Shown here: one piece after another, positions 1 through 64,000 of the stretch
Layout of the letters: the number at the start of each line of letters is the position of its first letter
Position numbering within the stretch: the stretch's first letter is position 1
The notes under the pieces: generated by a model
Databases searched by the model: none
Told to the model about the DNA's origin: nothing
What the model saw: the letters and a program-made list of their open reading frames with translations, nothing else
Origin: a virus
Taxonomy: Duplodnaviria; Caudoviricetes
Strand: one strand, 5' to 3'
DNA: 64,000 bases
IMG/VR virus record: IMGVR_UViG_3300027007_000012
Location: 1-64,000 of that record
Program-made: the position numbers and the translations under genes

Positions 1-159
1 CTCCCGGCTACCGCCGGTCGCGCATTCGGTCGCCCTACCGGGCGACCCGCCCGGCACGAGGGTTTCCCGGCCGACTCGGCACGCCGCCTGGTGTGACGCC
101 GGTCGTTAGTGTTCCGGGCGACATTAACGCTCTTATAGATAATCTTTTATGACTCCTGA

Positions 160-798
160 GTGTATGTAGCTGGTGTGATGCAAGAGACGAACCCGTCCGA
201 TCGGATGGTGAGATTGTACTTCGGCAAACCCGGAGAAAACCGGCCTACAAAGGCTGAAGTGCGTGATTTCATCGTCGCCGACATGGGTCTCGTCAGGGGT
301 GACGAGAAGCCACAGTGGAGCGAAGGGATTTGCGAACTCATACAATATGGTATGGATTCATGGGATACTAAACTTTCTGATACGTGGGAGCACGAGGAGC
401 AGATTGACCAGCTCGAAGCCAAAGTTCGCGCCGCCCAGAACAGGGTCGACGACCTGGAGGCCGAGCTCGAAATGGAGAAACTCTCCGACACGGACACCGA
501 CGTCGTCGCCGAGGTCCACCGAACTGAAGCGCGTATCCTCGAAATCCTCTGTCGAGACGATAACATCGGCGCGAAATCGCCCAACTTCGTTCCCATCGAC
601 GAGATCGCGGCTGAGATCGACGTGAGCAGACAGGCCGTCTCCAATATCGTCGAAGCCATGGAGAAGCCAGAGCTTGGTGGACACGTCGAGGTCGACCGTC
701 ACGGAGGTCGTGTGAAAACGGCCGACCCTGGAGCGTTCGTTGCCTACTGTGGGGCTGTCAGGATGTCGCCCGAGAAGATCAGGGAGGCTAACCGATGA
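160..798 (+). CDS. C-terminal winged-HTH protein with coiled coil; possible integrase accessory factor or repressor
   Basis: 212-aa acidic ORF with HTH-like segment IDEIAAEIDVSRQAVSNIVEAME; overlaps integrase start by 4 nt (ATGA); TATA-like TTTTAT upstream. Confidence 0.6.
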   Translation: MYVAGVMQETNPSDRMVRLYFGKPGENRPTKAEVRDFIVADMGLVRGDEKPQWSEGICELIQYGMDSWDTKLSDTWEHEEQIDQLEAKVRAAQNRVDDLEAELEMEKLSDTDTDVVAEVHRTEARILEILCRDDNIGAKSPNFVPIDEIAAEIDVSRQAVSNIVEAMEKPELGGHVEVDRHGGRVKTADPGAFVAYCGAVRMSPEKIREANR

Positions 799-1901
799 GC
801 GGTATCCCAGGGGATGACGACGAGCTCAAGGACATGCTTCAGGACATCCGAGACGAGATTCGCGATCTCCGCCAGGAGAACGAACGACTCCGTGACGACT
901 CGGATGACGACGACAGGCCAGATGCACCGCCGAACGACGATATCGTCGACCAGTTCATCGACGAGAAACATCTGGCCGAATCGACCGAGAGGCCGTACAG
1001 ATCCGCCCTTCGATGCTTCCGACGGCACACTGGAGACGTTCCTTTCCTGGATGTCGACGAGGACGTTGTGAGCGAGTTCGCGGATACCTACGGCGGTGCT
1101 GATGGACCCGATGCGTCGACCATCGTATCGTACCTTCGACGCTTGAAACGGCTCTACGACTGGATGCAGACCAAACCATGGGGACCACTGAACAACCCGG
1201 TGACGACCCCACTCGACGAGTACAAAAACAGGCACAAGGGTGTCCTCAGACGAAGTGGTCAAAGTCCCGGGACCGTCGTGAAACCAGAGGAATATCGGCT
1301 GTTGTTCAAACCAAACAACGAAGCGCGGAGTCGAGCCATCCTGCTCCTCCCCGCGAAGACTGGGCTCAGACGGAAAGAACTGGCCTGGCTCAAACTCGAT
1401 GATGTCGACCTCGACGAGCTGAAGGTCTACAACAGATCGCCCAAAGGGGTGGGGGAGCAGCGAATCAGTCGCGACCGGGCTGACCCGAAGTTCATCGACG
1501 AAGAAACAGCCGACGTCATCCGGCGCTGGATCGACCAACGAGAGCACGTCATGGACGGTCTCGGTGACGGTATCAATGACGAAGGGTGGCTCTTTCCGAG
1601 TCGTGATGGGTCGAGAGTCGATCCGATGTCCGTCTCACGCTGGTGGTGGAAAGCACGCGAACGAACAGAGCGTGTCGTCAAGAGCGACGACCCACGGGTG
1701 GCCGAGAAACTCGGGGACCTCTCTCCCCACGACGCCCGCCGCTGCTTCACCTCATGGTTGAACTGGAACGATTGTCCACGAGACCTGATCGCGGCGCTAC
1801 GCGGCGATGCGGACGCTGACATGGTGGCTCTGTACACGACCTACGGCGAAGATCACCTGCGAGAGGAGTATCTGCGAGCGATCCCCACCTTCAACCTCTA
1901 A
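795..1901 (+). CDS. int: Tyrosine recombinase/integrase
   Basis: Catalytic residues R (TGLRRKEL), K (RSPKG), HxxR (HDARR), Y (ALYTTY); N-terminal SAM-like core-binding region. Confidence 0.92.
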   Translation: MSGIPGDDDELKDMLQDIRDEIRDLRQENERLRDDSDDDDRPDAPPNDDIVDQFIDEKHLAESTERPYRSALRCFRRHTGDVPFLDVDEDVVSEFADTYGGADGPDASTIVSYLRRLKRLYDWMQTKPWGPLNNPVTTPLDEYKNRHKGVLRRSGQSPGTVVKPEEYRLLFKPNNEARSRAILLLPAKTGLRRKELAWLKLDDVDLDELKVYNRSPKGVGEQRISRDRADPKFIDEETADVIRRWIDQREHVMDGLGDGINDEGWLFPSRDGSRVDPMSVSRWWWKARERTERVVKSDDPRVAEKLGDLSPHDARRCFTSWLNWNDCPRDLIAALRGDADADMVALYTTYGEDHLREEYLRAIPTFNL

Positions 1902-2433
1902 TCGACAGACACCGCGGTATAAACCGTATGCAGATATATGAATATCGCCGCTAATGGGCGGGGAGTGGGTCTGGCGTCTCGCTGTCTTCGAGCTCGTATG
2001 TCCGGAGGAGATCGCCACACGACGGACACGTTAACTTGAGGCCAGTCCAGTCGCCATCGGACCATTCGGCCTCGTATCGATCGAACGTTGCACCGCAGGT
2101 GTTACACTTCATGGCCGTTCCCGCGAACGTGCTCTACGGAGCGGCTTAAGTCTTCGCGCGCGCCCTGGATGCCACCAGTAACGTGCCGCTTTCGCGCCCC
2201 ACCTGTCCCGACATTCATCCTCAAAACAGGCGTATGTACGTACGTACGTGCCCATATGTACGTGCAGACCATGTGACTGCAACTCACCCACACGATAGAT
2301 TTAAGATCATCCAACGTATTGTTTCTGATACGTCAATGTCACTGACAGCGGGTTTCCCCGGCTATCCGCATACGACGTGTGACTGGCATGATAATATGCC
2401 AGAACGTGTTCAACAGTGATCACTCTCATTTGA

Positions 2434-2507
2434 GCCGGGAGGGCCCGCCTGGTGCGGGCGCGTGACTGTTAATCACGAGGTGCGAGGTTCGAGTCCTCGT
2501 CCTGGCG
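2434..2507 (+). tRNA. trnN: tRNA-Asn(GTT)
   Basis: Acceptor GCCGGGA/TCCTGGC, anticodon arm CGTGA-CTGTTAA-TCACG, T-arm CGAGG-TTCGAGT-CCTCG. Confidence 0.88.
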
Positions 2508-2528
2508 CCTGAGAGTGTCAGAATACCG

Positions 2529-2562
2529 ATACACTTAATATCGATACACGTCAAGTATAGGA
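2529..2562 (+). promoter_or_regulatory. Promoter upstream of tRNA array
   Basis: ACACTTAATATCGATACACGTCAAG, nearly identical to ACACTTAATATCTTAACACGTCAAG upstream of the ligase gene; TTAATA TATA-like core. Confidence 0.6.
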
Positions 2563-2590
2563 CATTCAAAAACATAAGAAACTAGACATG

Positions 2591-2665
2591 GGGCTTGTAG
2601 CTCAGCCAGGCCAGAGCAGTCGACTCCAAATCGACCGGCCGGGGGTTCGAATCCTTCCGGGCCCA
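2591..2665 (+). tRNA. trnW: tRNA-Trp(CCA), intronless
   Basis: Cloverleaf; anticodon arm GTCGA-CTCCAAA-TCGAC; T-loop TTCGAAT. Confidence 0.92.
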
Positions 2666-2760
2666 CTTTGGGACCACCTTGTAGGAAATCGCACGGTCCC
2701 GCTACAACGGGGTAGCCTGGGGAGGTGACACGGCGCGGGTCCCTCCCGCGTCCCCCTGCA

Positions 2761-2834
2761 TGGCGCATAGGTCAGTCAGGTAGACCACCTCGCTCACATC
2801 GAGGATGCCCCCGGTTCGAATCCGGGTGTGCCAA
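2761..2834 (+). tRNA. trnV: tRNA-Val(CAC)
   Basis: Acceptor TGGCGCA/TGTGCCA, anticodon arm CCTCG-CTCACAT-CGAGG, T-arm CCCGG-TTCGAAT-CCGGG. Confidence 0.9.
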
Positions 2835-2968
2835 TCCCCCAAAACCCCGGGCTCAGCCCGGACGGGGGTGTGCGGTCCTGCTCGAGAATCGCGAACGCCT
2901 GCGGACGAACGCGGTCCGTGGGAAGGCGCTAAGAGCCGATCGAGAAGGGGGAGCGATCCCCCATCCGA

Positions 2969-3042
2969 GTGCCCGTAGTTCAGCTCGGTAGAACGCTCGC
3001 TTTGCAAGTGAGAGGCCGCTGGTTCGAGCCCGGCCGGGTACA
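2969..3042 (+). tRNA. trnA: tRNA-Ala(TGC)
   Basis: Acceptor GTGCCCG/CGGGTAC, anticodon arm CTCGC-TTTGCAA-GTGAG, T-loop TTCGAGC. Confidence 0.88.
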
Positions 3043-3131
3043 TGCGACACGGTGATCGACCCCTGCGCTCCGGCGTACAGATCGACACATCGACAGCGCC
3101 CACGGTGGGAAGTACGTGACGCCCATGCGGT

Positions 3132-3206
3132 GGGTCGGTAGCTTAGCCTGCGTAAAGCGTTCGGCTTTTAACCGAATGACCGGGGGTTCGAATCCCTCCC
3201 GACCCG
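3132..3206 (+). tRNA. trnK: tRNA-Lys(TTT)
   Basis: Acceptor GGGTCGG/CCGACCC, anticodon arm TTCGG-CTTTTAA-CCGAA, T-loop TTCGAAT. Confidence 0.93.
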
Positions 3207-3327
3207 TGGGGCGGTTGGCCTCTGGCCGCTGAGCTCGGTAGTCCCGAACCACAAAAGAATCCCAGAGGACGTTGAGTGACCGATCACTCGCGAGGTCGGG
3301 CTGGCCACCCGACACACCACACGGTGT

Positions 3328-3400
3328 GGCTTCGTAGCTCAGTTGGTAGAGCCCTCGATTTGTAATCGAGCGGCCGGGAGTTCGATCCTCCCCGAAGCCT
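3328..3400 (+). tRNA. trnT: tRNA-Thr(TGT)
   Basis: Acceptor GGCTTCG/CGAAGCC, D-arm GCTC-AGTTGGTA-GAGC, anticodon arm CTCGA-TTTGTAA-TCGAG. Confidence 0.92.
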
Positions 3401-3421
3401 TCCGTTCAGTCCACCTCCAGA

Positions 3422-3487
3422 AGTCCCGCTGGCGAGAGATGCCTGACTTTCAATCAGGTGGCCGTCGGTTCGATTCCCTCCGGGATA
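3422..3487 (+). pseudogene. Degenerate tRNA-Glu(TTC)
   Basis: Intact anticodon arm CCTGA-CTTTCAA-TCAGG and T-loop TTCGATT, but truncated D-arm and mispaired T-stem. Confidence 0.65.
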
Positions 3488-3519
3488 ATCAGGGTGCGAC
3501 CAGCGCCCAGACACGACGT

Positions 3520-3594
3520 GGCCGGACTGGTCTAAACTGGTTAAGATTCAGCACTGTGACTGCTGAGAACCGCGTTCGAGTCGCGGGACCGGCC
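3520..3594 (+). tRNA. trnH: tRNA-His(GTG)
   Basis: Encoded G-1 opposite C73; anticodon arm CAGCA-CTGTGAC-TGCTG; T-loop TTCGAGT. Confidence 0.88.
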
Positions 3595-3652
3595 CTCCGT
3601 CAGGCAAAATAGCCGAACTACATAAGAGTTCGGGGATTTCGCTTGACACTGC

Positions 3653-3727
3653 TGGGCGATCGCGTAGTCTGGTTATCGCGCGTGCCTTGGGTGCACGAGA
3701 TCGCAGGTTCAAATCCTGCTCGCCCAA
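3653..3727 (+). tRNA. trnP: tRNA-Pro(TGG)
   Basis: Acceptor TGGGCGA/TCGCCCA, anticodon arm CGTGC-CTTGGGT-GCACG, T-loop TTCAAAT. Confidence 0.9.
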
Positions 3728-3793
3728 TGGACTGTGGCACGAGTCACACGTCCTTCCCGTAGGACACGCACCCTACGTAGCAGACACCTCACC

Positions 3794-4225
3794 ATGTCCA
3801 CGACAAAGGAGCGGCCAGCCAGTAATGGATTGGTCACAGTCGGTCGGTCAGAATCGCGCACGAAACACGTAGACGCCGCGCTTGTCGAATCATTTGCGGC
3901 TGTCACCGGGGACGAAAACCCGCTTCACCTCGAAGACGATCACGCCGCCGAGACGATGTTCGGCGAACGGATCGCCCACGGGATGCTCGCAGGTGGGATG
4001 CTCAGCGCCGCGCTGACCGACCTGGTCGACCCCGAGGTCGCGACGGTTGTCTACCTTTCACAGGAACTCGAGTTCCAGAAACCCGTCTACCTCGGAGACA
4101 AGCTCACCGCGACAGTCGAGGTCGTCGAAGATCTCGGCCAGTCACGGTATCGACTTCGAACGTACGCAGAGACAACCTCGGACGTGGTTGTTGACGGTGA
4201 AGCGGTTGTCCTCCTCGACGAGTGA
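3794..4225 (+). CDS. maoC: MaoC-like (R)-specific enoyl-CoA hydratase (hot-dog fold)
   Basis: Motif FAAVTGDENPLHL...FGERIAHGML; start placed at ATG 3794. Confidence 0.88.
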   Translation: MSTTKERPASNGLVTVGRSESRTKHVDAALVESFAAVTGDENPLHLEDDHAAETMFGERIAHGMLAGGMLSAALTDLVDPEVATVVYLSQELEFQKPVYLGDKLTATVEVVEDLGQSRYRLRTYAETTSDVVVDGEAVVLLDE

Positions 4226-4240
4226 GGAGTGGTCGTTTGC

Positions 4241-4315
4241 GCCTCTGTAGCTCAGCCAGGACAGAGCACTGGCCTTCGAAGCCATGAGTCGGGAGTTCGA
4301 ATCTCCCCAGGGGCT
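4241..4315 (+). tRNA. trnR: tRNA-Arg(TCG)
   Basis: Acceptor GCCTCTG/CAGGGGC, anticodon loop CTTCGAA, T-arm GGGAG-TTCGAAT-CTCCC. Confidence 0.9.
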
Positions 4316-4359
4316 TATACTACCAGAAATATGATATACCGGTCGCGCGTACATCGTGT

Positions 4360-4545
4360 ATGACCATTTGTCCCCAGTGTGGGAGCGCGATGATCAAGAA
4401 GACAGGACGCGTCGGCCTCGACGCCCGGCGCCGCCACTACTACCAGTGCGTCACGTGCGGAAAGATCCACGTCCCCCCGTACGAAGACGACGACAAGGCG
4501 GGGAAGCCGATCAGCACGAGTGGTCTGAAACGGAAGTTCCTCTAA
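4360..4545 (+). CDS. Small zinc-ribbon protein
   Basis: CPQCG ... CVTCG, 61 aa. Confidence 0.65.
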   Translation: MTICPQCGSAMIKKTGRVGLDARRRHYYQCVTCGKIHVPPYEDDDKAGKPISTSGLKRKFL

Positions 4546-4574
4546 ACACCGCACTGGATGCCACCAGCAGCGAT

Positions 4575-4745
4575 ATGAAACCACGACCAACAGAAGCGGC
4601 CATCCCACGAACGAAAACAGTCACCACGTCATACCGGTGTGACGACTGCGAGAAGACCATTCAAACACTCTCGATGGAAGACGATGTCGGTGCGACCGAT
4701 GCGTGCCTCAACTGCGGGTCGTTCTTGATCCACATCGTCGAGTAG
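4575..4745 (+). CDS. Small zinc-ribbon protein
   Basis: CDDC ... CLNCG; start taken at ATG 4575. Confidence 0.6.
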   Translation: MKPRPTEAAIPRTKTVTTSYRCDDCEKTIQTLSMEDDVGATDACLNCGSFLIHIVE

Positions 4746-4761
4746 GTTTAGAGGGGGAGAA

Positions 4762-4800
4762 GAAACACTTAATATCTTAACACGTCAAGATTATTATATG
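4762..4800 (+). promoter_or_regulatory. Promoter for a leaderless ligase mRNA
   Basis: AAACACTTAATATC...ACACGTCAAG with the TATA-like element about 28 nt before the ATG. Confidence 0.6.
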
Positions 4801-6348
4801 GACTTAACGGAGTTCAGCACGTACGGAGAGAGACTTGTAGGCGGCGCGGAACCGAAAGACCGCGTCATCATCGAGTGTCTCGACAAACTCGATCCGAGGA
4901 GTTCCGACTTCATGGGAGCAATCTCATTTCTGACACGAGAGCCCTTCGACGATATCGGCGTCGGGAAGACATCCCTGCGAGAGATCGCTGCTGAAACACT
5001 CGATACAGACGTCAGTACGCTCCGCGATCACGAGCGCGACTACGGCGACCTTCCCAGCGCGATCGGCCATGTGGCCGCCGAGACGAACCGCCTCGTCCCG
5101 AGAACGGATGTAAGTCTTGGCGACCTGTACCGGAGATGCCACCAGATACGTGACGCCACGGGAGACGAGGGTGGCCGACTGATCCGACAGGCCCTCTCGG
5201 ACTACAAGGAGCCCAAGTGGGTCGCACACGCGTTCCTCGGTAAGAAAGGGGTGAGCTTCGGCGTCGGCGAAAAATCCGTCGTCAGCATCCTCTGTAAGGA
5301 GCACGGCATCGATGACTCGCGACGGGCGCTGGCACTGAACCCCCGAGTGGTCGATCTGTGTGCGACAATCGCGAGTCCCGAGAGCTACCACAACCCGATC
5401 ATGCAACCACTCTGCGGGCGACCGTTCCTCCCCATGCTGGCGAAATCGAAGCCGATCCCGGAAGACCCACGGGCGGAGTGGATGATCCAGCCCAAGTACG
5501 ACGGGGCACGCATCCTCGTCCACTACAACACCGCCGACGACGGCATCCTCCGGGCGTTCAGTCGGAACGCGAACGACGTGACGAACAGCCTCCCCGAGCT
5601 GCGCGAGCTCGAGGATGTGATCACCGCCGAGGGACAGTACATCTTCGACGGGGAAGCGATCCCCTACAAGGACGGGGAGCGCCAGCCGTTCCAGCAAGTG
5701 ATGACCCGGTTTGGTCGCCAGGAGGATGTCGACGAGCAAGAGATCGACATCGAGTTCAAGTTCTTCGACCTGGTCTACGCGGAGAACGAGTGGCCAGCCT
5801 ACGACGGGGACGTGTCCAAGATGACGGCGGGCGGACGATACTTCCTGTTGTTCTGGCTATTCGCCCATGACCACACGGACTGGGTCGCACCGTCGTACAC
5901 ACCCATGCTCGACGAGGACCTCGTCAGTCACTACCAGGAGTTCCTGCGAGACGGCCTTGAAGGAGCGGTGGTCAAACGCGTCGACGCACCCTACGAGTTC
6001 AATCGGCGCTCACCACACTGGCGGAAGATGCTCCCGACGAAAGAGAACGTCGAGCTACGCGTCGTAGCCGTCCACGAAGGAGAGAACAGCAACGCCGGAA
6101 TGGTTGGCGGGATGGAACTGGAGACGGAAGATGGAACGCCCGTTGGCCGTGTTGGTGCCGGTATCGAAGACTACGACGGCATCAAATGGGAGGAGCGGGA
6201 CACGGTCGTCGACGAGATCGTCGAGGTATCCTGGCGCGAGCTCCAGGCCAACGACGACGGAACCTACGCGCTCCGATTCCCCAGCCTCGAAGCGTTCCGC
6301 GAAGACAAGGACGAGGCCGACACACTCGACAAACTCAAAACCCTGTGA
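4798..6348 (+). CDS. lig: ATP-dependent DNA ligase
   Basis: Motif I QPKYDG, FSRN, IFDGE, FDLVY, EGAVVK, WRKM; OB-fold LRFPS. Confidence 0.95.
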   Translation: MDLTEFSTYGERLVGGAEPKDRVIIECLDKLDPRSSDFMGAISFLTREPFDDIGVGKTSLREIAAETLDTDVSTLRDHERDYGDLPSAIGHVAAETNRLVPRTDVSLGDLYRRCHQIRDATGDEGGRLIRQALSDYKEPKWVAHAFLGKKGVSFGVGEKSVVSILCKEHGIDDSRRALALNPRVVDLCATIASPESYHNPIMQPLCGRPFLPMLAKSKPIPEDPRAEWMIQPKYDGARILVHYNTADDGILRAFSRNANDVTNSLPELRELEDVITAEGQYIFDGEAIPYKDGERQPFQQVMTRFGRQEDVDEQEIDIEFKFFDLVYAENEWPAYDGDVSKMTAGGRYFLLFWLFAHDHTDWVAPSYTPMLDEDLVSHYQEFLRDGLEGAVVKRVDAPYEFNRRSPHWRKMLPTKENVELRVVAVHEGENSNAGMVGGMELETEDGTPVGRVGAGIEDYDGIKWEERDTVVDEIVEVSWRELQANDDGTYALRFPSLEAFREDKDEADTLDKLKTL

Positions 6349-6589
6349 AACCTGTCGTGTCGGCTTACAAAAATATTTATCTTCTGGTACTTCATAGATT
6401 GAGTGTCACTGACGGATGCCGTGACGCTCTGGCCGCCAGGTGGTCACTGGCGGACGGGTCCCGACTCTCTACCCACGGATTCCAACGTCACCACGTAAGA
6501 CCGGTTTCAGCGACCCTTTTAAACCATGCTCCGCTGATAAATAGGTCGGAAAACTGGTATATAGAGACTCGCGGCTTGTTTGAGACGAG

Positions 6590-6802
6590 ATGGGATTCCG
6601 GCAAGCCCTCCGAGACCACGGCGAAGTGATCGTCGAGCTCGAAAACGATCGTGTCGCTGAGTTACACCTCGACGCCCAGTTTTCGGACGACGGGGCGACG
6701 AACCGCACACTGGTAACGTTCACCGACGAAGACAACGAGGAACACTCGTTCTACGCAGACAGCGTCGTCAACTACTGGACACACCCGAGCGGGTGGCTCT
6801 GA
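6590..6802 (+). CDS. Hypothetical protein
   Basis: Acidic 70-aa ORF after the GAAAACTGGTATAT promoter; stop overlaps the next ATG. Confidence 0.6.
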   Translation: MGFRQALRDHGEVIVELENDRVAELHLDAQFSDDGATNRTLVTFTDEDNEEHSFYADSVVNYWTHPSGWL

Positions 6803-7218
6803 TGGCACCGTTCTCCTGGATGGTGTGGTCGTTCCCGAACCGATATGTCGAGGATTCATCTCGCTGGCGAACGTTCGACCTGCGTGACTGGAGTCGCAAC
6901 GAGTACGAGTGGAAAGCCGATCCACCAGGACTCTGGAACGATCGGGCCCAGCGTCCCGCCAAGACCGTTCGAAAGGGTACTGGTGACTGTGACGACTATG
7001 CGCTGGTGGCCGCGTCGTGTGCTGTTTCGAAAGGGCGGCGTGGCGTCGGTCTGGCGGTCATGGGTCACTACAAGTGGGGTGTTCCGGTGCCGACCCACAT
7101 GATCGCATACGACCGACACAAGACCTACTCCTCAGGGCGCATTCGGAGAGAATCGCCGAACGAGTTCGTCGACCGCGATCGTCGATACGACTGGGTCTGG
7201 ACGCGGCGCGTTCGGTAG
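6802..7218 (+). CDS. Transglutaminase-like cysteine protease domain protein
   Basis: GDCDDYA motif, with downstream THM and YD candidates for the catalytic triad. Confidence 0.65.
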   Translation: MAPFSWMVWSFPNRYVEDSSRWRTFDLRDWSRNEYEWKADPPGLWNDRAQRPAKTVRKGTGDCDDYALVAASCAVSKGRRGVGLAVMGHYKWGVPVPTHMIAYDRHKTYSSGRIRRESPNEFVDRDRRYDWVWTRRVR

Positions 7219-7564
7219 ACACTCAGAAAACTGGTATATACAGCACGCCGACTATCTGTGTCCGATGGCGGTGCCCCCCTCCGCAGGCGACGCCCCCGTC
7301 TCGTTTCTGACCACCGATACCTTCCGGCCAGACACAGTACATCGGTGGTTCCAGCGGCTCATCGACCCGGGTGGGTACTGACCCCACCGATACGACGCGA
7401 GATATGTCGCCAGTCGACGCCCGGAAAGCACCCCCCCCCGTTTTTGAAGTATAGAATTCTGATATGAGTGGCAACCAGTAATATTTATTATAGTTCTTTG
7501 CCTACTATAGATTACTAACCTTCGGGTCCAATAGCGTGGAACGAGGGGAAGTACAGGACAGTCC

Positions 7565-7846
7565 ATGAAGACAGAGAGACAACTACAGAGGATGTTAGCA
7601 AATCGGAGATGTGCGGGATTTGAACGTACGTCGGCTGACCCCGATCGGCGGCGTCATATCGAGTACAACCTACTTCGCCAGATTCTGGACCTTGACAGCG
7701 ACCAGGACGTGTGCCGTGAGTGCGCTACGATCTCGGACACCGACGCAACGTGGGATGACCCTGGTCTGTGCCCGGCGTGTTCCACTGGGGTGCAGCTCCG
7801 TATCAATGCCCACGCTGCTGGTGGCATCGATGTGGAGGGTGATTAA
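7565..7846 (+). CDS. Zinc-finger protein
   Basis: CREC ... CPAC; contains a reverse motif copy at 7818. Confidence 0.55.
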   Translation: MKTERQLQRMLANRRCAGFERTSADPDRRRHIEYNLLRQILDLDSDQDVCRECATISDTDATWDDPGLCPACSTGVQLRINAHAAGGIDVEGD

Positions 7847-8244
7847 TGTCGACCCCCAAGCACTGTCCATATTGCTTTGGGACCGTCGAGCGCACCCGCT
7901 ACTGGTACCGTGACGCGCACGATATCATCCCATCGTCTGTCGTCCCACCGGAATGTAACGACGACCTCCCCGGGTCGATCGACCTGGAATACGAGCTCGA
8001 CGAGATGGTCATGGCCATGCCGTGTGGCCACTCGTTCGAGGGCGGTCGTTGGTTCGAGTACGCGGAAGCCTGTAAGCTCTACACGTTCACGCTCGACGAG
8101 CTCTCCCAGGTGATCAGCACTGGGGCGGCCCACGTCCTCTCAGAGGACCTCGACGCGCACGATATCACGGTTCGACTCTCCGCCGAGGAGTGTTGTGAGA
8201 CGATGGAACGGACGGCACCGAGGGGTGTGTTCGGCGATGCCTGA
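7846..8244 (+). CDS. Zinc-binding hypothetical protein
   Basis: CPYC ... PCGH, acidic, translationally coupled. Confidence 0.6.
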   Translation: MSTPKHCPYCFGTVERTRYWYRDAHDIIPSSVVPPECNDDLPGSIDLEYELDEMVMAMPCGHSFEGGRWFEYAEACKLYTFTLDELSQVISTGAAHVLSEDLDAHDITVRLSAEECCETMERTAPRGVFGDA

Positions 8245-8584
8245 GATCCCCGCGACACCGGATCTCGAGTGGATTGACGTCAGCCTCCACGCGGGCAAAC
8301 GGTGGCACCAGTACGTTTCCAAATCACCGGGATATGGACCGATTATCGCATGGAACATCGCGGAGACACTGACCGGCGACCACGGGCTGTACTGTGACGA
8401 AGCCCGCTACGACGAAACCACGGATACGGTGATCCTCGTCGCGAAAGACGAAGATGATGGAGACGACGTACCACGCGTAATGGTCACGGTCATGCGAGGT
8501 CGTCACGCGAAATCGAAGACACAGGCCGCGATCGTCCGCATCATCGGCCACAAACCTCGGATGCCGCAGATAGCCAAGGCGTGA
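8237..8584 (+). CDS. Hypothetical protein
   Basis: Overlaps the upstream stop; ATG 8237. Confidence 0.55.
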   Translation: MPEIPATPDLEWIDVSLHAGKRWHQYVSKSPGYGPIIAWNIAETLTGDHGLYCDEARYDETTDTVILVAKDEDDGDDVPRVMVTVMRGRHAKSKTQAAIVRIIGHKPRMPQIAKA

Positions 8585-8648
8585 TGATGAAGTTTTCGAG
8601 ACACAACCCCCACCCCGCAGACGCTGCTCACGACCGTTCGGAGGTCGC

Positions 8649-8783
8649 ATGAACGCAGGCATCAAACAAGCCTGGGAGCTCTACCGCGACCGGAACGTCG
8701 TCGTCGGTAAGTATCGTGACGAGATTGACGAGATGCGTCAACTCGCCCGAGAATGGGATGACGCTGGAGAGCCGCTGGAATGA
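8649..8783 (+). CDS. Small hypothetical protein (44 aa)
   Basis: GAGGT RBS before the ATG; TGA overlaps the polB ATG (not in the ORF track). Confidence 0.5.
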   Translation: MNAGIKQAWELYRDRNVVVGKYRDEIDEMRQLAREWDDAGEPLE

Positions 8784-11332
8784 AAGAACTGCTCATAACG
8801 CAGGTCGACTATACGAACCAGCCCGTTCGTGGAAAGACCGCCCCGGTCATGCACATCTTCGGCCGCGACGCCGAGAACAAAGTCAACCGCGTGGACGTGT
8901 ACGACCACCGGCCGTACTTCTACATCCCGCTGGAGGATACCACGGAGCCTGGCTTCGGGTCCGAGGAGATCGTCTCTGTCGAGCCTGGTTACACATCGAT
9001 CAGGGGGCGTGATCTCGCTCGCGTCTACACGCACACGCCCAGCGAGGTTGGGAAGATCAGAGACGACTACGAGCACTACGAGGCTGACGTCCTGTTCCCC
9101 AACCGGCTGATGATCGACTACGAGATCAAGGCCGGCATCAAAGTCCCCGACGAGGGTACACACCACACGTTCGAATCCCCCGACCAGCTCGAACCATGTG
9201 ACCCACCCGACGAGGCGTCCATACGCGTCCACCACGTGGACATAGAGGTCGAGGACCGACACGGCTTCCCAGAGGACGGCATCGAGCCCATCGTCTGCTT
9301 CACCACCTTCGACTCGTACGACGAATCGTATATCGTATGGTGGTGTAAGGAACACGACGACCAGGAACTCGACCCCGACCGCAAAGCAGACCTACTGGCT
9401 GATGAGGACGCCGGCGACGTCGAGCTCAGAACGTTCACTGACGAGCGCAGGATGCTCGACGCCTACCTCGAATACGTCGAGGAGACAGATCCCGACCTGT
9501 TCACGGCATGGAACATCGGGTTCGACATGCCGTACATCTGTGATCGCCTTGAACGCCTGAACGAGAAGTCCATCTGGAACCTCGACATCGAGCGCCTCTC
9601 GCGACTCGACGAGGTGTGGAGTGGTCGCGACTACCCGAACCTCAAAGGACGCGTCGTCTTCGACCTACTCCAGGCGTACAAGTTCACCCACTTCAGCGAG
9701 GAAGAATCCTACCGACTCGAAGCGATCGGCCAGAAAGTGGTCGGATTCGGCAAGGAGACATACGTCGGTAAGATCGGCGACCTGTGGGAAGAAGACCCCG
9801 ACCGACTCCTCGAATACTCGCTGAAAGACGTCGTCCTCACTGTCGAGATCGATAAGGAGACAGAGACGATCGACTTCATCGACTCGCTCCGCCAGTTCGT
9901 CGGCTCGCGAATAGAGGACTCGTCCGTCGCCAACGAGATCTGCGACATGTACGTCCTGCACAAGACGCACGGGCGGTTCGTCCTCCCGTCGAAAGGTGCA
10001 GGGAGCGATGGAGACTACGAGGGAGCGGCGGTGTTCCCACCGATCTCAGGCGTCGAGGAGAACGTAGTTGTAACTGATTTGAAATCTTTGTACCCGATGT
10101 GCATGGTGACGATGAACCTGTCGCCGGAGACGGGCGTCGACCCCGACGAGTACGACGGGGAGACGTACGTCGCGCCCAACGGGCTGCACTTCCGAAAAGA
10201 GCCGGACGGAATCATCCGAGAGATCGTCGACGAGCTCCTGTCCCGCCGCGATGAACTGAAAGCTGAGCGCAACACGCACGATCCCGAATCGGATTCGTAC
10301 AAGCGTCTCGACCGCCAGCAGGTAAGTGTCAAGGTTGTGATGAACTCGATCTACGGGGTGCTTGCTTGGGATAAGTTCCGGCTCTATGACAAAGACATGG
10401 GAGCCGCTGTAACGGCCACAGGACGCGGTGTTATTCAGTTTACCGAGGACGTGGTAAACGAACTTGATTACGAAGTGACATATGGAGATACCGATTCCGT
10501 TATGATAAGTTTAGGACATGAGGTCTCAAAATCACAAGCACTCGAAATCGGATTCGAGCTGGCCGAGACGATCAACGACCGATACGACGAGTTCGCCGCC
10601 ACCCTCAACGCTGACGACCACCGCTTCCAGATGGAGTTCGAGAAGCTCTACAAGCGGTACTTCCAGGCTGGCAAGAAAAAAAGATATGCCGGACATATAG
10701 TTTGGAAGGAAGGTAAGGACGTCGACGACATCGACATCACAGGCTTCGAGTACAAGCGGTCCGATACCCCACGCTTCGTGAAGGAGACGCAGAAGACCGT
10801 CCTCGACATGATCGTCCGGGGCGAGGAGACCGACGAGGTCCGGTCCTACGTGAAGGGCCGCATCGACGAGGTGAAAAGCGAAGACGTGCCGCTCGACGAG
10901 ATCGGTATACCGGGCGGGATCGGCAAGAAGCTCACGTCCTACAACCCGCCGGGCGTCCACGTGCGTGGGGCGATCTACGCCAACCTCCTACTCGGCAAGA
11001 ACTTCGGCAAGGGATCGAAGCCCAAGCGCATCTACCTCGAGCGCGTCCTCGAACGGTTCTACCACAAGATAGAGCGTCGGCGGAAGTGGGAGCTCGAACG
11101 CTCTGACTGGTATCGCCAGTTCAAGCAGGAGGTCGCGAGCGACGACGACACTGAGGGCGCGATCTGTATCGAGTACCCCGAGGACCTCCCGGAGGAGTTC
11201 ATCGTCGACTGGGACCGTCAGCTGGACAAGACCCTGCGCGGCCCCATCGAGCGCGTCACCGAGCCACTCGGCCTAACCTGGGACGAGATAGAGACAGGAC
11301 ACGAGCAGACCGGCCTGGGGGCGTTCTCGTGA
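8780..11332 (+). CDS. polB: Family B DNA polymerase
   Basis: Exo I DIE, Exo II WNIGFD, motif A DLKSLYP, motif B KVVMNSIYG, motif C YGDTDS; no intein seen. Confidence 0.97.
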   Translation: MKELLITQVDYTNQPVRGKTAPVMHIFGRDAENKVNRVDVYDHRPYFYIPLEDTTEPGFGSEEIVSVEPGYTSIRGRDLARVYTHTPSEVGKIRDDYEHYEADVLFPNRLMIDYEIKAGIKVPDEGTHHTFESPDQLEPCDPPDEASIRVHHVDIEVEDRHGFPEDGIEPIVCFTTFDSYDESYIVWWCKEHDDQELDPDRKADLLADEDAGDVELRTFTDERRMLDAYLEYVEETDPDLFTAWNIGFDMPYICDRLERLNEKSIWNLDIERLSRLDEVWSGRDYPNLKGRVVFDLLQAYKFTHFSEEESYRLEAIGQKVVGFGKETYVGKIGDLWEEDPDRLLEYSLKDVVLTVEIDKETETIDFIDSLRQFVGSRIEDSSVANEICDMYVLHKTHGRFVLPSKGAGSDGDYEGAAVFPPISGVEENVVVTDLKSLYPMCMVTMNLSPETGVDPDEYDGETYVAPNGLHFRKEPDGIIREIVDELLSRRDELKAERNTHDPESDSYKRLDRQQVSVKVVMNSIYGVLAWDKFRLYDKDMGAAVTATGRGVIQFTEDVVNELDYEVTYGDTDSVMISLGHEVSKSQALEIGFELAETINDRYDEFAATLNADDHRFQMEFEKLYKRYFQAGKKKRYAGHIVWKEGKDVDDIDITGFEYKRSDTPRFVKETQKTVLDMIVRGEETDEVRSYVKGRIDEVKSEDVPLDEIGIPGGIGKKLTSYNPPGVHVRGAIYANLLLGKNFGKGSKPKRIYLERVLERFYHKIERRRKWELERSDWYRQFKQEVASDDDTEGAICIEYPEDLPEEFIVDWDRQLDKTLRGPIERVTEPLGLTWDEIETGHEQTGLGAFS

Positions 11333-11711
11333 GTACAGAAAACCACCCCTGGATGCCACCAGCAGCGCCGGCGAACAACGTCGAAATGCACTTCATCCTC
11401 ACATGAACCCCCGAAAGACCTGCGAGAACTGTGGAACAGAGCTGGAACTGTCGATCGTCGAGGGAGAGTACGAACCACTCCGTGCGGTGGTCGAGTGTGA
11501 ATGCGACCGGGTCCCTGTCGGCGGGATATACCTCTGTTGCTCGTCAGTAGACTGGCCCAGTGGTTGATAACATTTCTGACAGATATCGAAACAAGGCGGT
11601 TTCTATGTGACGTTATACACGGCTATAGTAAGCCTATTAACTCCATTTTCTATATACTATTTGATACCATGGGAAAACTGGTATATTAGATATAGCGTCT
11701 GTATCATACTG

Positions 11712-12173
11712 ATGACAGACGTCTACAACAACTTCAAGGAGCTCCTATTCAACGGGGGCGTCGATTTGGACGGCGACACCATCAGAGCTGCACTCGTTAG
11801 CGACACACCGGCGTACACGCCTGACATCGACGGTGAAGCGTTCGTCAACGACGTACTTGACGGGGGCACGACCGCGAACGAGCTTAACGCGACGAACTAC
11901 GCTCGGAAGGACCTCTCGATCACCGTCACGCAAGACGACGCAGACGACGAGGGTGTCGCCGACGCGACTGACCTGACCTGGTCCTCGCTTGGTGGTGCGA
12001 CCAACGACACGATCGCCGGTGTTCTGATCTACAAAGAGGTCGGTGCTGACGATAGTACGCCCGGAGACGACCCTGTGATCGCCTACATCACGTCCTCGGA
12101 CTTCCCGCTCACGACGAACGGTGGGGACGTCACCGTCTCGTGGGCTGCTGAAGGCGTTCTCAACGTCGGGTAG
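11712..12173 (+). CDS. Putative virion/tail-associated beta-rich protein
   Basis: Begins MTDVYNNFKELLFNG; paralogous to the C-terminal domain of the next ORF. Confidence 0.7.
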   Translation: MTDVYNNFKELLFNGGVDLDGDTIRAALVSDTPAYTPDIDGEAFVNDVLDGGTTANELNATNYARKDLSITVTQDDADDEGVADATDLTWSSLGGATNDTIAGVLIYKEVGADDSTPGDDPVIAYITSSDFPLTTNGGDVTVSWAAEGVLNVG

Positions 12174-12214
12174 ACATCTCCTGTAGACCAGCAGCTGTGA
12201 CGATTGCGATCTAA

Positions 12215-13804
12215 ATGGCAACGTACTACGTGCGCGGCGACGGAGACAACACAAACGACGGCCTTAGCTCAGCGAACGCCTTCGCGAATTTCGACCCGGT
12301 TTCGTATTGGGGAGAGGACACGCTGGTTGAGGGCGACACGGTAATTGTCGAGGATTCCGGCGGCGAGATTATTCAGGATAGCAGCGCGGACTTTTTCGGT
12401 TGCACCGGATCTTCTGGTAGTCCGATTACGGTCAAGGCGGCTGACGGCGACACTCCGTCTATCGACGCGACCGGCGCGACGAACTGTTTCAAGATGGAGA
12501 ACACGGCGTATTTCGTCGTGGACGGGCTGGAAATGCACCACGCCACCAATGCGAACATTTGGATGGGTGGGGCGAACGAAAACACGTTCAAGAATCTCGA
12601 TCTACACCACGCGGGCACGGGGTCGACGTGGGGAAGTAACATGGAGATTCAGGCTGACTCGACGAACATTCTCGTTCAGGATTGTGTCGGGCACCACGGC
12701 GCGGCTGGGGGCAATTCGGACGGGTTCAGTCTCGACGGAACGGGCACGACGGCGACTTTCGAGCGGTGTGACGCCTATCTGAATGGCGACGACGGATTCG
12801 ACTTTTGGAACTCGGCACCGTCGACGGCCATCGACTGTCGGGCTTGGGGTAACGGCGAAGACCCGCTTGGAAACCAAGGAAACGGCGACGGGTTCAAGAT
12901 CGGCGGCGACGGGGCGGGCGGCGGTAACACGCTTGAGCGGTGTATTGCGTTCAACAATTCCGGCGATTCGGGGCGCGGATTCGACAATAACAACGCCGCT
13001 ACTGCGAATACCGTCCACAACTGCGTTGCATGGGGCAACGACGTTGGTTACAGGCACGTAAATTCGGGTATTTCGGTCGAGTACCGGAATTGTGTCGAGT
13101 ATCAGAACACGCAGGCGTTCGTGAATATGTCGTATGCGGACGACCAGTACAACACGTGGAATCTGAGCATCACTGACCCTGATTGGGCCGACGTTTCGCT
13201 CACTTCCGGGGACGACTACGAAGGGCCGGTGAACGATTCGACGTTCATGACGCTCAACTCGTCGTCCTCATGCATCGACGCTGGGACCGACGTCGGTCTC
13301 TCGTACAACGGGACGGCACCCGACGTGAACGCTTACGAGTACGAGGTGTCGGTCACCCAGGAAGACTCGCTGTACAATAACTTCAAAGAGTTGCTGTTCA
13401 ACGGTGAGATCGACCTGGACACTGACACGATACAGGTTGCTTTGATCTCCGACTCACCAGCCTACGGGCCGGATATCGACAACGAAGTGTACGTGTCGGA
13501 CGTCCTCGACGGCGGGACGACAGCGAGCGAGGTCAGTGGGACGGGATACAGCCGAGAGACCATCTCGCTGACCACGACTCAGGATAATGCGAACGATGTT
13601 GCTTACGTCGATACGGGGGACCTCACGTACTCTGGGATCGACGCCGGAACGATCGATGGCGTCCTGATCTACAAAGATGGACCCACCGACGATACGGACT
13701 CGCCGCTGATAGCCTATCTCACGTCGGACCAGTTCCCGCTGACTACGAACGGGGGAGACGTGACGATCCAGTGGGGGTCCAACGGAGTCATGTCCCTCAG
13801 CTAA
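12215..13804 (+). CDS. Right-handed beta-helix (PL9 pectate-lyase-like) adhesin/depolymerase with a C-terminal duplicated domain
   Basis: NSDGF, NGDDGFD, GNGDGFKIGG motifs; C-terminal ~143 aa repeat the upstream protein. Confidence 0.75.
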   Translation: MATYYVRGDGDNTNDGLSSANAFANFDPVSYWGEDTLVEGDTVIVEDSGGEIIQDSSADFFGCTGSSGSPITVKAADGDTPSIDATGATNCFKMENTAYFVVDGLEMHHATNANIWMGGANENTFKNLDLHHAGTGSTWGSNMEIQADSTNILVQDCVGHHGAAGGNSDGFSLDGTGTTATFERCDAYLNGDDGFDFWNSAPSTAIDCRAWGNGEDPLGNQGNGDGFKIGGDGAGGGNTLERCIAFNNSGDSGRGFDNNNAATANTVHNCVAWGNDVGYRHVNSGISVEYRNCVEYQNTQAFVNMSYADDQYNTWNLSITDPDWADVSLTSGDDYEGPVNDSTFMTLNSSSSCIDAGTDVGLSYNGTAPDVNAYEYEVSVTQEDSLYNNFKELLFNGEIDLDTDTIQVALISDSPAYGPDIDNEVYVSDVLDGGTTASEVSGTGYSRETISLTTTQDNANDVAYVDTGDLTYSGIDAGTIDGVLIYKDGPTDDTDSPLIAYLTSDQFPLTTNGGDVTIQWGSNGVMSLS

Positions 13805-13821
13805 CCGGCTGAGGAATAATC

Positions 13822-16800
13822 ATGGCCTGGGACACCCTCGATTCATTCGAAGACCAGTCACTCTCTGAGTACGACGTTGGATCGACAGCAGCGTACGACA
13901 TTGTCTCGACCCAGGCGACCGACGGTACGTACGCACTCGAAGGGACAGACGGGTCGTCGTGGGCGGACCTCATGTCCACGTCGGGGCCGGAATCCATCCC
14001 GCACGGATCGACCTTCCGCGTCGACGTGTGGATCACCGACTCGAACGACTGTGCGATCCTCCGCTTTGGTGCGGCCGATTCGGGCAACTGGATCGGTGCC
14101 GGGTACAACGGGAACAACGGTGGCTGGCAAATATCGCGTGCTCTGGGCGGCGGGTGGTCACAGATCGGTTCTGGTGGTTTCTCGCCACCACTGGGTGAGT
14201 GGATTACGTTCGAGGTCGAGTGGGGCGTAGCTTCTGATGACGACGTTGTCATCCGCGCGTTCGATTCCAGCGAAACAGAGCTTAGTAGCGCGAGCGCGAC
14301 CGCCCCAAGCGACCTTCGGTCGAACGATGGGTTCGGCGTCGAATACACCTACCAGTACAGCGGTACTGGTCCAGTCTACTTCGACAATATCCGCATCGAA
14401 ACGACAGCGGACGAGGCGACGGTTGATGTCGGGTCCCTCTCACTGAGTGCTGTCGAACCCACGGCGACGTTGGATGCGACCGTGCCTGTGAGCACACTCT
14501 CCGGGACTGTTTCTACACCGTCTGTTTCGGCAACGGTGGGGGCAACGAGTACGTCGGCCGACACTGGTGTCCTCGACGTACGTGCACAGGATGCAAGTGG
14601 TGACACCCCAGGAACAACTGTAATAGCCGACGTGGGAACGCTCGCGTCGACAGCCCAGGACGCAGCCGCCAGTCCCGGCGGATTCACAACCAGTGCTGAT
14701 GTCGCCTCGGTCACCAGTGTCGCACATGATGTAGCAGTTACTGCTGGATCGACGAGCGCCACAGCCGCTGCTGGTGGCATCGCAGTGTCGGGTGTCGACA
14801 CGTCTGGGTCGAGCGGGGTAGTTATCGCGACATCGACGGTTGGCGGGACGGTCACTGCACTTGACCCCACCACTGAAGGAGCGGTAACGGCGACTATGGA
14901 GGCCGCTCCAATCTCCGTCTCGGCACCGTCGCCGACGACTGGGACGGCCTCGTCGATATTGACACAGACGATCACGTCGTCGGTCACAGCGACCGATGTA
15001 AGTGCGACCGCAGGTGGGACGGTCACAGCAACAACTGACCAGGGGACCATCGCGGCAACAGCCCTCGAACCGGTGATCGCGACTGGCGATACACCAACGG
15101 TCGTGCATGTCGGCGCGATCACTCTCTCGGCGCCGTCTGTCACAGCGAGCACTGGCGGTGTGTCTGCTACGGCGGGTGTTGGTGAGATCTCGGTCACTGG
15201 GTCTGATGTTTCGACCGGCGGCACCCGGACGATCACCGCAGAAACCGCCACGCAGACTGTGACGGTGCCCTCCCCGGATGTAGTCTCCGGTGAGAACTCA
15301 CTGTCGGCTGATACCGGGTCGGTCAGTGTTTCGGCATACAGCCCGTCGGCGTCGGCCGGGGCAACGACAGCCACTGGAGAGGTAGCAAGTATCTCTGTGT
15401 CCGGAGTTGACCTTAGTGCCTCCTCCGGCGGGTCGATTGTCTATACCGGGACCAAGAGCGCGACTGTCACCGCCCAGGACCCAACGGTGTCTGTCGGAGG
15501 GGCCACGGCGACCACCGACATCGGGGCTCTCGCGGTCTCCATCCCAACGCCAGGAGTCGGAAGTGGCGTCATAGCTGCGACATCAACCCTGAGTGGGACT
15601 GTCGCCGCCCAGGACCCCACAGCCGCAGTTGGCGGCGCATCGGTGACGGCGGACACCGGAATCATGTCTGTATCGGCCCCCGAGCCAGGTGCTGGCTCTG
15701 GTATCATCGCGGCCACGTCAACCGTCTCCGGCACGGTCACCGCACAGGACCCAACGGCCACGGGCACTGGGGCGGTTACCGTCGGTGCAGAAGTCGGGAC
15801 GATAGCAGTTGCTGGACAGGGCGTCGATGCGACCCCCGGAGAGACCGCTGTGACGCCGATTGTCGCGACCATTTCCGCTTCTGCGCCGGACCCCGCTGCG
15901 ACCTCATCCACCACGATCTCGGCCGATGTGGGGACGGTCACGGTCACGCCCATCGACCCCTCGATCACCGTCTCGTCTACAATCGATGCAGACGAAGGTG
16001 TGCTGACGGTCACGGCCACTGATGTGACCACACTCCTGTCCGACTCGACTGTCCTCGATACAGGGACAATCACTGTCGCGGCCCCCGAACCGACAGCGTC
16101 GGCCGGTAGCGTCACTGGAGCTGGTGAGACCGGAACGGTCACTGTGGCGGCCCCAGGTCCAACCGCGATAGCCGGCCCAGCGTCTGCAACGACCGGGGCG
16201 GCGACGGTCACGACGGCCGCCCCCGATGTGACGGCCACTGGCGGTCCTACCACCAGTACGGCCGAAACTGCGACGCTCGCGACGACCGCCCCGAGCCCGA
16301 GCGCGGCGGTGGGATACACGGTTGGTGCGGAGACCGGGGCGTTAACGACGAGCGCGCATGACCCGGTCGCGTTCGGAGACCGTGTCGCATCGGCAACGGT
16401 TGGCGAGCTGGCCGCCAGCGCCGCCGACCCGACGATCACCGGCGTAACGACTGTCACCGTCGACGAGGGGACACTCGCATCCACCGCGCCGGACCCCTCG
16501 GCCGTTCCCGGCGGTGTCGCGGGCTCTGTTGAAGTGGGGACACTCGCGACAGCGGCACAGGACGCCGGCCTCGTCCTCGGGACGACGACGATCACAACCG
16601 AGTACGGCGCACTCGCGGTCAGTGGCCAGGATGTTGCAGCGGCACCAGGTGGCGTTTCATCCACCGCCGACGCGGGCACGATTACGGCGATTGCCCCTGA
16701 CGCCGCCCTCACCCCTGGTGTCACACCCGTGACCACCGAGGTGGGGACTCTCGCCACCACGGTGCTCGACCTGGATGCAGCCGGCGGCCCGACGACCGGC

Positions 16801-17574
16801 ACCGTTGAGACAGCCGAGCTCACTCTCACCGGCCTCGATACCGATGCACAGATCGGCGAACGACCGGTCGACATGGACGTCGGTGCCCTGACCGTTACCG
16901 GTCCAGGACCAGCCGCCCTCCCCGGAGTGATGAGTAACGAGGCCATCGTCGGCGCACTCACGACGGAAGTCGTCGAGCCAAGTGCATCGGCAACGTACAC
17001 CTCGACAGTCGATACCGGTGACCTCGCTGTCGAGAGTGTCGATCCCGGTGTACTCGCCACCAACACGGTTGGGATGGGACACGCGGACTTGATCGCGACA
17101 GCGCCAGCGGTTGGGATCGACCCTGGTGTAACGCTCGTCGACGTGAGTGAATCGATCATCGACGTCACCGGTTCTGAACTGGCGGCCATCCCCGGTGGCG
17201 TCGACCTGGTGATGACGGGCGGGGCGCTCACAACAACCGTCTCAGAGCCAGGTGTTCACGCAATCGCCACCCTCGGCGCAGACGTGGGGTCGCTTCAGAC
17301 GACCACCCTGAGTCCCGAGGGTATCGGCGGCCCGACGGGTGCAACGGCCGCAACGGCCACTGTCTCGACGAGCGCCCCCGGCGTCGGCTACATGGCGTGG
17401 GACCAGTTCCCCGGTGCGACGGCGGCTACAGTCACCGTCTCGACGCCGGTAATAGACATTCCCCAGGTCGACATTGAGAAAGAGATCCTCGACGGCGAGT
17501 GCGACCTGTACGCCGAGCTTGAGGGAGAGTTCGACCCGATCTACGAATACCTGGAAGGGAGGTACAACCCATAA
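13822..17574 (+). CDS. Large Thr/Ala/Val/Ser-rich repetitive fibre/adhesin with an N-terminal lectin-like domain
   Basis: 1250 aa; ~190-aa globular aromatic-rich N-terminus, then ~30-35-aa repeats (GTVTAQDPTA-like). Confidence 0.75.
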   Translation: MAWDTLDSFEDQSLSEYDVGSTAAYDIVSTQATDGTYALEGTDGSSWADLMSTSGPESIPHGSTFRVDVWITDSNDCAILRFGAADSGNWIGAGYNGNNGGWQISRALGGGWSQIGSGGFSPPLGEWITFEVEWGVASDDDVVIRAFDSSETELSSASATAPSDLRSNDGFGVEYTYQYSGTGPVYFDNIRIETTADEATVDVGSLSLSAVEPTATLDATVPVSTLSGTVSTPSVSATVGATSTSADTGVLDVRAQDASGDTPGTTVIADVGTLASTAQDAAASPGGFTTSADVASVTSVAHDVAVTAGSTSATAAAGGIAVSGVDTSGSSGVVIATSTVGGTVTALDPTTEGAVTATMEAAPISVSAPSPTTGTASSILTQTITSSVTATDVSATAGGTVTATTDQGTIAATALEPVIATGDTPTVVHVGAITLSAPSVTASTGGVSATAGVGEISVTGSDVSTGGTRTITAETATQTVTVPSPDVVSGENSLSADTGSVSVSAYSPSASAGATTATGEVASISVSGVDLSASSGGSIVYTGTKSATVTAQDPTVSVGGATATTDIGALAVSIPTPGVGSGVIAATSTLSGTVAAQDPTAAVGGASVTADTGIMSVSAPEPGAGSGIIAATSTVSGTVTAQDPTATGTGAVTVGAEVGTIAVAGQGVDATPGETAVTPIVATISASAPDPAATSSTTISADVGTVTVTPIDPSITVSSTIDADEGVLTVTATDVTTLLSDSTVLDTGTITVAAPEPTASAGSVTGAGETGTVTVAAPGPTAIAGPASATTGAATVTTAAPDVTATGGPTTSTAETATLATTAPSPSAAVGYTVGAETGALTTSAHDPVAFGDRVASATVGELAASAADPTITGVTTVTVDEGTLASTAPDPSAVPGGVAGSVEVGTLATAAQDAGLVLGTTTITTEYGALAVSGQDVAAAPGGVSSTADAGTITAIAPDAALTPGVTPVTTEVGTLATTVLDLDAAGGPTTGTVETAELTLTGLDTDAQIGERPVDMDVGALTVTGPGPAALPGVMSNEAIVGALTTEVVEPSASATYTSTVDTGDLAVESVDPGVLATNTVGMGHADLIATAPAVGIDPGVTLVDVSESIIDVTGSELAAIPGGVDLVMTGGALTTTVSEPGVHAIATLGADVGSLQTTTLSPEGIGGPTGATAATATVSTSAPGVGYMAWDQFPGATAATVTVSTPVIDIPQVDIEKEILDGECDLYAELEGEFDPIYEYLEGRYNP

Positions 17575-17909
17575 TGACCAAAGAAAACCAAGACTTCGAG
17601 TTGCACAACGGCGAGATCAAAATCCCCCAGTTCACCGTCGACAAACCAGACGGGTCGACGAAAGACCTCACCGGGTACAAGGCCCGGTGGATAGCGATCG
17701 ACCCCAAAGACGACGAGATCGTGATCGACTTGCATACGGACACGGATAACGACATCACGATCCCCAACCCTGCTGGTGGTATCGTCGAGGTCAGGGTAGA
17801 TCTGACTGGAAGCTCCGAGCTGTACAACTCGTACCGTCACGAGCTCTACGTGATCGACACCTCCGGGGAGCCATCAGTCGTCGCTACGGGAGAAATGTTC
17901 GTGAAATAA
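17574..17909 (+). CDS. BppU-N-like Ig-fold tail/baseplate-associated protein
   Basis: DLTGY ... ITIPNPAGGIVEV ... YRHELYVID pattern; coupled to the fibre gene. Confidence 0.55.
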   Translation: MTKENQDFELHNGEIKIPQFTVDKPDGSTKDLTGYKARWIAIDPKDDEIVIDLHTDTDNDITIPNPAGGIVEVRVDLTGSSELYNSYRHELYVIDTSGEPSVVATGEMFVK

Positions 17910-18134
17910 CATCACCCCAGACGGTAGCCGACTTGTTCTCACACGGACCCTCTCGGCCGGTAACGGCCCGATACACACGGATTCACCCTGACCACATCGA
18001 TGCCACCAGCAGCGCCTGATAACCTAAGCTATCAGAATATTTAATACTGTTTAACGTATATCAAAGAATACACATACGGGAACGAAGTGTCGGATAGAAC
18101 AGCTTCCCGTGTATGGTTCGCACAATAGAGACAT

Positions 18135-20003
18135 ATGTCACAGAAACAGAAACAGACCCTGGAAGATCGCCTTCGAGTGACGAAGGTGATAGGAGGACCC
18201 GGGACCGGCAAGACGACCGCCGTGGTCGGCAACCCGGAGTTGGAAATTGACGGGCTGTTCCTCCAGCACATGGACGAGTACAGCCTCAAGGAACAACTCC
18301 TCGTCACCTACACGAAAGGAGCGGTCGAGGAAGCCAAAGATCGCCTCAAGGCGATGACCGGCATCCCGAAAAAGGACCTGGACGACTACGTTCGGACGAT
18401 CCACTCACACGCCTACCATAAGATCGGCGTCGAGAACGGTCAGCTGATCCGGCACGGGTTCAAGAAATCGTTCTGCGACAAACACGGCCTCGAGTTCGAG
18501 CATGACGACGACACGCAGGACCTCGTCTCACTCGGGAGCGACACGTCCGAGGGCAACGTTCTGTTCCGCATCAACGACTGGCTCAAGGCATACCGTCTCG
18601 GGCCGGATGACCACGCCCAGTGCCCCGTCTCGTGGGACGGCCGCCAGGACATCGAAGTCCTCCTCAAAGACTGGGAGGACTACAAGAACCAGCACGACAA
18701 GCTGGAGTTCGCCGACATGATCGAGGGCGTCGTCAGCGAGTGTGTCTCCGTCCTCCGAGAAGGCGGTTACGGCGAGACGGACATAGAGGGAGACCGGGAG
18801 TACCTCCGATCATGTCGCGAGGACCCGGACCTGAACCCCGAAGCGGTCCGGAACCACCCGATGTTCATCGACGAACCAGTCATGTACGTCGACGAGGCAC
18901 AAGATCTGACGTACCTGATGTGGGATTGGTACCTCGCGAACAAACTGGCGTGTGAGAAAGTGTTCCTCGGTGGAGATGACGACCAGTCGGTGTACGGCTG
19001 GGCTGGGGCCGAGCCCGAAGACCAGCTCCTGGCCGAAGAAGGAGAAGTAGAAGTCCTGGAAACGACCTACCGTATCCCCGAGCAGGTGTGGGCGGCGTGT
19101 GACGCCTGTATCCAACAGGTGGACGAGCGCCAGGAGAAAGACATCGAGCCGGCTGGTGATGACGGCGAGTTCATCGCCCTCTCGGGCGGGTACGGCGGGG
19201 TCAACCCGTACGACGTTACCGAGCACCTTCTGGAGACGGATGACGCGATGCTCTTGTTCCGAGCGAAGTACCATATCCTGGAGTTCAGCAAAGAGCTCAA
19301 CCACCTGGGCATCCCGTACAAACACGAGTCACTCCCGTTCCAGACCTGGAGCCGTGACCTGCTGAACGTAAGAGAGGCGCTCACGACGCTGGCTGATGGG
19401 GAGACGATTTCGGCCGACCAGCTGATCACGCTCACGGACCTGGCACCTGACGTCCTCCTTGACGTCAACCAACCCGGTCTCGTCGAGTACACAATCACGG
19501 GGAACGAGTACGGGCCAACAGCGGCGGCCGAGTTCTTCGACCACGGGCTTCGTGACATCACAGGAGGTCAATTCGCGCTTTGGTACGCGAACGCTGCTTG
19601 CGGGTGGAACGACCGAGATGACCCGGACGAGGAACAGTACGAACTCAACGGCTACCAGGGAACCGCACTCAGGGAGAACATCCGACGCAATCTCACCGAC
19701 CGGGACCCCGAGAGCGTCCGCATCATGACCATCCACAAGGCCAAAGGGAAAGAGGCCGACACGGTGGTCCTCGGAACGGACTCAACGACGACCATCCTCG
19801 CCAACATGGACGTCGAACACGACGGTGACGACTCCACCGACCGGGCGATATTCCGCCGGCTGGGAGACGTCGTCGACGACAAGGAACGGCGTGTGATGTA
19901 CGTCGGGATGAGCCGCGCAAAGCGCAAGCTCGTCATGGCCGAGGGTCTCGTCACCCCGGACACGACGCTGCACATCAACGCCCTGGTTCATGGTGATGAC
20001 TGA
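18135..20003 (+). CDS. UvrD/Rep-like superfamily 1 helicase
   Basis: Walker A GGPGTGKTT, TIHS, VDEAQD, GDDDQSVYGW, TIHKAKGKE, YVGMSRA. Confidence 0.92.
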   Translation: MSQKQKQTLEDRLRVTKVIGGPGTGKTTAVVGNPELEIDGLFLQHMDEYSLKEQLLVTYTKGAVEEAKDRLKAMTGIPKKDLDDYVRTIHSHAYHKIGVENGQLIRHGFKKSFCDKHGLEFEHDDDTQDLVSLGSDTSEGNVLFRINDWLKAYRLGPDDHAQCPVSWDGRQDIEVLLKDWEDYKNQHDKLEFADMIEGVVSECVSVLREGGYGETDIEGDREYLRSCREDPDLNPEAVRNHPMFIDEPVMYVDEAQDLTYLMWDWYLANKLACEKVFLGGDDDQSVYGWAGAEPEDQLLAEEGEVEVLETTYRIPEQVWAACDACIQQVDERQEKDIEPAGDDGEFIALSGGYGGVNPYDVTEHLLETDDAMLLFRAKYHILEFSKELNHLGIPYKHESLPFQTWSRDLLNVREALTTLADGETISADQLITLTDLAPDVLLDVNQPGLVEYTITGNEYGPTAAAEFFDHGLRDITGGQFALWYANAACGWNDRDDPDEEQYELNGYQGTALRENIRRNLTDRDPESVRIMTIHKAKGKEADTVVLGTDSTTTILANMDVEHDGDDSTDRAIFRRLGDVVDDKERRVMYVGMSRAKRKLVMAEGLVTPDTTLHINALVHGDD

Positions 20004-20446
20004 TGTGTGATACAGATCCAGTAGATGAGCTGGCATCGCATCTGTGGGAACGGCTGACTACCCAGGAACAGAGCAGTATCAACTACTGTAACGATGTAGA
20101 TGAGCTGGCCAAGCACATTAGACGGCACACGGAGACAACTGTTCGAGAAGCAACTGCGGAAGAACAACTTGCCGCCCGAACATCAGGTCTCACAACGTCG
20201 TACCAAGCCGATGCGTTGTTGTCGAGAGGGTTCAGCGCAGAGGAGATTCTCGATGCCGCAGAGTGGGTGACGAGCAATCACCTGGTACTCCTCTGGATAA
20301 ACGCGATCGAGATGGTCGATACCTGGGTCGAAGAACCGCCGATACGGGCCTGTTGCGACTGTGTCACCATCTTTGGCCACGACAGTATCCACGAACACGA
20401 CGAGCATAGCGTAGTGACGTTTGGGGAGGATGGTGGTCCGGAATGA
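20003..20446 (+). CDS. Hypothetical protein, Cys/His-rich C-terminus
   Basis: Coupled ORF; CCDC ... HDSIHEH. Confidence 0.55.
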   Translation: MCDTDPVDELASHLWERLTTQEQSSINYCNDVDELAKHIRRHTETTVREATAEEQLAARTSGLTTSYQADALLSRGFSAEEILDAAEWVTSNHLVLLWINAIEMVDTWVEEPPIRACCDCVTIFGHDSIHEHDEHSVVTFGEDGGPE

Positions 20447-20685
20447 GTTGGACCGACGAGATCCAGATTCGGGCGACGCTTCCCAACGGGGAAGTCTGGC
20501 AACTCAACTACGCCTGGGCGGCCCGACTGCTGGCCGAGGCGAAGTACCCAGATGAAGGAGACGACCACTTCGAGGAACGGCGCTACTACCTCGACAACCC
20601 GCAGGGGGCGGCCTGGGATCTCCCCAACCTCGTCGACTGGGAGGACATCAGGAGCGTCGGCGCGACTTCTCTGTCGATGCTGTGA
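20443..20685 (+). CDS. Hypothetical protein
   Basis: 80-aa acidic ORF overlapping the upstream stop. Confidence 0.55.
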   Translation: MSWTDEIQIRATLPNGEVWQLNYAWAARLLAEAKYPDEGDDHFEERRYYLDNPQGAAWDLPNLVDWEDIRSVGATSLSML

Positions 20686-20947
20686 CGATGCTCAGGCTCT
20701 CGCCCTCGCATACAGAACGCACTGACACATTACGTACGGACGCCTGTCCCGACGTAACGGCCGTTTCGCATTTCCTCGGTGGGCGGTAGTATCGCCACAG
20801 AGTTGGCGGGCGGACGGGCGGGCGAGACGGCCGTCACTGGCGACACGAACGAGGCGGTGGCGGGGGCGGTCCGCGGGGGCGGACGAACTCCCGCCCGCGG
20901 AGCGGTAGGCGAGCATTTATAAAGGAGTGTCATCATATCAAACATGT

Positions 20948-21118
20948 ATGGATTTGGAAGTTGCATTCACCGACGAGCGGAATAACATCCAAACACAGGA
21001 ATGTTCCACCATTTCAGAGGGTGAAAAGGGTCTCATGTTAATTGAGAATCCAGGCAAGGATATTGTCGGTTACATCCCATATGAGAATTTAGAACGGGTC
21101 ACTCCGAAAGAGCCATAA
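20948..21118 (+). CDS. Small hypothetical protein
   Basis: TTTATAAA TATA box at about 20915; 56 aa from ATG 20948. Confidence 0.55.
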   Translation: MDLEVAFTDERNNIQTQECSTISEGEKGLMLIENPGKDIVGYIPYENLERVTPKEP

Positions 21119-21373
21119 TTTGTACCCTGTTGTCAAAAATAAATTATAGGACCCGAAAACGGGGGTGGGTCCGCTCATATATGCATTCTTTTCTTTCTTT
21201 GAATGCATCTCCGACAGAAAATATTTAAACTTCAAACCTTAATAATTCAACATGGTTGATGACCCAATTGGGTGGATTCTCGGATTGCTTTCAGCCGCCC
21301 TCATCCTTGGTGTCGGTGGCTGGTTGTTACTGTGGCTGTCAGCACACATGTGAGGGTTGCTCAGAGGATATCG

Positions 21374-21616
21374 ATGAGTGAACAGAGTAACGACTGGACT
21401 CCGGAGCAGATAATCGACCTGCTCGCCGAACGCGATGGAAACCCGATCGTTCTGACCAACCACCGGGAGATCCCATACGTCTTGGCCGAGTGGAAGTACA
21501 GCGATAACCATCGCGAGAAGTCCAACTTTCTCATTTTCGACCACCACTGGCTGATTCAAATCAAACACGATATAATTTTTTGCGATCGAGTTGTGTATCT
21601 GACCTTCCGAGAGTAG
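21374..21616 (+). CDS. Small hypothetical protein
   Basis: GAGG RBS, ATG 21374; AT-rich. Confidence 0.45.
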   Translation: MSEQSNDWTPEQIIDLLAERDGNPIVLTNHREIPYVLAEWKYSDNHREKSNFLIFDHHWLIQIKHDIIFCDRVVYLTFRE

Positions 21617-21638
21617 TTACCAACAAGATATATCCTTC

Positions 21639-24600
21639 ATGGCGTCATGGTACCCTCCTATGGTCTCTGACTTTCTTGGATCGAGGACTGGCCGTCCGTG
21701 GACTTCCGACCGGACGGGCGCTGACTTCGAGTTCTATCAGGGAGAGGGCTCGAGCGCGCTGGAGATAGTCGTCGTCGAGCACGATGAACGGCCGACCAAG
21801 GAGTTCCTCCAACGAACCTATACCGACCGCCGGGGTGGACGGGTTAATCCGATTCTCGTGGTCGCGCTCTACGATGACAAGGTCGGCCTGTGTGGGCCGA
21901 GTGGCGAAGACCCGCCCGTATTCCGTGATGTTGATCGCGGCCAAGCCGAGCGTGTCTGTGACGCCGCCCTGAAAAAGCCAGATAGACACGTTGCTCAGGC
22001 TTTTCTCACCAACACGCTCCCACAGCTGGACGAGGAACTGGCCGGGCTACGGAACCAGGGCCTTCTGTCGACGCACGAACTCAGGGTTGGGGTGCCCGAC
22101 CGCGACGATTGGGAGGAGGCTACTGAACGTGCTCAACAAGCCCTCACGGACGATCCGCGGGACTTGGTGGAAGGGCTGAACTATGAGATTGATAGGCTCA
22201 CGGACCAGAGCTACGTCCTCAAGGACACCAGTGACGGACACGAGCGAGCGGTTGCCATGTTCCTCCAAGAGGACGAGTCGTTCGACCACAAACAGGACCG
22301 CTTCGTCAACAAGTCGCCGGTAGCGTACGCGCTCAACGAAGCCGACAAGCGAAATCTGGACTACGTGATCGGGAGTAGCGGTGATACACTTCGACTCTAC
22401 ACGACAAACCCCGAAGCTGGATTCGGCTCACGCGGACGCACCGACACATACGTCGAAGTAAATACAAATCTTCTGGCCGACGAGAAAGCGGCGTATCTCT
22501 GGTTATTGTTCTCGGCGAATGCGCTCCGCGATGACGGAGCCCTTCACCAGATTATGGAGGACTCGAAGGAGTACGCCGCCGACCTCGGAGGGCGTCTCCG
22601 GAATCGCATCTACGACGACGTCATTCCCGACCTCGCGGAGGCCATCGCGGAGGCACGCGACATCGACGACCCGACGAAGGAGCAACTCGACCAGACATAC
22701 GAGATGGCGCTCTTTCTCCTCTATCGTCTCCTGTTTATCGCCTACGCTGAAGACGAAGAGTTCCTCCCGCGCCGACGGAACGGTCGCTATGATAGACATT
22801 CGCTAAAACAGAAGGCTCACGATCTTCACGAACTCGTACAGGAGGGCGGTGAGTTTGACGACTCTTTCTACGACCACTGGGATGACGTGATGCGGCTCTC
22901 GCGTGCTATCCACCACGGGCATGAAGAAATGGGTCTCCCCGCCTACGAGGGCCGAATTCTCTCCGAGGATGAAGATGTCTCCGAGGCGGGTGCACGACTC
23001 GCGGATATCAGACTGAATAACGCTGACTTTGGCCCTGTGCTGTTCCGGTTGCTCGTTGACGAAACGGAGGATGGGTATCAAGGGCCGGTCGACTTCCGAA
23101 ACATCGGCGTCCGCGAGTTCGGTGTCATCTATGAAGGGCTTCTGGAGTCCGAGCTCTCTGTTGCTGAACAGCCGTTGACTACAGACGAAGACGGACACTA
23201 CCAGCCGGTCGACAGTGGTGGACAGCAAACGCTGGGAGAGGACGACGAGGATGTAGTCGTTAATGAGGGAGAAGTATACCTCCACGGTCAGTCAGGGGAA
23301 CGGAAGGCCACTGGCACCTACTACACCAAGACGAAGTTTGTTGAGCACCTCTTGGATAACTCGCTTGATCCCGCATTAGACGACCATTTGGAACGTATTG
23401 ATCGGATTCGTGAGGAGGAAGGTGAAAATGCCGCCGCTGAAGCCTTCTTTGACATCCGGGTCTCGGACATCGCAATGGGTTCTGGACATTTTCTCGTGGG
23501 CGCGGTGGATCGGGTTGAATCGAAGCTCTATACGTACCTTACAGAAAACCCTCTTACACCAGTCCAAGAGGAACTTGACAATCTGGAAGACGCGGCACTC
23601 AGTGCGTTTGATGACGAAGAGTATGCACCAAATATTGAACGCGGGCAACTTCTTCGACGCCAAGTTGCACGACGCTGTATCTATGGAGCGGATTTGAATC
23701 CTCTTGCAACCGAACTTGCTCGACTCTCCATCTGGGTACACACATTTGTCCCCGGGCTTCCGCTCACCTTCCTTGATTATAACCTCGTGACGGGTGATTC
23801 GTTGGCCGGTATCGGAACGTTGGATGAGGTCACAGAATCGCTCGACATTGAACAATCGTCGCTGGGGATGTTTGCCGGTGGCCAGAGCGTGATGAACGAA
23901 ATCCGTGAGGACATCGGACAACTTGGTGACTTTGCGGACGCGAGTGCGGAACAGGTTCAGGAGGCGCGTGCAACTCGTGCTAAGATCGAGGCGAAATTAG
24001 AGGAAGTTCGTGCTCGGTTCGATGTACTGGCCGCATCACGGATTGATGATGATATCGACACTGACCCTGTATCCGACACTGGTATTGACATAACCGAGAA
24101 AGATTGCTACGAACAGGCTCAAGAGCTACTGGAGTCGACTGATCCACTCCACTTCCCCGCCGCATTCCCTGAGGTCTTTGACGGCGACAACCCCGGGTTT
24201 GATGTTATCCTTGGCAATCCTCCATGGGAAGAAGCGACTTTGGAAGAAGACGAGTTCTGGATGCGCTACGAGCCCGGATTTCAGGCAAAGTCACAGGCTG
24301 AACAGGAGAAGCTCAAAGAAAAACTCCGAGAGGAGCGTCCTGATCTTGTCGAACAATATGAAAGCGAATTAGCTGAGCAAGACAGGCGTAGGGCGCTGTT
24401 GCGGAATGGGCCATTCCCAGGGATGGGTACCGGCGATCCTGACACCTACAAAGCGTTTTCTTGGAGATTCTGGTCCCTTACAAAAACAGAAGGCCGGTCC
24501 GGTGTTGTTCTTCCTCGAAGCGTCTTCAGTGCGGCTGGTTCTGAAGAAATTAGACGCGAACTCCTCGATAAGAGTATCATTCGCGATCTCACATTCGTCG

Positions 24601-25802
24601 TCAATAATCGGAACTGGGTCTTCTCCGCCGTTCATCCTCAATACACGATAGCATTGTTGAGCTTTGAAAAGTCGGAACCCACAGATGATGATGTTCTCTC
24701 AATCCGAGGACCATTCCCCAGTGCTGAGGCTTTTGAAGAAGGACATCAAGGCCCCCCTCACACCTTCTCAATTGATAGAGCGAAGAATTGGACCGGAACA
24801 GCCGCTTTCCCGTTGCTACCGCCAACTCCTGAGGCTGGGGAAGTTTTCGAGACATTGGCCGAAGCTCCGCCTCTCGACAGAGATGAGCCCGGCGAATGGC
24901 GTGCAAGACCTAATACGGAGTTGCATGCCACTAATGATAAAAAGAAAGATGATGGCACCGAGCTGATGAAGTTCTTTGATGAGGGTGAGACACCGCCTGA
25001 TGATTACTGGCCAATTTTCAAAGGGGGGTCTTTTGACACTTGGAATCCTGATACTGGCGAAAGATATGCTTGGGCCGACCCAGAGATAATGCTCGACCAT
25101 CTTCAAGAAAGCCGGGAAAGCTCTTACCAATACGCTGGAAAACGGTCCGCGTTCTATGAGATGCCCGAGGAGTGGGTGTATGACAAGAGCACGCTATCAT
25201 GCTTTTCTCCACGGGTTGTATTTCGAGATGTAACAAGGGCAACGGACACGCGGACCGTTCGCTCAGCTCTCATCCCACCAGAGACCTTCTTAACAAACAA
25301 AGCGCCCTATTTCCTATGGCCACAGGGTGATGAGCGTGATGAAGCATATCTTCTTGGCGTCCTATGTTCGATTCCTCTCGACTGGTATGCCAGACGGTTC
25401 GTGGAAACTACACTCAACTACCACATCCTAAATGGCTTCCCAATCCCACGACAAGGGCAAGATAGTGCCCTTCGTCAACGTGTAGTCGAACTCTCTGGCC
25501 GACTCGCCGCTGTAGATGAACGATATGCTGAGTGGGCGGATTCGGTCGGAGTAGAATATGGATCACTCGATGAGGATACGAAACAGGAGAAAATCTACGA
25601 ACTGGATGCGGTCGTCGCTCATCTCTATGGGCTGACCCGAGACCATGTCGAGGTGATCTTCGAGACCTTCCATGATGGATGGGATCACGAGGAACGATTA
25701 GAGCGCGTTCTCGACTACTACGCGAGTTGGGCGGATCGACTGGACCTCGACCACACCGACCGCGAGACGGAACAAGCGGCTGGAACCAGAAACGATGACT
25801 GA
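21639..25802 (+). CDS. Eco57I/type IIG-like N6-adenine DNA methyltransferase with target-recognition domain (DrmMI-like)
   Basis: GTYYT, motif I DIAMGSGHFL, YGADLN, motif IV GNPPW; C-terminal TRD; 1387 aa. Confidence 0.9.
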   Translation: MASWYPPMVSDFLGSRTGRPWTSDRTGADFEFYQGEGSSALEIVVVEHDERPTKEFLQRTYTDRRGGRVNPILVVALYDDKVGLCGPSGEDPPVFRDVDRGQAERVCDAALKKPDRHVAQAFLTNTLPQLDEELAGLRNQGLLSTHELRVGVPDRDDWEEATERAQQALTDDPRDLVEGLNYEIDRLTDQSYVLKDTSDGHERAVAMFLQEDESFDHKQDRFVNKSPVAYALNEADKRNLDYVIGSSGDTLRLYTTNPEAGFGSRGRTDTYVEVNTNLLADEKAAYLWLLFSANALRDDGALHQIMEDSKEYAADLGGRLRNRIYDDVIPDLAEAIAEARDIDDPTKEQLDQTYEMALFLLYRLLFIAYAEDEEFLPRRRNGRYDRHSLKQKAHDLHELVQEGGEFDDSFYDHWDDVMRLSRAIHHGHEEMGLPAYEGRILSEDEDVSEAGARLADIRLNNADFGPVLFRLLVDETEDGYQGPVDFRNIGVREFGVIYEGLLESELSVAEQPLTTDEDGHYQPVDSGGQQTLGEDDEDVVVNEGEVYLHGQSGERKATGTYYTKTKFVEHLLDNSLDPALDDHLERIDRIREEEGENAAAEAFFDIRVSDIAMGSGHFLVGAVDRVESKLYTYLTENPLTPVQEELDNLEDAALSAFDDEEYAPNIERGQLLRRQVARRCIYGADLNPLATELARLSIWVHTFVPGLPLTFLDYNLVTGDSLAGIGTLDEVTESLDIEQSSLGMFAGGQSVMNEIREDIGQLGDFADASAEQVQEARATRAKIEAKLEEVRARFDVLAASRIDDDIDTDPVSDTGIDITEKDCYEQAQELLESTDPLHFPAAFPEVFDGDNPGFDVILGNPPWEEATLEEDEFWMRYEPGFQAKSQAEQEKLKEKLREERPDLVEQYESELAEQDRRRALLRNGPFPGMGTGDPDTYKAFSWRFWSLTKTEGRSGVVLPRSVFSAAGSEEIRRELLDKSIIRDLTFVVNNRNWVFSAVHPQYTIALLSFEKSEPTDDDVLSIRGPFPSAEAFEEGHQGPPHTFSIDRAKNWTGTAAFPLLPPTPEAGEVFETLAEAPPLDRDEPGEWRARPNTELHATNDKKKDDGTELMKFFDEGETPPDDYWPIFKGGSFDTWNPDTGERYAWADPEIMLDHLQESRESSYQYAGKRSAFYEMPEEWVYDKSTLSCFSPRVVFRDVTRATDTRTVRSALIPPETFLTNKAPYFLWPQGDERDEAYLLGVLCSIPLDWYARRFVETTLNYHILNGFPIPRQGQDSALRQRVVELSGRLAAVDERYAEWADSVGVEYGSLDEDTKQEKIYELDAVVAHLYGLTRDHVEVIFETFHDGWDHEERLERVLDYYASWADRLDLDHTDRETEQAAGTRNDD

Positions 25803-28800
25803 ACAGCCACAAGTCGTCGACAACCGGGACGGCAATACCCTTGCCGCCGCTATCAACGCCTACCTCGGGGACTTGGACGAACGGCTGGCCGATGACCCGG
25901 ACCTCGACATCGCCACTGGCTACTTCAATCCGAGAGGATACTTTTCGGTCGCTGAGGGACTGGAACATGTTGATCAGGTCAGGCTTCTTATTGGTGCCCA
26001 GCCCGATCAGGAGGGCAAGGAACGCTGGCGACACCCAGAGGAACCACAAGGGGAGGCATACGAACGCAAGCGCATCGAGGAGGCCCTTCAGACACTGGAT
26101 TTCAATCTCAAGCGCGACAGAGACTTGCTGGGCTTCTCGCGTAACGTCGATCAGGGCCTTCAGGAACTTGTCGACTTCCTCCGAAGTGACCGCGTCGAAG
26201 TTCGCCGCCACGAAGACAGCTTTGTCCACGGGAAGGCGTACCTGTTCTCGGACAGCCAGGGCGTGCTCGCGGGTTCCTCGAACTTCACCGGGGCGGGCCT
26301 AAACTCGAACTTGGAGCTGAATCTCGGAGCATACGATCCCCACGTAACCGGGGAAGTCAACAACTGGTTCGAAGATCTCTGGGAAGCCAGCGACCCATTC
26401 GATCTCGCCAGCCTCTACGAAGAACGATTCGAACCTTATGACCCCCATCTCATCTACCTCCGGGTGCTCTACGAGCGGTACGGTGACGAACTGGAGGAAG
26501 AACGAGAGGACGACGGGGGTGCCATCAACCTCACCAATTTCCAACAGGACAGCGTTAGGAGAGCGAATCGATTCCTCGACAAACACAACGGTGTCATCAT
26601 CGCCGATGAGGTTGGTCTTGGGAAGACGTATATCGGAGGGAAGCTCCTTGAACAGTACGTTCAGGAGAACCGACAGCGTGCACTTGTCGTCGCACCAGCG
26701 TACCTCCGAGACGGAATGTGGGAACAAAAGCCGGCCGAGTGGGGCGTACAATTCGAGACGGTCTCCTACGCTCAACTCCGAAACGACAGCCAACTCGGCG
26801 GGGACGCCAACAATCTCAGTCTCCCCGTCGACGAGTATCAGTTGGTCGTTATCGACGAGGCTCACGCGTTCCGCAATCCTGGAACCCAGCAATCCCACGC
26901 TCTCCGGACACTCCTCCGGGGTGATCCACCGAAGGACGTGGTCATGCTCACAGCCACACCGGTCAACAACTCGCTCTGGGACCTGTACTACCTCCTGAAT
27001 TACTTCGTCCGGAACGACGCGGCCTTCGCCAACGAAGGTATCCGGTCACTCCGGGACCAGTTCAAGGAAGCCCAGGCGGAGGATCCGTCGGACCTCAGTC
27101 CCGACATGCTGTTCGATGTCCTCGACCAGACGACCGTACGTCGAACACGCCGGTTCATCAAGAACCATTATGAGAACGCCACGATGCCCGACGGCGACGA
27201 CGGAGAGGTTCGAATTAATTTCCCTGATCCGAAGCCCCAACGCGTCGACTACACCTTTACGGACACATTTGGTGACGACTATTTCCTCGATGTCGCGGAG
27301 GGGCTGGCGGCCGGTGATCGGGACGAAGCCGAGCTCACGCTGGCTCGCTATCGTCCATCCTACTATCTGGAGGGCGAGGAGGATGCCTCCGAACTCTCAC
27401 TGGTCGGCCTGTTGCGGACGGGCCTCCTCAAGCGGTTCGAGTCGTCGAGCTACGCTTTCAAGAACACCCTCGACGGGATGATTTCGCAAAACCGTGTCGC
27501 GCTCCAACTTATCGAGGAAGGATATTTCCCGGAGACGAACGCGATTGAGGAGTGGGTTGAGACGGATAGTGACGAAGGGATGGAAGAACTCCTCGATGAG
27601 GCGAGCGACGGAAATATTTCGCTGGCGGCGGCCGATGCCGATCCCGCCGAGCTTCGGGCGGACTTGGAGTACGACATAGAGATACTGGAACGGTGGCGCG
27701 ACGGAGCCCAGGACGTCAGTCGAGACGATGACGAGAAGCTCCATGCGCTCCGTGATACGCTTGAGGATATCGTTGAGACGGCGAGAGAGGACGCTGAGGC
27801 CCGACAAATTTCGGACGAGGAGATCGAGGCGGCCTTCCGTCAGAACCGGAAGGTGCTGTTGTTCTCCTATTACGAGGACACCGTCGATTGGATTTACGAA
27901 TACCTGGAGTCCGTCGTCTCCGAGGACGAAGACTTGTCGTGTTACGAGGGCCGTATTGCCGCTGTGTCCGGCGACGGCTCAAAGTACGGCGTCACACGAG
28001 AGGAAGCCGTCCACGGGTTTGCACCAAACTCAGGTGACGCCCCGCCGGATGCCACGGACGAGTTTGACATTCTAATCACGACGGATGTCCTGGGTCAGGG
28101 TGTCAACCTCCAAGAAGCACGTAACGTCATTAACTACGACCTCCCCTGGAATCCGATGCGCGTTGTCCAGCGGAACGGTCGTATCGACCGCGTCAATTCC
28201 CCGCATTCCGAAATTTATCCGTTCTCGTTCTTCCCTGAGGATCGACTGGACGATCTTCTTGAACTCGAACACCGAGTTCGGGAGAAGCTCACCCAAGCGG
28301 CACGTTCTATCGGTGTGAGTGGCGGTGTGATACCCGATATGGAGACCCTCAATCAGAACTTCGCTGAGAAGGTCGAAGAAATCGACTCGATCCAACAAGA
28401 GGAATCTGACTTCTATGAACAAGGTGGGGCTGAAGCGGCGGCCTATTCCGGCGAGGAGTACCGCCAGGAACTCCGCGAGGGACTTGAAGACCGCGAGGAT
28501 CAGATCACATCGCTTCCGTGGGCCGCTGGGTCGGGGTTCCGTGGCGACGATCCGGGCTACTTCTTTTGTGCGCGAGTGGGCGACGAGGTGTTCATGCGGT
28601 TTGTTCCTCACGAGATGGAAGGGGATGACGAACTGGTTCAGGATACGCTCACCTGTCTGAAGCGTATCGAATGTTCTCGTGACACTGAACGGGCCCTCCC
28701 CGATGGAATGCGAGACCAAATCTATGGTGCATGGGAGACGGCACAGGAAGACATCTATAGTCAATGGCAAGAACAGACTGATCCGCTGAATGTCCAGCCT

Positions 28801-29163
28801 GACATCCGGCGGTTGTTCCGTGAAGTCGGCCAACACCTCCGTGACCACTGGCCCGACGACAAGACCCAGGAGGAGCTCCAGGAGACGGTCGAAGCAGTTG
28901 AGGCTCCCTGGGGTCGCCGCTACGAACGTGAACTCCGGGAGATCTACGAAGACGAGTCGCTGGGCCCGATCGAGAAGTCCCGCGAGCTCGTCGAGAAAGT
29001 CGATGATCTGGGCCTCCAACCGTTCGAGGCACCCGACCCGCTTCCACCGATCGAGGAGGACGAAGTGAAGTTGGTCTGCTGGATGATCGTCGCTCCTGGC
29101 GAAGGCGCGAGTGAGCGTAATGATCGCCCGGGACTGATGTCCCAAGTGACGTTCGATACGTAA
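25795..29163 (+). CDS. PLD-nuclease domain fused to an SNF2-family helicase
   Basis: HGKAYLFSD ... GSSNFT (HKD-type), ADEVGLGKT, DEAH, LTATPVNN, QRNGRIDR; 8-nt overlap with the MTase gene. Confidence 0.9.
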   Translation: MTEQPQVVDNRDGNTLAAAINAYLGDLDERLADDPDLDIATGYFNPRGYFSVAEGLEHVDQVRLLIGAQPDQEGKERWRHPEEPQGEAYERKRIEEALQTLDFNLKRDRDLLGFSRNVDQGLQELVDFLRSDRVEVRRHEDSFVHGKAYLFSDSQGVLAGSSNFTGAGLNSNLELNLGAYDPHVTGEVNNWFEDLWEASDPFDLASLYEERFEPYDPHLIYLRVLYERYGDELEEEREDDGGAINLTNFQQDSVRRANRFLDKHNGVIIADEVGLGKTYIGGKLLEQYVQENRQRALVVAPAYLRDGMWEQKPAEWGVQFETVSYAQLRNDSQLGGDANNLSLPVDEYQLVVIDEAHAFRNPGTQQSHALRTLLRGDPPKDVVMLTATPVNNSLWDLYYLLNYFVRNDAAFANEGIRSLRDQFKEAQAEDPSDLSPDMLFDVLDQTTVRRTRRFIKNHYENATMPDGDDGEVRINFPDPKPQRVDYTFTDTFGDDYFLDVAEGLAAGDRDEAELTLARYRPSYYLEGEEDASELSLVGLLRTGLLKRFESSSYAFKNTLDGMISQNRVALQLIEEGYFPETNAIEEWVETDSDEGMEELLDEASDGNISLAAADADPAELRADLEYDIEILERWRDGAQDVSRDDDEKLHALRDTLEDIVETAREDAEARQISDEEIEAAFRQNRKVLLFSYYEDTVDWIYEYLESVVSEDEDLSCYEGRIAAVSGDGSKYGVTREEAVHGFAPNSGDAPPDATDEFDILITTDVLGQGVNLQEARNVINYDLPWNPMRVVQRNGRIDRVNSPHSEIYPFSFFPEDRLDDLLELEHRVREKLTQAARSIGVSGGVIPDMETLNQNFAEKVEEIDSIQQEESDFYEQGGAEAAAYSGEEYRQELREGLEDREDQITSLPWAAGSGFRGDDPGYFFCARVGDEVFMRFVPHEMEGDDELVQDTLTCLKRIECSRDTERALPDGMRDQIYGAWETAQEDIYSQWQEQTDPLNVQPDIRRLFREVGQHLRDHWPDDKTQEELQETVEAVEAPWGRRYERELREIYEDESLGPIEKSRELVEKVDDLGLQPFEAPDPLPPIEEDEVKLVCWMIVAPGEGASERNDRPGLMSQVTFDT

Positions 29164-29206
29164 CACCTTCAATTAGCGAGTACAGTTGTTTTAGACGAGC
29201 GTCATA

Positions 29207-30172
29207 ATGGTTGATGATACATCCCGGAATACCGCCGATTTGCCGTATGAATCTGGTGATCTCGTTCATATTCGGCGGTCAGCCCCACAAGAGGTTCCAG
29301 AGTTATATCACCACAAACACGCCTGTGAGGTGGTCTCTACCTACAAAGACTACTCAAGATCTGGTGACGAAAGTTCCGATGATGAACCCCTCAACAAGTA
29401 TACCTACAGACTCAGCCCGGTCACGAAAGATACCACGCTCTCCACTCTATATTACCACTCCCACCTTGTTCCCTCCCCACGAGGGTACAAGCATATCGAC
29501 GCACTCCTTGGTGAGCACTCCGCCGATGACCCACCCGAGTGGGAACGTGATCTCGGCAAATTGATGCGCGAGGATTTAGAGACGATAAACACCTGTCTCT
29601 CTGTTGTCAACGATACGGACCCCACGAAAGACTGGATGCGCGAAATTCGAAAAGGAAACCTCGACCGCACTAACTCTGTCTTCGCAGAAATGCTACTCCT
29701 CTACCACCTCCGTATAGAACTGGAACACAGTTCAGTCCAGATGAACGTTCGGTTCGACGAGAATGGGAAGGATGTCGATTTCCGAGTCATAACGAACGAC
29801 TGGGATGTGTGGATCGAGGTCTACAAACCGGATTATCTTAATCAAATTCCCGAGGGTGGTGGGTGGTTCTCGCCTGAAGCAACTGGAACGTCTACTGGAA
29901 ACAAGGTCCGTGAAAAATTCGACGGTGACCGGGAACGGTTCCCTGACGATGCAGTTGTTGTCCTCGCTGTTTACCTCGTGGAAAATATAACTCAGGGATT
30001 CCAGTTGGAACGATGGTTTGATCAAGACTACTTTGATGTTGGCGATTATTGCGATGCCCTATTAACATTCACCCATCTGACATTCCCTACTGAATTTCAG
30101 CATCGTCCCATAACACCCGCAGGCGAGGACAGTATGGGTTTCTTTGATTCGGTATTCGGCAATGACTCATGA
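29207..30172 (+). CDS. Putative PD-(D/E)xK-like nuclease with an N-terminal SH3-like domain
   Basis: AEM ... KDVDFRV ... WIEVYK arrangement; N-terminus LPYESGDLVHI. Confidence 0.45.
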   Translation: MVDDTSRNTADLPYESGDLVHIRRSAPQEVPELYHHKHACEVVSTYKDYSRSGDESSDDEPLNKYTYRLSPVTKDTTLSTLYYHSHLVPSPRGYKHIDALLGEHSADDPPEWERDLGKLMREDLETINTCLSVVNDTDPTKDWMREIRKGNLDRTNSVFAEMLLLYHLRIELEHSSVQMNVRFDENGKDVDFRVITNDWDVWIEVYKPDYLNQIPEGGGWFSPEATGTSTGNKVREKFDGDRERFPDDAVVVLAVYLVENITQGFQLERWFDQDYFDVGDYCDALLTFTHLTFPTEFQHRPITPAGEDSMGFFDSVFGNDS

Positions 30173-30332
30173 CCGACGTATTTCGAACACCCAACAAAAC
30201 CTTTGTGGACTATCTATGACAGGCTCTGTTCGCGGAGGACAAGAGTAAGTTACGCTGACGGACTCGATGTCACCAGAAACGTTGTACGTACACACTTTCG
30301 ACGTTTAAGTGGGTAGCGGCCCATATAGGACT

Positions 30333-30626
30333 ATGATTCGCATCGAGTACGATGAGGCGTACCCATTCCTGATGGGGTATCTCACACGTAGTTTCGAGAA
30401 AGAGATCGACGGACAGCGATGTGGCCCCGAGACGATCATGTCTGCGATGAACGCCGAGGGTCGCGAACTCATAATGACCGACCATCAGGCGAAGTGTGTG
30501 ATAGCGTTGCTTGAAGACGGGTACGACGTCGAGGAGTTGGACAACACGAAGGAGGCGGTCGAGAAGTTAGAACAGTTGAAAGATGATCTGAACACCGCAC
30601 TGGATGCCACCAGCAGCGGAGAGTAG
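30333..30626 (+). CDS. Hypothetical protein
   Basis: ATG 30333 after a TTTAAG promoter; ends LNTALDATSSGE, which is encoded by the dispersed motif. Confidence 0.6.
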   Translation: MIRIEYDEAYPFLMGYLTRSFEKEIDGQRCGPETIMSAMNAEGRELIMTDHQAKCVIALLEDGYDVEELDNTKEAVEKLEQLKDDLNTALDATSSGE

Positions 30627-31161
30627 AACATGTCAGGATGGGCTGCACGTACATACGTGCACGCACATATGTACGTACAGGGATCTGTGACATGTTTGGG
30701 GTAGAATCGGCATAACCCAAAGATACCCTTAGAACAAAATGGAATCGGGTGACCGCGGAGGGGTCGATTGAGACTAAGATACCCTAAAGAGCCAAAGAGT
30801 TAAATACTAAAACAGGATTTTAGAATATTCACAGACCTTACATTCTCTGTGTGGTGCGAAATGGTTATATAGTACGAGAGGTTACTTTTAGGTACATCGA
30901 GCTCGGGTTCCTTCGCCCGCTTGATGCATCCCAACGTAAGTTGGACCGACACTCCGTTCCACGCCAAACCGGGCCCCCCGGTTTCCGCCCTTCCTCAAGG
31001 GCTTTTCAGACATGCCGATCATCCCCGAACACTGTCCACGCTGTGACGAATCCATCAACGTTCAGGTATTACCAGCAGAGTGTGTACACTGCGGGTTCTT
31101 GCTCCATCGGATGAAGTGGAGCGAAAACCTGTATGAGTGAGTGATGGCGTAGCGATATGTA

Positions 31162-31440
31162 ATGCCAGTCTGTGAGCTGTGCGGGAGAATACGGGCGTCC
31201 TGTGTGCTCGGGGTGACCGATGACTTGCAGGACGACGACTGGCTCCGCCTGGACGTGAGACAGGTGAAGCTATCGTGCAACCAGTGTGCGGATACGCTGG
31301 TGAGTAAAGGGAGAGCGAGAGAGATGCCGTTAGAGGGTGGAGATGCGCACGATATCTGGTACAAGAACTGTCTCGAGATCACCGATGGGAAGCAGTCGAT
31401 CTACGCCGGATGGGTGCCTGACATGCGGAAGATGGCGTAA
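31162..31440 (+). CDS. Zinc-binding hypothetical protein
   Basis: CELC ... CNQC. Confidence 0.5.
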   Translation: MPVCELCGRIRASCVLGVTDDLQDDDWLRLDVRQVKLSCNQCADTLVSKGRAREMPLEGGDAHDIWYKNCLEITDGKQSIYAGWVPDMRKMA

Positions 31441-31826
31441 GCGTTTTTGAAACTTTTCTTGGGTTGAGTGGAAGAAATGTTGTGAAAGTTGAGTGAAAGC
31501 TGGGTTGCGTATATGTATGGAAGCTGTCTCGTTTTTCTGTACCTGTTCAGAAGGGGGTGAAATCGATAGACGGCGATGGGATTGGGATAGGATTGTTTTC
31601 GGGAAAAATCGAGAGATCCTCGTTTAGGGACAATGCTATTCGGGCAATACAGACCCCCTACCCCCCAAATTCGGGCACTTGGAAACCCCAAATATGGGCA
31701 CTCTCAGGGCCTGTGAGGCCCGTCTACGGACTATCGAAGCTCCCTGAGTTGATTCTGTGGACTCATTTTTGGACGTTCGTCTATATATGTGGACACACGC
31801 TGGTGGTGGCATCGAGAGCTGCGAGG

Positions 31827-32027
31827 GCTATCTTTTTCGTGCTATCCCAGTCCGACCGCGTGGGTTACCAAAAAACTGCTATCCCAGCCGCTTTCGCGCG
31901 CGGCCCGCCGGCTCACGGACTCACTCGCCGCTCGCTATCAAATCTGTGCTATCCTGCGCCGGGACCGTCGTGCGCTATCAAAAAATCGCTATCCCAGAGC
32001 TGCGTGGGTTATCTTTTTCGCGCTATC
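31827..32027 (+). repeat. Iteron-like array: five pairs of G(C/T)TA(T/C)C hexamers 14 bp apart
   Basis: Pairs start 31827/31841, 31864/31878, 31934/31948, 31974/31988, 32008/32022; A- or T-tract spacers. Confidence 0.85.
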
Positions 32028-32159
32028 CTATGCCTGGTTCGATCTCCAGTCGAAACCGGGGGCCTCGTCGCTGCAACCCGGTGTGAAACCTGTCGTGAAC
32101 TCGTGAAGCGATAACCATGCTACGGGAACGGTTTTACCAGCAGTTTTATCAGTATAACA

Positions 32160-32215
32160 TATATTTATTATCTTACGTGTCCTACATAGATTATGGCACA
32201 AAAAGGCCACCCGAC
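32160..32215 (+). promoter_or_regulatory. Early promoter-hairpin module 1
   Basis: TTTATTA, ATG 32193, hairpin TGGC-ACAAAAAG-GCCA, CCCGAC. Confidence 0.7.
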
Positions 32216-32564
32216 GGGACGCAGCTGGGACGAGCGGGTCCAGGAGCGACTGGAGAACCTCGAGTACGTCGAGCACGTGCACCTGGATTCGGGCGAGCGC
32301 GACTACCTGGCGGGCCAGAGAGATGTCGACCGAGTGACGTGGCTGGTCAGGCTGGATGAGGCGACGATTCAGCAGATCGAGTTCGTCGAGGCGGGAGACA
32401 TCGATGGGAGCGAGACGTTGCGCGGGATTCGCAACGAGTTCGAGCTCGAGATGGGCCTCGCCCCCGGCGACTCGTGGATGGAGTGGGAGGAGATGCAGCG
32501 GGGGACGATCTACGTGACCGGCACGCACGACAACCGTCCGGGAGGGAGCGACGTCTTCCGCTGA
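32193..32564 (+). CDS. Early hypothetical protein
   Basis: 123-aa acidic ORF, leaderless start. Confidence 0.7.
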   Translation: MAQKGHPTGRSWDERVQERLENLEYVEHVHLDSGERDYLAGQRDVDRVTWLVRLDEATIQQIEFVEAGDIDGSETLRGIRNEFELEMGLAPGDSWMEWEEMQRGTIYVTGTHDNRPGGSDVFR

Positions 32565-32580
32565 GCGGCCGGTCGCGGCA

Positions 32581-32624
32581 ACCCGGCATGGTGCGTCGTG
32601 GGGGTTCGAGTCCCCCACCGGGCA
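32581..32624 (+). ncRNA. Miniature tRNA-like element A
   Basis: CCCG/CGGG stem, GCA-TGG-TGC mini arm, GTGGGGG-TTCGAGT-CCCCCAC T-arm; no anticodon arm. Confidence 0.6.
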
Positions 32625-32669
32625 TGGGCCGAGAAAAGTCGGGACTGGCCCACCCGAACGGAGCAACCG

Positions 32670-32975
32670 ATGAGTGTAGACGACGCGCCCGCTGAGGAGC
32701 GGGCACTGATAGAGGAGCACCGCAACGAGATCGCCCGAACCGCCGTCGACGACGCGGTCGAACTGTACGACCTGGTCTCGCGTGTCGGGTTCATCGCCGA
32801 GGACGCCGCCGCCGAGCTCGAGTTCGTCGACGAGGACGAGGGGTCGCTGGCGGATGTCCGTCTGGCCCTGGACATGCTGGACGAGATGGACAACGCACTC
32901 GTGTACATGAACCGACAGAAGCGCCGCGTCGAGGGCCTGTTGGAGGAGCTGGCGCACATCGAGGAGGACCTGTAG
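32670..32975 (+). CDS. Coiled-coil hypothetical protein
   Basis: GGAG RBS, ATG 32670, acidic heptad pattern. Confidence 0.65.
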   Translation: MSVDDAPAEERALIEEHRNEIARTAVDDAVELYDLVSRVGFIAEDAAAELEFVDEDEGSLADVRLALDMLDEMDNALVYMNRQKRRVEGLLEELAHIEEDL

Positions 32976-33148
32976 ATGCCGTCGACATCGATCGAGGTGG
33001 CGGGTGACGTCGTCAAGGCCCGGTACTTCGGCGAGGCGGAGGGTGACTACGCGAAGCTGGTCGTCCACCGCGACCTGTTGGCGAACGAGGATGAGGCAAC
33101 GCGCGTCCTCGACGAGATGCGCGACACGATCGCCCGGGAGGGCCGCTG

Positions 33149-33346
33149 ATGCACGACACGTGCCAGTGCGAGGAGTGCAAGCTGGAGCGCCAGCGCGAGT
33201 ACGAGGCGTCGTACCCCGAGCAGGCGCGCCGGGACAAGCTGGAGTTGGGTGCCGAGGCGACGACCGAGTTCGCCCGAGAGGAGGCACTGCTGCTGAAGAC
33301 TGGGATGACCGAGCGCGATGCGCGGGCCCGGGGGCTGATCGACTGA
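33149..33346 (+). CDS. Small Cys-containing protein
   Basis: CQCEEC; part of a chain of coupled small ORFs from 32976 to 33513. Confidence 0.55.
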   Translation: MHDTCQCEECKLERQREYEASYPEQARRDKLELGAEATTEFAREEALLLKTGMTERDARARGLID

Positions 33347-33509
33347 TGACCGCGATGGATGACCTGCGCGTCGAGCGTCAGCACTCGCGCTACGCGATCG
33401 CGCTGGAGAACGTCGAGGCACTCGCGCACGACGGCCTCGAACAGACCAGCGCGAAGGAGAAAGACGAGATCCTGCGCGAGATCGAGGCGGTCGCGACGGG
33501 GGCGTTCGA

Positions 33510-33938
33510 ATGAGCGAAGTGTCGAAGAAACGCGCAGCTGCGATGTTGGAGTTGCTCGATAAGGACGAGACGATGAGCGAGGGACACGACGACTCGACCG
33601 ACCCGGAGTGTTGGCGGGAGTCGTTCCTGGAGAGCGCGTTCGAGGAGGCGGTGTCGATGGTGACCCAGGCGTCGATGGCCTACGACGAGGAGCACGGAGA
33701 GATGAACGACCAGCCGCACCCGATGGACGTCATCCGTGGGGAGAGCCTGTTGCGCGTCTACGCGACGAGTCGACCGTGGGCGGTCCCGGTCGTGGTGGTC
33801 GAGGTCGCAGAGGCGCCGGCGTACTTCGAGAACGGCATGCTGACCGATGTGCGGGAAGTGTACGCCCGGCGGAAGCCGGGGCTGTCGGCCGACCCGACGC
33901 ACGTGAAGATCCAGATTCGCCAGGGGCGGTCCCGATGA
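33510..33938 (+). CDS. Hypothetical protein
   Basis: 142-aa acidic coupled ORF. Confidence 0.6.
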   Translation: MSEVSKKRAAAMLELLDKDETMSEGHDDSTDPECWRESFLESAFEEAVSMVTQASMAYDEEHGEMNDQPHPMDVIRGESLLRVYATSRPWAVPVVVVEVAEAPAYFENGMLTDVREVYARRKPGLSADPTHVKIQIRQGRSR

Positions 33939-34240
33939 GCGGCGCGACGCGACAACCCTGTGACGTCCGGGATTCGGTGGCCGAGATGTCGACGGAGTCG
34001 CTGCTGTTCCAGACGGCGATGACCGACGCCTACGGGGGTGAGGTTGCCGACCTGATCGACTGGGAGCTGGACAGAGAGATGCGACACGAGCTCGCCTCAC
34101 GCGGGGTCGAATGGTAGTGTACGCGATGGTGACCCTGATCGTCTGGTTGGGTGGCCTGCTCGCGTGCTGGATGGTGTACAGAGCGGCGGTTGGAACGATA
34201 GACCACAGACAGTCATGAACAGAGACATGGAGGACGACAA

Positions 34241-34501
34241 ATGGTGAACTGGGGCGGGCGGTACCCGCCAGGAGCAGCGAACGACCCGGCGGCACCGTAC
34301 AACGAGCCGGAGATGCCCGAGCCCGGGACCGTGATTACGCACGACGTCTCGGAGGCGTACTGCGCGGACTGTGACGAGACGGTCGGGCCAAACAGCCCGG
34401 ACGTCGTCGCGGACATCCTGCTGGACGAGCACCACGGACACCAGGTGGAGGTCGAGTCGTGGACGGAGGAGGAAGTCTGGGGAGGCGACGATGCCCGGTA
34501 G
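34241..34501 (+). CDS. Zinc-binding hypothetical protein
   Basis: CADC ... EHHGH; GGAGG RBS. Confidence 0.6.
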   Translation: MVNWGGRYPPGAANDPAAPYNEPEMPEPGTVITHDVSEAYCADCDETVGPNSPDVVADILLDEHHGHQVEVESWTEEEVWGGDDAR

Positions 34502-34980
34502 TCACGAGCGCCACCTGGACGAGTTCGGTATCTGTCAGTGTGGCCCGTCGCGATCGGGGACGGAGCCGATGGCGCTGGAGTACCAGGATGACATGACCGG
34601 GCGGTGGGTGACCGAGCAGGTGCCGGCCTGCGCCGACTGCTTCGGGCTCTTGTAGCCCGGACGCCCTTTCCGCTTCTGCGCGCCGCCCGCGACGACCCTG
34701 GTTTCCGGTCCAGGCCGAAATAGTAGAGATTCTGATTATATGCAGAACCCGAGAGATGAATACAACTCGCCTCAGCGGCACACACGAGGGTCTCCCGGCG
34801 ACCAGTTTTCTGGGGTCTCACCCCCCACCCTCTCCATGTCGCAAACGACCGTCCACGGGCCGCGTTCGCGGCGTCTACGCACGATTTTCGAAGTTCTCAT
34901 TTTATGCCTTTTGCTCATCGGCGAACCCTGGTTTCTGCTCCGCGAGCCCCGGCACCGCATCCCGGCGCATGTAAGATAAT

Positions 34981-35050
34981 AGAAACATTTAATATCGTAC
35001 CAGACCAAGTATACATTGGACATCGAGAAACCGATGGCCAGCTGGAGTGT
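34981..35050 (+). promoter_or_regulatory. Early promoter-hairpin module 2
   Basis: ATAATAGAAACATTTAATATCGTACC; hairpin TGGACATCG-AGAAAC-CGATGGCCA; CTGGAGTG. Confidence 0.75.
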
Positions 35051-35057
35051 CAAAGAA

Positions 35058-35516
35058 ATGGCGAAAACGACCAACGCGGCCGGCGCACAGCAGACGAGCA
35101 TCGCGAGCGACGCGGACCTCGTCGACCCCACGCAGCACGTGGTGGGGTTTAACGACAAGACGATGAAGCGCGCGAAGTGGGAGGAGTACGACTTCGTGGT
35201 CACGGACACCGGGAACGTGCAGGTCCGGAACGCTTCGTATGGGGACGACGCAGACGCGCACACGTACCACGTGGTGACCGACGCGTCTGGCATCCCGAAG
35301 TGGTGCCTGCACGCACTCGAGGACGACCACGAGGACGACTGGGCGCCATGCCCGGCGATGGCCTACCACGCAGCGAGGAAGAACAAGGAGACGGGCCTCG
35401 ACACCGAGGAGCTGATCGCCAACGGCGAGTACCGTGTCTGCAAGCACGCCCTCGCGTACGCCCGGAACGAAGCGATCGTCCAGGCCGTCCGCCGGGTCAA
35501 GGGAGGCGACAACTGA
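35058..35516 (+). CDS. SWIM zinc-finger protein
   Basis: YHV ... WC ... CPAMAYH ... CKHALA. Confidence 0.7.
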   Translation: MAKTTNAAGAQQTSIASDADLVDPTQHVVGFNDKTMKRAKWEEYDFVVTDTGNVQVRNASYGDDADAHTYHVVTDASGIPKWCLHALEDDHEDDWAPCPAMAYHAARKNKETGLDTEELIANGEYRVCKHALAYARNEAIVQAVRRVKGGDN

Positions 35517-35764
35517 TGAGCACCGTCGAGGTGCTGAACGACCACGGGACGGTCCAGTACCGCGAGCACGACCTCCAGGTCCGGCGCGTCGACGCGGCGT
35601 CGGCGGGCTACGACACCGGGTTCGAGAACGAGTTCGAGCTCCTGGTCGACGACGAGGTCGTCGCGACCGCGACCGAGATCGAGGCCGAGGGGTGGAAGAA
35701 TCCGTGGGCCAAGTCACTGCGCCTGTATGGGAAGGCGTTCGTCGACGGGAGGCTGGACGGATGA
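35516..35764 (+). CDS. Hypothetical protein
   Basis: Coupled acidic ORF. Confidence 0.6.
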   Translation: MSTVEVLNDHGTVQYREHDLQVRRVDAASAGYDTGFENEFELLVDDEVVATATEIEAEGWKNPWAKSLRLYGKAFVDGRLDG

Positions 35765-36093
35765 GCCGTTTCATCCAGGCCATGCGTGCAGAGTTCGGGC
35801 ACGAGGATGCCCGGAGCAACGAGGACTACCGAGCGCCCGTCCGCAAGGTGTACTACGAGGTCGACGGGACGCGACTCCGCGCCACGGTCGTCGGGGCCAC
35901 CGACGAGGAGGCGCGACAGACGTTCGACGAGCTCGCGACCGCTGAGGGACTCGACACCGCGGAGGTCACCGAGATCGTCCCGACCGACGCCCAGATCGCG
36001 GACCTGGACGACCGACTGTACAGTCACGTGCACCGCAAGGCGTCGCGCCGGGACCACGGTGCGCTGAACGCCGCGTTCAACGGGGGCGAGTGA
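35761..36093 (+). CDS. Hypothetical protein
   Basis: Coupled acidic ORF. Confidence 0.6.
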   Translation: MSRFIQAMRAEFGHEDARSNEDYRAPVRKVYYEVDGTRLRATVVGATDEEARQTFDELATAEGLDTAEVTEIVPTDAQIADLDDRLYSHVHRKASRRDHGALNAAFNGGE

Positions 36094-36476
36094 TGCGGGC
36101 GCGATCGCGGCGCTGGATGGTCGTCACGGACCCGGACACGGACTGCGAGTCGCCGGTGTTTCGCCGCATCCCGTCGAAGTTGGAGGCGCACAAGCTCGCA
36201 CAGTTGACGGTGCGCGCCTACGACGATGGGACCAGCGCCGGCGTTGTGGAGGACCTCGGAAAATGACGGGGGACGTTCGCCGACGAGAGCACGTCTACGG
36301 GAGGGGGCGGCTCGTCGTCTACGAGGGGAACCCGAACACGTCGACAGCGTTCGTGGCCGGGAAGCCGGTCCCGAACGAACCCTGACAGTTTCTGTTTTTG
36401 CGCGCCGCCCGCGTCGTCGATTCACCCAGACCGCACTGGATGCCACCAGCAGCGGCTCTCGCCCCACATATGACAG

Positions 36477-36556
36477 ATAATAGAAACATTTAATATCGTA
36501 CCTGTCATAGTATAGTATAGGTTACTGAGGGAAACCTCGGTGCCCACCTGGAGTGA
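36477..36556 (+). promoter_or_regulatory. Early promoter-hairpin module 3
   Basis: Same 26-nt promoter as module 2; hairpin ACTGAGG-GAAA-CCTCGGT; CTGGAGTG. Confidence 0.75.
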
Positions 36557-36560
36557 AAGA

Positions 36561-38225
36561 ATGACGACCAGCGACAGCAGTGGCAAGACGGAGTACAGCA
36601 CGGGACAGATCGGCGTCGACGAGGAGCGTATCATCGACGAACTGATCTTCAGCCAGGCGGAGGGCATCGTCGACGGCATCCGCGAACTCGCCCAGAACGG
36701 GATCGATGCACCGAACTCGACGACAGTCGAGATCGATGTCGACCACGAGCAGACGATCGTGATCGACGACGGCCAGGGGATGGACCTCAGCGACGAGGAG
36801 ATTCGAGAGTTCCTGACGAACCTGGGACAGTCGACGAAGATAGACGACGAGGACACGATCGGCCAGTTCGGCATCGGCTTCGGCCAGGCACTCGCCGTGG
36901 GCAAAGTGACTGTCCACAGCCAGGACTCGAAGGTCGAGTTCGACGCCAAGAACTGGTTCCGCGACTACCGCCTGTACGAGGCCGAGGAGACGTTCGATGG
37001 GACGAAAGTCACGATCGAGCACTACGAGGACGAGGTGCCGGCCGAGGGGTCGAGTGAGTGGTCGGACCACCTCGCGGACCTGCGCACCCGGTTCCAGTAC
37101 ATGGAGCTCGTGAAAGGCGTCGAGGTCTGGCTGAACGGCGAGCGCGTCTCGAACTACGACCCGGCGGATGACCTGGAGAACGCCACGGTCTACGACTCGG
37201 AGCTGGCGTACATGGTCCTGAAGCACGAGAGTTACGACTGGCTCGAAGTGTACTCGGCGGGGCTGAAGGTCACGGACGTCAAGGGACACGGCCTTCGCGG
37301 GTACGTGATCACCAAGCGCAACCTGGAACTGAACACCGCCCGGAACAGTATTCGCTCCGGGTGCGAGGTGTGGCCGGAGGTCGAGAAGGAGATCGCCGAT
37401 GCACGTGCCGAGATCCTCGCGGACGTCTCGGATTCGAACCTGTCGAACCCAGGCCGGGCCGCGATCATCCGCCTCGTGCGTGAGGGCCACGACGAGTTCA
37501 AGGACCGAGAGGTGCTGAAGATGGCCAACGGCGAGATGACGACGTTCGAACAGGTCGAGAAGCGGGATAGCATCATGTTCGCCGGCCAGACGGACAAGGC
37601 GGCGGGGAAGCTGGCCGACCTGGGCAAGATGGTTCTGATGCAGGGCGACAGCGCCGTCTCGCAACTCCGTGAGGGGGCGAAGCGGGGACAGCTGACGCTC
37701 CCGGAGACGAAGAACATCCAGGCGACGGCGGCCGCGCTCGGCATCAAGAACGGCTACGAGATCCTCGAGTTGGACGAGTTCCCGAGCAAGCCCCTGGCAC
37801 TCGCCCGCATCCTGCGGATCAAGATGGCGGCGTACAGCCCGTACGACCTGGACCGGGAGATCATCCCGGGAGAGGACAAGACGGCGCGGGCGTGGACGAA
37901 GCCCCGCCCGGACACGCTGAACGGCGACGAGCGCGCGGCCATCGCCGACTCAGAGTTCGACTCGTTCGTCGCGATCACCGAGACCGCCTACACGTCGTGG
38001 GCGAGTGAGATACTCGTCCTGGAGCTCTGGCGCATCATCGCGCACGAGTTCGCCCACACGGAAGACTCGACGGGAGAGCCGTCCCACGGGTCTGGCTTCG
38101 CTCGCCGCTTCCGCAAGATCCTGGACGCGACCCAGCCAGCGGCCGTGGAACTGCTCGAGGAGATTCGGTCTGACGGCCTCGGGGCAACGTTCGAGCGATA
38201 CGACCACGGGGTCCCGGACGTCTAA
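36561..38225 (+). CDS. GHKL (HSP90/MORC/rIIA-like) ATPase with a C-terminal HExxH zincin-like domain
   Basis: ELAQNGIDA, DDGQGMD, IGQFGIGF, GTKV; C-terminal IAHEFAH ... HGSGF. Confidence 0.8.
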   Translation: MTTSDSSGKTEYSTGQIGVDEERIIDELIFSQAEGIVDGIRELAQNGIDAPNSTTVEIDVDHEQTIVIDDGQGMDLSDEEIREFLTNLGQSTKIDDEDTIGQFGIGFGQALAVGKVTVHSQDSKVEFDAKNWFRDYRLYEAEETFDGTKVTIEHYEDEVPAEGSSEWSDHLADLRTRFQYMELVKGVEVWLNGERVSNYDPADDLENATVYDSELAYMVLKHESYDWLEVYSAGLKVTDVKGHGLRGYVITKRNLELNTARNSIRSGCEVWPEVEKEIADARAEILADVSDSNLSNPGRAAIIRLVREGHDEFKDREVLKMANGEMTTFEQVEKRDSIMFAGQTDKAAGKLADLGKMVLMQGDSAVSQLREGAKRGQLTLPETKNIQATAAALGIKNGYEILELDEFPSKPLALARILRIKMAAYSPYDLDREIIPGEDKTARAWTKPRPDTLNGDERAAIADSEFDSFVAITETAYTSWASEILVLELWRIIAHEFAHTEDSTGEPSHGSGFARRFRKILDATQPAAVELLEEIRSDGLGATFERYDHGVPDV

Positions 38226-38250
38226 GCGGCCGGTCGCGGCAACCCGGAAC

Positions 38251-38297
38251 GGCGTCGGTTTTGGCGTGATGCTGCGGATCGAATCCGCTCGACGTCC
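38251..38297 (+). ncRNA. Miniature tRNA-like element B
   Basis: GGCGTCG/CGACGTC stem, TGG-containing linker, GCGG-ATCGAAT-CCGC T-arm. Confidence 0.5.
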
Positions 38298-38570
38298 TGG
38301 CGGCCTCCGCTACTGTCAAGTGGAGTGACCGCCTACTCCCGCCTGGATGGGTCGGTTCCGTCTGTGGTAGGCGGCTCGGCCCGTCCCACTCCAGGTGGCC
38401 ACGGCGTTCGCGATCGGGCTGGCTCCCTCGGGAGTTAAGTGGTCGCGGCCGCGGGCACCGAGCCCGTGTCACCTTTCGTACTGCTTCCCTGATACCCCGT
38501 ATGTACGTACGTACGCGCCCATACGTACAGACGCGCATTCTCACCTTCCTTACCTGTCAGAGTTCAGTAA

Positions 38571-38635
38571 CACTTATTATCGTACCCTGAGTAGGTCTAT
38601 ATGGACTTCGAGAAACCCGAAGGCCAGCTGGAGTG
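38571..38635 (+). promoter_or_regulatory. Early promoter-operator-hairpin module 4
   Basis: TTATTAT, GTACCCTGAGTAG, hairpin TGGACTTCG-AGAAACC-CGAAGGCCA, CTGGAGTG. Confidence 0.75.
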
Positions 38636-38638
38636 AAC

Positions 38639-38950
38639 ATGACAGATACAGCACGCCTTGTTGTCAACGGTTATGTAGAGCCACAAGAACGATCGGTCCG
38701 GATCGTGTCGATCCTGGGGAGTCTGGCGAACGTGCCGGACGGCCACCGCTTCGAGTACCGCGGGATGGAGCTCGAAAAGCGCGTCACCACTGCACGAGCG
38801 CGGCGCGAACCCGAGCTCGCCGTGTACGACCCCGATGGCGAGTTCGTCGACCAGTTCCAGCCTCTGGAGCTCTCGTCGTACGGGATCGTGGAGATGCTCG
38901 ATACCATGCGCGCCCACTGGGTCGAGACGAAGCGAGCGACCTCTCTGTGA
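38639..38950 (+). CDS. Hypothetical protein
   Basis: ATG after the GGAGTG RBS. Confidence 0.6.
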   Translation: MTDTARLVVNGYVEPQERSVRIVSILGSLANVPDGHRFEYRGMELEKRVTTARARREPELAVYDPDGEFVDQFQPLELSSYGIVEMLDTMRAHWVETKRATSL

Positions 38951-39082
38951 TCGAGGTCGTGATCGCGGTCGCGGTCATGGTCGCTGGCCTGGCATTGTTC
39001 TACGCCATGGTCGCGTACTTCGACTTGTGACCGAAAACTGGTATTTACCGGGTGGGCCCTACCGTGACATGGAGTACCAGAG

Positions 39083-39400
39083 ATGCCCCGATTGATCGAG
39101 CGCATGGGTTGCGTTGCCGACCGACTGAGTGACGAGTGGGAACTCGACGACATCGTAATCGAGCAGTCGGCGACAGCCACGGCGCTCTATCGCCACGAGT
39201 CCGGGGCGATCGTCATGTGGTCGGCCGACCCGGGGCATCGCGTTCAGCTGTGGGAGCCAGACGGCGCGATGGAGACCTGGTTGGACGACGACGTGGTCGA
39301 CCTGGATTGCGCGGCCGAGACGGTCCAGACGTGCATCGAGATGGTCGAATACGAGACCAGCACATCGATGCCACCAGCAACGTCGGCGCCACGTCCGTAA
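39083..39400 (+). CDS. Hypothetical protein
   Basis: After a GAAAACTGGTATTTA promoter; C-terminus carries the motif copy at 39368. Confidence 0.55.
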   Translation: MPRLIERMGCVADRLSDEWELDDIVIEQSATATALYRHESGAIVMWSADPGHRVQLWEPDGAMETWLDDDVVDLDCAAETVQTCIEMVEYETSTSMPPATSAPRP

Positions 39401-39499
39401 CCGTTTTTCCGCGCCGCCCGCGCCGGTCCTGTCACATCGATTGACCACCTGTACCATGCTACGTTTCTCGATTACCAGCAAACCCCTCAGATATACATA

Positions 39500-39557
39500 C
39501 ATTAATATCTGTACCACGCATAGGTACATATAGGTCAAAAAACTGGCCTATCCGAAC
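39500..39557 (+). promoter_or_regulatory. Early promoter-hairpin module 5 (no ATG in stem)
   Basis: ATTAATAT, hairpin ATAGGTCA-AAAAAC-TGGCCTAT, CCGAAC; first ORF starts at 39572. Confidence 0.7.
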
Positions 39558-39904
39558 GGAGACTGAGAAAGATGAGATACAGAGTCTACGGCACACGCAG
39601 TGGCACCGATTTCCAGGCACCCGTCTACGCGCGGACCGCGTCTGACGCGATCGACCTGTTCCTCGACTCCGTGGGCGACCACGCGGCCGAGTACGACAAC
39701 GTCCGAGCCGAGGTCTGGGGTTGACGATGGAGAAGCTGTCGAATGTGGTCCGCATCGAAGACCACGAAGTGGTCGTCAACCGACTGTACCTGGCCACGCT
39801 GGTCGACGACGTCCAGTACCGACTGAGCGCCCTGGGAGACGAAGACGTCGGTGACTACGAGGGAGAGTTGCACGAGGCGCTGTTCCACGCCCAGGAGGCG
39901 CTCG

Positions 39905-40270
39905 ATGACTGACGACGACGACCGACTCCCGCCGGACGCGGTCCCGGACCCGTCGGTTTGGATGCCCCCGGACGTGGTGGTCAGCAAGGAGACCGCCGAG
40001 GTCGCGCTGCGCGAGCTCGACATCCTGATTGAGCACACGGGCGGCCCGGACACGGCGGTCGAGGACTGCTGCTCGCCGCTGGCGCTCGCGTACGACCGGG
40101 TCGAGAGACTGGAGGGCGAGGGGATCGACCCGTTCACCGTGGGGACGGTCCTGCAAGTGTTGGTCGGTGTCGGTGAGGAACGAGGCGTCGACCTGTCGGG
40201 GGAGGACCCGTTACAGGACGACGTGTTCCAGGCGAGGAGCGAGTTCAGGGACGCACTCGGCGTCGAGTAG
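39905..40270 (+). CDS. Hypothetical protein
   Basis: Acidic coupled ORF. Confidence 0.6.
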   Translation: MTDDDDRLPPDAVPDPSVWMPPDVVVSKETAEVALRELDILIEHTGGPDTAVEDCCSPLALAYDRVERLEGEGIDPFTVGTVLQVLVGVGEERGVDLSGEDPLQDDVFQARSEFRDALGVE

Positions 40271-40287
40271 TCGCCCCTCGCGGTTTT

Positions 40288-40337
40288 GCATCGCTGCTGG
40301 TGGCATTCCGAGCTCGGTTCGATTCCGAGGCGATGTG
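40288..40337 (+). ncRNA. Miniature tRNA-like element C
   Basis: GCATCGC/GCGATGT 7-bp stem, TGC-TGGTG-GCA mini arm, CTCGG-TTCGATT-CCGAG T-arm. Confidence 0.65.
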
Positions 40338-40644
40338 TGGCTCCCTGGCCGGAGACGATACGTTGATAGGCTGGTGGAGCCTATGTCTGCACGACATCCC
40401 ATAGTGGATGTCGTTCCGTTCGGGTGGGATAGCACGCGTCGGGCTGTCTCGGCAAGGGCAACCACGCAAGTCGAGATCAGAGGCTCGTGCATACCCGTTG
40501 TCCGGGGCTTTGTCCCCGGACGCCCTTTGTGACCCTGAGCGCCAGCTCTCAGTTTTCGCGTATCCTGTCAGTATCCTGCGGGGCCGGTCGCGCTAACCCG
40601 GTACCCATGCTACGGTCCACAACTATCAACAATATTAGTTGTCA

Positions 40645-40705
40645 TAAATATTATTATATCCCTACCCTGAGTAGTATAGAATATGGGAAAATCAAAATCC
40701 CACTC
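40645..40705 (+). promoter_or_regulatory. Early promoter-operator-hairpin module 6
   Basis: TTATAT, CTACCCTGAGTAG 40662-40674, ATG 40683, TGGGA-AAATCAAAA-TCCCA. Confidence 0.8.
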
Positions 40706-40823
40706 GAGCGGTGAGCGCGTGAACAAGCGGCGGTACCGCGGGAGCGAGCAGACCGAGAGCTTCGACCTGCAAGCAGAGCTCGCCAAACTCGGCGGCGACG
40801 AGGAGGACGAGGACGATGAGTGA
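40683..40823 (+). CDS. 46-aa peptide, basic N-terminal half and acidic tail
   Basis: MGKSKSHSSGERVNKRRYRG...DEEDEDDE (not in the ORF track); followed by coupled ORFs 40816-41420. Confidence 0.55.
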   Translation: MGKSKSHSSGERVNKRRYRGSEQTESFDLQAELAKLGGDEEDEDDE

Positions 40824-41416
40824 GCGAGCGTACCGAGAGCCGGCCAAGTTCTCGGCCGACGAGCTGTCAATCGGCGATGAGATCGTGGTCGCCGGCCTCG
40901 TCCACGAGGTCCTGTCCGTGGGCGAGCCCGGGAAGCAGTGCCTGGTCCGCACGGACCGAGGGGCGTTCTCGAAGGACGGTCTGAGCAGTGGCATCGACGA
41001 CGGCTCCGTGGAGGTCCTTGGGGGAGGCGACGATGGGCGCTGACTTCGGTCCTGTCAACGTGCGCTGGGAGGGGCCGAACGGGGACGTCCGCAACCGGGA
41101 GTTCGCACAGCACGGTCTGTCGACCGGGTGGATCGTCGGCTACGATGAGGACGACAATGCCGAGCGGAAGATACCGCGGAACCGGGTCTACGAAGTGGAG
41201 GTGCTCTGAGATGAGCGAGAGGGTCGACGAGATCAAGCGCCGGATCACGGGTGTGGACCTCGTCGAGATCTGGGTGAGTGAGGGCGACCGACTGTTACTC
41301 GGCATCCAGCCCTACGCCGACGCCGACGGGGAGGCTGTCGCGCACTACCTGGAGCGACTGTTCGACGCACGCATCGAGCGGGTCACGTACGACTTCGTCC
41401 TCGCCGAGGTGGCCCG

Positions 41417-42019
41417 ATGAACTTCGACGAGATGAGTCCGGCCGAGATCGACGACCTGTTCCAGGTCGAACCGCAGCACGACCCCGAGTTCCAGATGGAG
41501 CGAATGCGCGAGCAACTGGAGTACGCTGGCTGGGACGCGATCGAGGGGCTCGTCGACCCCGGGGACGAGTACGTCGTCGAGGAGTCGCACCTGCTGACGC
41601 CCGACCCGCTCGACTACACCGACTTCGAGTGGACGCTCGTCTACCGCGAGAAGCACGTCTTCGACGTCATCGACCCGTTCGACAGCACGCGAGGGGTGAT
41701 CCCCGCCAGTCGGGATGGCGAGGACATGATGCAAGCGTTCGGGGAGTTCGCCGAGGCGTTCCACCTCGAGTGCGAGATCGACAAGTTCCACGATGAGCTC
41801 GGAGAGATGGAGCCCGGGGAAGTCGTCCTGCTCCCGAGCGGCAAGCTCCGCATGGACACGAGCGACCGGATCGTCGTCTACAACCCGATGTACGAGCCGG
41901 TCGTGACGACCGACCCGGAGAACGTCACGGTCGAACTGGTCGAGAGTATCATCGACGACTGGCGGGCTGAGATGCGCGAGAAGTACGAGGGGACGCCGAT
42001 GGAAGACCAGTTCGACTGA
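41417..42019 (+). CDS. Hypothetical protein
   Basis: 200-aa strongly acidic ORF. Confidence 0.65.
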   Translation: MNFDEMSPAEIDDLFQVEPQHDPEFQMERMREQLEYAGWDAIEGLVDPGDEYVVEESHLLTPDPLDYTDFEWTLVYREKHVFDVIDPFDSTRGVIPASRDGEDMMQAFGEFAEAFHLECEIDKFHDELGEMEPGEVVLLPSGKLRMDTSDRIVVYNPMYEPVVTTDPENVTVELVESIIDDWRAEMREKYEGTPMEDQFD

Positions 42020-42087
42020 CCGCGCCCGTTTTCGCGCACCGCCCGCGGCGAATGAGTTATCGACATCGAGATAGTATCGAGTAGCAG

Positions 42088-42594
42088 ATGGGATCGCGAC
42101 CGTGGGAGAACCCCGTCACACTCGCCCGGGCCTACGCCAAGCATGGCTCGGCCGAAGGCGTCGCCGACGCGTGGGGGTGTTCCGAACGCACGATCAGGAC
42201 CTGGCTGCACGAGCACGACGAGATCCGCGTCCAGCGCCAGGGTCGCCGGCCCTCGTGGGAAGACGACGACCCGGCGAATCACGTCCTGGAGGACGACGAG
42301 GGCTACGAGATCGTCGAATCGTTCGTCCCGGTCCGCGATGAGTCAGGCGAGCTCGTCACGATCGAGCGCAAGACCGTTCGTATCCACCGTCTCGTCTGCG
42401 TGGCCGAGTGGGGCTTCGACCAGGTGGTCGACCAGGAGGTGCACCACATGGACGGGCACAAGGTGCACAACACGCGGGAGAACCTGATCCCGTTAGACCC
42501 GAAGACGCACGGGTTTATGGACCCGGCGCGGCGCTGGCGGATGCCCTGGGTCGGCGATTACGAACTGGGCGATCCTGGCCCTGCTGGCGACTGA
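42088..42594 (+). CDS. HNH endonuclease with N-terminal HTH (homing endonuclease-like)
   Basis: VRIHRLV ... VHHMDGHKVHNTRENL ... H; HTH AEGVADAWGCSERTIRTWL. Confidence 0.85.
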   Translation: MGSRPWENPVTLARAYAKHGSAEGVADAWGCSERTIRTWLHEHDEIRVQRQGRRPSWEDDDPANHVLEDDEGYEIVESFVPVRDESGELVTIERKTVRIHRLVCVAEWGFDQVVDQEVHHMDGHKVHNTRENLIPLDPKTHGFMDPARRWRMPWVGDYELGDPGPAGD

Positions 42595-42616
42595 CCCGTG
42601 GGCTTTTGCTTTCGAC

Positions 42617-42707
42617 GTATCCCCGCTCGCTTTCTGTCGGCGGGTATCCCTGCTCGTTTTCGGCGGTTGCGTATCCCTGCTCGCTTTCTGACACCGCGTA
42701 TCCCTGC
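42617..42707 (+). repeat. 27-bp tandem repeat, about 3.4 copies
   Basis: GTATCCCTGCTCGCTTTC-like units start at 42617, 42644, 42671, 42698. Confidence 0.85.
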
Positions 42708-42784
42708 GGGCCCCGGCACCGCTTCCCGGTGACCAGACCATGCGATGCTCGGAAACTCACAGCAGTCCAAGCCGCTTCGCGAGT

Positions 42785-42841
42785 CTCTAATACCCTACCC
42801 TGAGTAGCATAGAATGAGGAACAAAAATTCCTCACCCGAAC
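42785..42841 (+). promoter_or_regulatory. Early promoter-operator-hairpin module 7
   Basis: CTACCCTGAGTAG 42795-42807; hairpin TGAGGAA-CAAAAA-TTCCTCA; CCCGAAC. Confidence 0.8.
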
Positions 42842-42845
42842 GACC

Positions 42846-43085
42846 ATGAACGCAATGGAAGACGTAGAAGGACTCCGTTACACCTTCTGCAACGTGTGGC
42901 TGGAATCGAACTCTCAAATCTCGCACATAATGGTGAACAAAGGTGGTGAAGATGTGTGGGAGGAGACGCCAGAGACAATACTCGTCAACAATTCGATATT
43001 CGAAGGCGAGTGCTACTTCCGAGATGTGATGAAGGTGGTGCTCGAACCACGAGAAGACGAGATCAACGTCAAGATCAACCCCTGA
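42846..43085 (+). CDS. Hypothetical protein
   Basis: 79 aa; ATG overlaps the stop of an 11-codon leader ORF starting at 42814. Confidence 0.55.
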   Translation: MNAMEDVEGLRYTFCNVWLESNSQISHIMVNKGGEDVWEETPETILVNNSIFEGECYFRDVMKVVLEPREDEINVKINP

Positions 43086-43204
43086 CGGCAACGAGATGGG
43101 GCTCCCCATGTGAGCTCCCGTTTTTGCGCGACGCCCGCCGCCCACGACTATCCCAGACCATGCGATGATCTTCGATTCCCAGCAGTTCCAGCCGTCTTAC
43201 GCGT

Positions 43205-43259
43205 CTTTATATCACTACCCTGAGTAGTACAGAATGGGAACAAAAATCCCAACCCGAAC
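43205..43259 (+). promoter_or_regulatory. Early promoter-operator-hairpin module 8
   Basis: TTTATA, CTACCCTGAGTAG 43215-43227, TGGGA-ACAAAAA-TCCCA, CCCGAAC. Confidence 0.8.
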
Positions 43260-43451
43260 GATGAGCTACGCAACCCACGTTCAGATTCAGAAGCTGAAGC
43301 GAGCGAGAAACGAGAGTCGCTGGCCCTCGGACGAGAGAGAAGACGACGAGTAGAGCCGACGCCGACTCTTTCCATTTTCGAGCGCCGCCCGGCGTGACCC
43401 ACCGGCGTTCCCGATGTGAACGTTTCCAGACAATATCAGCCGCTAAACGTG

Positions 43452-43506
43452 TCTTTAATACCCTACCAGTGGTAGTATAAGATATGGGACAAAAAATCCC
43501 AACCCA
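43452..43506 (+). promoter_or_regulatory. Early promoter-operator-hairpin module 9
   Basis: TTTAATA, CTACCAGTGGTAG 43463-43475, ATG 43484, TGGGA-CAAAAAA-TCCCA. Confidence 0.8.
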
Positions 43507-43985
43507 GCGGAACTGAGTGTAGAGAGTGTGCGAATAGAGGGAGAGAGTGGAGAAAAGACACTACGAGTGCACAGTGTGCGTATAATAGAGGGAGAGCTCA
43601 TCGTGAGAGCCTACGAAGATTTCCCACTTCACTCTGACATCTGAGTGAGTGGGAGAGCGGTCCACCGTTTTTGCGTGCGGCCCGTCGGCCTCGAACCCTG
43701 ATTTCCGGTCCACGAGATGATTTTGCTTCCTTGCAGCACCTGAGAGGCGAATACAACCCGTCTCAGCGAGGATCTCGAGCGCCTCACGGCGACACGTTTT
43801 CTGAGCTACAACCCCCTCCCTGTGGACGGTGCAAACGACTGTAATCGACTGTCAGCAGCGAGCTCACACGTGCATATTCGAGTGCCTCAGTGTATGTAGA
43901 ATAACGTATACGACGAACCCCTGTTTCTGCTCCACGCGGGCCCGCTCGCAGCATCCCGGCACCGTCTCTCTTGCCGCTTCGCTGA

Positions 43986-44044
43986 TATTTATTACCCTAC
44001 CCTGAGTAGCTATAGATATGGGACAAAAAAATCCCAACCCGAAC
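43986..44044 (+). promoter_or_regulatory. Early promoter-operator-hairpin module 10
   Basis: TTTATTA, CTACCCTGAGTAG 43997-44009, ATG 44018, CCCGAAC. Confidence 0.8.
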
Positions 44045-44395
44045 GACGAGAGCGACGAAATCCTCCCGGCCCTCGACCACCGAGGACTGACGGGACACGG
44101 CAAGAAACGACTCGACGAGAGCGAGCTCGTCACCCCGTACCTCGTGCAGACGCTCCAGGACGCTGACCCGACCATCCTCCGAGCCATCTGTCAGGTGGCC
44201 GATGCAGCAGCGTCGGCACGGTACGCACCGATCCAGAACCAGCTGGCCAAGGACGAGAGTGCCAGCCGAGAGATTCAGCAGGAATACTGGAACCAGCTGG
44301 ACGACGTGAAGGGGCTCTCGCTCCTCTGCACGGAACTCCTGCGAGACCAGAGAGACGGCGTCCCAACCGAGGAGGACCCCCGACTCGGCTTCTGA
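44018..44395 (+). CDS. Early hypothetical protein
   Basis: 125 aa, starts MGQKNPNP. Confidence 0.65.
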   Translation: MGQKNPNPNDESDEILPALDHRGLTGHGKKRLDESELVTPYLVQTLQDADPTILRAICQVADAAASARYAPIQNQLAKDESASREIQQEYWNQLDDVKGLSLLCTELLRDQRDGVPTEEDPRLGF

Positions 44396-44715
44396 ACACG
44401 GGAACCGACCCAGGGCTACCGATTTCGCGCCACGCCCGTCGTGAAAACCACCGCACCGATGCCACCAGCAGCGCCGGCCCCGGCGTGAATCGTGCACATC
44501 GCGACCAGTGTGCCTCGACGAGCGGCGACCAGGTTTCGCGAGTGGAACCCCTACCCCGTAGACGCCGCCAACGAACCTCCGAGAGCTGGGCCAGATCGCC
44601 GTCGTGAAGGGCCGTCGTATCAGGTGTGAATACTTGCGGGCCCCGGCACTGAATCCAGGGACACAGCGGCTATGCGATGCTCTGGAACTACCAGAGTTAT
44701 CAGCCGTTTTACATA

Positions 44716-44773
44716 CCTTAAATACCTCACCCTGAGTAGCTAAGAATATGGGAAAACAAAATCCCATCCGAAC
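44716..44773 (+). promoter_or_regulatory. Early promoter-operator-hairpin module 11
   Basis: TTAAATA, TCACCCTGAGTAG, ATGGGA-AAACAAAA-TCCCAT, CCGAAC. Confidence 0.8.
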
Positions 44774-45026
44774 CGGCGAGCAGTGCGGCAAACACGACGT
44801 CGTGGCCTTCGTGGCCCTCGCTGCGGACCCCTCGTGGGTCGATGCACCGACGAACCCGGTCACGCCGGGTAACGGCACCGAGGACTGGGCCGCCGACATC
44901 GAGGGCGCCGACGGGGGCGTGATCATGAGCGACTGGTCTTCGCTGGCGGGTGCGGGCGCGATCGACCCCCTGTCGGGACGAGAGCTGAGCGATGAGGAGC
45001 TGCGAGAGAGGCTGGGGGTCGAGTGA
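44748..45026 (+). CDS. Early hypothetical protein
   Basis: 92 aa, starts MGKQNPIR. Confidence 0.6.
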   Translation: MGKQNPIRTGEQCGKHDVVAFVALAADPSWVDAPTNPVTPGNGTEDWAADIEGADGGVIMSDWSSLAGAGAIDPLSGRELSDEELRERLGVE

Positions 45027-45399
45027 GATGCTGAGCCCCAACGGCGATACGGCGCGGATCGATGCGCACGAGTGCGAGCTCGAGCCGACCGGCCGCGGAG
45101 AGGGGATGCACGAGGAGTTCGAGTGCCGAGTCTGTGGGACGGTCACGACGCCCGCTGTGGGCGTCCGGCGAGCGAAGCGGCAACGGCTCTGGTGAGGGCC
45201 AGCCCCTCGTTTTCGAGTGCGTGTACGTACGTACGAGCGGGTACGCACAGACGGGTGGTGGGACCATAGCTTCCGCTTCTGCGCGCCGCCCGCGACGGCC
45301 ACCGTCCCCGACAGCCAACGTAGCATCTATGCGCGCTACTCGACAGAGAAACTTAAATTCGGGCTCCTCTGGGCTTCTACGCAAGTTTTACAACCGAAG

Positions 45400-45460
45400 T
45401 CTTTATATCTGATACCTGAGAAGTCTTAGATATGGGACAAAAAATCCCAACCCCCGAACG
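45400..45460 (+). promoter_or_regulatory. Early promoter-hairpin module 12
   Basis: TTTATA, CCTGAGAAG, ATG 45432, TGGGA-CAAAAAA-TCCCA, CCCGAAC. Confidence 0.75.
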
Positions 45461-46495
45461 GAGCGAGAGCGAGACGAGAGCAGCAGAGGAGGGACGATGA
45501 TGCGCCCCGAGTCGCCGATTGAGTGGACTGGCGAGGCCCACCTCGTCACGGTGAGCTGTAGCCGCTGCGGGAGCACGATGAGCGTCGACGAAGATACGGC
45601 GCTCTGGTACGACGAGCAGGGACGCGAGCACGTGTGCGAGGAGTGTGAGTGAGATGCGCCGAGTGCGTACGATGCTGCTGGCCGCGAGAGTCGTCGCTGG
45701 GATCGTCGTGTTCCCGATCGCGCTGACCGCCGCGAGAGCTCGGGCCCGGGTGGTCTGATGAGCTGTCTCGATTGCGGGTCGACGTCGCTGGCGAGCGAAC
45801 GAGTGGACGTGGTCGGGCGCCCCGACGAGCGGGTGACGTACTGCGAGAACTGTGGAGAGGTGCAGTACGTGGATGTGATTCGATGATTACGCTGCTGGTG
45901 GCATTGGTGGTTGCCGGGCTGGGCGTGTGGGCGTTCCTGCTGATCGCGAGGGAGCTGTAGCGATGGACTGGTGCCCGGAGTGCGGGTCGATGGCCCGCGT
46001 CGACGAACGACGGTTGGAGCGCCAGGACGACAGCGCGCTCGCCAAGGAGGTGCTCGACGTCGTCTGCATGCAGTGTGAGTACGAGGGCGAGAAGCGTCGC
46101 ACAGTGCCCGCCGTGTTCGAGCGGCGGCCAGCAGAGACGGGGCGGGGCGTGAGCGAGCGCGAGCCGGGTCACCCGCTCGACCGCTGAGCGCCCCGGTTTC
46201 GCGTTCCGCCCGCGCCGACCCCTGTTTCCGGTCCACGAGCAAATAGAGTTCGCGACGCGTGTGCATACGCTCGTCTCAGCACGATCCCCCAGGGCCTCAC
46301 GGCGACGGGCTCCTCGGGCCATCACCCCTCCCCTGTGGATGTTGCTCACGACTGACTGGGAGCACACGAACGCACGCCTCAGCGCCTCTACGCGCACTTT
46401 CTGTCTGGGGATTTATCATTGGCTTCGACCTTGATTTCCGCTCCACGCGGCCGGACGCGGCAACCCGGCACCAGAAGTATCAGCCGCTTTACATG

Positions 46496-46553
46496 ACTAT
46501 ATACCTGTACCATGAGTAGCTAAGAATATGGGAAAACAAAATCCCACCCGACC
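46496..46553 (+). promoter_or_regulatory. Early promoter-operator-hairpin module 13
   Basis: TATATA, GTACCATGAGTAG, ATG 46528, TGGGA-AAACAAAA-TCCCA, CCCGAC. Confidence 0.8.
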
Positions 46554-46767
46554 GGAACTGGCCGAGAAGCGACGCAAGCTCGTCAGCGAGCTCCCGTTCA
46601 CGAGCCCCGCCGAGAGCGGCAATCGGATCGTCGTGTGCGTGCAGGACCGCAAGCTGTCGAAGTTCGAGCGCGTCGTCGCGGACCTGGACCTGGAGATCGT
46701 CGAGCGAGAAGACGCTGGGCACTCGATGCAGGGCCGACGCCAGCGCATGGTCCTGGAGGCGTCGTAG
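46528..46767 (+). CDS. Early hypothetical protein
   Basis: 79 aa, starts MGKQNPTR. Confidence 0.6.
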   Translation: MGKQNPTRPELAEKRRKLVSELPFTSPAESGNRIVVCVQDRKLSKFERVVADLDLEIVEREDAGHSMQGRRQRMVLEAS

Positions 46768-47207
46768 CATGCGCCGATCGACGCCGGCGGACCTGGAGCA
46801 GCGCCTCGCCGCGATCGAAGCAGAGCTGCGAGCGATGAGTCGCGGAGACGTCGACGCGGGAACGTGCCGGTGGCTGCTGGAGGAGAAGGCCGAGCTCAGA
46901 GACGAGCGCGACCGGCTGCACGAGACGAGTGGGCGGTGGGCCTGATGAGCGACGAGGGATTTCTCCCGCCAGCGCCGACGGGCGGCCACCCAGCAGACGC
47001 CGTCGAGCGAGCGCGAGAGATCGTCCAGGGAGCACCGGCGACAGAAGAAGAAGTGGCGTGGGCGGCGGAGGTCCTCGCAGACGTCGAGTAGGGTCTCCGG
47101 TTTCGCGCCGCGTCCCCGCCGTCCCCGTCAGTTTTCAGGCCGATTTCAGGCCGATTTTCGCAGAAACCCTCGAAATCGAGTGCCTCAGAGCCTCTACGGG
47201 CCAAAGT

Positions 47208-47266
47208 CTTTATATTCGCTTATGTCAAAGATTTAAATGGTATGGCAAAAAACCAAACCACCCGAC
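47208..47266 (+). promoter_or_regulatory. Early promoter-hairpin module 14
   Basis: TTTATA, GGTATGG-CAAAAAA-CCAAACC, CCCGAC; ATG 47242. Confidence 0.65.
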
Positions 47267-47412
47267 GGGAAGCAGAGCAGGAGAACGAGAGCGACTGGTG
47301 GAGCGAGTATCTGCGAGAGCTCGACGAGATCGTTGTGGGAGTGCTCCCAGCCGAGTCAGATGCGGCACGCCGGCTCGCAGCAGACGAGTACCCGACGTGG
47401 AGCCAGCGATGA
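47242..47412 (+). CDS. 56-aa hypothetical protein
   Basis: MAKNQTTRREAEQ... (not in the ORF track); stop overlaps ATG 47409. Confidence 0.55.
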   Translation: MAKNQTTRREAEQENESDWWSEYLRELDEIVVGVLPAESDAARRLAADEYPTWSQR

Positions 47413-47618
47413 GTGACGAGACCGGAGAGGCGTGTGCGAGGGGAGTCGAGAGTGCGAGCAGTGAGCGAGAGCGTGTGCTGGTGAGAGACGTGACCGCCGT
47501 CGCGCAAGACCTGGAGACTATGTCGGACCACGATCACTTGAGAAGCAGCCGCATGCTCGAGAAGACGGCGCGAGAGATCGTCGACGCAGTGCACGTGTAC
47601 GCAGACGACGACGCGTAG
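47409..47618 (+). CDS. Hypothetical protein
   Basis: MSDETGEACARG..., coupled. Confidence 0.5.
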   Translation: MSDETGEACARGVESASSERERVLVRDVTAVAQDLETMSDHDHLRSSRMLEKTAREIVDAVHVYADDDA

Positions 47619-48342
47619 GGAGAGGGGTTGCCGATTTTTTTGGTGCTGTCCGTGAGCGCCGGAAACGCGCGCCGCCCGTCGCCCGTCTTTCGTGTGTGCA
47701 ACCGCATGGCTGGGTGAGAGAGCGAGCAGGAGATGAGCAGGAGCGTGTGCAGTAGAGCCCCCCGCTCGCGGGCCCCACCAAGAGCTGGTGCGCGGCCGGG
47801 ACCCATTTAGACCTACTTTTACCGCGACACTGATTTTCAGGGATGGGACCGAAACGAATCACTATACTATCTCACATCAATCCAGTCTTTGTCTTCAAAC
47901 TCGGTGGCACAGATGTTACACAAATCGATGTCAACTTCTTTCGTTGTCCCGTCCTGGCGGTCAATCTCAAGGTGATGTTCAGATCCAGTCCTATCGTTAC
48001 AAACTGAGCACTCCATTTTTAGAAAGATTACAGGTGAACCGTTTTAGTCGTATTCCCCCTGATCAGTGTCCCACTAAGGTGTTTTCGTGGTGTTGATTCG
48101 ATTTGATCTACTTTTTACGGGCACCCTGTTTTCAAGCAGTCGCCTCTGGTGGCATCCAGTGCGGTGACATGAACCAGGTCCATTGACCCTAATGTACCCT
48201 TATTTCGAAGCATAACGAAAATTATATATCCGTTCCCTGACTATCTCCATATGTCCTCCTTGGAACGGAGTGACGCATTGCATGAAGCGAACGAACGACC
48301 GGCCTGGAGACCCGGTCACGACCCCGAGAAGCACCGCTTCGG

Positions 48343-48672
48343 ATGCCACCAGGAACGGTGATTTTGGTGAGTGAAGCTGACCAGTTCACCCCCGAGATGG
48401 TGGAACGTATCGAGGAGTTGCAAGATGATGAGTCGGTCGATTCCCGCAACACGAACAGACACGACGAGGGCTGGATCAGGTTCTACGTCGAGTGTCCTGA
48501 CTGTCACGTCCCGATGGCTCGCACGACGGTCGAGGCGAAGGACGTCGACGAGACACACTCGCGATCGACGCATCGATGCATCTGTCCTGAGTGTCACGCA
48601 GTCCAGACGAACCTGACTGTCTACCGCGAGACCTACCGCTTCGACGAGAAGCACCGGAGGGACGATGCGTAA
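48343..48672 (+). CDS. Zinc-ribbon protein
   Basis: CPDC ... CPEC; the start ATG is the ATG of the dispersed motif. Confidence 0.65.
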   Translation: MPPGTVILVSEADQFTPEMVERIEELQDDESVDSRNTNRHDEGWIRFYVECPDCHVPMARTTVEAKDVDETHSRSTHRCICPECHAVQTNLTVYRETYRFDEKHRRDDA

Positions 48673-48967
48673 CAAGTATTTCGTCGACGATGTCTCGCGC
48701 CAACAGGCGGGTGATCTGTGGCATATCGCCGACGAGAGCCCTGATCCCTATTCGAACTGGGTGGCCCGCGTCGCGTGGCGACTGTACAGCGAGCTGGACA
48801 TCGGCGAGCGCGGCCGACTCAAGTTCCGTGGGGAGAGTGAGTACAACCGGGCTTGCAAGCTGGTCGAAGTCGAAGCGATTGGGTCTGCATACGGCGACAA
48901 GCCCGATCTCGAACGGTCGTGGAAAGACCTGCTGGACAAAGTCGAGAACGCACAGGTGGTGCCCTGA
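48665..48967 (+). CDS. Hypothetical protein
   Basis: Coupled ORF in the middle-gene chain. Confidence 0.6.
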   Translation: MRNKYFVDDVSRQQAGDLWHIADESPDPYSNWVARVAWRLYSELDIGERGRLKFRGESEYNRACKLVEVEAIGSAYGDKPDLERSWKDLLDKVENAQVVP

Positions 48968-49215
48968 TGTCGAGCGATCCACGGTTGCTTCAGCTGATAC
49001 AGAGTCAGAACGAACTACTTCGCCAGCAGAACGCGTTCGTTGCCGATCTCGCGAAGACGCAGAACGACCTGCTACGGTTCCAGTACCTGGAGCGGCTGGG
49101 TCGGATGCCCGAGGTCGAGGAGGCCGAGGAGTACGTCCACTCGGACAAGGTGGAACGACTCCGTATCACCGGAGTCAAAGGCTCTGATGGGGACACCCCA
49201 AAACTTCACGATTAA
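48967..49215 (+). CDS. Hypothetical coiled-coil protein
   Basis: ATG overlaps the upstream TGA. Confidence 0.55.
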   Translation: MSSDPRLLQLIQSQNELLRQQNAFVADLAKTQNDLLRFQYLERLGRMPEVEEAEEYVHSDKVERLRITGVKGSDGDTPKLHD

Positions 49216-49588
49216 AGATGACAAATCGCATAGCGCGTGAGACAGAGGTATCGACAGATGAATAGGGTGGCTGACATTTCCCCGGGAACGGTCCTGGTGG
49301 CCGGGTTCACGGGGAGGCGGTACGTGGTCCAGTCCGTCGACGAGGACGAGGGACTGGTGTACGTGCGGGGGCTTCCGGCCCTCCCGATGGACGAGCTCCA
49401 GCGGGACATCGCCAACGGCAAGATCGGAGTGGTCGGATGAGTCACCTCGAATCTGAGCTGGTGACAGACATGGACGCGATCGCCGGCTACTCGCGGCGGG
49501 CGCTGAACAAGTTGGCCGTCGACGATGTCGATGGAGCGGAACGACTCGTCGAGGACATCCGGAACATCGCGTCCTCGTGGGAGGAACC

Positions 49589-49879
49589 GTGAACTACGAA
49601 TCCGCTGGAGTCAACGACCGGCGTGGTGAGATAGGCGTTATCGACGCCTACGTCGTGTCCGAGTCGCCCTCCGGCGACGGAACGATGTACACGATCCAGT
49701 TCGTCCCCTTCGATGAGGGAGAGTGGGTGCCGTCAGACATCCGCTCGGAAGGGTCGTGGGTACACGTCCAGGATATCTTCCGCGGTGCCCTCCACGAGGC
49801 GATTCAGGCGGTCCAGGACGAGTGTGACGTTCGGGTCCCGTTCAACCGACCTGGCTTCGAGGAGGTTGGGGATGTCTAA
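49589..49879 (+). CDS. Hypothetical protein
   Basis: GTG start with GGAGG RBS. Confidence 0.55.
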   Translation: MNYESAGVNDRRGEIGVIDAYVVSESPSGDGTMYTIQFVPFDEGEWVPSDIRSEGSWVHVQDIFRGALHEAIQAVQDECDVRVPFNRPGFEEVGDV

Positions 49880-50381
49880 CCTGGGAGAGGAGCGACGATG
49901 TCGACGGTGCGGCTTCACGTGGGTCGACGAGTACGGGAAGTACCGCTCGTGCCCGCAGTGTTACGGAGAGAAAGATGAGTGACAACGAAGCGATCGCGGT
50001 AGAAACGGACGGTGAGACGTACGCCGACATTCGCGTCGACGGCGCAGTGGCCGCGTCGGTCGACGTCGTCGACGAAGATCAGGTGAAAGCAAAGCTCTAC
50101 GAGTTGGTGAACCCCGGAGACAGAGACGCGATCGATGTCTGGTTCATCGACCGGCTGACGGAGGAGAGTGACGAAGATGAGTGACGACATCCACCAGCAA
50201 CTACGGGAGAAGTACAGTGACCTGATAGAGCGACACAGGGAACTGAAAGCATCTGCGAGGGAGGCGGATATAACGGAGGACCCGCTCCACTCACCTGGGG
50301 AGATACGGGCCGAAGCAGACGGCGTCATCCTGGGAGTGCGGGCTATCGAGGACGTGCTGAACGCCATCGAGAGGGACGGAG

Positions 50382-50756
50382 ATGAGTGAGAAAGACCCGA
50401 TCAGGCTGGTCGAGATACTCGAGGACGAGAAGCTCGACTTCGTGGTCTTCCAAGATGGTGAGGAACAGACACTGTTCGACAGCTTCGGTGAGGCGGTCGA
50501 TAACATCCTGAACGTGGTCGGTCTGGACGTTGGCATCGTCCAGGCTGTCGGTGGTGGCGCATCACGGCCGGTGTACCTCTCGGTGGATGGCGTTATCGAG
50601 ACGCTCCTGGAGAAGACGCCGGATGACGACGAGGTCGTCGTCTCCCGAGAGCTCCTCGCTGACACGGCCGATGCGATCGTATCGGCGGGTGCAGAACCGA
50701 GTGAGTCGGAGAAGGCCGTGGTCGACGCGATCAACGAGGTGTTGGCGGATGAGTGA
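50382..50756 (+). CDS. Hypothetical protein
   Basis: Acidic coupled ORF. Confidence 0.6.
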   Translation: MSEKDPIRLVEILEDEKLDFVVFQDGEEQTLFDSFGEAVDNILNVVGLDVGIVQAVGGGASRPVYLSVDGVIETLLEKTPDDDEVVVSRELLADTADAIVSAGAEPSESEKAVVDAINEVLADE

Positions 50757-51174
50757 TGACTACGTCGCGACTTACGCACTCGAGCTCAAACGAGACGTCG
50801 GCGAGATGACCGCCTGGTATCAGGTTGAAGCGAAGGGAGACGTTGATCTCGACGAGGCTGATCTCCGCGAGATGGGAGTCGAGACGGTCGAGGAAAACAT
50901 CCCCGAGGTGCCCGTCGACGAACTGGTCCTCGCGTTCGCCGAGATGACGGAACTGGAAACGCCGGCGTACACGTTCGAGTTCTCGGCGAAGGTCGACTAC
51001 CACGCCGACGACAACGACTGTCACGGCATCGCTGTTGGTGGCACCCTCGACGATGATGGGGACCTCCGTCTCACGGTCTACCGGACGGAGATGGACGGCA
51101 TCGACGTGAGCAAGCCGAAAACAGTCGACAGGGTCCTGCTCGACGACGTGAAGTCGGTGGTGGACGATGAGTAG
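50749..51174 (+). CDS. Hypothetical protein
   Basis: Acidic coupled ORF. Confidence 0.6.
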   Translation: MSDDYVATYALELKRDVGEMTAWYQVEAKGDVDLDEADLREMGVETVEENIPEVPVDELVLAFAEMTELETPAYTFEFSAKVDYHADDNDCHGIAVGGTLDDDGDLRLTVYRTEMDGIDVSKPKTVDRVLLDDVKSVVDDE

Positions 51175-51508
51175 CACAACGAACGGACAGGTCCAGCGGG
51201 GGTCCTCGTCGTTTTCGAGCTGGTGGGAGATCGAGCTCGAGATCCCGTTCGAGATGGCGATGGACGCGTACTTCGTCTTCCGTGAGTCGAGCCACAAGTG
51301 CTCGGACCGGATGGCGAACGCGCTGTACTACGGCCTGAAGATAGCGAACCACGAGCGGTCGGACGTGGTGGAGGTCGACGTCCAATACTGGGACAAGGGA
51401 TGGCGAACCTGGCTCCTGAAGACAGCCAACATGCGACCGCACTACGCATCGGACCCTGAGCAAATCAAGAACCTGGAGGAGCTGACTGACCTGCTGGAGA
51501 ACATCTGA
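51167..51508 (+). CDS. Hypothetical protein
   Basis: Coupled ORF, 113 aa. Confidence 0.6.
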   Translation: MSSTTNGQVQRGSSSFSSWWEIELEIPFEMAMDAYFVFRESSHKCSDRMANALYYGLKIANHERSDVVEVDVQYWDKGWRTWLLKTANMRPHYASDPEQIKNLEELTDLLENI

Positions 51509-51700
51509 TGTCGGTCCAGGAGACGGGGACGTGTCCTTACTGTGACATCAACCTTAAACGGACGGGGACGGCCTTCGGAGAGTTCGACTCGGCGGTGCTG
51601 TTCACGTTCGAGGGCCACATCGTCTTCGAATGCCCGGACGTACCCCCAGAGGCACGGGCATACTTCGATGAGGGAAACAGTCATACCTCTCAGAAGTGAA

Positions 51701-52087
51701 ATGTCAAGTATGAGTTTCGAGAAGTACAAGGGGTCGAGCCGTGGTCGGAAAACGATCAGTCACCCAAGTGTTAAAATCTGGTCGTCCGGGAAGATCGCCT
51801 TCAACGACATGGCGATGGACGAGTGGCTCGACGGCGCTGAGTACGTCGCGATATTCACCCACAGCGATCTCCCCCAGGTGGGGATCGGACCTGAGACGAA
51901 GTCCAACTCTGGTCTCCCTCACGTATACGCGCTCCACACACAGGGGACGTATCAGGGAAAGCTTCTCCAGGTCAAGAAGTTGCTTCGCGATCTCGACTGT
52001 GTTCGACCGGACGAATCCCTCGAGCTCGACGCCTGGTACGACGACGATCAGGAGCTAACGGTCGTCGACCTGTCCCCGCTGACGTAA
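51701..52087 (+). CDS. Hypothetical protein with basic N-terminus, possibly nucleic-acid binding
   Basis: FEKYKGSSRGRKT ... VKIWSSGKIAFN. Confidence 0.55.
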   Translation: MSSMSFEKYKGSSRGRKTISHPSVKIWSSGKIAFNDMAMDEWLDGAEYVAIFTHSDLPQVGIGPETKSNSGLPHVYALHTQGTYQGKLLQVKKLLRDLDCVRPDESLELDAWYDDDQELTVVDLSPLT

Positions 52088-52102
52088 CCCCCACCCCCGA
52101 GA

Positions 52103-52171
52103 GGCCGAATACAGGTCTCCGGGAGCTGCGCCCTTCTGGGATTCGGGTCGGTTCGATTCCGACCAGGGCCA
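52103..52171 (+). ncRNA. tRNA-like element D (imperfect acceptor stem)
   Basis: Perfect GTCGG-TTCGATT-CCGAC T-arm followed by CAGGGCCA; the 5' GGCC pairs only partly. Confidence 0.45.
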
Positions 52172-52252
52172 TGTGCGCCACCCACGCTGGCGCCCAAGAA
52201 ATCGCGTGTGGAACGGAGAAGGATATGAAACAGACACAGGAGGCGCGGTGAC

Positions 52253-52624
52253 ATGGACGTCATCGTCACTGCGTACGGAAACGACCCGAAGCTGGTCACA
52301 AAGGCCGACAGCATCGTCAGAGACGGCTACCGACCGGATGTGTGGGTCCTCTGCGAACAGCTGCTCGGAGAGAACGACGACGACATGGTGATCCAGTTAC
52401 GCAACGACGAGGGAGACAACTGGCTGGTCGACGAGAAGGGGCTCAGGACGGCTGTACTCCAGCAGGATTGTATCTACGTCACGGTCGAGCACGAAACAGA
52501 AAACGCGGTGTTGCTCGATCTGTACGGCGCCGGTACTGTCGACGGACTCTCGATGCGGAACACGGTCGGCGAGGTGTGGCTTCCCCGGAGTCAGATCACG
52601 TCGTTCGAACTGAAGGACGATTGA
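52253..52624 (+). CDS. Hypothetical protein
   Basis: 123-aa acidic ORF. Confidence 0.6.
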   Translation: MDVIVTAYGNDPKLVTKADSIVRDGYRPDVWVLCEQLLGENDDDMVIQLRNDEGDNWLVDEKGLRTAVLQQDCIYVTVEHETENAVLLDLYGAGTVDGLSMRNTVGEVWLPRSQITSFELKDD

Positions 52625-52644
52625 CACCACCCCAACGATAGACC

Positions 52645-53181
52645 ATGCTACGCCAAAACGCAACTGGAGAGGCCGACGTAAACACGCTGGAACTAACGAT
52701 CACTGACGGTCACCCACTCGACGCGGTTGCGGCCGCGCTCGATGCCCTGGGGGTGACAGAGGATCGTGTTGTCACCGCACAGATAGCCGTCACCTACGAA
52801 ACGGAGGTCGAGACGGTCGAGCCCGTTATCGAGACGAACGGTCAGGATGATAGTGAGGACGTCGAGCTCGACATCAACGCTGTCGAGACGTGCTCGATCT
52901 CGTACGGGAGTCAAGCCTACGCGATCCTCAAGCACCTGGAGGATGTCACGGACGGTAACGAGTGGGCGACCACACGGGAGATCGCTGAACGACTCGGGGA
53001 TGGGGAGAAAACAACGGCGGTGAGTGCTCAGGTTTCGAAGTGGAACGAACAGAACCTCGTCGAGAGAGCACCACGCGACGACATCCCGCAGAAGTCGTAC
53101 AAGTACAAGATCACCCTGCTGGGGCGCGAGGCGCTTCGTCGATCAGAACACGAAGAAGAAACCCGACAACCAGTCGTATAA
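52645..53181 (+). CDS. Winged-HTH transcription regulator
   Basis: ILKHL ... TTREIAERL ... VSAQVSKWNEQNLVER ... YKYKITLLGREAL. Confidence 0.7.
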   Translation: MLRQNATGEADVNTLELTITDGHPLDAVAAALDALGVTEDRVVTAQIAVTYETEVETVEPVIETNGQDDSEDVELDINAVETCSISYGSQAYAILKHLEDVTDGNEWATTREIAERLGDGEKTTAVSAQVSKWNEQNLVERAPRDDIPQKSYKYKITLLGREALRRSEHEEETRQPVV

Positions 53182-53194
53182 CACATGCACCCAG

Positions 53195-53500
53195 ATGCCA
53201 CCAGAAGCGGGAGGAATCGTGAGCAGTAAACGCGCCGGTCTGTCTCCGAAACAGCTCGGGGCACTCACCAGAGGGGGACTCGTCGAGGTCGACGACGGGA
53301 CGCGTCGCTCGGTCGAGCTCTATTGTGAACAGGATGATGCCGAGGTGTGGTCTCGGATTGCCACCACAGACGGTGGCGAGGAGTTGACGGTCCTTTCGTT
53401 CCCGGAGGATGTCTGGGAAGACGTTCTCGACGTACTGGGCGTCGAGGATGGCCGAGACAAGATCAAGGTCGGGTCGATGGTGTGGGTACAGCGCGGCTGA
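53195..53500 (+). CDS. Hypothetical protein
   Basis: Likely start at the motif ATG (MPPEAGG...); a reverse motif copy lies just after the stop. Confidence 0.55.
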   Translation: MPPEAGGIVSSKRAGLSPKQLGALTRGGLVEVDDGTRRSVELYCEQDDAEVWSRIATTDGGEELTVLSFPEDVWEDVLDVLGVEDGRDKIKVGSMVWVQRG

Positions 53501-53809
53501 CGTTTCTGGTGGCATCCAGGTGATGGGTCGATATTAAAAATTCTTATAGTTGCCAACTTCTCGAAATAAGAGATCTGTATAGAAGAGGCGTTTAAACCTG
53601 TCTGAAGGGCTTATCTGTGAGGTAATCCGAAAGTTATAATGAGTTGGGGGACCGAGTGTATGTTACCAGATATGGGTACACAGATGGGGGCGGTCGACAC
53701 GCTGTTGATCACCCCGAACCCCCACGAGACACGAACGCACTACGAGCTCCTCGAGATCGGGCGCGAGGAGTTCCATGGAACTGTTACAGTCGTTGGACTG
53801 GCGTCGTAG

Positions 53810-54205
53810 CCCGGCGAGACGATCTTCGAGCCATGATCCCCACCCCCGAGACATCGAAACCACGTGCCCGAGGCCCGGTAGCGGGTCGTGGGCTGGCAAA
53901 AGTGATCGATCATGGTGGATATGGCGGACAAGCGTCCGTAGTACCATACTATGTTGGGCGCAGTTCTAAATACTCTGCACCCATATACGATTATACGGGC
54001 AAGTGCTCTGGTCCATTCACAGACCAGCGTATGCGCTCGTTAAACTGGGTAGCTGCAAGCGACCCCTTTCGGAACGCGGGGCGACTTACCTGGGGAGGTG
54101 TCGTTCCCGTTCGCTTGCAGTTTTCGTACAGTAACGCCCGTGAGACTGGTGTCTCACGTCCTGTTCGATTCGGGACACGGGCATCACCCGACTGGGTGAG
54201 GTTCT
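53810..54205 (+). ncRNA. Candidate large structured ncRNA ending in miniature tRNA-like element E (54136-54183)
   Basis: Stems GCTGCAAGCGA/TCGCTTGCAGT enclosing two hairpins, CTGGTC/GACCAG, GCCCGT/ACGGGC with GAGAC-TGGT-GTCTC and GTCCTG-TTCGATT-CGGGAC. Confidence 0.55.
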
Positions 54206-54211
54206 GAAACG

Positions 54212-54622
54212 ATGGAGGAAATACCACCAGAAGCAGCTGAGCCTGCGCACGAGCAGGAGTATAACGTCCGGATGCCCCAGGAGATGGTCGTCTACTACGA
54301 CACGGTTCTCGACCAGACGGTCACGGTCCGCGATGTCGACAGCGGGAACGACGGGTTTGTCACCTACCACACGGAGGGTGGGCCGGAGAACATGGTAAGC
54401 GAGCCCATGAATCGCTTCCTGGCGTGGCTGGCCGCTGGTCGCTTCGTCAAGCTGGGAGATCGGATGGACGCCCACGGCATCGATGCTTACGACGAAGACA
54501 TTGCGAACGTCTTCGCCGAGGCGTACGGCTACGACCCGCGCGAGTTCCGCCCGTTGGAGCTCGCCCGGTTCCTCCTGGCCGAGCGGCTCGACGAGACACT
54601 GGTCATGGAGGACGATGGGTAG
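54212..54622 (+). CDS. Hypothetical protein
   Basis: 136-aa acidic ORF; coupled to a small ORF at 54615-54797. Confidence 0.6.
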   Translation: MEEIPPEAAEPAHEQEYNVRMPQEMVVYYDTVLDQTVTVRDVDSGNDGFVTYHTEGGPENMVSEPMNRFLAWLAAGRFVKLGDRMDAHGIDAYDEDIANVFAEAYGYDPREFRPLELARFLLAERLDETLVMEDDG

Positions 54623-54959
54623 CGTCCCTGTCGACTTCGACGAAATCGAGGTCACGGATGACCGATGGCACCACCTGGAGGTGACGATGAACGGCGCGGA
54701 CGTCGAAGGGGTCGTCTTCGACGGCGACATCGTCTTCGCCACCGAGCAGTACATGGACGAACGAGACGATCTGGACGACGTCGACGTGGGTCGCTAATCG
54801 GGCGATCCATGTCTACTATCAATTACCAGTTTACTTCCTCCTGCTGGTTAATTCTAAGTGGAAAGTCGGTCGTTGCGACGAATGATAGCCGAAACTGTGG
54901 AGTTAGTATATAAACTCACCGCAATGCTTTTCTGATACAAACGACCAAGTATCACATAG

Positions 54960-55640
54960 ATGAGTGGTGGACGCCGCCCGGACATCGACCGGTCCCCGTT
55001 CCGGGACGAGATCCGGATGCTCCTCAAAAGCAAGGGCCGAGCACACAGCCCGACCTACGAGGAGGTTCAACAGCAGATCGAAGAACGGTACGGCGAGGAG
55101 TTTACCGTCCGGCAACTCCGCGACTACATGAACAAGGAGCTTCTCCCCGAGGAGCTCATGCCGGCCCAGGAAGCACAAGAGGAACTGGAGCGCCGGAAGG
55201 AAACTGTCGATATTGCCGCGAAGCGACAGGATCTCGTCGAACTACAGGAATCGCGCCTCGGCAAGGCCGTTGAGACTGAGGAACAGATGGGCGGGATGCT
55301 CCTCGACCAGGTGAACGATCAGATCGAGCTGAAAGACAAACTGCTCGAATCGCTCTCGAAAGACTACGAACGCCTCGGCGTGCTCCAGTCCACGAGTGAG
55401 ATCGACATCGACGTTAACCAGGTACAGGCCGACCCGTTCAGCCAGATGCTCGCCGAATCCCTCCAGGTAGAGCTTGATGCCGACGACGATGGCGACGACG
55501 AACACTCGGACTACCGCGATCCCGAGGACATCCGAAACGAAGCGGAGTCCGAGGATGACTTCGAGGAGGGTGAGTCCGAAGACGCCTGGATGGAGAAAGA
55601 CGCCGACGAAATCACCCTCGACGACCTCCCCGACGAATAA
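54960..55640 (+). CDS. Putative terminase small subunit
   Basis: N-terminal helical DNA-binding-like region, central coiled coil, acidic tail; directly upstream of terL. Confidence 0.55.
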   Translation: MSGGRRPDIDRSPFRDEIRMLLKSKGRAHSPTYEEVQQQIEERYGEEFTVRQLRDYMNKELLPEELMPAQEAQEELERRKETVDIAAKRQDLVELQESRLGKAVETEEQMGGMLLDQVNDQIELKDKLLESLSKDYERLGVLQSTSEIDIDVNQVQADPFSQMLAESLQVELDADDDGDDEHSDYRDPEDIRNEAESEDDFEEGESEDAWMEKDADEITLDDLPDE

Positions 55641-55731
55641 AAAAAACCCCACTCGATGCCACCAGAGGCGTATGTACGTACATACGCGCCCATACGTACG
55701 CCCCTCCTGGCACCCCTGAAGCCCTCCCCAG

Positions 55732-58491
55732 ATGACAACAGCGAACCTCCTGAACCAGAAGGTCGGTAAATTCGGCCAGGTCCCCGGCGCCGCCTCTCGT
55801 GCTCGCATGTCCGAGCTCGTCGAGGGGAAAGGCGCACTCGATCTCCGCGACTACCAGCAGCATTTCGAAAAAGCGTTCGACGATAAAGTCACTGCGCAGC
55901 TCAAGTTCGAGAACTGGTGTTGCCGCGTCAAAGACAAGCTGATAGAGGAGTCGGGCATCACTCTCCGCCCCTACCAGAAAGAGTTCTCGGACCGTATCAT
56001 CAAGTCGGTCGTCAGGAACGACGGACAGACGTTCTTCGCCGAGTGGGCCCGACAGTGTCTCGACAAGGACACAGTCGTCCTCGACTACGACGGTTCAGCC
56101 ACCCGCATCAAGGACCACCCGAGAGCGTGGAAGACCGGCGTGAAAGATGCGTACCGTCTCAAGACGCAAGGTGGGTGCGAGATCGTCGCCACCGATAATC
56201 ACCCGTTCTGGACGCCTGACCGAGACTTCGTCGACTTGGGAGACCTCTCGCCTGGTGACCTGGTTGGAGTCACTGATGGTATCGACCGCCAGTGGAACGA
56301 CGAACAGGTGTTCGAAACCACGTACGAGAAGTTCGTCAACATCCACCGGACGGACACAGTCGATCTCCGAGAGCCTGTAACACACGACTTCATGGTGTTC
56401 CTCGGACTGATGACCGCTGACGGCACCGGGTACGAACCCGACTCGTCACAGTCGGTGAAGTTCACGAACACGAACCGTGACTACTGCGAATGGGTTGCTG
56501 ATTTCGCCTACCGACGATGGGGTGTCGACCCACAGTGGTACGAGAAGGGCAACGGCTGGGACGTCGTTCTGTCGACGCGAGACAACGGTGCGACGAACCC
56601 CGTGAACGAAGCGTTCCGCACTGTCGAGCTCGACGATGGCTTCCCTACGGCGGTGTTCGACACTAACCCCGAGGCTGTTGCGTCGTTCCTCAACGGTCTG
56701 TGGGCGGGCGATGGCTACCTCTCTGTCATCGATGAGTCGCGTGACCGCACGGGAGGTCGTATCGATCTCGGCGTTGCTGGTGGCAACCGAGAGGTGTTCG
56801 TTCGGTATGTCCAGCAGCTGCTCCAGAAGGTCGGCATCGAGGCCCGCGTCAAGCGCGAGGTGATGGAGAAGACGACTGATGGAGAGCAGTTCTACCGCAT
56901 CCTGGTTAACGGGACACACGGGGCGAAACGGTTCTTCGACCTGATGGACCCGGTAGTGGGGAAAGAAGACGCGTATGCTCGCGTGAGGGCGGTCGTCGAC
57001 GCGCGTGACGGACGTGGGCGTCGTGTCTACGGCGATCACACGGAGCCGACTGGTGAACACATCGTCTACCGGAAGGTCACGTCCATCGAGTACGTCGGGG
57101 AACGAGAGGTCTGGGACGTTCGCTACCCAGGGAAGGACTGGTTCATCGGTCAGGGATTCAAGACGCACAACAGCGGGAAGACGGAGACGCTGGCCTCGAC
57201 AGCCTACGTCATCAGTGTTCTGTTCGCCCCGATCCGCATCGGTATCTTCGGTCCAAAACAGCGACAGGCGCAGATCATGTGGGACCGCGTGAAAGAGCGG
57301 TACAACCAGGATGTGCTCAGCGGACTCGGGCTGGAGATCGAGAAGTACGGGGGAAACACGTTCAAGCTGTCCTCCGGTTCTGTAGTCCAGGCGATCACGG
57401 CGGGCTCGGGGAACATTGAGGGGGAGACCTTCGACCTGATCCTCATCGACGAGACGCAGAAGATCAGTCGCCGGATGCTCCTCGCCGAGATCTGGCCGAT
57501 GGGCGCTGAGACCAACGCGACGAAGTGCTGCATCGGGACACCGCACTTCCAGGACTGCTGGTTCCGCGAACAGCTGGAGCGGCTGAAAGGCACGCCGTTC
57601 TGCATGATCTACGACTGGCGGACGCCAGCGAAATACTCACAGAACTACCGGAAGTCGATCGCTCGCCAGTTGGAGCAGATGAGTCCCGAGTCGGAGGAGT
57701 TCCGCACTCAGTACGAGCTCGAGTGGATTCTGGAAGCCGGGATGTTCATCACGATCGAAGACTGGCGTCGGATGAACCCCGCGCCGCTGCTGGCGCCGGT
57801 CGTCACGAAGGAGGACCTCCGGGACGACGATGTAGACTCGAAGTGGCAAATCCGAGCGGGGCTGGACCTCGCGAAGGAGCACGACTCGACCGTCCTCACA
57901 GTCACTGGCAAATACTTCGGGTCGTGGGACCCTTACTGGGATTACTTCTCGAACGAGACGATCGTCCTCCTCGACGTGGTCGAACTGGAGGGGCTCGAAT
58001 ACCCCGACCAGATCGACATCATCAAAGAGGAACTCGACCGCTGGCACGCAGACGTCGTTGGGGTGGACTCGACAGGTGTGGGTGACCCGGTGACGGACAT
58101 CCTGAAGCGAGAGTTGAACCAGTACGTCGAGGGCATCAAGTTCTCGCAGGCGAGCAAGCACGACCTGTACAAGCACGTCGAGCGGAAGGTGAAAGTCGAG
58201 GAGGAATGGGACTACTGCAACTTCGTCATCCCGAAACAGGTCCGGTCGTATCCCCACCTGGAGGTTTCGATGCGGAAGATGGAAGATCAGTGGCTGGACC
58301 TCACGAAGGAGTACAAAGGGTCGCGGATGCACGTCGAGGGGCCGGACAGTGGGCACGACGACTTCCCGGACTCGGCGGCGCTCGCCATGTGGTGCCAGGA
58401 CGCCGACTACAACATCGACAAGAAGCACATGACATCCCCGACCCCGGTCCTGGGGACGATGGATGGGATCGGCGCGACGATCGGGTACTGA
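55732..58491 (+). CDS. terL: Terminase large subunit with intein
   Basis: LRPYQ, split Walker A ARQ|SGKT, ILIDETQ, nuclease GLDLAKEHD, DSTGVGD, HDDFPDSAALA. Confidence 0.92.
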   Translation: MTTANLLNQKVGKFGQVPGAASRARMSELVEGKGALDLRDYQQHFEKAFDDKVTAQLKFENWCCRVKDKLIEESGITLRPYQKEFSDRIIKSVVRNDGQTFFAEWARQCLDKDTVVLDYDGSATRIKDHPRAWKTGVKDAYRLKTQGGCEIVATDNHPFWTPDRDFVDLGDLSPGDLVGVTDGIDRQWNDEQVFETTYEKFVNIHRTDTVDLREPVTHDFMVFLGLMTADGTGYEPDSSQSVKFTNTNRDYCEWVADFAYRRWGVDPQWYEKGNGWDVVLSTRDNGATNPVNEAFRTVELDDGFPTAVFDTNPEAVASFLNGLWAGDGYLSVIDESRDRTGGRIDLGVAGGNREVFVRYVQQLLQKVGIEARVKREVMEKTTDGEQFYRILVNGTHGAKRFFDLMDPVVGKEDAYARVRAVVDARDGRGRRVYGDHTEPTGEHIVYRKVTSIEYVGEREVWDVRYPGKDWFIGQGFKTHNSGKTETLASTAYVISVLFAPIRIGIFGPKQRQAQIMWDRVKERYNQDVLSGLGLEIEKYGGNTFKLSSGSVVQAITAGSGNIEGETFDLILIDETQKISRRMLLAEIWPMGAETNATKCCIGTPHFQDCWFREQLERLKGTPFCMIYDWRTPAKYSQNYRKSIARQLEQMSPESEEFRTQYELEWILEAGMFITIEDWRRMNPAPLLAPVVTKEDLRDDDVDSKWQIRAGLDLAKEHDSTVLTVTGKYFGSWDPYWDYFSNETIVLLDVVELEGLEYPDQIDIIKEELDRWHADVVGVDSTGVGDPVTDILKRELNQYVEGIKFSQASKHDLYKHVERKVKVEEEWDYCNFVIPKQVRSYPHLEVSMRKMEDQWLDLTKEYKGSRMHVEGPDSGHDDFPDSAALAMWCQDADYNIDKKHMTSPTPVLGTMDGIGATIGY
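56056..57171 (+). mobile_element. LAGLIDADG intein (372 aa) in the TerL P-loop
   Basis: Starts C(LDKDT), ends THN followed by S; LAGLIDADG blocks FLGLMTADG and FLNGLWAGDG. Confidence 0.92.
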
Positions 58492-58573
58492 AAACCCCTC
58501 TGACTACCTAACAGGTTTTTGGTAATACCAGATTAGCAATACACTTAAGCGTAGGTGGTACCAGATTTGTGAT

Positions 58574-58720
58574 ATGGGAAGATCCGTAGAGACGGGCGCC
58601 GTGAACGAGCGTCCCGAAGATATCCGTCAGGACGGGAAGTGCCCGTGCTGTGGAACTGAAGTGTCCGCAGAGGACCACGACCACGAGTGCAGTTGCTCGT
58701 GCTCGGACGAGAGCGAATAA
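58574..58720 (+). CDS. 48-aa zinc-finger microprotein
   Basis: CPCCG ... CSCSC; own promoter (ACACTTAAG); not in the ORF track. Confidence 0.5.
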   Translation: MGRSVETGAVNERPEDIRQDGKCPCCGTEVSAEDHDHECSCSCSDESE

Positions 58721-58737
58721 ATCTGGAGTCGCCCTGA

Positions 58738-60498
58738 ATGAGTGAAGCAGAAACACCACCAGATGATACACCAGCCGATGAGTCAGAAGACGACGTCGAG
58801 ATAACGGCTGAGGTCGAGTCGGCCGACGGGACAGCGGCGACCGTCACACGGTCGGCATCGCTGGCCGAGGTCGTCTCGGAACCGCGAGAGATCCTCGACA
58901 AGGACCAGTTCGAAACGGACTTCGACCTGTACGAACGCCTCCTGACGATCGACTCCGAACTGGCCGGGACTGTCCGCGCACAGGCACAGTTGGCCTCTGG
59001 CTTCGAACTGATCCACCCCACCACAGAAGGAGACAGTGAGGAGCCGAGCGATTCGGACGTTACGGCGCTCAAAGACTGTAAAGAATTGGTCCAGTTACTC
59101 GACCTGGACCTCTCACAGCCGTCGATGTTCAAGGGCATGATCGCTATGGGCAACGACGTCTCGAAGATCATCTTCCGTGACGGGGAGGGAGTGACCGGCC
59201 TCCAGTCACTCCCCCTCCGCTCGCTGACGATCATCGACGAGGATACCCAGCCCGGTGTACAGAACGCGATCGCAGAGGCGAGAAAGGCCGTCGACGGCGA
59301 CGAGGAGATCGACCTCAAGACGTACACCGACAACCTCCCCGATGCGGTTGTGCAGGATGCAGACTACTACGTCCTGAACGAGGGCAAGAAGGACATGAAG
59401 ATGATCGAGTCGTGGAAGATCCTTCATCTCGCCGCCGAGCGCCGTAGCAACTGGTTCACGGACAAGTTCGACCGGCGGACCTACGGCGTGTGGGGTGCCC
59501 CACGAATCGAGCCGACGAAGTTCCCCCTCCAGGCCAAGCACAACACGCTCACGAACAAGGTGTCGATGGATGACTCCCTGATCGCCCGGGAGATCTACCA
59601 CATCGACGTCGCGACGCTGTTCGGACACATCAACAACGACGAGCGCCGAGAGGAGAAGGCCAAAAAGTACGCGTCCGACCTCAAGGAGACGCTGGAAGGG
59701 ATGGGGCCCGACGAGAAGCCCATCCTTCCGGACGAAGTAACTGTCGACGTCAAAGGTCCCGAGGGGAAGGCCAAGGAACACGGTGACTTCCTCGACCTGA
59801 TGAACGATTCCATCATGCACGCGCTGACGTTCAACGTCTCGGGCGTCGGGCGTGACGCTGGTGGTCCGTACATCGGGAACCGGCCGGCGAAGGATACGTC
59901 GCTGAACAACGTTCGTCACCTTCGCGAGACGATGGGCCGACAGCTCCGAAAGCTGTTCAAGATCCACCTGCTCCTCAAGCACCCCGAGTGGCGCGAGGAC
60001 ATGGTCGACCCGGAGGACGTTTCGACCTGGAAACTCCGGGACGACATCACGCTCCCGAAAGTCGAGTGGGCGCAGATGGAAGATGGCGACCTCGAACGTG
60101 TTGTGAACGCGGCAACGAAAGCGTACGAGTCCAAACTGATCACGCGGAACGAGGCCCGCGAGATGTTCGGCCACGACCCGATCCCGGACGACGAGCTCGA
60201 TCGCCTGTTCCAGGACCAGTTCATGAACATGGAGATTCAGGACGAGTTCAACCGTCGCCAGCAGGAGCGCCAGCAGGAGATACAGGATCAGGAGCAGGAG
60301 ACACAGGACACGGACGAGGAGGAAGAAGACGCAAGCGTCGCCGAGACAGCCGAGACCGCGCACTCGATGCCACCAGCAGCAGTCGCCGAGGACATCGACA
60401 ACGACGAGTTCCGAGAAACGCTGACGGATTCGTTCGACAGCGCGATTTCGAAGATGAACGCGTCGTTGAGCCAGGGAGGTAACGATGAGTCTGCGTGA
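58738..60498 (+). CDS. Portal protein
   Basis: 586 aa after terL; WKILHL ... YGVWGAPRIE, ITRNEAREMFG; acidic tail. Confidence 0.75.
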   Translation: MSEAETPPDDTPADESEDDVEITAEVESADGTAATVTRSASLAEVVSEPREILDKDQFETDFDLYERLLTIDSELAGTVRAQAQLASGFELIHPTTEGDSEEPSDSDVTALKDCKELVQLLDLDLSQPSMFKGMIAMGNDVSKIIFRDGEGVTGLQSLPLRSLTIIDEDTQPGVQNAIAEARKAVDGDEEIDLKTYTDNLPDAVVQDADYYVLNEGKKDMKMIESWKILHLAAERRSNWFTDKFDRRTYGVWGAPRIEPTKFPLQAKHNTLTNKVSMDDSLIAREIYHIDVATLFGHINNDERREEKAKKYASDLKETLEGMGPDEKPILPDEVTVDVKGPEGKAKEHGDFLDLMNDSIMHALTFNVSGVGRDAGGPYIGNRPAKDTSLNNVRHLRETMGRQLRKLFKIHLLLKHPEWREDMVDPEDVSTWKLRDDITLPKVEWAQMEDGDLERVVNAATKAYESKLITRNEAREMFGHDPIPDDELDRLFQDQFMNMEIQDEFNRRQQERQQEIQDQEQETQDTDEEEEDASVAETAETAHSMPPAAVAEDIDNDEFRETLTDSFDSAISKMNASLSQGGNDESA

Positions 60499-61354
60499 CC
60501 GTCTCGACAAGCACCTGATCGCCCTCGACGAGACACACGAGACGGTCATCGACGAGTACATTCAGGATGCGTTCGCCCAGGGTGTTAGCGAGGAAGTCAC
60601 ATGGCTGAGCAATCTCGGTGTTCGGACGGCAACGCGCGATCCTGAACCGACAGACGCTCTCGAGGAGATCCGAGCACGAACGGTCGACAGAGTCGCCCGC
60701 TACGACGAGTCACTCCGCGAGAGTGTGTTCGAATCGCTCGACGAGTCGAAAGGGAGTACGTACGAAGTGATAGCCCGGCTGTTCGACGATGGCCTCACGG
60801 TTGGGGCGGGAGACGAGACACACGACGTCAAATCGGTCAGTGCGGACGGGTCGGCGTCGATCGTCTCCCGGGCGGGAACCGTCGCCATGACGCTCGAACC
60901 GTCCGCGTATTTCGACTGGGTAAGCGCAGTCGCAGTCGTCGAGGCGCGAAGCGCCGGCCGGGTTGCCGCCCAGCTCGGGTCTGACGACGTCATGGGACAC
61001 GTCTGGGTCGACCCACTCGACGAGCAGACGACGCCAATGGCCGCCCGTCTCCATGGTGAGACGTTCGGTCGCGATGGCCTCCCGTTCCATCCACCTGTCG
61101 TCTATGGCGGGCGATCCCGTGTGTGGCCACTGTTCAAGGCATCGTCACCACAGGCCGAAAAACTCCCCTCCGTGGATGCGCTCGTGGGCCAGCGGGAACG
61201 CTGGTTCATCAACTACTCGCGGATGCAGAACGGTGAGCTCCCGGAAAACGACTGGGCACACGAACCAGTTGTCGATGAGGAGTACAACCTGGCGTTCATC
61301 TACACGCAGTTGCTCCCGCGAGACTACGCACAATACCTCCCCACCAACGAATAA
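60485..61354 (+). CDS. Head morphogenesis (MuF/SPP1 gp7-like) protein
   Basis: After the portal; degenerate W...D..T...ARLHG...PFHPP...R motif. Confidence 0.6.
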   Translation: MSLRDRLDKHLIALDETHETVIDEYIQDAFAQGVSEEVTWLSNLGVRTATRDPEPTDALEEIRARTVDRVARYDESLRESVFESLDESKGSTYEVIARLFDDGLTVGAGDETHDVKSVSADGSASIVSRAGTVAMTLEPSAYFDWVSAVAVVEARSAGRVAAQLGSDDVMGHVWVDPLDEQTTPMAARLHGETFGRDGLPFHPPVVYGGRSRVWPLFKASSPQAEKLPSVDALVGQRERWFINYSRMQNGELPENDWAHEPVVDEEYNLAFIYTQLLPRDYAQYLPTNE

Positions 61355-61620
61355 TGTCCCCCAACAAACCGCTCGCAGACTGGCAAAAGCTGACGATCAT
61401 GGCCCAGGCCCCGTTCCGGGGCAACCGGACAATCGCGAAACGCGCTGAGTGTTCGGTTTGGGCCGTCAGAAAGTACCGCTCGCTGATGAAAGAAAACGGA
61501 CACGCTCTCGACGTTGGTGTGACGGAAGAATACGATGAAGCCCTCGTCTCAGAGGAAGCGATGGCGATCTTCGACACAATCGTCGACGAAGGGCTGAACC
61601 AGGAACGGGGGCGGATATGA
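61354..61620 (+). CDS. Small HTH-like protein
   Basis: NRTIAKRAECSVWAVRKY. Confidence 0.55.
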   Translation: MSPNKPLADWQKLTIMAQAPFRGNRTIAKRAECSVWAVRKYRSLMKENGHALDVGVTEEYDEALVSEEAMAIFDTIVDEGLNQERGRI

Positions 61621-61847
61621 TGCCCCGGGCGAAGGACGTGGTGAGTGTCCTCCTGGTCGGCGCCGTCACGAGCGTGTGGCTCTACCAGACGCTCGACCCG
61701 GCGCTGGCCGAGGACTTCGCCGTCAAGGCACTGGCGCTCACGTTCGCCGCTGCTGGTGGCATCACCTTGTTCGGGCGGGGGACGATGCAAGCGGCAAAGA
61801 GAGTGGCTGAATCGACACTCCGCCCGCAAGAGAAGACAGACGAATGA
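61617..61847 (+). CDS. Small two-TM membrane protein (holin-like candidate)
   Basis: Two hydrophobic segments and a basic C-terminus. Confidence 0.5.
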   Translation: MMPRAKDVVSVLLVGAVTSVWLYQTLDPALAEDFAVKALALTFAAAGGITLFGRGTMQAAKRVAESTLRPQEKTDE

Positions 61848-62257
61848 GGCTGGTCAAGCAGGAGAGTTGGAACGACTGTGCTCCTGCGTGTTTAGCGATG
61901 GTGACTGGCGTACCGATTACAAACGTCAAAGCGTTCGTCCCGGTGCCGACGACCCACGCGGAAATGTATTCGTTTCTCTTTCGCCGTGTCGACGATGTCC
62001 ATCTGATCACAATCCTCGACGAGATCAAGATCCGCGACCTCAAAGAGCGACGTGACCTGTTTCGTACCAACCGACCATTCGAGGAACGGACGATGATACT
62101 CACCGTCGCAGCACCCTATCCGGAGGTATTGTGGCACGCAATCGTCGTTCACGAGGGAAAGGTCCTCGACCCGACCGACGAGTGGCGCGACATAGATGAG
62201 ATCAATGGCGTGAGCTGTACCTGGGGCTTCGACATCGAGCTCGACAGCGACCTGTAG
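61844..62257 (+). CDS. C39-like cysteine peptidase
   Basis: Q...DCAPACLAM, WHAIVV, VLDP. Confidence 0.75.
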   Translation: MRLVKQESWNDCAPACLAMVTGVPITNVKAFVPVPTTHAEMYSFLFRRVDDVHLITILDEIKIRDLKERRDLFRTNRPFEERTMILTVAAPYPEVLWHAIVVHEGKVLDPTDEWRDIDEINGVSCTWGFDIELDSDL

Positions 62258-62338
62258 ACCTATCAGAGAAGATAGTTCTATATCGGTCGAACCACCAGAC
62301 AAGTAAGCTTTTTAGCAATGTAACGTATTTGGTAATAT

Positions 62339-63364
62339 ATGCAAGCTGTCGTAGATGCAACTGGAAATGCACCCAGCCTGTCGCCCCTCAACGCCCGTCG
62401 GTCCCGATTCACCCTCCCGGTCGCCGGAGAAACAATCATCGAGCGTGTGGTGAACGGGTTGGTCGACATCGGCGTCGAGCGGGTCGCCATCGTGACCGAT
62501 GAAGACTCTATTCGGACGGTCTTCGGCGCGGAGCGTGGGGTCGACCGACTCGGGTTGGAAGACGTCGAGCTGTGTTTCATCCCACACTACTACGGCGAGA
62601 CAGCGTCGAAGACACGAGGACTGGCCGAAGATACGGGGTTCCTGTGGGTTCGTGGCGACACGCTCTATGACTGGGAGTCCCTCGCGGAGCTCGCCGAGCA
62701 CGACTCGGCGCTCGGGTACGTCCCCCATCCACACACGGCGACCCACGGAAAGATTCAGATCAACGGTGATGACCTGCGAGCGACGCCCGGGGAGTACACG
62801 CACTCGGGCGCACACCTGGCCTACGCGTACAAGTTCCCACCCCGAGCCCACGAATGGGACTACGGAATCGATCCCATGACAGAGGAACTCGCCACACAGA
62901 CCGACTCGGAGAGCGTCGCCATCCGGTGGACGCCCATCGAGAACCCTGCTGACTACTTGGCGGCGAACCTCGAGCGAGCCGCTGCTGGTGGCATCGATGT
63001 GGAGGTTGACGGAGCGGCAACCGTGATCGGGCCATGTGTCGCCGGCGAGGACGTCACGGTCGGGCCCGGCGCAGTGATAGAGTCGTCGGTCCTCATGGAC
63101 GGGGCGACAGTTGGAGCCGGGTCGTACGTCGGTCACTCGGTGGTCGGCGAGGGAGTGACGATCGAGCAGAACGTGACGACGAACACACGGTCGGCCAGCT
63201 GTGAGACTGTGGTCGCCGAGTTTGGTGACGAGCGTGTGGACACGGGACGAACAGAGTTCGGCGCAATCTTCGGCCCAGGGTCGACAGCCCAGGCCGGGTC
63301 GACCGTCCTCCGAGGGACCACCGTCGAGACGGGGCTCACACTCGAACCAGGGTCCGTCAACTGA
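62339..63364 (+). CDS. Sugar-nucleotidyltransferase-like protein with a left-handed beta-helix (GlmU-like), possibly inactive
   Basis: LPVAGETIIERVV ... GVERVAIVT, RGDTL; hexapeptide repeats IGPCVAGEDVTVGPGAVI; the GxGTR loop is absent. Confidence 0.75.
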   Translation: MQAVVDATGNAPSLSPLNARRSRFTLPVAGETIIERVVNGLVDIGVERVAIVTDEDSIRTVFGAERGVDRLGLEDVELCFIPHYYGETASKTRGLAEDTGFLWVRGDTLYDWESLAELAEHDSALGYVPHPHTATHGKIQINGDDLRATPGEYTHSGAHLAYAYKFPPRAHEWDYGIDPMTEELATQTDSESVAIRWTPIENPADYLAANLERAAAGGIDVEVDGAATVIGPCVAGEDVTVGPGAVIESSVLMDGATVGAGSYVGHSVVGEGVTIEQNVTTNTRSASCETVVAEFGDERVDTGRTEFGAIFGPGSTAQAGSTVLRGTTVETGLTLEPGSVN

Positions 63365-63373
63365 GGGCACAAC

Positions 63374-64000
63374 ATGCGTGTTCTCATCTTCACGCTCGCC
63401 TACCGGAACGAGTACGCCCTCTCGAGTGGGACCATCTCGGATGCTGTGAGCTGGGCGCAATACTGGACCGATCGTGACCCGACGCTACACGTGTATCTGG
63501 TGGTGCCCGACAGGGACGACGTCGCCTGGGACACGGAGTTCCTCGTCGACGCCGCGTCGGGGGACTACCCACAGATCACGATCATTGAAGCCCGGCGACC
63601 GGAGGATACACTCGGGATTCGAGGTTTCAGTGACGACGAGCTCGCGGCGGTTGAGACCGAGTGGGATGAACACGGTGGATACTTCGACGTAGTCATCGAC
63701 CAGCGCCGCAAGGGACGAGATCGGCTTGTTCAGTTCCTGACGACACTGATGCAAACGAAGCGGTGTCAGAAACGACCGTTCAGAGTGGTCGACTACGTTC
63801 ACGACGTGTACGCTCCCTATATGTTCGGCTACAACCAGGACTTCCCGTTCGAGCTCCACGGCCGACAGGAGTTCTACGGCATGACCTACTCGGACCGCAT
63901 CTGGTTCTCTGCGGAGAGCAACGAACGGGACGTAGCGAAGTATGGGTCTCGACACCTCCCACAGGCGACGGTCAAGGATATCTTCGACCGGAGTCGAATC
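63374..64000 (+). CDS. Putative GT-B glycosyltransferase, N-terminal part (runs off the window)
   Basis: Open frame with no stop to the window end; MRVLIFT start, FDVVIDQ, YVHDV; adjacent to the nucleotidyltransferase. Confidence 0.5.
   Translation, partial: MRVLIFTLAYRNEYALSSGTISDAVSWAQYWTDRDPTLHVYLVVPDRDDVAWDTEFLVDAASGDYPQITIIEARRPEDTLGIRGFSDDELAAVETEWDEHGGYFDVVIDQRRKGRDRLVQFLTTLMQTKRCQKRPFRVVDYVHDVYAPYMFGYNQDFPFELHGRQEFYGMTYSDRIWFSAESNERDVAKYGSRHLPQATVKDIFDRSRI

Follow-up and report, generated by a model that had tools for sequence, protein, structure and literature searches.

A provirus of about 147 kb carries about 46 sites (about 1 per 3.2 kb) with a long asymmetric DNA word, and in the closest relative of this virus the word stands at the same places with TG-CCACCAG replaced by TA-CCACCAG at 35 syntenic sites (22 + 13). 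As the places are kept and one letter is switched everywhere in the relative, the pattern suggests that a sequence-specific factor reads the DNA, and we tentatively, with somewhat less than even confidence, regard the word as the putative recognition site of a DNA-binding factor of this virus lineage. The window, as used below, is the whole stretch of DNA analysed, 64,000 nucleotides corresponding to positions 1 to 64,000 of the IMG/VR record IMGVR_UViG_3300027007_000012.

The motif word and its enrichment

Within the window the 10-mer ATGCCACCAG occurs in 21 exact copies, 13 on the + strand and 8 on the - strand, where dinucleotide shuffles gave 0.04 copies on average and never more than 1; the enrichment reported in a preliminary description is thus upheld, with its count (20 copies, 12 + and 8 -) corrected by one. 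Over the complete record of 88,656 bases (88.7 kb) it is the commonest 10-mer (n = 27), and the excess holds under a codon-aware null, in which synonymous codons were shuffled genome-wide and intergenic bases were shuffled as well (mean 0.44, maximum 3). The right part of the provirus, beyond the IMG/VR record, contributes 19 further copies. The full word, T-S-G-A-T-G-CCACCAG-N-A-R-C-G, is non-palindromic and describes an asymmetric, bipartite site of about 16-18 nt, with a constant half formed by T(-2), CCACCAG, A(+8), C(+10) and G(+11), a free position +7, and a variable half on the upstream side that reads S-G-A-T-G in the studied virus and C-A-C-T-A in the sister type. Full GATGCCACCAGCAGCG is present in 10 window copies, and the longer word ACCGCACTGGATGCCACCAG is common to four, as had been described before.

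The provirus, its host and the origin of the motif

The studied record is the left part of the provirus, which IMG/VR divided. The provirus is myovirus-like and sits in the genome of an uncultured Haloarculaceae-like archaeon; its temperate, integrated state is indicated by an integrase gene and by the host genes that flank the element, and nearly all virus genes lie on the + strand. A second motif-bearing contig, considered as an unrelated virus, was rejected as such, since it represents the right half of this virus. A single provirus is thus spread over two IMG/VR records, a point of importance to users of those records.

The motif belongs to the virus and is not a host repeat, an alternative that the preliminary description had raised. 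Across 401 Halobacteria genomes motif enrichment was absent (core matches numbered 0-26 per genome and mostly stayed below the reversed-pattern control), and core matches were not clustered in the five genomes checked, all of them among the genomes richest in core matches or furthest above the control. In 9.2 kb of host flank there are 0 copies, versus about 4 predicted from the density in the virus, and 0 copies were found in the cultured haloviruses ChaoS9, phiH, PhiCh1 and HF1. The same observations make it improbable that the sites are read by a host protein, with the two variants representing two host strains or species. Such a reader would agree with the insertion of both virus types at the same host locus, with left flanks 94% identical, and with the outcome of the search for a viral reader described below; but the host chromosomes are not enriched for the motif and the cultured haloviruses lack it, and the main argument, a variant shared with a supposedly unrelated virus, collapsed because the contig in question is simply the second half of this virus.

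Placement relative to genes, promoters and hairpins

About half of the sites are intergenic, where 8-18% would be expected (binomial P = 2e-6), namely 15 of 27 in the record (18% expected) and 9 of 19 in the right part (8% expected). Many follow a stop codon by 5-26 nt, and some precede an AT-rich promoter box by 17-33 nt (Table 1). Copies inside genes occur in three frames and on both strands, which agrees with the earlier statement that the motif lies between and within genes in different frames. Intergenic sites often have a conserved hairpin behind them, forming a recurring motif and hairpin unit.

Relative to transcription, the intergenic sites of this virus type are sense-biased (17:7) and those in genes are evenly divided (11:11). 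It is hardly credible to us that the sites function at the RNA level, as signals for processing, stability or protein binding near the 3' ends of messages: the sense bias, the position close past stops and the hairpin often found next would fit, but nearly all genes are on one strand and yet 18 of the 46 copies (about 40%) are antisense, and the antisense copies in genes are conserved and switched like all others.

Table 1. Motif copies in the window, with one decayed copy and one internal control; positions are those of the window, and the last column gives the corresponding place in the sister type.
Position	Strand	Sequence	Location	Neighbouring elements	Sister type
2168..2183	+	GATGCCACCAGTAACG	Intergenic, 56 nt upstream of start of minus-strand Zn-ribbon gene 1951-2112	GTACGTAC hairpin about 50 nt after	Syntenic copy, TA type
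4557..4572	+	GATGCCACCAGCAGCG	12 nt past stop of 4390-4545	2 nt before ATG of Zn-ribbon ORF 4575-4745	Switched
5135..5150	+	GATGCCACCAGATACG	Within ATP-dependent DNA ligase gene 4798-6348		No alignment spanning site
7813..7828	-		Intergenic, 18 nt upstream of start of gene 7846-8244		Switched
11352..11367	+		20 nt past stop of family B DNA polymerase gene 8780-11332
14766..14781	-		Within gene 13822-17574, read A-A-G-G-I		Switched, synonymous (GGC to GGT)
17768..17783 (control)	-	GATACCACCAGCAGGG	CCACCAG copy without NARCG		Identical in both types
17999..18014	+		Intergenic, about 27 nt upstream of AT-rich promoter-like box	Box precedes UvrD-like helicase gene 18135-20003	Switched
30266..30281 (decayed, 1 mismatch)	+	GATGTCACCAGAAACG	Right border of 20.6-30.3 kb island	GTACGTAC directly 3'	Perfect TA-type copy
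30603..30618	+		Over last codons of gene 30333-30626	Long hairpin 30640-30690 after	Switched, L-D-A-T to L-T-T-T
36439..36454	+		Intergenic, between T-run/GC-rich element and promoter-like AT box	AT box upstream of GHKL ATPase gene 36561-38225
39367..39382	+	GATGCCACCAGCAACG	23 nt before stop of gene 39092-39400		Switched
40292..40307	-	AATGCCACCAGCAGCG	26 nt past stop of 39905-40270	Adjoins T-arm-like stem-loop	Switched
44458..44473	+		Intergenic, 63 nt past stop of 44018-44395
45890..45905	-	AATGCCACCAGCAGCG	22 nt upstream of start of gene 45927-46187		No homologous region
48141..48156	-	GATGCCACCAGAGGCG	Intergenic	Divergent pair with 48342..48357	Switched
48342..48357	+	GATGCCACCAGGAACG	14 nt upstream of GTG start of gene 48367-48672		Switched
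53194..53209	+	GATGCCACCAGAAGCG	At called start of gene 53195-53500		Motif absent
53501..53516	-		Directly past stop of 53195-53500 (10-mer core 5 nt past)	17 nt upstream of AT-rich promoter-like box	Switched
55655..55670	+	GATGCCACCAGAGGCG	15 nt past stop of 54960-55640	GTACGTAC hairpin directly 3'; terminase gene downstream	Switched
60366..60381	+	GATGCCACCAGCAGCA	Within 3' part of gene 58738-60498
61748..61763	-		Within gene 61617-61847, read A-A-G-G-I		Switched, synonymous
62980..62995	-		Within nucleotidyl-transferase/hexapeptide gene 62339-63364		Switched, I to S

Over the whole provirus the sites are divided 28:18 between the strands, with no polarity and no switch along the genome. Programmed single-strand nicks or gaps, made in virion DNA by a virus-encoded site-specific nickase, are unlikely on this ground, known breaks being confined to one strand or to the coding strand, and no nick motif is known to cluster just past stop codons; in their favour are the long, asymmetric and dispersed word, the conserved places of the sites, the haloarchaeal precedent in the pleolipovirus HRPV-3 and the virus's own ligase gene.

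The spacing of the sites is slightly evener than random (CV 0.73-0.82 versus 0.95, P = 0.03-0.2), as would be expected if a virus-encoded primase, ParB-like or GHKL (MORC-like) protein used them as anchor or loading sites to condense, partition or prime the 147-kb genome. The use of both orientations, the coverage of the whole genome, an AEP primase gene, a GHKL ATPase gene in each provirus half, and a ParB_N gene with a convergent motif pair just downstream (one of the two without NARCG) point in the same direction. We nonetheless hold this role to be quite unlikely: the spacing is only weakly regular, neither the preference for gene ends nor the sense bias among intergenic sites is expected of anchor sites, ParB-type sites are normally palindromic and clustered, and the two virus types have ParB-like and GHKL proteins of 85-90% identity, with no obvious change of specificity.

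The concerted switch in the sister type

The sister type is colinear with the studied virus and about 80% identical, and the conservation at orthologous places in a close relative, on which the preliminary description had made its proposal depend, holds. Within one genome all bona fide sites share the same variant, and CCACCAG copies without the 3' NARCG part are unswitched in the relative. Comparison of the two types delimits a footprint in which T(-2), the core, A(+8) and CG(+10, +11) are 100% kept, with flanks 55-67% identical; the 5' flank of the core has often been replaced with indels and the 3' flank is conserved.

In genes the switch has an amino-acid cost (D-A to T-T twice, R-C to Q-Y, I to S and I to M), and since it forces such changes in three frames, selection acts on the DNA. 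The ATG of the motif had earlier been taken as the likely start codon of two genes, and the comparison upholds neither assignment. At 48343 the relative has CTA and the gene call starts at GTG 48367, so that the ATG of this switched copy is not a conserved start codon; at 53195 the motif is wholly absent from the relative.

Several homology breaks between the types fall exactly at a site (4574; in the relative 5026, 32519 and 38441). With CCACCAGC, the reverse complement of E. coli Chi, inside 14 of the 21 window copies (the number given previously) and a UvrD-like helicase only 61% identical between types, these breaks could suggest recombination hotspots, either Chi-like sites for the viral SF1 helicase or boundaries of module shuffling. 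We judge such hotspots very improbable, as the association of breakpoints with the motif is not significant once intergenic preference is allowed for (P = 0.19, 0.07) and host genomes are not enriched for the motif. The match to Chi itself looks coincidental because position +7 is free, so that the Chi octamer is not the conserved unit, and because the copies show no strand polarity along the genome.

In the studied type the switched position is a G, and the record encodes a DpdA-family protein (74588-75817; Pfam PF23859, E = 1e-20) whose gene contains two motif copies. The sites might on this basis be targets of viral DNA modification, one base per site being exchanged as a mark by a DpdA-like guanine transglycosylase. 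This is very unlikely: the sister type has an A at this position and yet the DpdA proteins are 90-95% identical, and known DpdA enzymes modify a high fraction of G in short contexts and are not known to act on 16-nt words.

An improbable but more novel idea is that the motif is a virus-wide 'address code', the variable half of which is rewritten in concert and not site by site, by templated conversion from a master copy or through a programmable (nucleic-acid-guided) reader; the guiding factor might then be an RNA from the recurring motif and hairpin unit. Such a code would explain why each genome has one variant and why the 5' flank is replaced with indels and the 3' flank conserved.

Candidate function and reader protein

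If the motif is a protein-binding site, every copy would be bound by a monomeric or two-domain protein, or by a ribonucleoprotein, and the likeliest job of this factor would be genome-wide transcription control of the provirus. The bound factor could form a roadblock, or silence transcription, at the ends of genes and in front of promoters, in the manner of the Cluster A mycobacteriophage immunity repressor, and the two motif variants would then represent two immunity or specificity types.

The preliminary description had proposed a cis-site for a virus-encoded protein. The viral cis-site under selection at the DNA level stands; for the protein, no reader was identified among the HTH, Zn-ribbon and other diverged or type-specific candidates compared between the types. 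The wHTH protein adjoining the integrase is 95% identical between types and has the same HTH in both, and the HTH_10 regulator is 52% identical overall and yet has an identical recognition helix. Other diverged or type-specific proteins are circumstantial candidates only, namely the Zn-ribbon 4575-4745, the protein 41417-42019 and a double-HTH protein of 308 residues that is restricted to the sister type.

About 46 defined sites are now available with a natural specificity switch between sister viruses, comprising 35 pairs with built-in negative controls, and the TG and TA site pairs are a direct handle for finding the reading factor. As repressor roadblocks, the sites would constitute the first stoperator-like immunity system known from outside actinobacteriophages, and also the first archaeal one; as nicks, marks or anchors, they would give a large halovirus a genome-wide feature that is new.

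Comparison with known systems

Very little is known of any regulatory or structural 'grammar' in the tailed viruses of Archaea. Programmed single-strand interruptions occur in T5, phiKMV-like and tf phages. In HRPV-3, 27 GCCCA sites are present and discontinuities were found at 13 of 19 tested (PMC3384331). The present motif shares with all of these a conserved word at many fixed places in a viral genome; however, theirs mark one strand or the coding strand and ours is on both, and the HRPV-3 word has only 5 nt and was linked to physical breaks. The repeats of halovirus HF2 (7 + 2) are strictly intergenic and AT-rich, carry BRE/TATA promoters, are conserved in place among relatives and have been proposed to bind viral regulators (PMC8707807). 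They resemble our sites in being dispersed in a tailed halovirus genome and conserved in place, but the present word is GC-rich, has 46 copies, about half of them in genes, and is absent from HF1. The earlier statement that archaeal viruses have no described equivalent therefore needs qualifying by these two cases, neither of which matches this one. Chi and the 'dialects' of DNA uptake sequences are likewise short asymmetric words with lineage variants differing by 1-2 bases, but they are abundant in the host chromosome and this motif is not.

Among known systems the array most resembles the 'stoperator' arrays of mycobacteriophage repressors. According to two sources on Cluster A mycobacteriophages (PMC6550527; PMC9283540), these phages have 20-30 asymmetric stoperators of about 13 bp, genome-wide and many in short intergenic spaces, related phages have syntenic sites with a consensus that differs between immunity types, and the repressor (L5 gp71-type) binds as a monomer through two domains. 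Stoperators are mostly in one orientation and mostly intergenic, so the antisense fraction of our sites (about 40%) and the roughly half of the copies inside genes count against the analogy, although intergenic enrichment is strong; the archaeal host, the genome size and the longer word are further differences. In common with stoperators, many copies of one asymmetric site are spread across a whole temperate genome, the consensus differs between relatives at syntenic sites, and the bipartite word would fit a monomeric two-domain binder.

Abundance and anatomy of the motif

We counted 21 copies of the 10-mer ATGCCACCAG in the window (13 on the + strand and 8 on the - strand), so that the preliminary description, which had counted 20 exact copies, was right about the use of both strands and slightly low in number. 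One hundred dinucleotide-preserving shuffles of the window gave a mean of 0.04 copies. Across the full 88,656-base IMG/VR record that holds the window, ATGCCACCAG, at 27 copies, outnumbers every other 10-mer, and its 12- to 16-mer extensions likewise head their k-mer lists. Using the codon-aware null that had been proposed as a check, which permutes synonymous codons across the genome and shuffles the intergenic bases, we obtained a mean of 0.44 copies and a maximum of 3; the observed copies lie far above both nulls and the enrichment is therefore an effect neither of composition nor of codon usage.

The aligned copies give a non-palindromic 16-base word, T(-6) S G A T G / CCACCAG / N A R C G (positions count from the first C of its core, CCACCAG), with a C/A-rich, G/T-poor tract at -17 to -7 upstream of the core and two upstream sub-forms, …CACTGGATG… and …CACATCGATG…. 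Because position +7 is free, the resemblance to Chi that had earlier been remarked on appears coincidental, and a role of the sites as recombination hotspots is not favoured by their association with breakpoints, which was not significant. We also considered the motif as a tRNA-like 3' end (…ACCA) and rejected this, as there is no complementary acceptor strand upstream and T-arm-like stems lie beside two sites only. These stem-loops, of the GGTTCGATTCC type and with flanking complementary strands, adjoin the two copies concerned.

The virus also has a second dispersed element, a ~35-nt hairpin based on GTACGTACATATG…CATATGTACGT. It is exclusively intergenic, is shared by the two halves of the virus and its sister virus (see below) and lies directly 3' of the motif in several places, for example at 55656; it could serve as a terminator or processing signal, or belong to a small RNA.

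Two records of one provirus and its sister virus

Gene products of the window include a tyrosine integrase, an ATP-dependent ligase, a UvrD-like helicase, a GHKL ATPase and a family B polymerase with 33% identity to that of the HF1-group haloviruses. Through a protein of the portal region we reached a colinear relative of 89.6 kb with ~80% DNA identity (type B, carrying TA-CCACCAG, the virus of the window with TG-CCACCAG being type A), which has sixteen tRNA genes where the window has an array of nine and in which the intein of the large terminase, bearing a LAGLIDADG domain, is absent.

A 58-kb contig has no DNA similarity to the window, yet contains 19 copies of the same ATG word, as if an unrelated phiH/ChaoS9-like myovirus shared the motif and a host factor read it. 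This was ruled out by two contigs: on one metagenome contig of 320 kb, type B sequence continues straight into the homologue of the 58-kb contig, and a 17.8-kb contig links the final 3.9 kb of the record, at 100% identity, to the opening 11.2 kb of the 58-kb contig, at 99.99%, leaving a gap of 52 nt. The two records are thus halves of one virus, and once they are joined the main support for a reader supplied by the host is gone. The type A virus is at least 146.8 kb long and has 46 copies of ATGCCACCAG; consistent with the join, one of the record's proteins is on file from a 154,791-base contig as well. IMG/VR rates the record of the window (88.7 kb) as 72% complete and the right half (IMGVR_UViG_3300027007_000030, 58.1 kb, flagged as a provirus) as 55% complete, and the type B record (IMGVR_UViG_3300027007_000025) covers just the left 89.6 kb of a provirus that extends further. 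A 701-residue protein of the right half differs from its 395-residue type B counterpart by a second intein-type insertion.

Type B is integrated, its left flank carrying cellular genes (an ABC transporter, an acetyltransferase and a flavoprotein dehydrogenase); as the dehydrogenase is 74-76% identical to Halosimplex proteins, the host is an uncultured Haloarculaceae-like archaeon. The first ~125 bases of the window have matches of 80-125 nt, at 80-93% identity, in ~393 of 401 haloarchaeal genomes, and a match in nearly every genome indicates host DNA at the left integration junction, a locus at which both virus types are integrated. Neither this junction nor the motif gave ARAGORN or Rfam matches.

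An island of the window, type-specific and of lower G+C (0.53-0.55), encodes a 1380-residue Eco57I-like N6-methylase, a 1122-residue SNF2 helicase/PLD nuclease fusion and a 321-residue unknown protein; it contains no motif copy, its right border falls exactly on one, and type B has a different island in the same location. A 482-residue gene, beginning within the window and found in type A but not in type B, has a paralogue pair in the right half and is by BLAST the sole protein common to both halves. Its cellular homologues in Halorussus and Haladaptatus, named glycosyltransferase, lie among sugar-metabolism genes, and it is probably an auxiliary surface-glycan gene.

A concerted sequence switch at syntenic sites

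Type B has a single copy of ATGCCACCAG and 41 of TACCACCAG, mostly C-A-C-T-A-CCACCAG-N-A-R-C-G. In a site-by-site alignment of the left part, 22 type A sites correspond to type B sites with TG-CCACCAG replaced by TA-CCACCAG, and in 44 kb of the type B right half, rebuilt by contig walking, the switch is seen at 13 of the 15 alignable sites. Conservation at orthologous positions in a close relative, which the preliminary description had proposed to examine, was thus found, the motif being kept in switched form at these 22 and 13 sites. Comparison of 15 strictly paired sites shows no change at T(-2), the seven core bases, A(+8), C(+10) or G(+11); position -1 differs in all 15, and positions -8 to -3 are only 20-47% identical between types against 55-67% in the flanks; the word therefore consists of a constant half and a lineage-specific half. 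Between genes, the sequence on the 5' side of a site has often been replaced, indels included, and that on the 3' side aligns well.

Five copies of CCACCAG lack the NARCG part, and four of them are the same in both types; the fifth (ACTCG) is switched. Two full-consensus sites are of the TA type in both viruses, and may be unconverted remnants or be read by a different form of the factor.

The switch also bears on a mark linked to DpdA, the DNA guanine transglycosylase family. The record carries a gene of this family (Pfam PF23859, E = 1e-20), which suggests a 7-deazaguanine-type modification of the virus DNA; such a mark at the motif is nevertheless unlikely, because type B, without the G, keeps near-identical DpdA genes. 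Sites of genome organisation, partition or priming would fit the even coverage of the genome, although the spacing is only slightly more regular than random (CV 0.73-0.82 vs 0.95, a weak effect), and the virus encodes GHKL, ParB-like and AEP proteins; these, however, are 85-90% identical between types. A strict periodicity of ~3.3 kb is likewise only weakly supported.

Placement relative to genes and selection on the DNA

Using our own codon-usage gene caller, we found nearly all genes on the + strand and 15 of the 27 record copies between genes, where 18% of the DNA lies (binomial P = 2e-6). Many copies follow a stop codon by 5-26 nt and a few precede AT-rich promoter-like boxes by 17-33 nt. 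Intergenic copies are biased to the sense orientation (sense:antisense 10:5 in the record and 7:2 in the right half), and copies inside genes are not (7:5 and 4:6); overall, 40% of the sites are antisense and half are inside genes.

Copies inside genes occur on both strands and fall in three reading frames. The switch is synonymous where the frame gives A-A-G-G-I (GGC to GGT), and elsewhere it forces amino-acid changes, which bears out the earlier proposal that selection acts on the DNA and not on the peptide. Within genes, antisense copies show the same conservation and switching as the others and, transcription being essentially one-directional, this argues against a purely RNA-level role. 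Nick or gap sites are possible, with a haloarchaeal precedent in the GCCCA sites of HRPV-3, but both strands are used here without polarity, unlike in the known cases.

Coordinates of motif copies and other features in the window, the full record and the right half
Feature	Numbering	Position
Left junction, host DNA	window	1-147
wHTH protein beside integrase	window	181-798
tRNA array	window	2434-4315
Type-specific island	window	20650-30270
Beta-rich protein	window	41417-42019
Large terminase gene	window	55732-58491
Terminase intein	window	~56058-57172
482-residue gene	record	63374-64822
DpdA-family gene	record	74588-75817
HTH_10 regulator	record	79810-80484
~35-nt hairpin	window	2230-2275, 30640-30690, 38497-38535, 45217-45255, 55668-55700
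~35-nt hairpin	record	65181, 87661
T-arm-like stem-loop	window	40308-40345
T-arm-like stem-loop	record	71800-71850
Copies 5-26 nt past a stop codon	window	4558, 11353, 40297, 53506, 55656
Copy 5-26 nt past a stop codon, beyond window end	record	71781
Copies upstream of promoter-like boxes	window	18000, 36440, 53506
CCACCAG without NARCG, same in both types	window	17773
CCACCAG without NARCG, same in both types	record	72952
CCACCAG without NARCG, same in both types	right half	6799, 41887
CCACCAG without NARCG, switched	right half	13173
TA type in both viruses	record	88296
TA type in both viruses	right half	~25.2 kb
Switch forcing D-A to T-T	window	30604
Switch forcing D-A to T-T	record	82447
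Switch forcing R-C to Q-Y	record	75289
Switch forcing I to S	window	62985
Switch forcing I to M	record	75666

Distribution in haloarchaea and other viruses

Abundance in host chromosomes had also been proposed as a check, and neither enrichment nor clustering was found. The core CCACCAGNARCG was counted in 401 species genomes of the class Halobacteria and gave 0-26 matches in each, generally below a reversed-pattern control, and five genomes among those richest in matches or most above the control contain no motif clusters; the idea of a host repeat was rejected on these two results. The 9.2 kb of host DNA beside the type B provirus contains no TACCACCAG, where about 4 copies are predicted from the viral density. 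The motif is absent from ChaoS9, phiH, PhiCh1 and HF1, and ChaoS9 has no comparably over-represented word. In the viral and metagenome collections scanned, the motif followed by the companion hairpin was found in these two virus types alone, apart from chance matches, and an exact 16-mer scan of genome contigs gave scattered single chance matches among the matches listed. No description of the word was found in the literature, a search with the motif string giving only unrelated mouse primers.

A probable lineage-specific recognition site and its comparison with known systems

To judge from these sequence comparisons, the motif is likely to be a virus-lineage-specific DNA recognition site. Most economically, it would be recognised by a DNA-binding factor that is sequence-specific, has two reading parts and is specified by the virus lineage. 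Such a reader was not found among the candidates considered. Between types, the wHTH protein adjoining the integrase shows 95% identity and an unchanged HTH, and the HTH_10 regulator is 52% identical with an identical recognition helix. The small Zn-ribbon ORF at 4575-4745, right after site 4558, is 55% identical, and at its locus type B encodes an additional protein of 308 residues, bearing two HTH domains and lacking a type A counterpart; the beta-rich protein is 46% identical and matches no DNA-binding fold. The 482-residue protein was rejected as reader, given its glycosyltransferase-named homologues in a sugar-gene context and its absence from type B.

The favoured role of the factor would be genome-wide transcription control of the provirus, as in the Cluster A mycobacteriophages, in which the immunity repressor binds 20-30 asymmetric sites across the genome ("stoperators") and heteroimmune relatives have a differing consensus at syntenic sites (PMC6550527); this repressor is a monomer whose two domains read the asymmetric word (PMC9283540). 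The array resembles stoperators in the temperate lifestyle, in the copy number and density of sites, in the asymmetric word, in intergenic and post-stop placement, in the sense bias of the intergenic sites and in the variant switch, and perhaps also in leaving free of sites the 9.6-kb island of the Eco57I-like methylase and SNF2/PLD fusion, whose expression a lysogen may need. It differs in that half of its sites are inside genes and 40% are antisense, the antisense sites going against the orientation rule of stoperators. By this analogy, a full stoperator-like system, with both the factor and its genome-wide control of provirus transcription, is a tentative proposal that may well prove wrong. 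The closest repeats described in haloviruses, the promoter-bearing intergenic repeats of HF2 and the GCCCA discontinuities of HRPV-3, are unlike the motif in copy number, composition, placement and strand use. The array would be a dispersed viral recognition-site array in an archaeal virus with an unusually clean natural specificity switch, and the stoperator system appears to be functionally its best analogue, as a likeness rather than an established membership.

Follow-up and report, generated by a model that had tools for sequence, protein, structure and literature searches.

The genome of this virus carries one short oligonucleotide many times over, and the locus raises the question of what these copies serve and why one stretch of 12.6 kb is without them. 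The core motif is CTGGTGGCAT, with the extended consensus CGYTG-CTGGTGGCAT-C; its conserved core spans about 14 nt (14–16 nt; CG-Y-T-N-S-TGGTGG-Y-A) and reaches about 26 nt in non-coding copies. The window, that is the whole stretch of 64,000 nt analysed, was found to contain 21 exact copies (Table 1) against 0.04 expected from dinucleotide shuffles, the entire 88,656-bp record contains 27, and the motif is the commonest 10-mer and 12-mer of the virus genome. The over-representation is real. The motif is asymmetric and GT-rich with a G+C-rich core, non-palindromic and dispersed along the genome. No RNA or single-strand fold was detected at the copies (mean z between -0.7 and +0.1), no Rfam family matched the motif, and no flanking repeats or target duplications common to the 27 copies of the record were found.

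The record is part of a haloarchaeal tailed virus or plasmid-prophage of about 150 kb, of which some 40% lies outside the 88.6 kb available. Two relatives were used: a close one, about 80% identical in nucleotide sequence, and a more distant one, the plasmid-prophage of Halobaculum halophilum, a 149-kb replicon whose PolB is 77% identical. In 401 genomes of the class Halobacteria the 14-mer pattern occurred 0–3 times per genome, not above a reversed control. The Halobaculum genome gave ten matches, every one of them on the 149-kb prophage replicon, the remaining 4.15 Mb or so being free of the pattern. The motif belongs to the virus and is absent from host genomes.

Each of the three related genomes has its own spelling, CTGGTGGCAT in this virus, CTGGTGGTA in the close relative and GTGGTGGCATG in the Halobaculum element. 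For 20 of the 27 copies an alignment with the close relative was possible, and 19 of these read CTGGTGGTA there; in total, that genome has 41 CTGGTGGTA and only one CTGGTGGCA, versus 29 CTGGTGGCA and five CTGGTGGTA in this virus. The Halobaculum element contains 36 TGGTGGCAT, mostly GTGGTGGCATG, spread over its whole genome, structural module included, and several of them at places homologous to copies of this virus. The spelling changed in concert at homologous positions, amino-acid changes included. The new spelling leaves the residue unaltered (GGC to GGT) where the code permits and replaces residues elsewhere: Cys to Tyr in DpdA, Asp-Ala to Thr-Thr in ribonucleotide reductase, Ile to Met twice, and Met to Leu in the portal-like protein. 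About 40% of the copies are within coding sequence (12 of 28 in this virus, 18 of 43 in the close relative and 21 of 36 in the Halobaculum element), and they are read there as AAGGI, RCHQ, MPPAA and DAT, i.e. in four reading frames. Since several frames are used and residues change in step with the spelling, selection appears to act on the nucleic acid, overriding the protein.

The first-pass annotation had described copies every 3.3 kb or so regardless of strand. All eleven positions that it quoted carry ATGCCACCAG or CTGGTGGCAT on the strands given, and its two close opposite-strand pairs are real. The period is not, because an exact copy at 5136–5145 had been overlooked, such that a supposed gap of 3,260 bp actually splits into 578 and 2,682 bp, which interrupts the series of gaps near 3.3 kb. 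With strands pooled, the gaps of the record fit random placement (CV 0.82, P = 0.19; KS against an exponential, p = 0.33), and 3.3 kb is the mean density only (88.6 kb/27). Nor is the 12.6-kb gap unusual, a largest gap of at least this size arising in 38% of random placements, and in 20% for the window alone. The remark that no gap beyond 30 kb exceeds about 5.8 kb holds in the window (maximum 5,836 bp) but fails further along the record, where gaps of 6,290 and 6,781 bp are present.

Copies occur on both strands (17:10 in this virus, 25:16 in the close relative and 24:12 in the Halobaculum element), their orientations are interspersed, with non-significant runs tests in all three genomes, and no polarity switch was found along the relative whose circular genome is complete. 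The distance constraint proposed earlier is borne out in part, emerging not with strands pooled but for copies on the same strand, in this virus and the close relative. Minus-strand copies of this virus are evenly spaced (CV 0.54, P = 0.005), and more so after removal of the inserted cassette described below (CV 0.42, P = 0.0001); in the close relative the values are CV 0.53 (P = 0.0005) for the minus and CV 0.60 (P = 0.02) for the plus strand, the two genomes sharing most sites and counting as one observation, not two. This regularity also stands when randomly drawn gene ends serve as the null (P = 0.005). In the Halobaculum element no such regularity was detected (CV 0.84–0.91). Each strand carries a copy roughly every 4–5 kb. 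Even same-strand spacing fits a putative strand-reading, translocating enzyme, and lower regularity of the pooled strands would be expected if each orientation were read separately.

The 12.6-kb gap had been interpreted as one period plus a recently inserted defence island. The insertion was borne out: the segment, its edges set by homology with the close relative, has no DNA homology in either relative, and the close relative carries a different segment of 7.1 kb at the locus. The Halobaculum element has no island there, and across the junction its copies follow each other every 0.5–2.5 kb. As had been anticipated, the search between 18009 and 30604 returned no exact copy, so that none lies inside the island, and no degenerate copy above 12 bits was detected between 18016 and 30264. 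The island holds no copies, exact or degenerate, versus 3.3–4.1 expected (P = 0.02–0.04). Its subtraction leaves 2,982 bp. GC3 is low (0.52–0.57) in two of the three large island ORFs and 0.68 in the HKD-SNF2 ORF. Recently acquired DNA such as this 9.6-kb restriction-modification cassette would not yet carry copies, which may account for the gap.

Table 1 Copies of the motif, near-copies and genes of the inserted cassette in the window. Scores in bits refer to near-copies; residues and spellings of the relatives are those at the homologous position.
Feature	Positions	Strand	Remarks
Copy, intergenic, between leftward Zn-ribbon ORF and tRNA array	2169..2178	-	CTGGTGGTA in close relative; homologous copy at 26455 in Halobaculum element
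Copy in short spacer, small Zn-ribbon ORF on either side	4558..4567	-	
Copy inside ATP-dependent DNA ligase gene	5136..5145	-	Virus-specific; both relatives encode a different peptide here
Copy at 3' end of small ORF, read AAGGI	7818..7827	+	GGT GGT ATG in close relative, Ile to Met
Copy 21 nt past PolB stop codon	11353..11362	-	
Copy inside 1250-aa ORF, read AAGGI	14771..14780	+	
Near-copy CTGGTGGTAT	17767..17784	+	15.2 bits
Copy, intergenic, ~30 nt upstream of TATA-like TTTAATAC box of UvrD-like helicase gene	18000..18009	-	
Motif-free inserted cassette (defence island)	20649..30270		9,622 bp
Type IIG restriction enzyme-methyltransferase gene, 1387 aa	21639..25802	+	PADLOC REase_MTase_IIG, E = 3.8e-258, full length; Pfam Eco57I, N6_Mtase; GC3 0.57
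HKD(PLD)-SNF2 helicase gene, 1122 aa	25795..29163	+	PADLOC 'HKD+Snf2', E = 9e-59, DrmD-like matches; Pfam PLDc_2, SNF2-rel_dom, Helicase_C; GC3 0.68
321-aa ORF, no known family	29207..30172	+	GC3 0.52
One-mismatch copy CTGGTGACAT	30265..30282	-	4 bp from right edge of cassette
Copy at 3' end of 105-aa ORF	30604..30613	-	
Near-copy GTGGTGGCAT, Halobaculum spelling	31797..31814	+	22.7 bits
Copy, intergenic, ~33 nt upstream of TTTAATATC box of GHKL-ATPase gene	36440..36449	-	
Copy	39368..39377	-	
Copy within mini tRNA-like element (40288-40337)	40297..40306	+	
Copy	44459..44468	-	
Copy	45895..45904	+	
Copy, first of convergent pair 197 bp apart	48146..48155	+	
Copy, second of convergent pair with 48146	48343..48352	-	
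Copy filling most of 36-nt spacer between two co-oriented genes	53195..53204	-	
Copy 5 nt past stop codon	53506..53515	+	Divergent pair with 53195
Copy between small and large terminase genes, then GTAC-rich palindrome	55656..55665	-	
Near-copy CTGGTGGCAA inside intein-bearing terminase gene	56771..56788	+	19.4 bits
Copy inside portal-like gene, read MPPAA	60367..60376	-	CTA CCA CCA in close relative, Met to Leu
Copy	61753..61762	+	
Copy inside NDP-sugar synthase-like gene, read AAGGI	62985..62994	+	GGSEMS in close relative

Judged from sequence comparison, the copies are most probably a selected, DNA-level recognition signal of the virus and not of its host. On account of the over-representation, the absence from host genomes, the conserved positions, the concerted spelling, the even same-strand spacing and the depletion in the island, it is tentatively proposed that the motif may mark, in a strand-oriented way, DNA as belonging to the virus and be read in a Chi-like manner by a virus-encoded DNA-tracking enzyme. 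Such an enzyme, inferred to be translocating, would read the motif as RecBCD reads Chi or FtsK reads KOPS; with copies at the density found per strand, it would soon meet one whichever way it moved. Reader protein and signal would have changed together, giving each virus lineage its own spelling, and the consequence of reading might be recombination, attenuation of a nuclease or some other effect. Among conserved proteins a UvrD-like SF1 helicase is the sole candidate for the motor; it is 61% identical between the relatives, more diverged than most of the neighbouring genes. No reader protein was recognised, and this helicase has no nuclease domain, which speaks against a tracking enzyme, as does the missing regularity in the Halobaculum element. 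A RecBCD-, AddAB- or AdnAB-type helicase-nuclease was not found among about 30 ORFs scanned, which take in a minority of the small ones, and the Halobaculum element has an annotated PD-(D/E)XK nuclease, but in a segment missing from this record.

The orientation of the copies relative to genes bears on a different, rather unlikely explanation, namely that the motif punctuates transcription as a site or signal (in DNA, RNA or the non-template strand) by which a virus-specific factor would mark the ends of transcription units, whether as an operator, as a site of pausing or processing, or as a polar roadblock. Gene transcripts would then be targeted through the sense copies, and counter-transcripts through the antisense ones within genes. 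In this virus, inspection of the regions assigned 13 copies to intergenic positions, and in 11 of these ATGCCACCAG has the same sense as the flanking genes; a cruder automatic class (intergenic plus gene edges) gave sense:antisense ratios of 19:6 in the close relative and 11:4 in the Halobaculum element, but only 9:7 in this virus. A purely DNA-level reading explains this bias only indirectly, for example if a G-rich sequence that resembles a Shine-Dalgarno site and contains GUG is avoided in the spacers of mRNA. Six copies lie 11–21 nt past a stop codon, several are followed 24–200 nt on by strong TATA-like boxes (TTTAATATC, GAAAACTGGTATAT), and the even same-strand spacing of about 5 kb could mirror the length of transcription units. 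However, these boxes are separate elements at variable distance, and the motif itself has no AT-rich TATA/BRE element, only a weak rise in AT (0.50 versus about 0.42) 16–25 nt to one side. About half of the intergenic copies (4558, 48343, 53195 and 55656) occupy 30–45-nt spacers that separate co-oriented genes, and no promoter follows; efficient termination there would shut off the next gene. Four copies in sense orientation are inside essential-looking genes (ligase, portal-like, DpdA and ribonucleotide reductase), and the large coding share and the third or so of all copies that point against the nearly all plus-strand genes likewise count against a transcriptional signal. It also does not seem likely that a site-specific DNA enzyme encoded by the virus targets the motif and marks each copy, either with a strand-specific nick or short gap or, as a DpdA-like transglycosylase, with a base exchange, although a long, asymmetric motif, fixed in position and with a lineage-dependent spelling, is what would be expected of an endonuclease site. 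An HNH endonuclease homologue (window positions 42088–42594) is kept in all three genomes with 79% and 74% identity, and a DpdA-family protein is encoded by the virus (Pfam PF23859, E = 1e-20). As far as is known, the DpdA enzymes of phages recognise short contexts and not 14-mers, and in these they modify much of the total G; neither a nick nor a base exchange accounts for even spacing. A precedent is given by the haloarchaeal pleomorphic virus HRPV-3, with single-strand interruptions linked to GCCCA at 27 sites whose polarity follows transcription (PMC3384331), whereas the nicks of T5 and phiKMV-like phages, as quoted in the same source, are few and on one strand, versus 27–41 copies on both strands here.

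The genome-wide distribution of the copies, the structural module of the Halobaculum element included, would also suit loading or nucleation sites for a genome-organising or packaging protein (a small terminase, a GHKL/MORC-like ATPase or a ParB-like protein) that effects condensation, looping or selective encapsidation, and a motif lacking in the host could tell viral from host DNA. One copy indeed separates the two terminase genes, small and large, another lies directly upstream of the conserved gene for the GHKL ATPase, and the largest pooled gap in the close relative is unusually small (5.6 kb, P = 0.01). This explanation is nevertheless improbable, as the site is non-palindromic, unlike parS and most dimer-bound sites, this virus and the close relative encode an integrase and no ParA homologue yet keep the motif, and the regularity is stronger per strand than pooled, the reverse of what an orientation-blind binder of double-stranded DNA predicts. 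Moreover, a single pac site is enough for headful packaging, whereas the motif occurs dozens of times. Passive carriage with no present function, the copies being remnants left by a mobile mini-element or products of gene conversion or of mutational bias, is very improbable. It draws on a weak excess of copies near breakpoints of homology between this virus and the close relative (7 of 38 within 100 bp versus 3–4 expected, P = 0.03–0.08) and on the right edge of the island, which adjoins a copy in both genomes (in the close relative an exact one, 3 bp from the edge of its own island). It is largely refuted by the concerted switch, since a passive sequence would not change spelling at 19 of 20 alignable positions, force residue replacements in conserved enzymes or hold in four reading frames; nor would it be evenly spaced per strand, and the copies lack the flanking repeats and target duplications of a mobile element.

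Among known systems, parS/ParB was rejected, as its palindrome and clustering contrast with the asymmetric, dispersed site found here and with the missing ParA homologue, and so was KOPS, whose single orientation switch at the terminus (dif) has no counterpart in the interspersed orientations of the three genomes. The T7, T3 and SP6 promoters, the T4 late promoters and the repeats of halovirus HF2 are, like the motif, dozens of near-identical asymmetric sites at conserved positions, and the spelling of phage promoter sets changes with the reading protein, resembling the dialects described above; the intergenic repeats of HF2, which carry promoters, keep both their position and their orientation (PMC8707807). 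A promoter set of the virus was rejected in view of the coding and antisense copies, the lack of a TATA/BRE element and the separate TATA-like boxes. HRPV-3, T5 and phiKMV-like phages share with this virus dispersed, strand-specific motifs at fixed positions, but HRPV-3, with a genome of 8.8 kb, has a motif of only 5 nt, versus a 14–26-mer in 27–41 copies here. The uptake sequences DUS (Neisseria) and USS (Pasteurellaceae) resemble the motif in their cores of 10–12 nt with weaker flanks, in occurring on either strand and in spacers as well as genes, where certain frames are preferred, in their lineage dialects and in being lacking from recently acquired DNA, so that gaps flag islands. They differ in filling the chromosome of a competent bacterium, whose uptake machinery reads them, whereas the motif fills a virus genome at roughly a third of their density; no gene for competence or for a receptor was seen in connection with the motif, and with the 401 host-class genomes at background and no match off the prophage in Halobaculum, identity with DUS/USS was rejected.

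The remaining comparison is with Chi, the signal of RecBCD and AddAB in bacteria; to our knowledge, nothing Chi-like is known in Archaea. The virus motif differs from Chi in being archaeal-viral and absent from the host chromosome, in its core of 14–16 nt versus the 5–8 nt of Chi sites, and in that the ORFs scanned offer only the UvrD-like helicase and no RecB/AddA-type helicase-nuclease. Of a Chi-like stimulation of recombination near the copies, the weak excess at breakpoints of homology (7 of 38) would be the sole hint. The Chi octamer of E. coli, GCTGGTGG, is contained in 18 of the 27 copies, and the G that completes it is the least conserved position of the motif (18 of 27). As for the likeness, Chi is also a short, asymmetric, GT-rich, over-represented oligomer that occurs in genes and spacers every 3–5 kb or so with lineage-specific spellings, and it is read in one orientation, as is proposed for the virus motif.

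The word ATGCCACCAG, or its complement CTGGTGGCAT, was found at every position quoted in the first-pass annotation, and an exact search of the window returned 21 copies against 0.04 expected from dinucleotide shuffles; the whole 88,656-bp record, whose first 64 kb are the window, carries 27, and the motif is the commonest 10-mer and 12-mer of the genome. Alignment of the copies gave the extended consensus CG-Y-T-G-CTGGTGGCAT-C, which in non-coding copies is prolonged by a weaker tail, SAGTGCGGTG.

The window encodes a family-B DNA polymerase (PolB), an ATP-dependent ligase, a UvrD-like helicase, an intein-interrupted terminase large subunit, a tyrosine integrase and nine tRNAs. PolB is 33% identical to that of HF1-like haloviruses, 55% to cellular haloarchaeal PolB and 77% to that of HBP, a circular plasmid (148,857 bp; unnamed3, NZ_CP058532.1) from Halobaculum halophilum Gai3-2 that carries ParA/ParB and a complete set of tailed-virus genes; a PolB identical to that of the present virus is recorded on a 154,791-bp contig. 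A structural module of ~48 kb, located after the homologous region in HBP, is missing from the record, and we conclude that the record covers some 60% of a virus or plasmid-prophage of ~150 kb. A closer viral relative, REL (89,618 bp, on a contig of 320,643 bp), is collinear, with ~80% nucleotide identity and a PolB 93% identical. The portal-like protein had no counterpart among isolated phages. The integrase shared with REL, as against the ParA/ParB plasmid life of HBP, indicates that viruses of this group differ in their mode of lysogeny. As REL and HBP align only to the parts of the terminase gene that flank its intein, both lack the intein. The presence of a DpdA-family gene suggests that the viral DNA probably contains 7-deazaguanine bases.

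REL holds just one CTGGTGGCAT. At 19 of the 20 copies (out of 27) that could be aligned to it across the motif, REL has the spelling CTGGTGGTA; overall counts are 41 CTGGTGGTA and one CTGGTGGCA in REL, and 29 CTGGTGGCA and five CTGGTGGTA in the present virus. HBP carries 36 TGGTGGCAT, mostly in the form GTGGTGGCATG(TGAG), and its copies, several of them at homologous places, retain the CG five and six bases upstream. Dialect-swapped versions of the 26-mer are CTGGTGGCATC and CTGGTGGTAG; the second viral contig found in the dialect search was the same virus as REL. The word TGGTGGCAT is still present in a 4.6-kb contig whose portal is 68% identical, the motif was not enriched in a contig with a 61%-identical portal, a chromosomal PolB remnant retains two or three copies, and a 15-mer scan of viral contigs gave single chance matches only. 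The pattern CGYTNSTGGTGGYA occurs zero to three times per genome among 401 genomes of the class Halobacteria, no more often than its reversed control; the one Halobacteria genome with ten matches is the host of HBP, where all ten are on the prophage replicon and the remaining 4.15 Mb of the Halobaculum genome gave no CGYTNSTGGTGGYA match. A host origin of the motif is ruled out by these genomes and by the host of HBP itself.

Copies in well-supported genes, on either strand, encode the peptides AAGGI, RCHQ, MPPAA and DAT. The switch of dialect is silent where possible (GGC to GGT); between the present virus and REL, respectively, the DpdA-like protein has R-C-H-Q and Q-Y-H-Q, ribonucleotide reductase P-D-A-T and D-T-T-T, and the sugar-nucleotide synthase GGIDVE and GGSEMS, while Ile gives way to Met at two sites and Leu replaces Met in the portal-like protein. 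At 5136, several residue changes in the ligase produced a copy gained by this virus alone. Selection acts on the nucleic acid, overriding the protein.

The copies had been described as recurring about every 3.3 kb regardless of strand. This period is not borne out: the copy at 5136 had been overlooked, so that the true left-end gaps (2389, 578, 2682, 3535, 3418 and 3229 bp) are not a ~3.3-kb run, and the pooled gaps of all 27 copies match random placement (CV 0.82, P = 0.19; KS test against an exponential, p = 0.33), the largest gap reaching at least 12.6 kb in 38% of random placements with strands pooled. The value of 3.3 kb is a mere mean density, which together with one missed copy produced the apparent period. 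Pooling was also the wrong frame, since evenness appears strand by strand: on the minus strand, with 17 copies, most gaps measure 2.4-7.2 kb (CV 0.54, P = 0.005; CV 0.42, P = 0.0001 with the defence island taken out), and an alternative null of 17 gene ends drawn at random again gave P = 0.005. In REL the CV is 0.53 on the minus strand (25 copies, P = 0.0005) and 0.60 on the plus strand (16 copies, P = 0.02), though the two genomes have most sites in common and their per-strand evenness is one observation, not two. Same-strand regularity was not seen in HBP, the more distant relative. The distance constraint once proposed is partly supported, showing up with the strands taken separately, on the minus strand here and on both strands of REL. 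Copies are at least 196 bp apart in all three genomes, and pairs less than 400 bp apart are on opposite strands in 12 of 13 cases, several of which are homologous and hence non-independent.

Insertion of an island in the largest gap was upheld. Homology to REL stops at 20648 and restarts at 30271, with an unrelated 7.1 kb in REL there, and HBP has no island at this locus and carries copies every 0.5-2.5 kb. Three large ORFs lie in the 9,622-bp island: one for a Type IIG restriction-modification enzyme, full-length (PADLOC, E = 3.8e-258), one for an HKD-SNF2 helicase and one of unknown family; GC3 is below that of the neighbours in two of the three (0.57 and 0.52; helicase 0.68). At the same locus REL has a different 1172-aa Eco57I/MmeI-like methyltransferase-nuclease gene (REL 28929-32447, minus strand), which marks a variable defence locus, a hot spot of restriction-modification gene exchange. 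Neither exact nor degenerate searches found a copy above 12 bits in the island, and 18016-30264 has zero such copies against 3.3-4.1 expected (P = 0.02-0.04). The right junction has a one-mismatch copy at a distance of 4 bp, and in REL an exact copy stands 3 bp away from that genome's junction; copies and mosaic breakpoints are only weakly associated. That the gap equals one period plus the island turned out to be a coincidence of mean density. A second segment missing in REL, free of motif copies and situated within the 6,290-bp gap, is therefore probably another recent insertion.

Coordinates of features in the window and on the full 88,656-bp record
Feature	Window	Full record	Remarks
Motif pairs <400 bp apart	48146/48343; 53195/53506	75289/75666	equivalents in REL and HBP
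Tyrosine integrase	795-1901		98% identical in REL, whose record begins with it
Defence island	20649-30270		
Terminase large-subunit gene	55732-58491		intein with LAGLIDADG domain, about residues 113-480
482-aa ORF	63374-64822 (across the window's end)		missing from both relatives
Second segment missing in REL		67741-70742	two ORFs (385, 467 aa), GC3 0.54-0.56
DpdA-family DNA transglycosylase gene		74588-75817	PF23859, E = 1e-20; divergent motif pair 377 bp apart, kept in all three genomes
1356-aa ORF		82041-86111	matches HBP gene annotated adenosylcobalamin-dependent ribonucleotide reductase
~1.07 kb of this ORF		83371-84441	missing in REL; looks like a second intein
TATA-like box (A/C)ATTTAATATC	18040; 36485; 4775; 53530 (minus strand)	65610	strongly conserved, repeated upstream of genes
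GTAC-rich palindromes	2238-2275; 30645-30690; 55668-55705	65190-65230	second repeat family, e.g. GCGTATGTACGTACATACGC...CCCATATGTACGT, 5-60 nt after several motif copies; ACGTACGTAC occurs 25 times in HBP
Mini tRNA-like elements	32581-32624; 38251-38297; 40288-40337; 54136-54183; 52103-52171	71806-71850	acceptor-like stem and T-arm fold, no anticodon arm; that at 40288 includes one motif copy
T-arm-like element		after copy at 71781	ends in CCACCAGCG

Several identities for the word were tried and rejected. Since copies occur on either strand, in four or more frames and also in spacers, a protein-coding repeat (NRPS-like module or conserved peptide) is excluded, and a mini-ORF start codon (ATG CCA CCA...) fails since REL has TAC there. 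A sigma-54-like promoter (TGGCAT-N5-...) had the wrong spacing by eye, and the virus is archaeal. A structured RNA, a D-arm-like hairpin and a tRNA-like 3' end (GCCACCA) were discarded together, as neither strand gave a structural fold signal around the motif, there is no complementary upstream arm, and the Rfam search returned only the nine tRNAs and no family for the motif; one copy nonetheless lies within a mini tRNA-like element. An ops/RfaH-like element was also considered, the REL word GGTGGTAGTGAG agreeing at 9/12 positions with GGCGGTAGnnTG; it is on the genes' template strand in most spacers, so the resemblance was taken as chance.

Punctuation of transcription units is a function that we consider rather unlikely, and the position of copies relative to genes bears on it. 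When the regions were read, 13 copies were judged intergenic, and in 11 of them ATGCCACCAG reads in the same direction as the genes on either side; an automatic intergenic/edge class gave sense:antisense counts of 9:7 here, 19:6 in REL and 11:4 in HBP. Six intergenic copies lie 11-21 nt past a stop codon, and TATA-like boxes (TTTAATATC; in HBP GAAAACTGGTATAT) follow some copies. As the distance to these boxes varies from 24 to 200 nt, and about half of the intergenic copies occupy spacers of 30-45 nt that separate genes of like orientation and have no promoter after the copy, the motif does not qualify as a core promoter or as an efficient terminator. In spacers the orientation bias could, we infer, reflect avoidance of G-rich, Shine-Dalgarno-like, GUG-containing RNA. 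The second box type, GAAAACTGGTATAT, occurs five times in the present virus and nine times in HBP.

The data call for a reader that is specific for the sequence and not the same from one close relative to the next, and absence of the motif from the host favours a virus-encoded one. Copies kept in place in three related genomes under different spellings, with residue changes in conserved enzymes following suit, are unusually direct evidence of such a co-evolving reader. The UvrD-like helicase, the HNH endonuclease, the HTH_10 protein, TerS and the GHKL ATPase are candidates for it. The best fit, put forward tentatively, is a polar signal encountered by an enzyme that travels along the DNA, as suggested by the asymmetry and GT-richness of the word, the functioning of both orientations, the indifference to coding context and the per-strand regularity. 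Chi and KOPS are known polar signals for DNA-moving enzymes. A nick or modification target, for which haloarchaeal HRPV-3 offers a precedent (PMC3384331), seems rather unlikely, a role in packaging or genome architecture would be distinctly unlikely, and that the word has no function is scarcely credible. That a family of large haloarchaeal viruses and plasmid-prophages uses a private Chi-like polar signal for self-recognition is conceivable, if doubtful. On this proposal a virus-encoded DNA-tracking enzyme would recognise a ~14-nt word repeated at intervals of a few kb along either strand of the viral genome; the word would let that genome be told apart from host DNA and competing relatives, and word and reader would have co-evolved into lineage-specific dialects.

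As a practical matter, native viral DNA is marked by the motif, and stretches that lack it point to DNA inserted recently, as with the Type IIG cassette; on the proposal above, motif-free gaps would also act as a clock for cassettes gained by horizontal transfer. Since the strain that carries HBP is in culture, reader and function can be looked for by experiment. No description of this motif, nor of such an oriented word in an archaeal virus, was found in the literature. Chi, DUS/USS and KOPS are genome-wide oriented words of bacterial chromosomes; the present word, if the proposal is true, would be without precedent as a self-recognition signal of this sort, both in Archaea and among viruses of any kind.

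Follow-up and report, generated by a model that had tools for sequence, protein, structure and literature searches.

The region between 32.1 and 47.3 kb of the window (the whole stretch of DNA analyzed, 64,000 nucleotides long) holds 14 repeated modules, all on the + strand. The source is an uncultured tailed virus of haloarchaea (salt-loving archaea), probably with a temperate lifestyle. We think it rather likely that this region is an accessory-gene block made of 14 self-contained expression cassettes, which would be co-expressed from portable promoter-start-hairpin modules and exchangeable at module borders. Similar cassettes have already been published for HF2, HGTV-1 and the PeSL elements. 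New here are a module ATG that reads as a real start codon and leader ORFs in four modules.

A sequence-only reading of this DNA had proposed 14 units. All were found, with anchors (the ATG or the hairpin) from 32193 to 47242, together with one promoter-less copy of the hairpin and its adjoining box:

32131-32219, + strand: module U1, anchor ATG 32193, TATA TATATTTA, hairpin TGGC-acaaaaag-GCCA, box CCCGACGGG
32632-32672, + strand: promoter-less hairpin and box copy (CCCACCCGAACGGAG), 7 nt ahead of ATG 32670
34936-35050, + strand: module U2 (subclass A), anchor 35016, AACATTTAATATCGTACC, hairpin CATCG-agaaac-CGATG, GCCAGCTGGAGTG
36465-36560, + strand: module U3 (subclass A), anchor 36540, hairpin TACTGAGG-gaaa-CCTCGGTG, then CTGGAGTG
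38550-38640, + strand: module U4 (subclass A), anchor ATG 38601, hairpin CTTCG/CGAAG
39456-39575, + strand: module U5, leadered variant, anchor 39530, hairpin ATAGGTCA-aaaaac-TGGCCTAT, ATG 39572; its box is CCGAACGGAG, which is SD-like
40607-40715, + strand: module U6, CCTGAGTAG spacer, anchor ATG 40683, hairpin TGGGA-aaatcaaaa-TCCCA
42740-42848, + strand: module U7, cassette found in this virus only, anchor ATG 42814, hairpin TGAGGAA/TTCCTCA
43160-43265, + strand: module U8, anchor ATG 43234, hairpin TGGGA/TCCCA
43411-43514, + strand: module U9, anchor 43484, 10-codon ORF only
43946-44050, + strand: module U10, anchor ATG 44018
44672-44776, + strand: module U11, cassette found in this virus only, anchor 44748
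45359-45500, + strand: module U12, anchor ATG 45432
46455-46558, + strand: module U13, anchor ATG 46528, the start of the 79-codon gene d
47170-47272, + strand: module U14, the weakest copy, anchor ATG 47242, box CCCGACGGG, hairpin interrupted in the fold (GGT.GG/CC.ACC)

Each module is a composite of about 100 nt. Its parts are, in order, upstream boxes in one of two forms (CCATGCGAYG + CAGCAGTATCAGCCG, or CCTCAGnGCCTCTACGCG), an archaeal BRE/TATA, WAG at -11 to -9, the initiator TATGG, a hairpin and a CCCGAnCGGAG box. Units 2-4 form a distinct subclass A, with AACAYTTAATATCGTACC, a hairpin with an AGAAAC or GAAA loop, and then CTGGAGTG, which includes SD-like GGAGTGA. These modules are confined to the array. 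An nhmmer profile of units 6-13 matched the 88.6-kb genome only at 32.1-46.6 kb, on the + strand. A covariance model built on the initiator, hairpin and box gave 27 matches in 153 kb (the virus plus a relative, G001), all on the + strand and all within the two arrays; U1 and U14 are among the weakest array copies, at 18-22 bits. The close packing read earlier for units 6-13 extends through unit 14, at spacings of 0.25-2.1 kb.

A hairpin, a 4-8 bp stem with an A-rich loop, is found at the same place in every one of 30 modules, and its stem occurs in at least 14 different sequences; a stem of at least 4 bp arises at a given place by chance at a rate of 0.44-0.49. Individual hairpins are weak (-5.7 to -10.6 kcal/mol) and mostly no better than shuffles. 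As a set they covary. The covariation score is 0.267 versus 0.096 +/- 0.022 for shuffled modules, with none of 500 shuffles reaching the observed value, and slid controls gave a maximum of 0.106. Compensatory stem changes also separate orthologs: U4 has CTTCG/CGAAG here versus CCTCG/CGAGG in G001, and U8 has TGGGA/TCCCA here versus TGGGG/CCCCA there. Rfam gave no match in the array region. The promoter-less copy at 32632, which is kept in G001, directly follows a tRNA-like T-arm element (32565-32631).

The inverted repeat could also work at the DNA level, if its palindrome or cruciform were bound by a repressor, by a recombinase or by the neighboring HNH endonuclease. For PeSLs it was speculated that a DNA-binding protein targets the stem-loop (PMC2839356), an HNH endonuclease gene lies at the edge of the variable half of the array, and a protein might bind DNA at the sequence-conserved CCCGAnCGG box that closely follows the repeat. 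We nonetheless consider this improbable. The stems keep their pairing by covariation while their sequence is not conserved, and the A-rich loops lack symmetry, as expected of a structure in the transcript rather than of a sequence-specific DNA site. Every copy is also on the coding strand, at the 5' end of the transcript. The hairpin would instead act as RNA, most likely as a 5'-terminal stem that stabilizes the mRNAs, serves as a mark recognized by a common regulator, or does both; in that case the whole cassette set would be co-regulated.

The module promoters are of haloarchaeal form. In the ATG-anchored modules scanned, an A/T-rich 8-mer (the TATA box) ends 23-26 nt ahead of the module ATG, in agreement with the TATA-like box and start some 25-30 nt later that had been read before. 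HF2 intergenic-repeat promoters have a measured geometry of TATA from -26 and BRE at -33 to -37 (PMC8707807). The modules likewise carry BRE/TATA in a repeated intergenic sequence at haloarchaeal promoter spacing, and because their TATA-ATG spacing agrees with the HF2 geometry, we count it in favor of the cassette explanation. Going by sequence, the modules are predicted to be active promoters with a transcription start site at the initiator ATG, where host RNA polymerase should start, yielding leaderless or nearly leaderless mRNA. Early expression of the array, as proposed before, is unsupported. The conserved spacer CCTGAGTAG, previously called an operator, survives only in part: it is exact in six units and has one mismatch in two more, and with one mismatch allowed it occurs 15 times in the whole window versus 10.65 expected, which is not above chance. 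It is not conserved in G001, and the operator reading is unsupported. Only CC at -17/-16 and WAG at -11 to -9 are conserved there in the spacer region, and these are an ordinary haloarchaeal promoter-proximal element.

The frame led by the module ATG is open for at least 38 codons in about 24 of 30 modules, with GC3 mostly 0.75-0.96; one third would be expected were the ATG untranslated. Judged by these frames, the module ATG is a real start codon in those modules, and unrelated proteins would consequently begin M-[G/A/E]-x-K-x-P. ATG 44018 of U10 is the sole ATG of a 125-codon ORF with 84% amino-acid identity to its G001 counterpart, ATG 43234 of U8 is fused in frame to its gene (MGTKIPTRT-MSYATHVQ...), and in U2 a TTG at 35016 is in frame with a 166-codon ORF. 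Four modules (U4, U7, U12 and G41027) bear a leader ORF of 11-22 codons that abuts or overlaps the next start. Three of the stops overlap that start as ATGA, among them those of U7 (11 codons from ATG 42814, ATGA at 42846) and U12 (22 codons from ATG 45432, ATGA at 45497). In U4, ATG 38601 opens the 11-codon MDFEKPEGQLE, whose stop lies 3 nt before the main ATG 38639.

In-frame translation into cargo at about 24 of 30 modules would also be expected if what is conserved were a peptide: the N-terminus M-[G/A/E]-x-K-x-[P/S] common to these proteins would tag them for targeting, processing or stability, and its codons would form the hairpin only incidentally. This idea is very improbable, given that the peptides of U7, U9, U12, U4 and G41027 are joined to no protein, that the hairpin and box of U5 and of the 32632 copy belong to an untranslated leader, and that stem changes vary the peptide freely (MGQKIP, MARKSH, MEAKNF, MESKIP) while pairing holds. 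Under the preferred cassette explanation, the composition of the module (promoter, initiator ATG, hairpin and box) would provide the promoter of any cargo gene as well as its start codon and 8-10 initial codons. Cargo would be either fused in frame or placed after a mini leader ORF with its stop abutting or overlapping the cargo start. The hairpin would begin at the U or G of the module AUG; over the first codons it would be expected to hinder, not help, leaderless initiation.

At their other end, most cassettes carry a T-tract/GC box (CCGYTTYYGCGCGCCGCCCGCG) just past the last stop codon:

31879-47132, + strand: T-tract/GC boxes, 12 copies in all
31879-31909, 34656-34707, 36374-36426, 39387-39437, 42014-42062 and 43102-43156, + strand: copies 1-6
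43354-43402, 43663-43701, 44412-44444, 45257-45308, 46182-46230 and 47079-47132, + strand: copies 7-12

All copies, from 31.9 to 47.1 kb, share the + strand. A T-tract/GC end had been proposed for every unit; the box closes 11 of the 14 cassettes. It sits 50-300 nt upstream of a promoter module, apart from the hairpin. It probably ends transcription and would serve most cassettes as a terminator.

The content of the cassettes is mostly ORFans. Unit size ranges beyond the one to six ORFs first read, since U1 would drive about 8 ORFs reaching 34.5 kb and U9 has only its 10-codon ORF. At U9 a homolog of a 53-codon G001 gene runs on in another frame, and its cargo has therefore probably decayed. 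Three features stand out beside the ORFans:

36561-38225, + strand: GHKL-type ATPase gene (HATPase_c_3), cargo of U3
42088-42594, + strand: HNH endonuclease gene with N-terminal HTH, without a module of its own, marking the border of the conserved and hyperplastic halves
42616-42707, + strand: 27-nt tandem repeat, 3.4 copies (CGTATCCCTGCTCGCTTTCTGACGGCG), between the HNH gene and U7

The GHKL ATPase, the HNH endonuclease and a weak SWIM-like lead are the only cargo genes identified, and the remaining cargo had no Pfam, PHROG or PADLOC match; the suggestion of host-takeover and anti-defence genes is not borne out by this content. Integron gene cassettes, which are promoter-less, end in an attC inverted-repeat site and go with an integrase gene and attI, were considered as a model and rejected: a search of array proteins turned up no integrase domain, the cassettes here have promoters of their own, and their 3' box does not form an inverted repeat.

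Comparison with G001, which is collinear at ~80% nucleotide identity, shows where cassettes have turned over. It represents the only relative lineage found in the collections searched, so turnover rests on one genome pair. U1-U6 match in content and order between the two genomes, and the array is therefore not shuffling uniformly throughout. U7-U14 are hyperplastic and differ by whole cassettes: two (U7 and U11) are present in this virus only, at least six in G001 only, where tblastn matched them to nothing in the other genome, and two cassettes have exchanged places. U8, U10, U12 and U13, like U1-U6, keep their position and orientation in G001; U7, U11 and six G001 modules do not. Cassette content and order are thus not identical in this diverged relative, and turnover of whole cassettes is seen in U7-U14 but not in U1-U6. 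As in PeSL regions, the elements border the ORFans in which close relatives differ, within a hyperplastic region of this genome pair.

The junctions are either intergenic or located where a module ends on its 3' side. At ~80% identity, breakpoints cannot be placed to the nucleotide. Gene e (from 46769) is coupled to gene d here (TAGCATG) and has its own module in G001. The gene from 47409 is coupled to the upstream ORF in the U14 cassette here and fused to a module in G001. For both, homology in G001 begins 22-28 nt past the module ATG.

How far the repeats themselves took part is a separate matter. The modules may form a regulon only, as co-regulated promoters of the HF2 kind kept alike by a shared regulator, with turnover as ordinary accessory flux by illegitimate recombination in which selection yields intergenic breakpoints and the repeats are not involved. 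We consider this possible, though the less probable account. HF2 intergenic repeats are promoters at fixed genus-wide positions (PMC8707807), units 1-6 are conserved in position, and modules are absent from the genome's other variable segments. Gene replacements within the conserved left-half cassettes, away from modules (e.g., 35518-36084), count against the exchangeable-cassette explanation. Against the regulon-only account, turnover is concentrated exactly where modules are densest, two junctions fall at a module 3' edge, and modules of the variable half look homogenized within each genome: type-B modules of this virus are more alike mutually (0.76-0.83) than to their positional orthologs (0.63-0.78). 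Exact identity between modules reaches at most 34 nt, the length of a tract common to U11 and U13, and selection alone would put surviving breakpoints between genes; exchange mediated by the repeats is for these reasons only plausible. In the exchangeable-cassette explanation, the same module flanks every unit, so that cassettes could be added, lost and re-joined at their borders without breaking expression, as would have happened repeatedly in units 7-14.

It is useful to compare the array with known systems. Its likeness to lambda nut/boxB is one of form only: in both, early transcripts carry, close to their 5' ends, short stems whose loop is rich in purines or in A, and such stems recur across the early region of a temperate virus. 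The array has no identified N-like protein or boxA, and antitermination of this kind is not known from archaea. HF2 is closer. In both, intergenic BRE/TATA promoters are repeated, a conserved motif contains the start site, conserved flanking boxes resemble regulator sites, and a genome has more than one sequence class. However, HF2 has 9 repeats over 77 kb at genus-wide positions whereas the array has 14 in 15 kb, promoter activity was measured in HF2, and the start-codon hairpin, leader fusion and cassette turnover have no description there. The HF2 beta and gamma motifs, the two covered by our search, occur at or below chance in the window and in none of the array modules, and the PolB is only 33% identical to that of HF2.

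In one arm of its genome, HGTV-1 carries a conserved TATA-like box and inverted repeat ahead of most ORFs (Sencilo et al. 2013, as related in PMC3950731). That motif was likened in print to PeSLs, and regulation and shuffling were proposed; HGTV-1 is a singleton, so turnover was proposed there, not observed. HGTV-1 and this virus are both tailed haloarchaeal viruses with a long run of small ORFans, each gene preceded by a repeated promoter-type motif with an inverted repeat, and the HGTV-1 promoter CGAAAGACTTAATAC also lies ~22 nt ahead of an ATGG start. The HGTV-1 repeat (ACTCCTCGTG..CACGAGGAGT) is constant in sequence and upstream of the promoter, whereas the array has a covarying hairpin that sits at the start of the transcript and spans part of the start codon; a sequence-conserved inverted repeat beside the TATA-like box was not found in the array. 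By sequence the two motifs are unrelated: the covariance model reached at most 21 bits in HGTV-1 versus mostly 30-47 bits for the class of units 6-13 here and in G001.

Finally, PeSLs are the promoter-early stem-loop cassettes of T4-type phages (Arbiol et al. 2010, PMC2839356; Comeau et al. 2014, PMC4122927), for which mini-circles have been shown. They have no sequence relation to the array. PeSLs use a bacterial sigma-70 promoter with a stem-loop terminator before or within it; the array, in a haloarchaeal host, has archaeal TATA/BRE promoters in place of a sigma-70-type early promoter, and its hairpin, rather than terminating upstream transcription, lies at the mRNA 5' end, with a separate T-tract/GC box as the likely terminator. 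Yet both are ~100-nt composites of promoter and stem-loop, dense in an ORFan-rich hyperplastic region, where they flank the differing ORFans of relatives and crossovers fall near the start codon. PeSLs and halovirus intergenic repeats, named at the outset as the closest analogues, have proved to be so, and the array would constitute an archaeal counterpart to the shuffling cassettes known in T4-type phages and suggested for halovirus HGTV-1.

The sequence-only reading had proposed 14 repeated promoter-hairpin units, and all 14 (U1-U14) were recovered by a direct-repeat search, by reading of AT-rich islands, and by alignment. They fall into two subclasses. In U2-U4, AACAYTTAATATCGTACC is followed after ~20 nt by a hairpin whose loop is AGAAAC or GAAA and then by GCCAGCTGGAGTG, which includes an SD-like GGAGTGA. 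In U1 and U5-U14, the type-B modules, the upstream boxes are either CCATGCKAYG plus CAGCAGTATCAGCCG or else CCTCAGnGCCTCTACGCG, and these lead into a TATA box and a spacer, which is CCTGAGTAG in six units; TATGG comes next, then a hairpin whose loop is of the CAAAAAA type, and last CCCGAnCGGAG. An nhmmer profile of U6-U13 found matches only in the array region and only on the + strand; in the syntenic part of G001, the sole relative found, it identified 16 modules. A covariance model run over 153 kb of both genomes gave 27 matches, every one on the + strand and within the arrays. The shared T-tract/GC box noted at cassette ends is likewise present, in 12 + strand copies that all lie within 31.9-47.1 kb, just 3′ of the cassettes' last stop codons. 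The array is real and well defined.

The spacer had been read as an operator. It is uniform in the window's own modules and heterogeneous in G001, and that role was rejected for CCTGAGTAG. Own type-B modules resemble each other more (0.76-0.83) than they resemble their positional orthologs (0.63-0.78). Together with the uniform CCTGAGTAG, this suggests within-genome homogenization rather than an operator. The long spacers between the T-tract/GC box and the next module also contain the boxes GGCCGGTCGCGGCAACCCGG and GCGGGCCCCGGCACCGC, as well as a non-coding repeat:

34728-34825: ~100-nt non-coding repeat, first copy
43719-43816: second copy, 72% identical to the first
about 46240-46340: third copy

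The IMG/VR record spans ~88.7 kb, and the window covers its first 64 kb. Almost all window genes lie on the + strand. The window carries a UvrD-like helicase gene, nine tRNA genes, and a family-B DNA polymerase gene whose product is just 33% identical to haloferacalesvirus polymerases. G001 (IMGVR_UViG_3300027007_000025; 89.6 kb, provirus class) sits within a 320-kb metagenome contig, and a second sample contains a 100% identical copy. The two genomes are collinear at ~80% nucleotide identity. The large terminase at 55.7 kb contains an intein with a LAGLIDADG domain (56058-57172); the G001 ortholog has none, and the alignment shows a clean 1.1-kb gap there. A phage collection gave no match to this virus in nucleotide and portal-protein searches. 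Exact module patterns in IMG/VR recovered only G001 or identical copies, single matches elsewhere carrying no module. Protein-anchored scans of viral, metagenome, and genome collections, run with the portal, a Zn-finger protein, the HNH endonuclease, the GHKL ATPase, and the U10 protein, likewise brought up nothing beyond G001 and its identical copies. Other contigs, the longest of 154.8 kb, carry identical cassette proteins.

Further motifs lie in and beside the array. The genome-wide motif GATGCCACCAGCAGCG occurs at about 27 window sites on both strands, with three copies in intergenic joints of the array; + strand copies often lie 10-20 nt past stop codons. At orthologous sites G001 has (C)TACCACCAGCAGCG, a lineage-specific "dialect." Just upstream of U1, a GCTATC iteron-like repeat cluster and two AT-rich islands could form a control or origin region.

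4557, 11352, 17999, 30603, 36439, 39367, 44458, 60366, + strand: examples of GATGCCACCAGCAGCG
7814, 14767, 62981, minus strand: examples of GATGCCACCAGCAGCG
30775-30897: AT-rich island
31438-31501: AT-rich island
31930-32050: GCTATC iteron-like repeat cluster

Comparison with this one relative divides the array in two. The expectation of cassette gain, loss, and reordering holds for U7-U14 and fails for U1-U6 (32.1-42.6 kb), which are syntenic with G001 at 78-81% nucleotide and 46-98% amino-acid identity and differ by a few gene-sized replacements within cassettes. From 42.6 kb on, shared content is limited to the cargoes of four units (U8, U9, U10, and U12), to a block made up of the U12 cassette's last gene (45927-46187), U13, and gene d (from 46528), to gene e (from 46769), and to the gene at 47409 that follows U14. 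The cargoes of U8 and U9 stand in reversed order. The U7 and U11 cassettes are absent from G001, with no tblastn match anywhere in that genome, and for at least six G001 cassettes tblastn found no match in any part of the window virus's genome. A search of 5.8 billion clusters turned up no relative of the U11 protein. The exact border between the conserved and hyperplastic halves is occupied by a free-standing HNH endonuclease gene with a 27-nt tandem repeat (3.4 copies) after it; the two span 42088-42707.

Some shared genes differ in how they are joined to a module. Gene e directly follows gene d in the window (TAGCATG); in G001 it stands behind a module of its own and begins MGQKIPTRRRA-TPANLEQRL, with homology from 28 nt past the module ATG. 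The gene at 47409 is likewise module-joined in G001, with homology from 22 nt past the ATG. Because the intergenic DNA around U11 is too diverged and the same small boxes are reordered there, its breakpoints cannot be placed to the nucleotide; visible breakpoints confined to intergenic DNA would also be expected from selection alone. Identity tracts between modules reach at most 34 nt. At the level of sequence, this genome pair provides direct comparative evidence that the array gains, loses, and re-joins cassettes at module borders. An integron-like arrangement was rejected, since the array proteins searched include no integrase domain and the array lacks attC.

The hairpin stem occupies an identical position in all 30 modules of the two genomes, with at least 14 distinct stem sequences (among them TGGGA/TCCCA, TGGC/GCCA, TGGGG/CCCCA, GGAAG/CTTCC, GGAAC/GTTCC, ATGGAAT/ATTCCAT, TGAGGAA/TTCCTCA, and CATCG/CGATG). 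Positional orthologs show compensatory changes, from CTTCG/CGAAG to CCTCG/CGAGG in U4 and from TGGGA/TCCCA to TGGGG/CCCCA in U8, the G001 form being given second. Individual hairpins are weak, and a stem of ≥4 bp arises by chance at a given place in 44-49% of cases; stems in register in 30 of 30 modules are nevertheless far from chance. The covariation score was 0.267, versus 0.096 ± 0.022 in shuffles (0 of 500 reached the observed value) and a maximum of 0.106 in slid controls, as counted on a model-fitted alignment, a choice that carries bias and was made because MAFFT alignments of the hairpin fell out of structural register. Covariation and in-register stems thus place the structure under selection, with a pattern more in keeping with an RNA stem than with a sequence-specific DNA site. 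An Rfam search of 31.5-48.5 kb gave no match.

The module also supplies a start codon. WAG at -11 to -9 in its promoter matches the promoter-proximal element common in haloarchaea. The distance from the end of the TATA box to the module ATG is 23-26 nt, and in HF2, a halovirus with mapped start sites, the TATA box begins at -26 and the BRE spans -33 to -37 (PMC8707807). Transcription is therefore predicted to start at the ATG or 1-3 nt 5′ of it, and by this analogy the module mRNA would be leaderless. In ~24 of the 30 modules the ATG frame stays open for 38-561 codons with high GC3, and in the U10 gene it is the sole ATG. Unrelated proteins therefore begin M-[G/A/E]-x-K-x-[P/S], as in MGQKIP, MARKSH, MEAKNF, and MESKIP. 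In U4, U7, U12, and the G001 module G41027, the frame ends after 11-22 codons; in three of these, stop and next start overlap as ATGA, and the U4 stop is 3 nt upstream of the start. Overlapping or abutting stops and starts serve termination-reinitiation coupling.

So widely shared an N-terminus might itself be the selected element, as a peptide tag. However, in U5 and in a promoter-less copy at 32632, the hairpin and box belong to an untranslated leader, 7-12 nt ahead of the ATG, which argues against a peptide tag and for a function of the nucleic acid. GGAG in these leaders can serve, to judge from its sequence, as a Shine-Dalgarno element.

The 32632 copy lies directly 3′ of one of four intergenic tRNA-like elements conserved in G001, which have a GGTTCGA(G/T)TCC T-arm, a possible 7-bp acceptor stem, and no anticodon arm:

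32565-32631: tRNA-like element
40290-40340: tRNA-like element
52130-52175: tRNA-like element
54140-54185: tRNA-like element

The adjacency of the first element and the 32632 copy would fit RNA processing that yields a 5′ end like that of a module. It is conceivable, if rather improbable, that the hairpin and CCCGAnCGGAG form a virus-specific RNA tag marking the 5′ end of each mRNA in this gene set, acquired through initiation at a module or through tRNA-like processing and read by a dedicated viral or host factor. Such a factor could turn the whole set on or off by way of selective mRNA stability, of translation selective for leaderless mRNAs, or of boxB-like antitermination that carries transcription across the T-tract boxes. 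To our knowledge, no RNA-tag regulon of this kind has been described for archaeal viruses. A candidate regulator is encoded immediately to the right of the array (48343-48672): a small protein that has two CxxC pairs and whose 93% identity to the G001 ortholog far exceeds the conservation of its neighbors. In the halovirus HGTV-1, a stem begins on the start codon itself at 15 of 20 ATGG starts (null rate 0.51; p = 0.027), which hints weakly that hairpins of this kind are more widespread.

Anti-defense and host-takeover functions, which had been proposed for the cargo, find no support. The identified products are a GHKL ATPase (36561-38225) and the HNH endonuclease (phrog_7545, E = 2e-19). There is a weak SWIM-like lead at 35034-35516 and a weak HTH-like match for the U10 protein; the remaining cargo had no match in Pfam, PHROGs, PADLOC, or a protein atlas. 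G+C in 32-47.6 kb is 0.62-0.65, above the rest of the genome, and GC3 is mostly 0.8-0.9 versus 0.68-0.8 elsewhere. The sole hint of early timing is host-like GC3 in a virus with its own tRNAs for A/U-ending codons.

Repeated halovirus promoter cassettes are already known. The intergenic repeats of HF2 are proven promoters at conserved positions (PMC8707807), but their beta and gamma motifs occur in the window no more often than by chance and in none of the array modules. For HGTV-1, where such repeats are proposed shuffling joints, the published account describes a TATA-plus-inverted-repeat element before most ORFs of one arm and likens it to PeSLs, the promoter-early stem-loop cassettes of T4-type phages (PMC3950731).

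34000-49700 of HGTV-1 (NC_021328), minus strand: small-gene array, each gene having in order TTTTTATAG, inverted repeat ACTCCTCGTGgcaCGAGGAGT, TATATAAA, CGAAAGACTTAATAC, ~22 nt, ATGG

As read in that genome, the inverted repeat is constant in sequence and lies 5′ of the promoter, a layout unlike that of the window modules, and our covariance model scores at most 21 bits there. PeSLs follow the same logic, a composite element in a hyperplastic ORFan region with crossovers close to the start codon; their component parts differ. To these systems the present array adds, first, an archaeal virus-pair comparison showing cassette gain, loss, and re-joining at module borders and, second, a module that carries both a start codon and a covarying 5′ hairpin, so that RNA structure would impose the N-terminus of unrelated proteins. 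New cargo would be expressed through in-frame fusion or termination-reinitiation (AUGA) coupling. The array thereby offers a compact test bed for the translation and stabilization of leaderless mRNAs with structured 5′ ends in haloarchaea and for the recruitment of viral accessory genes.
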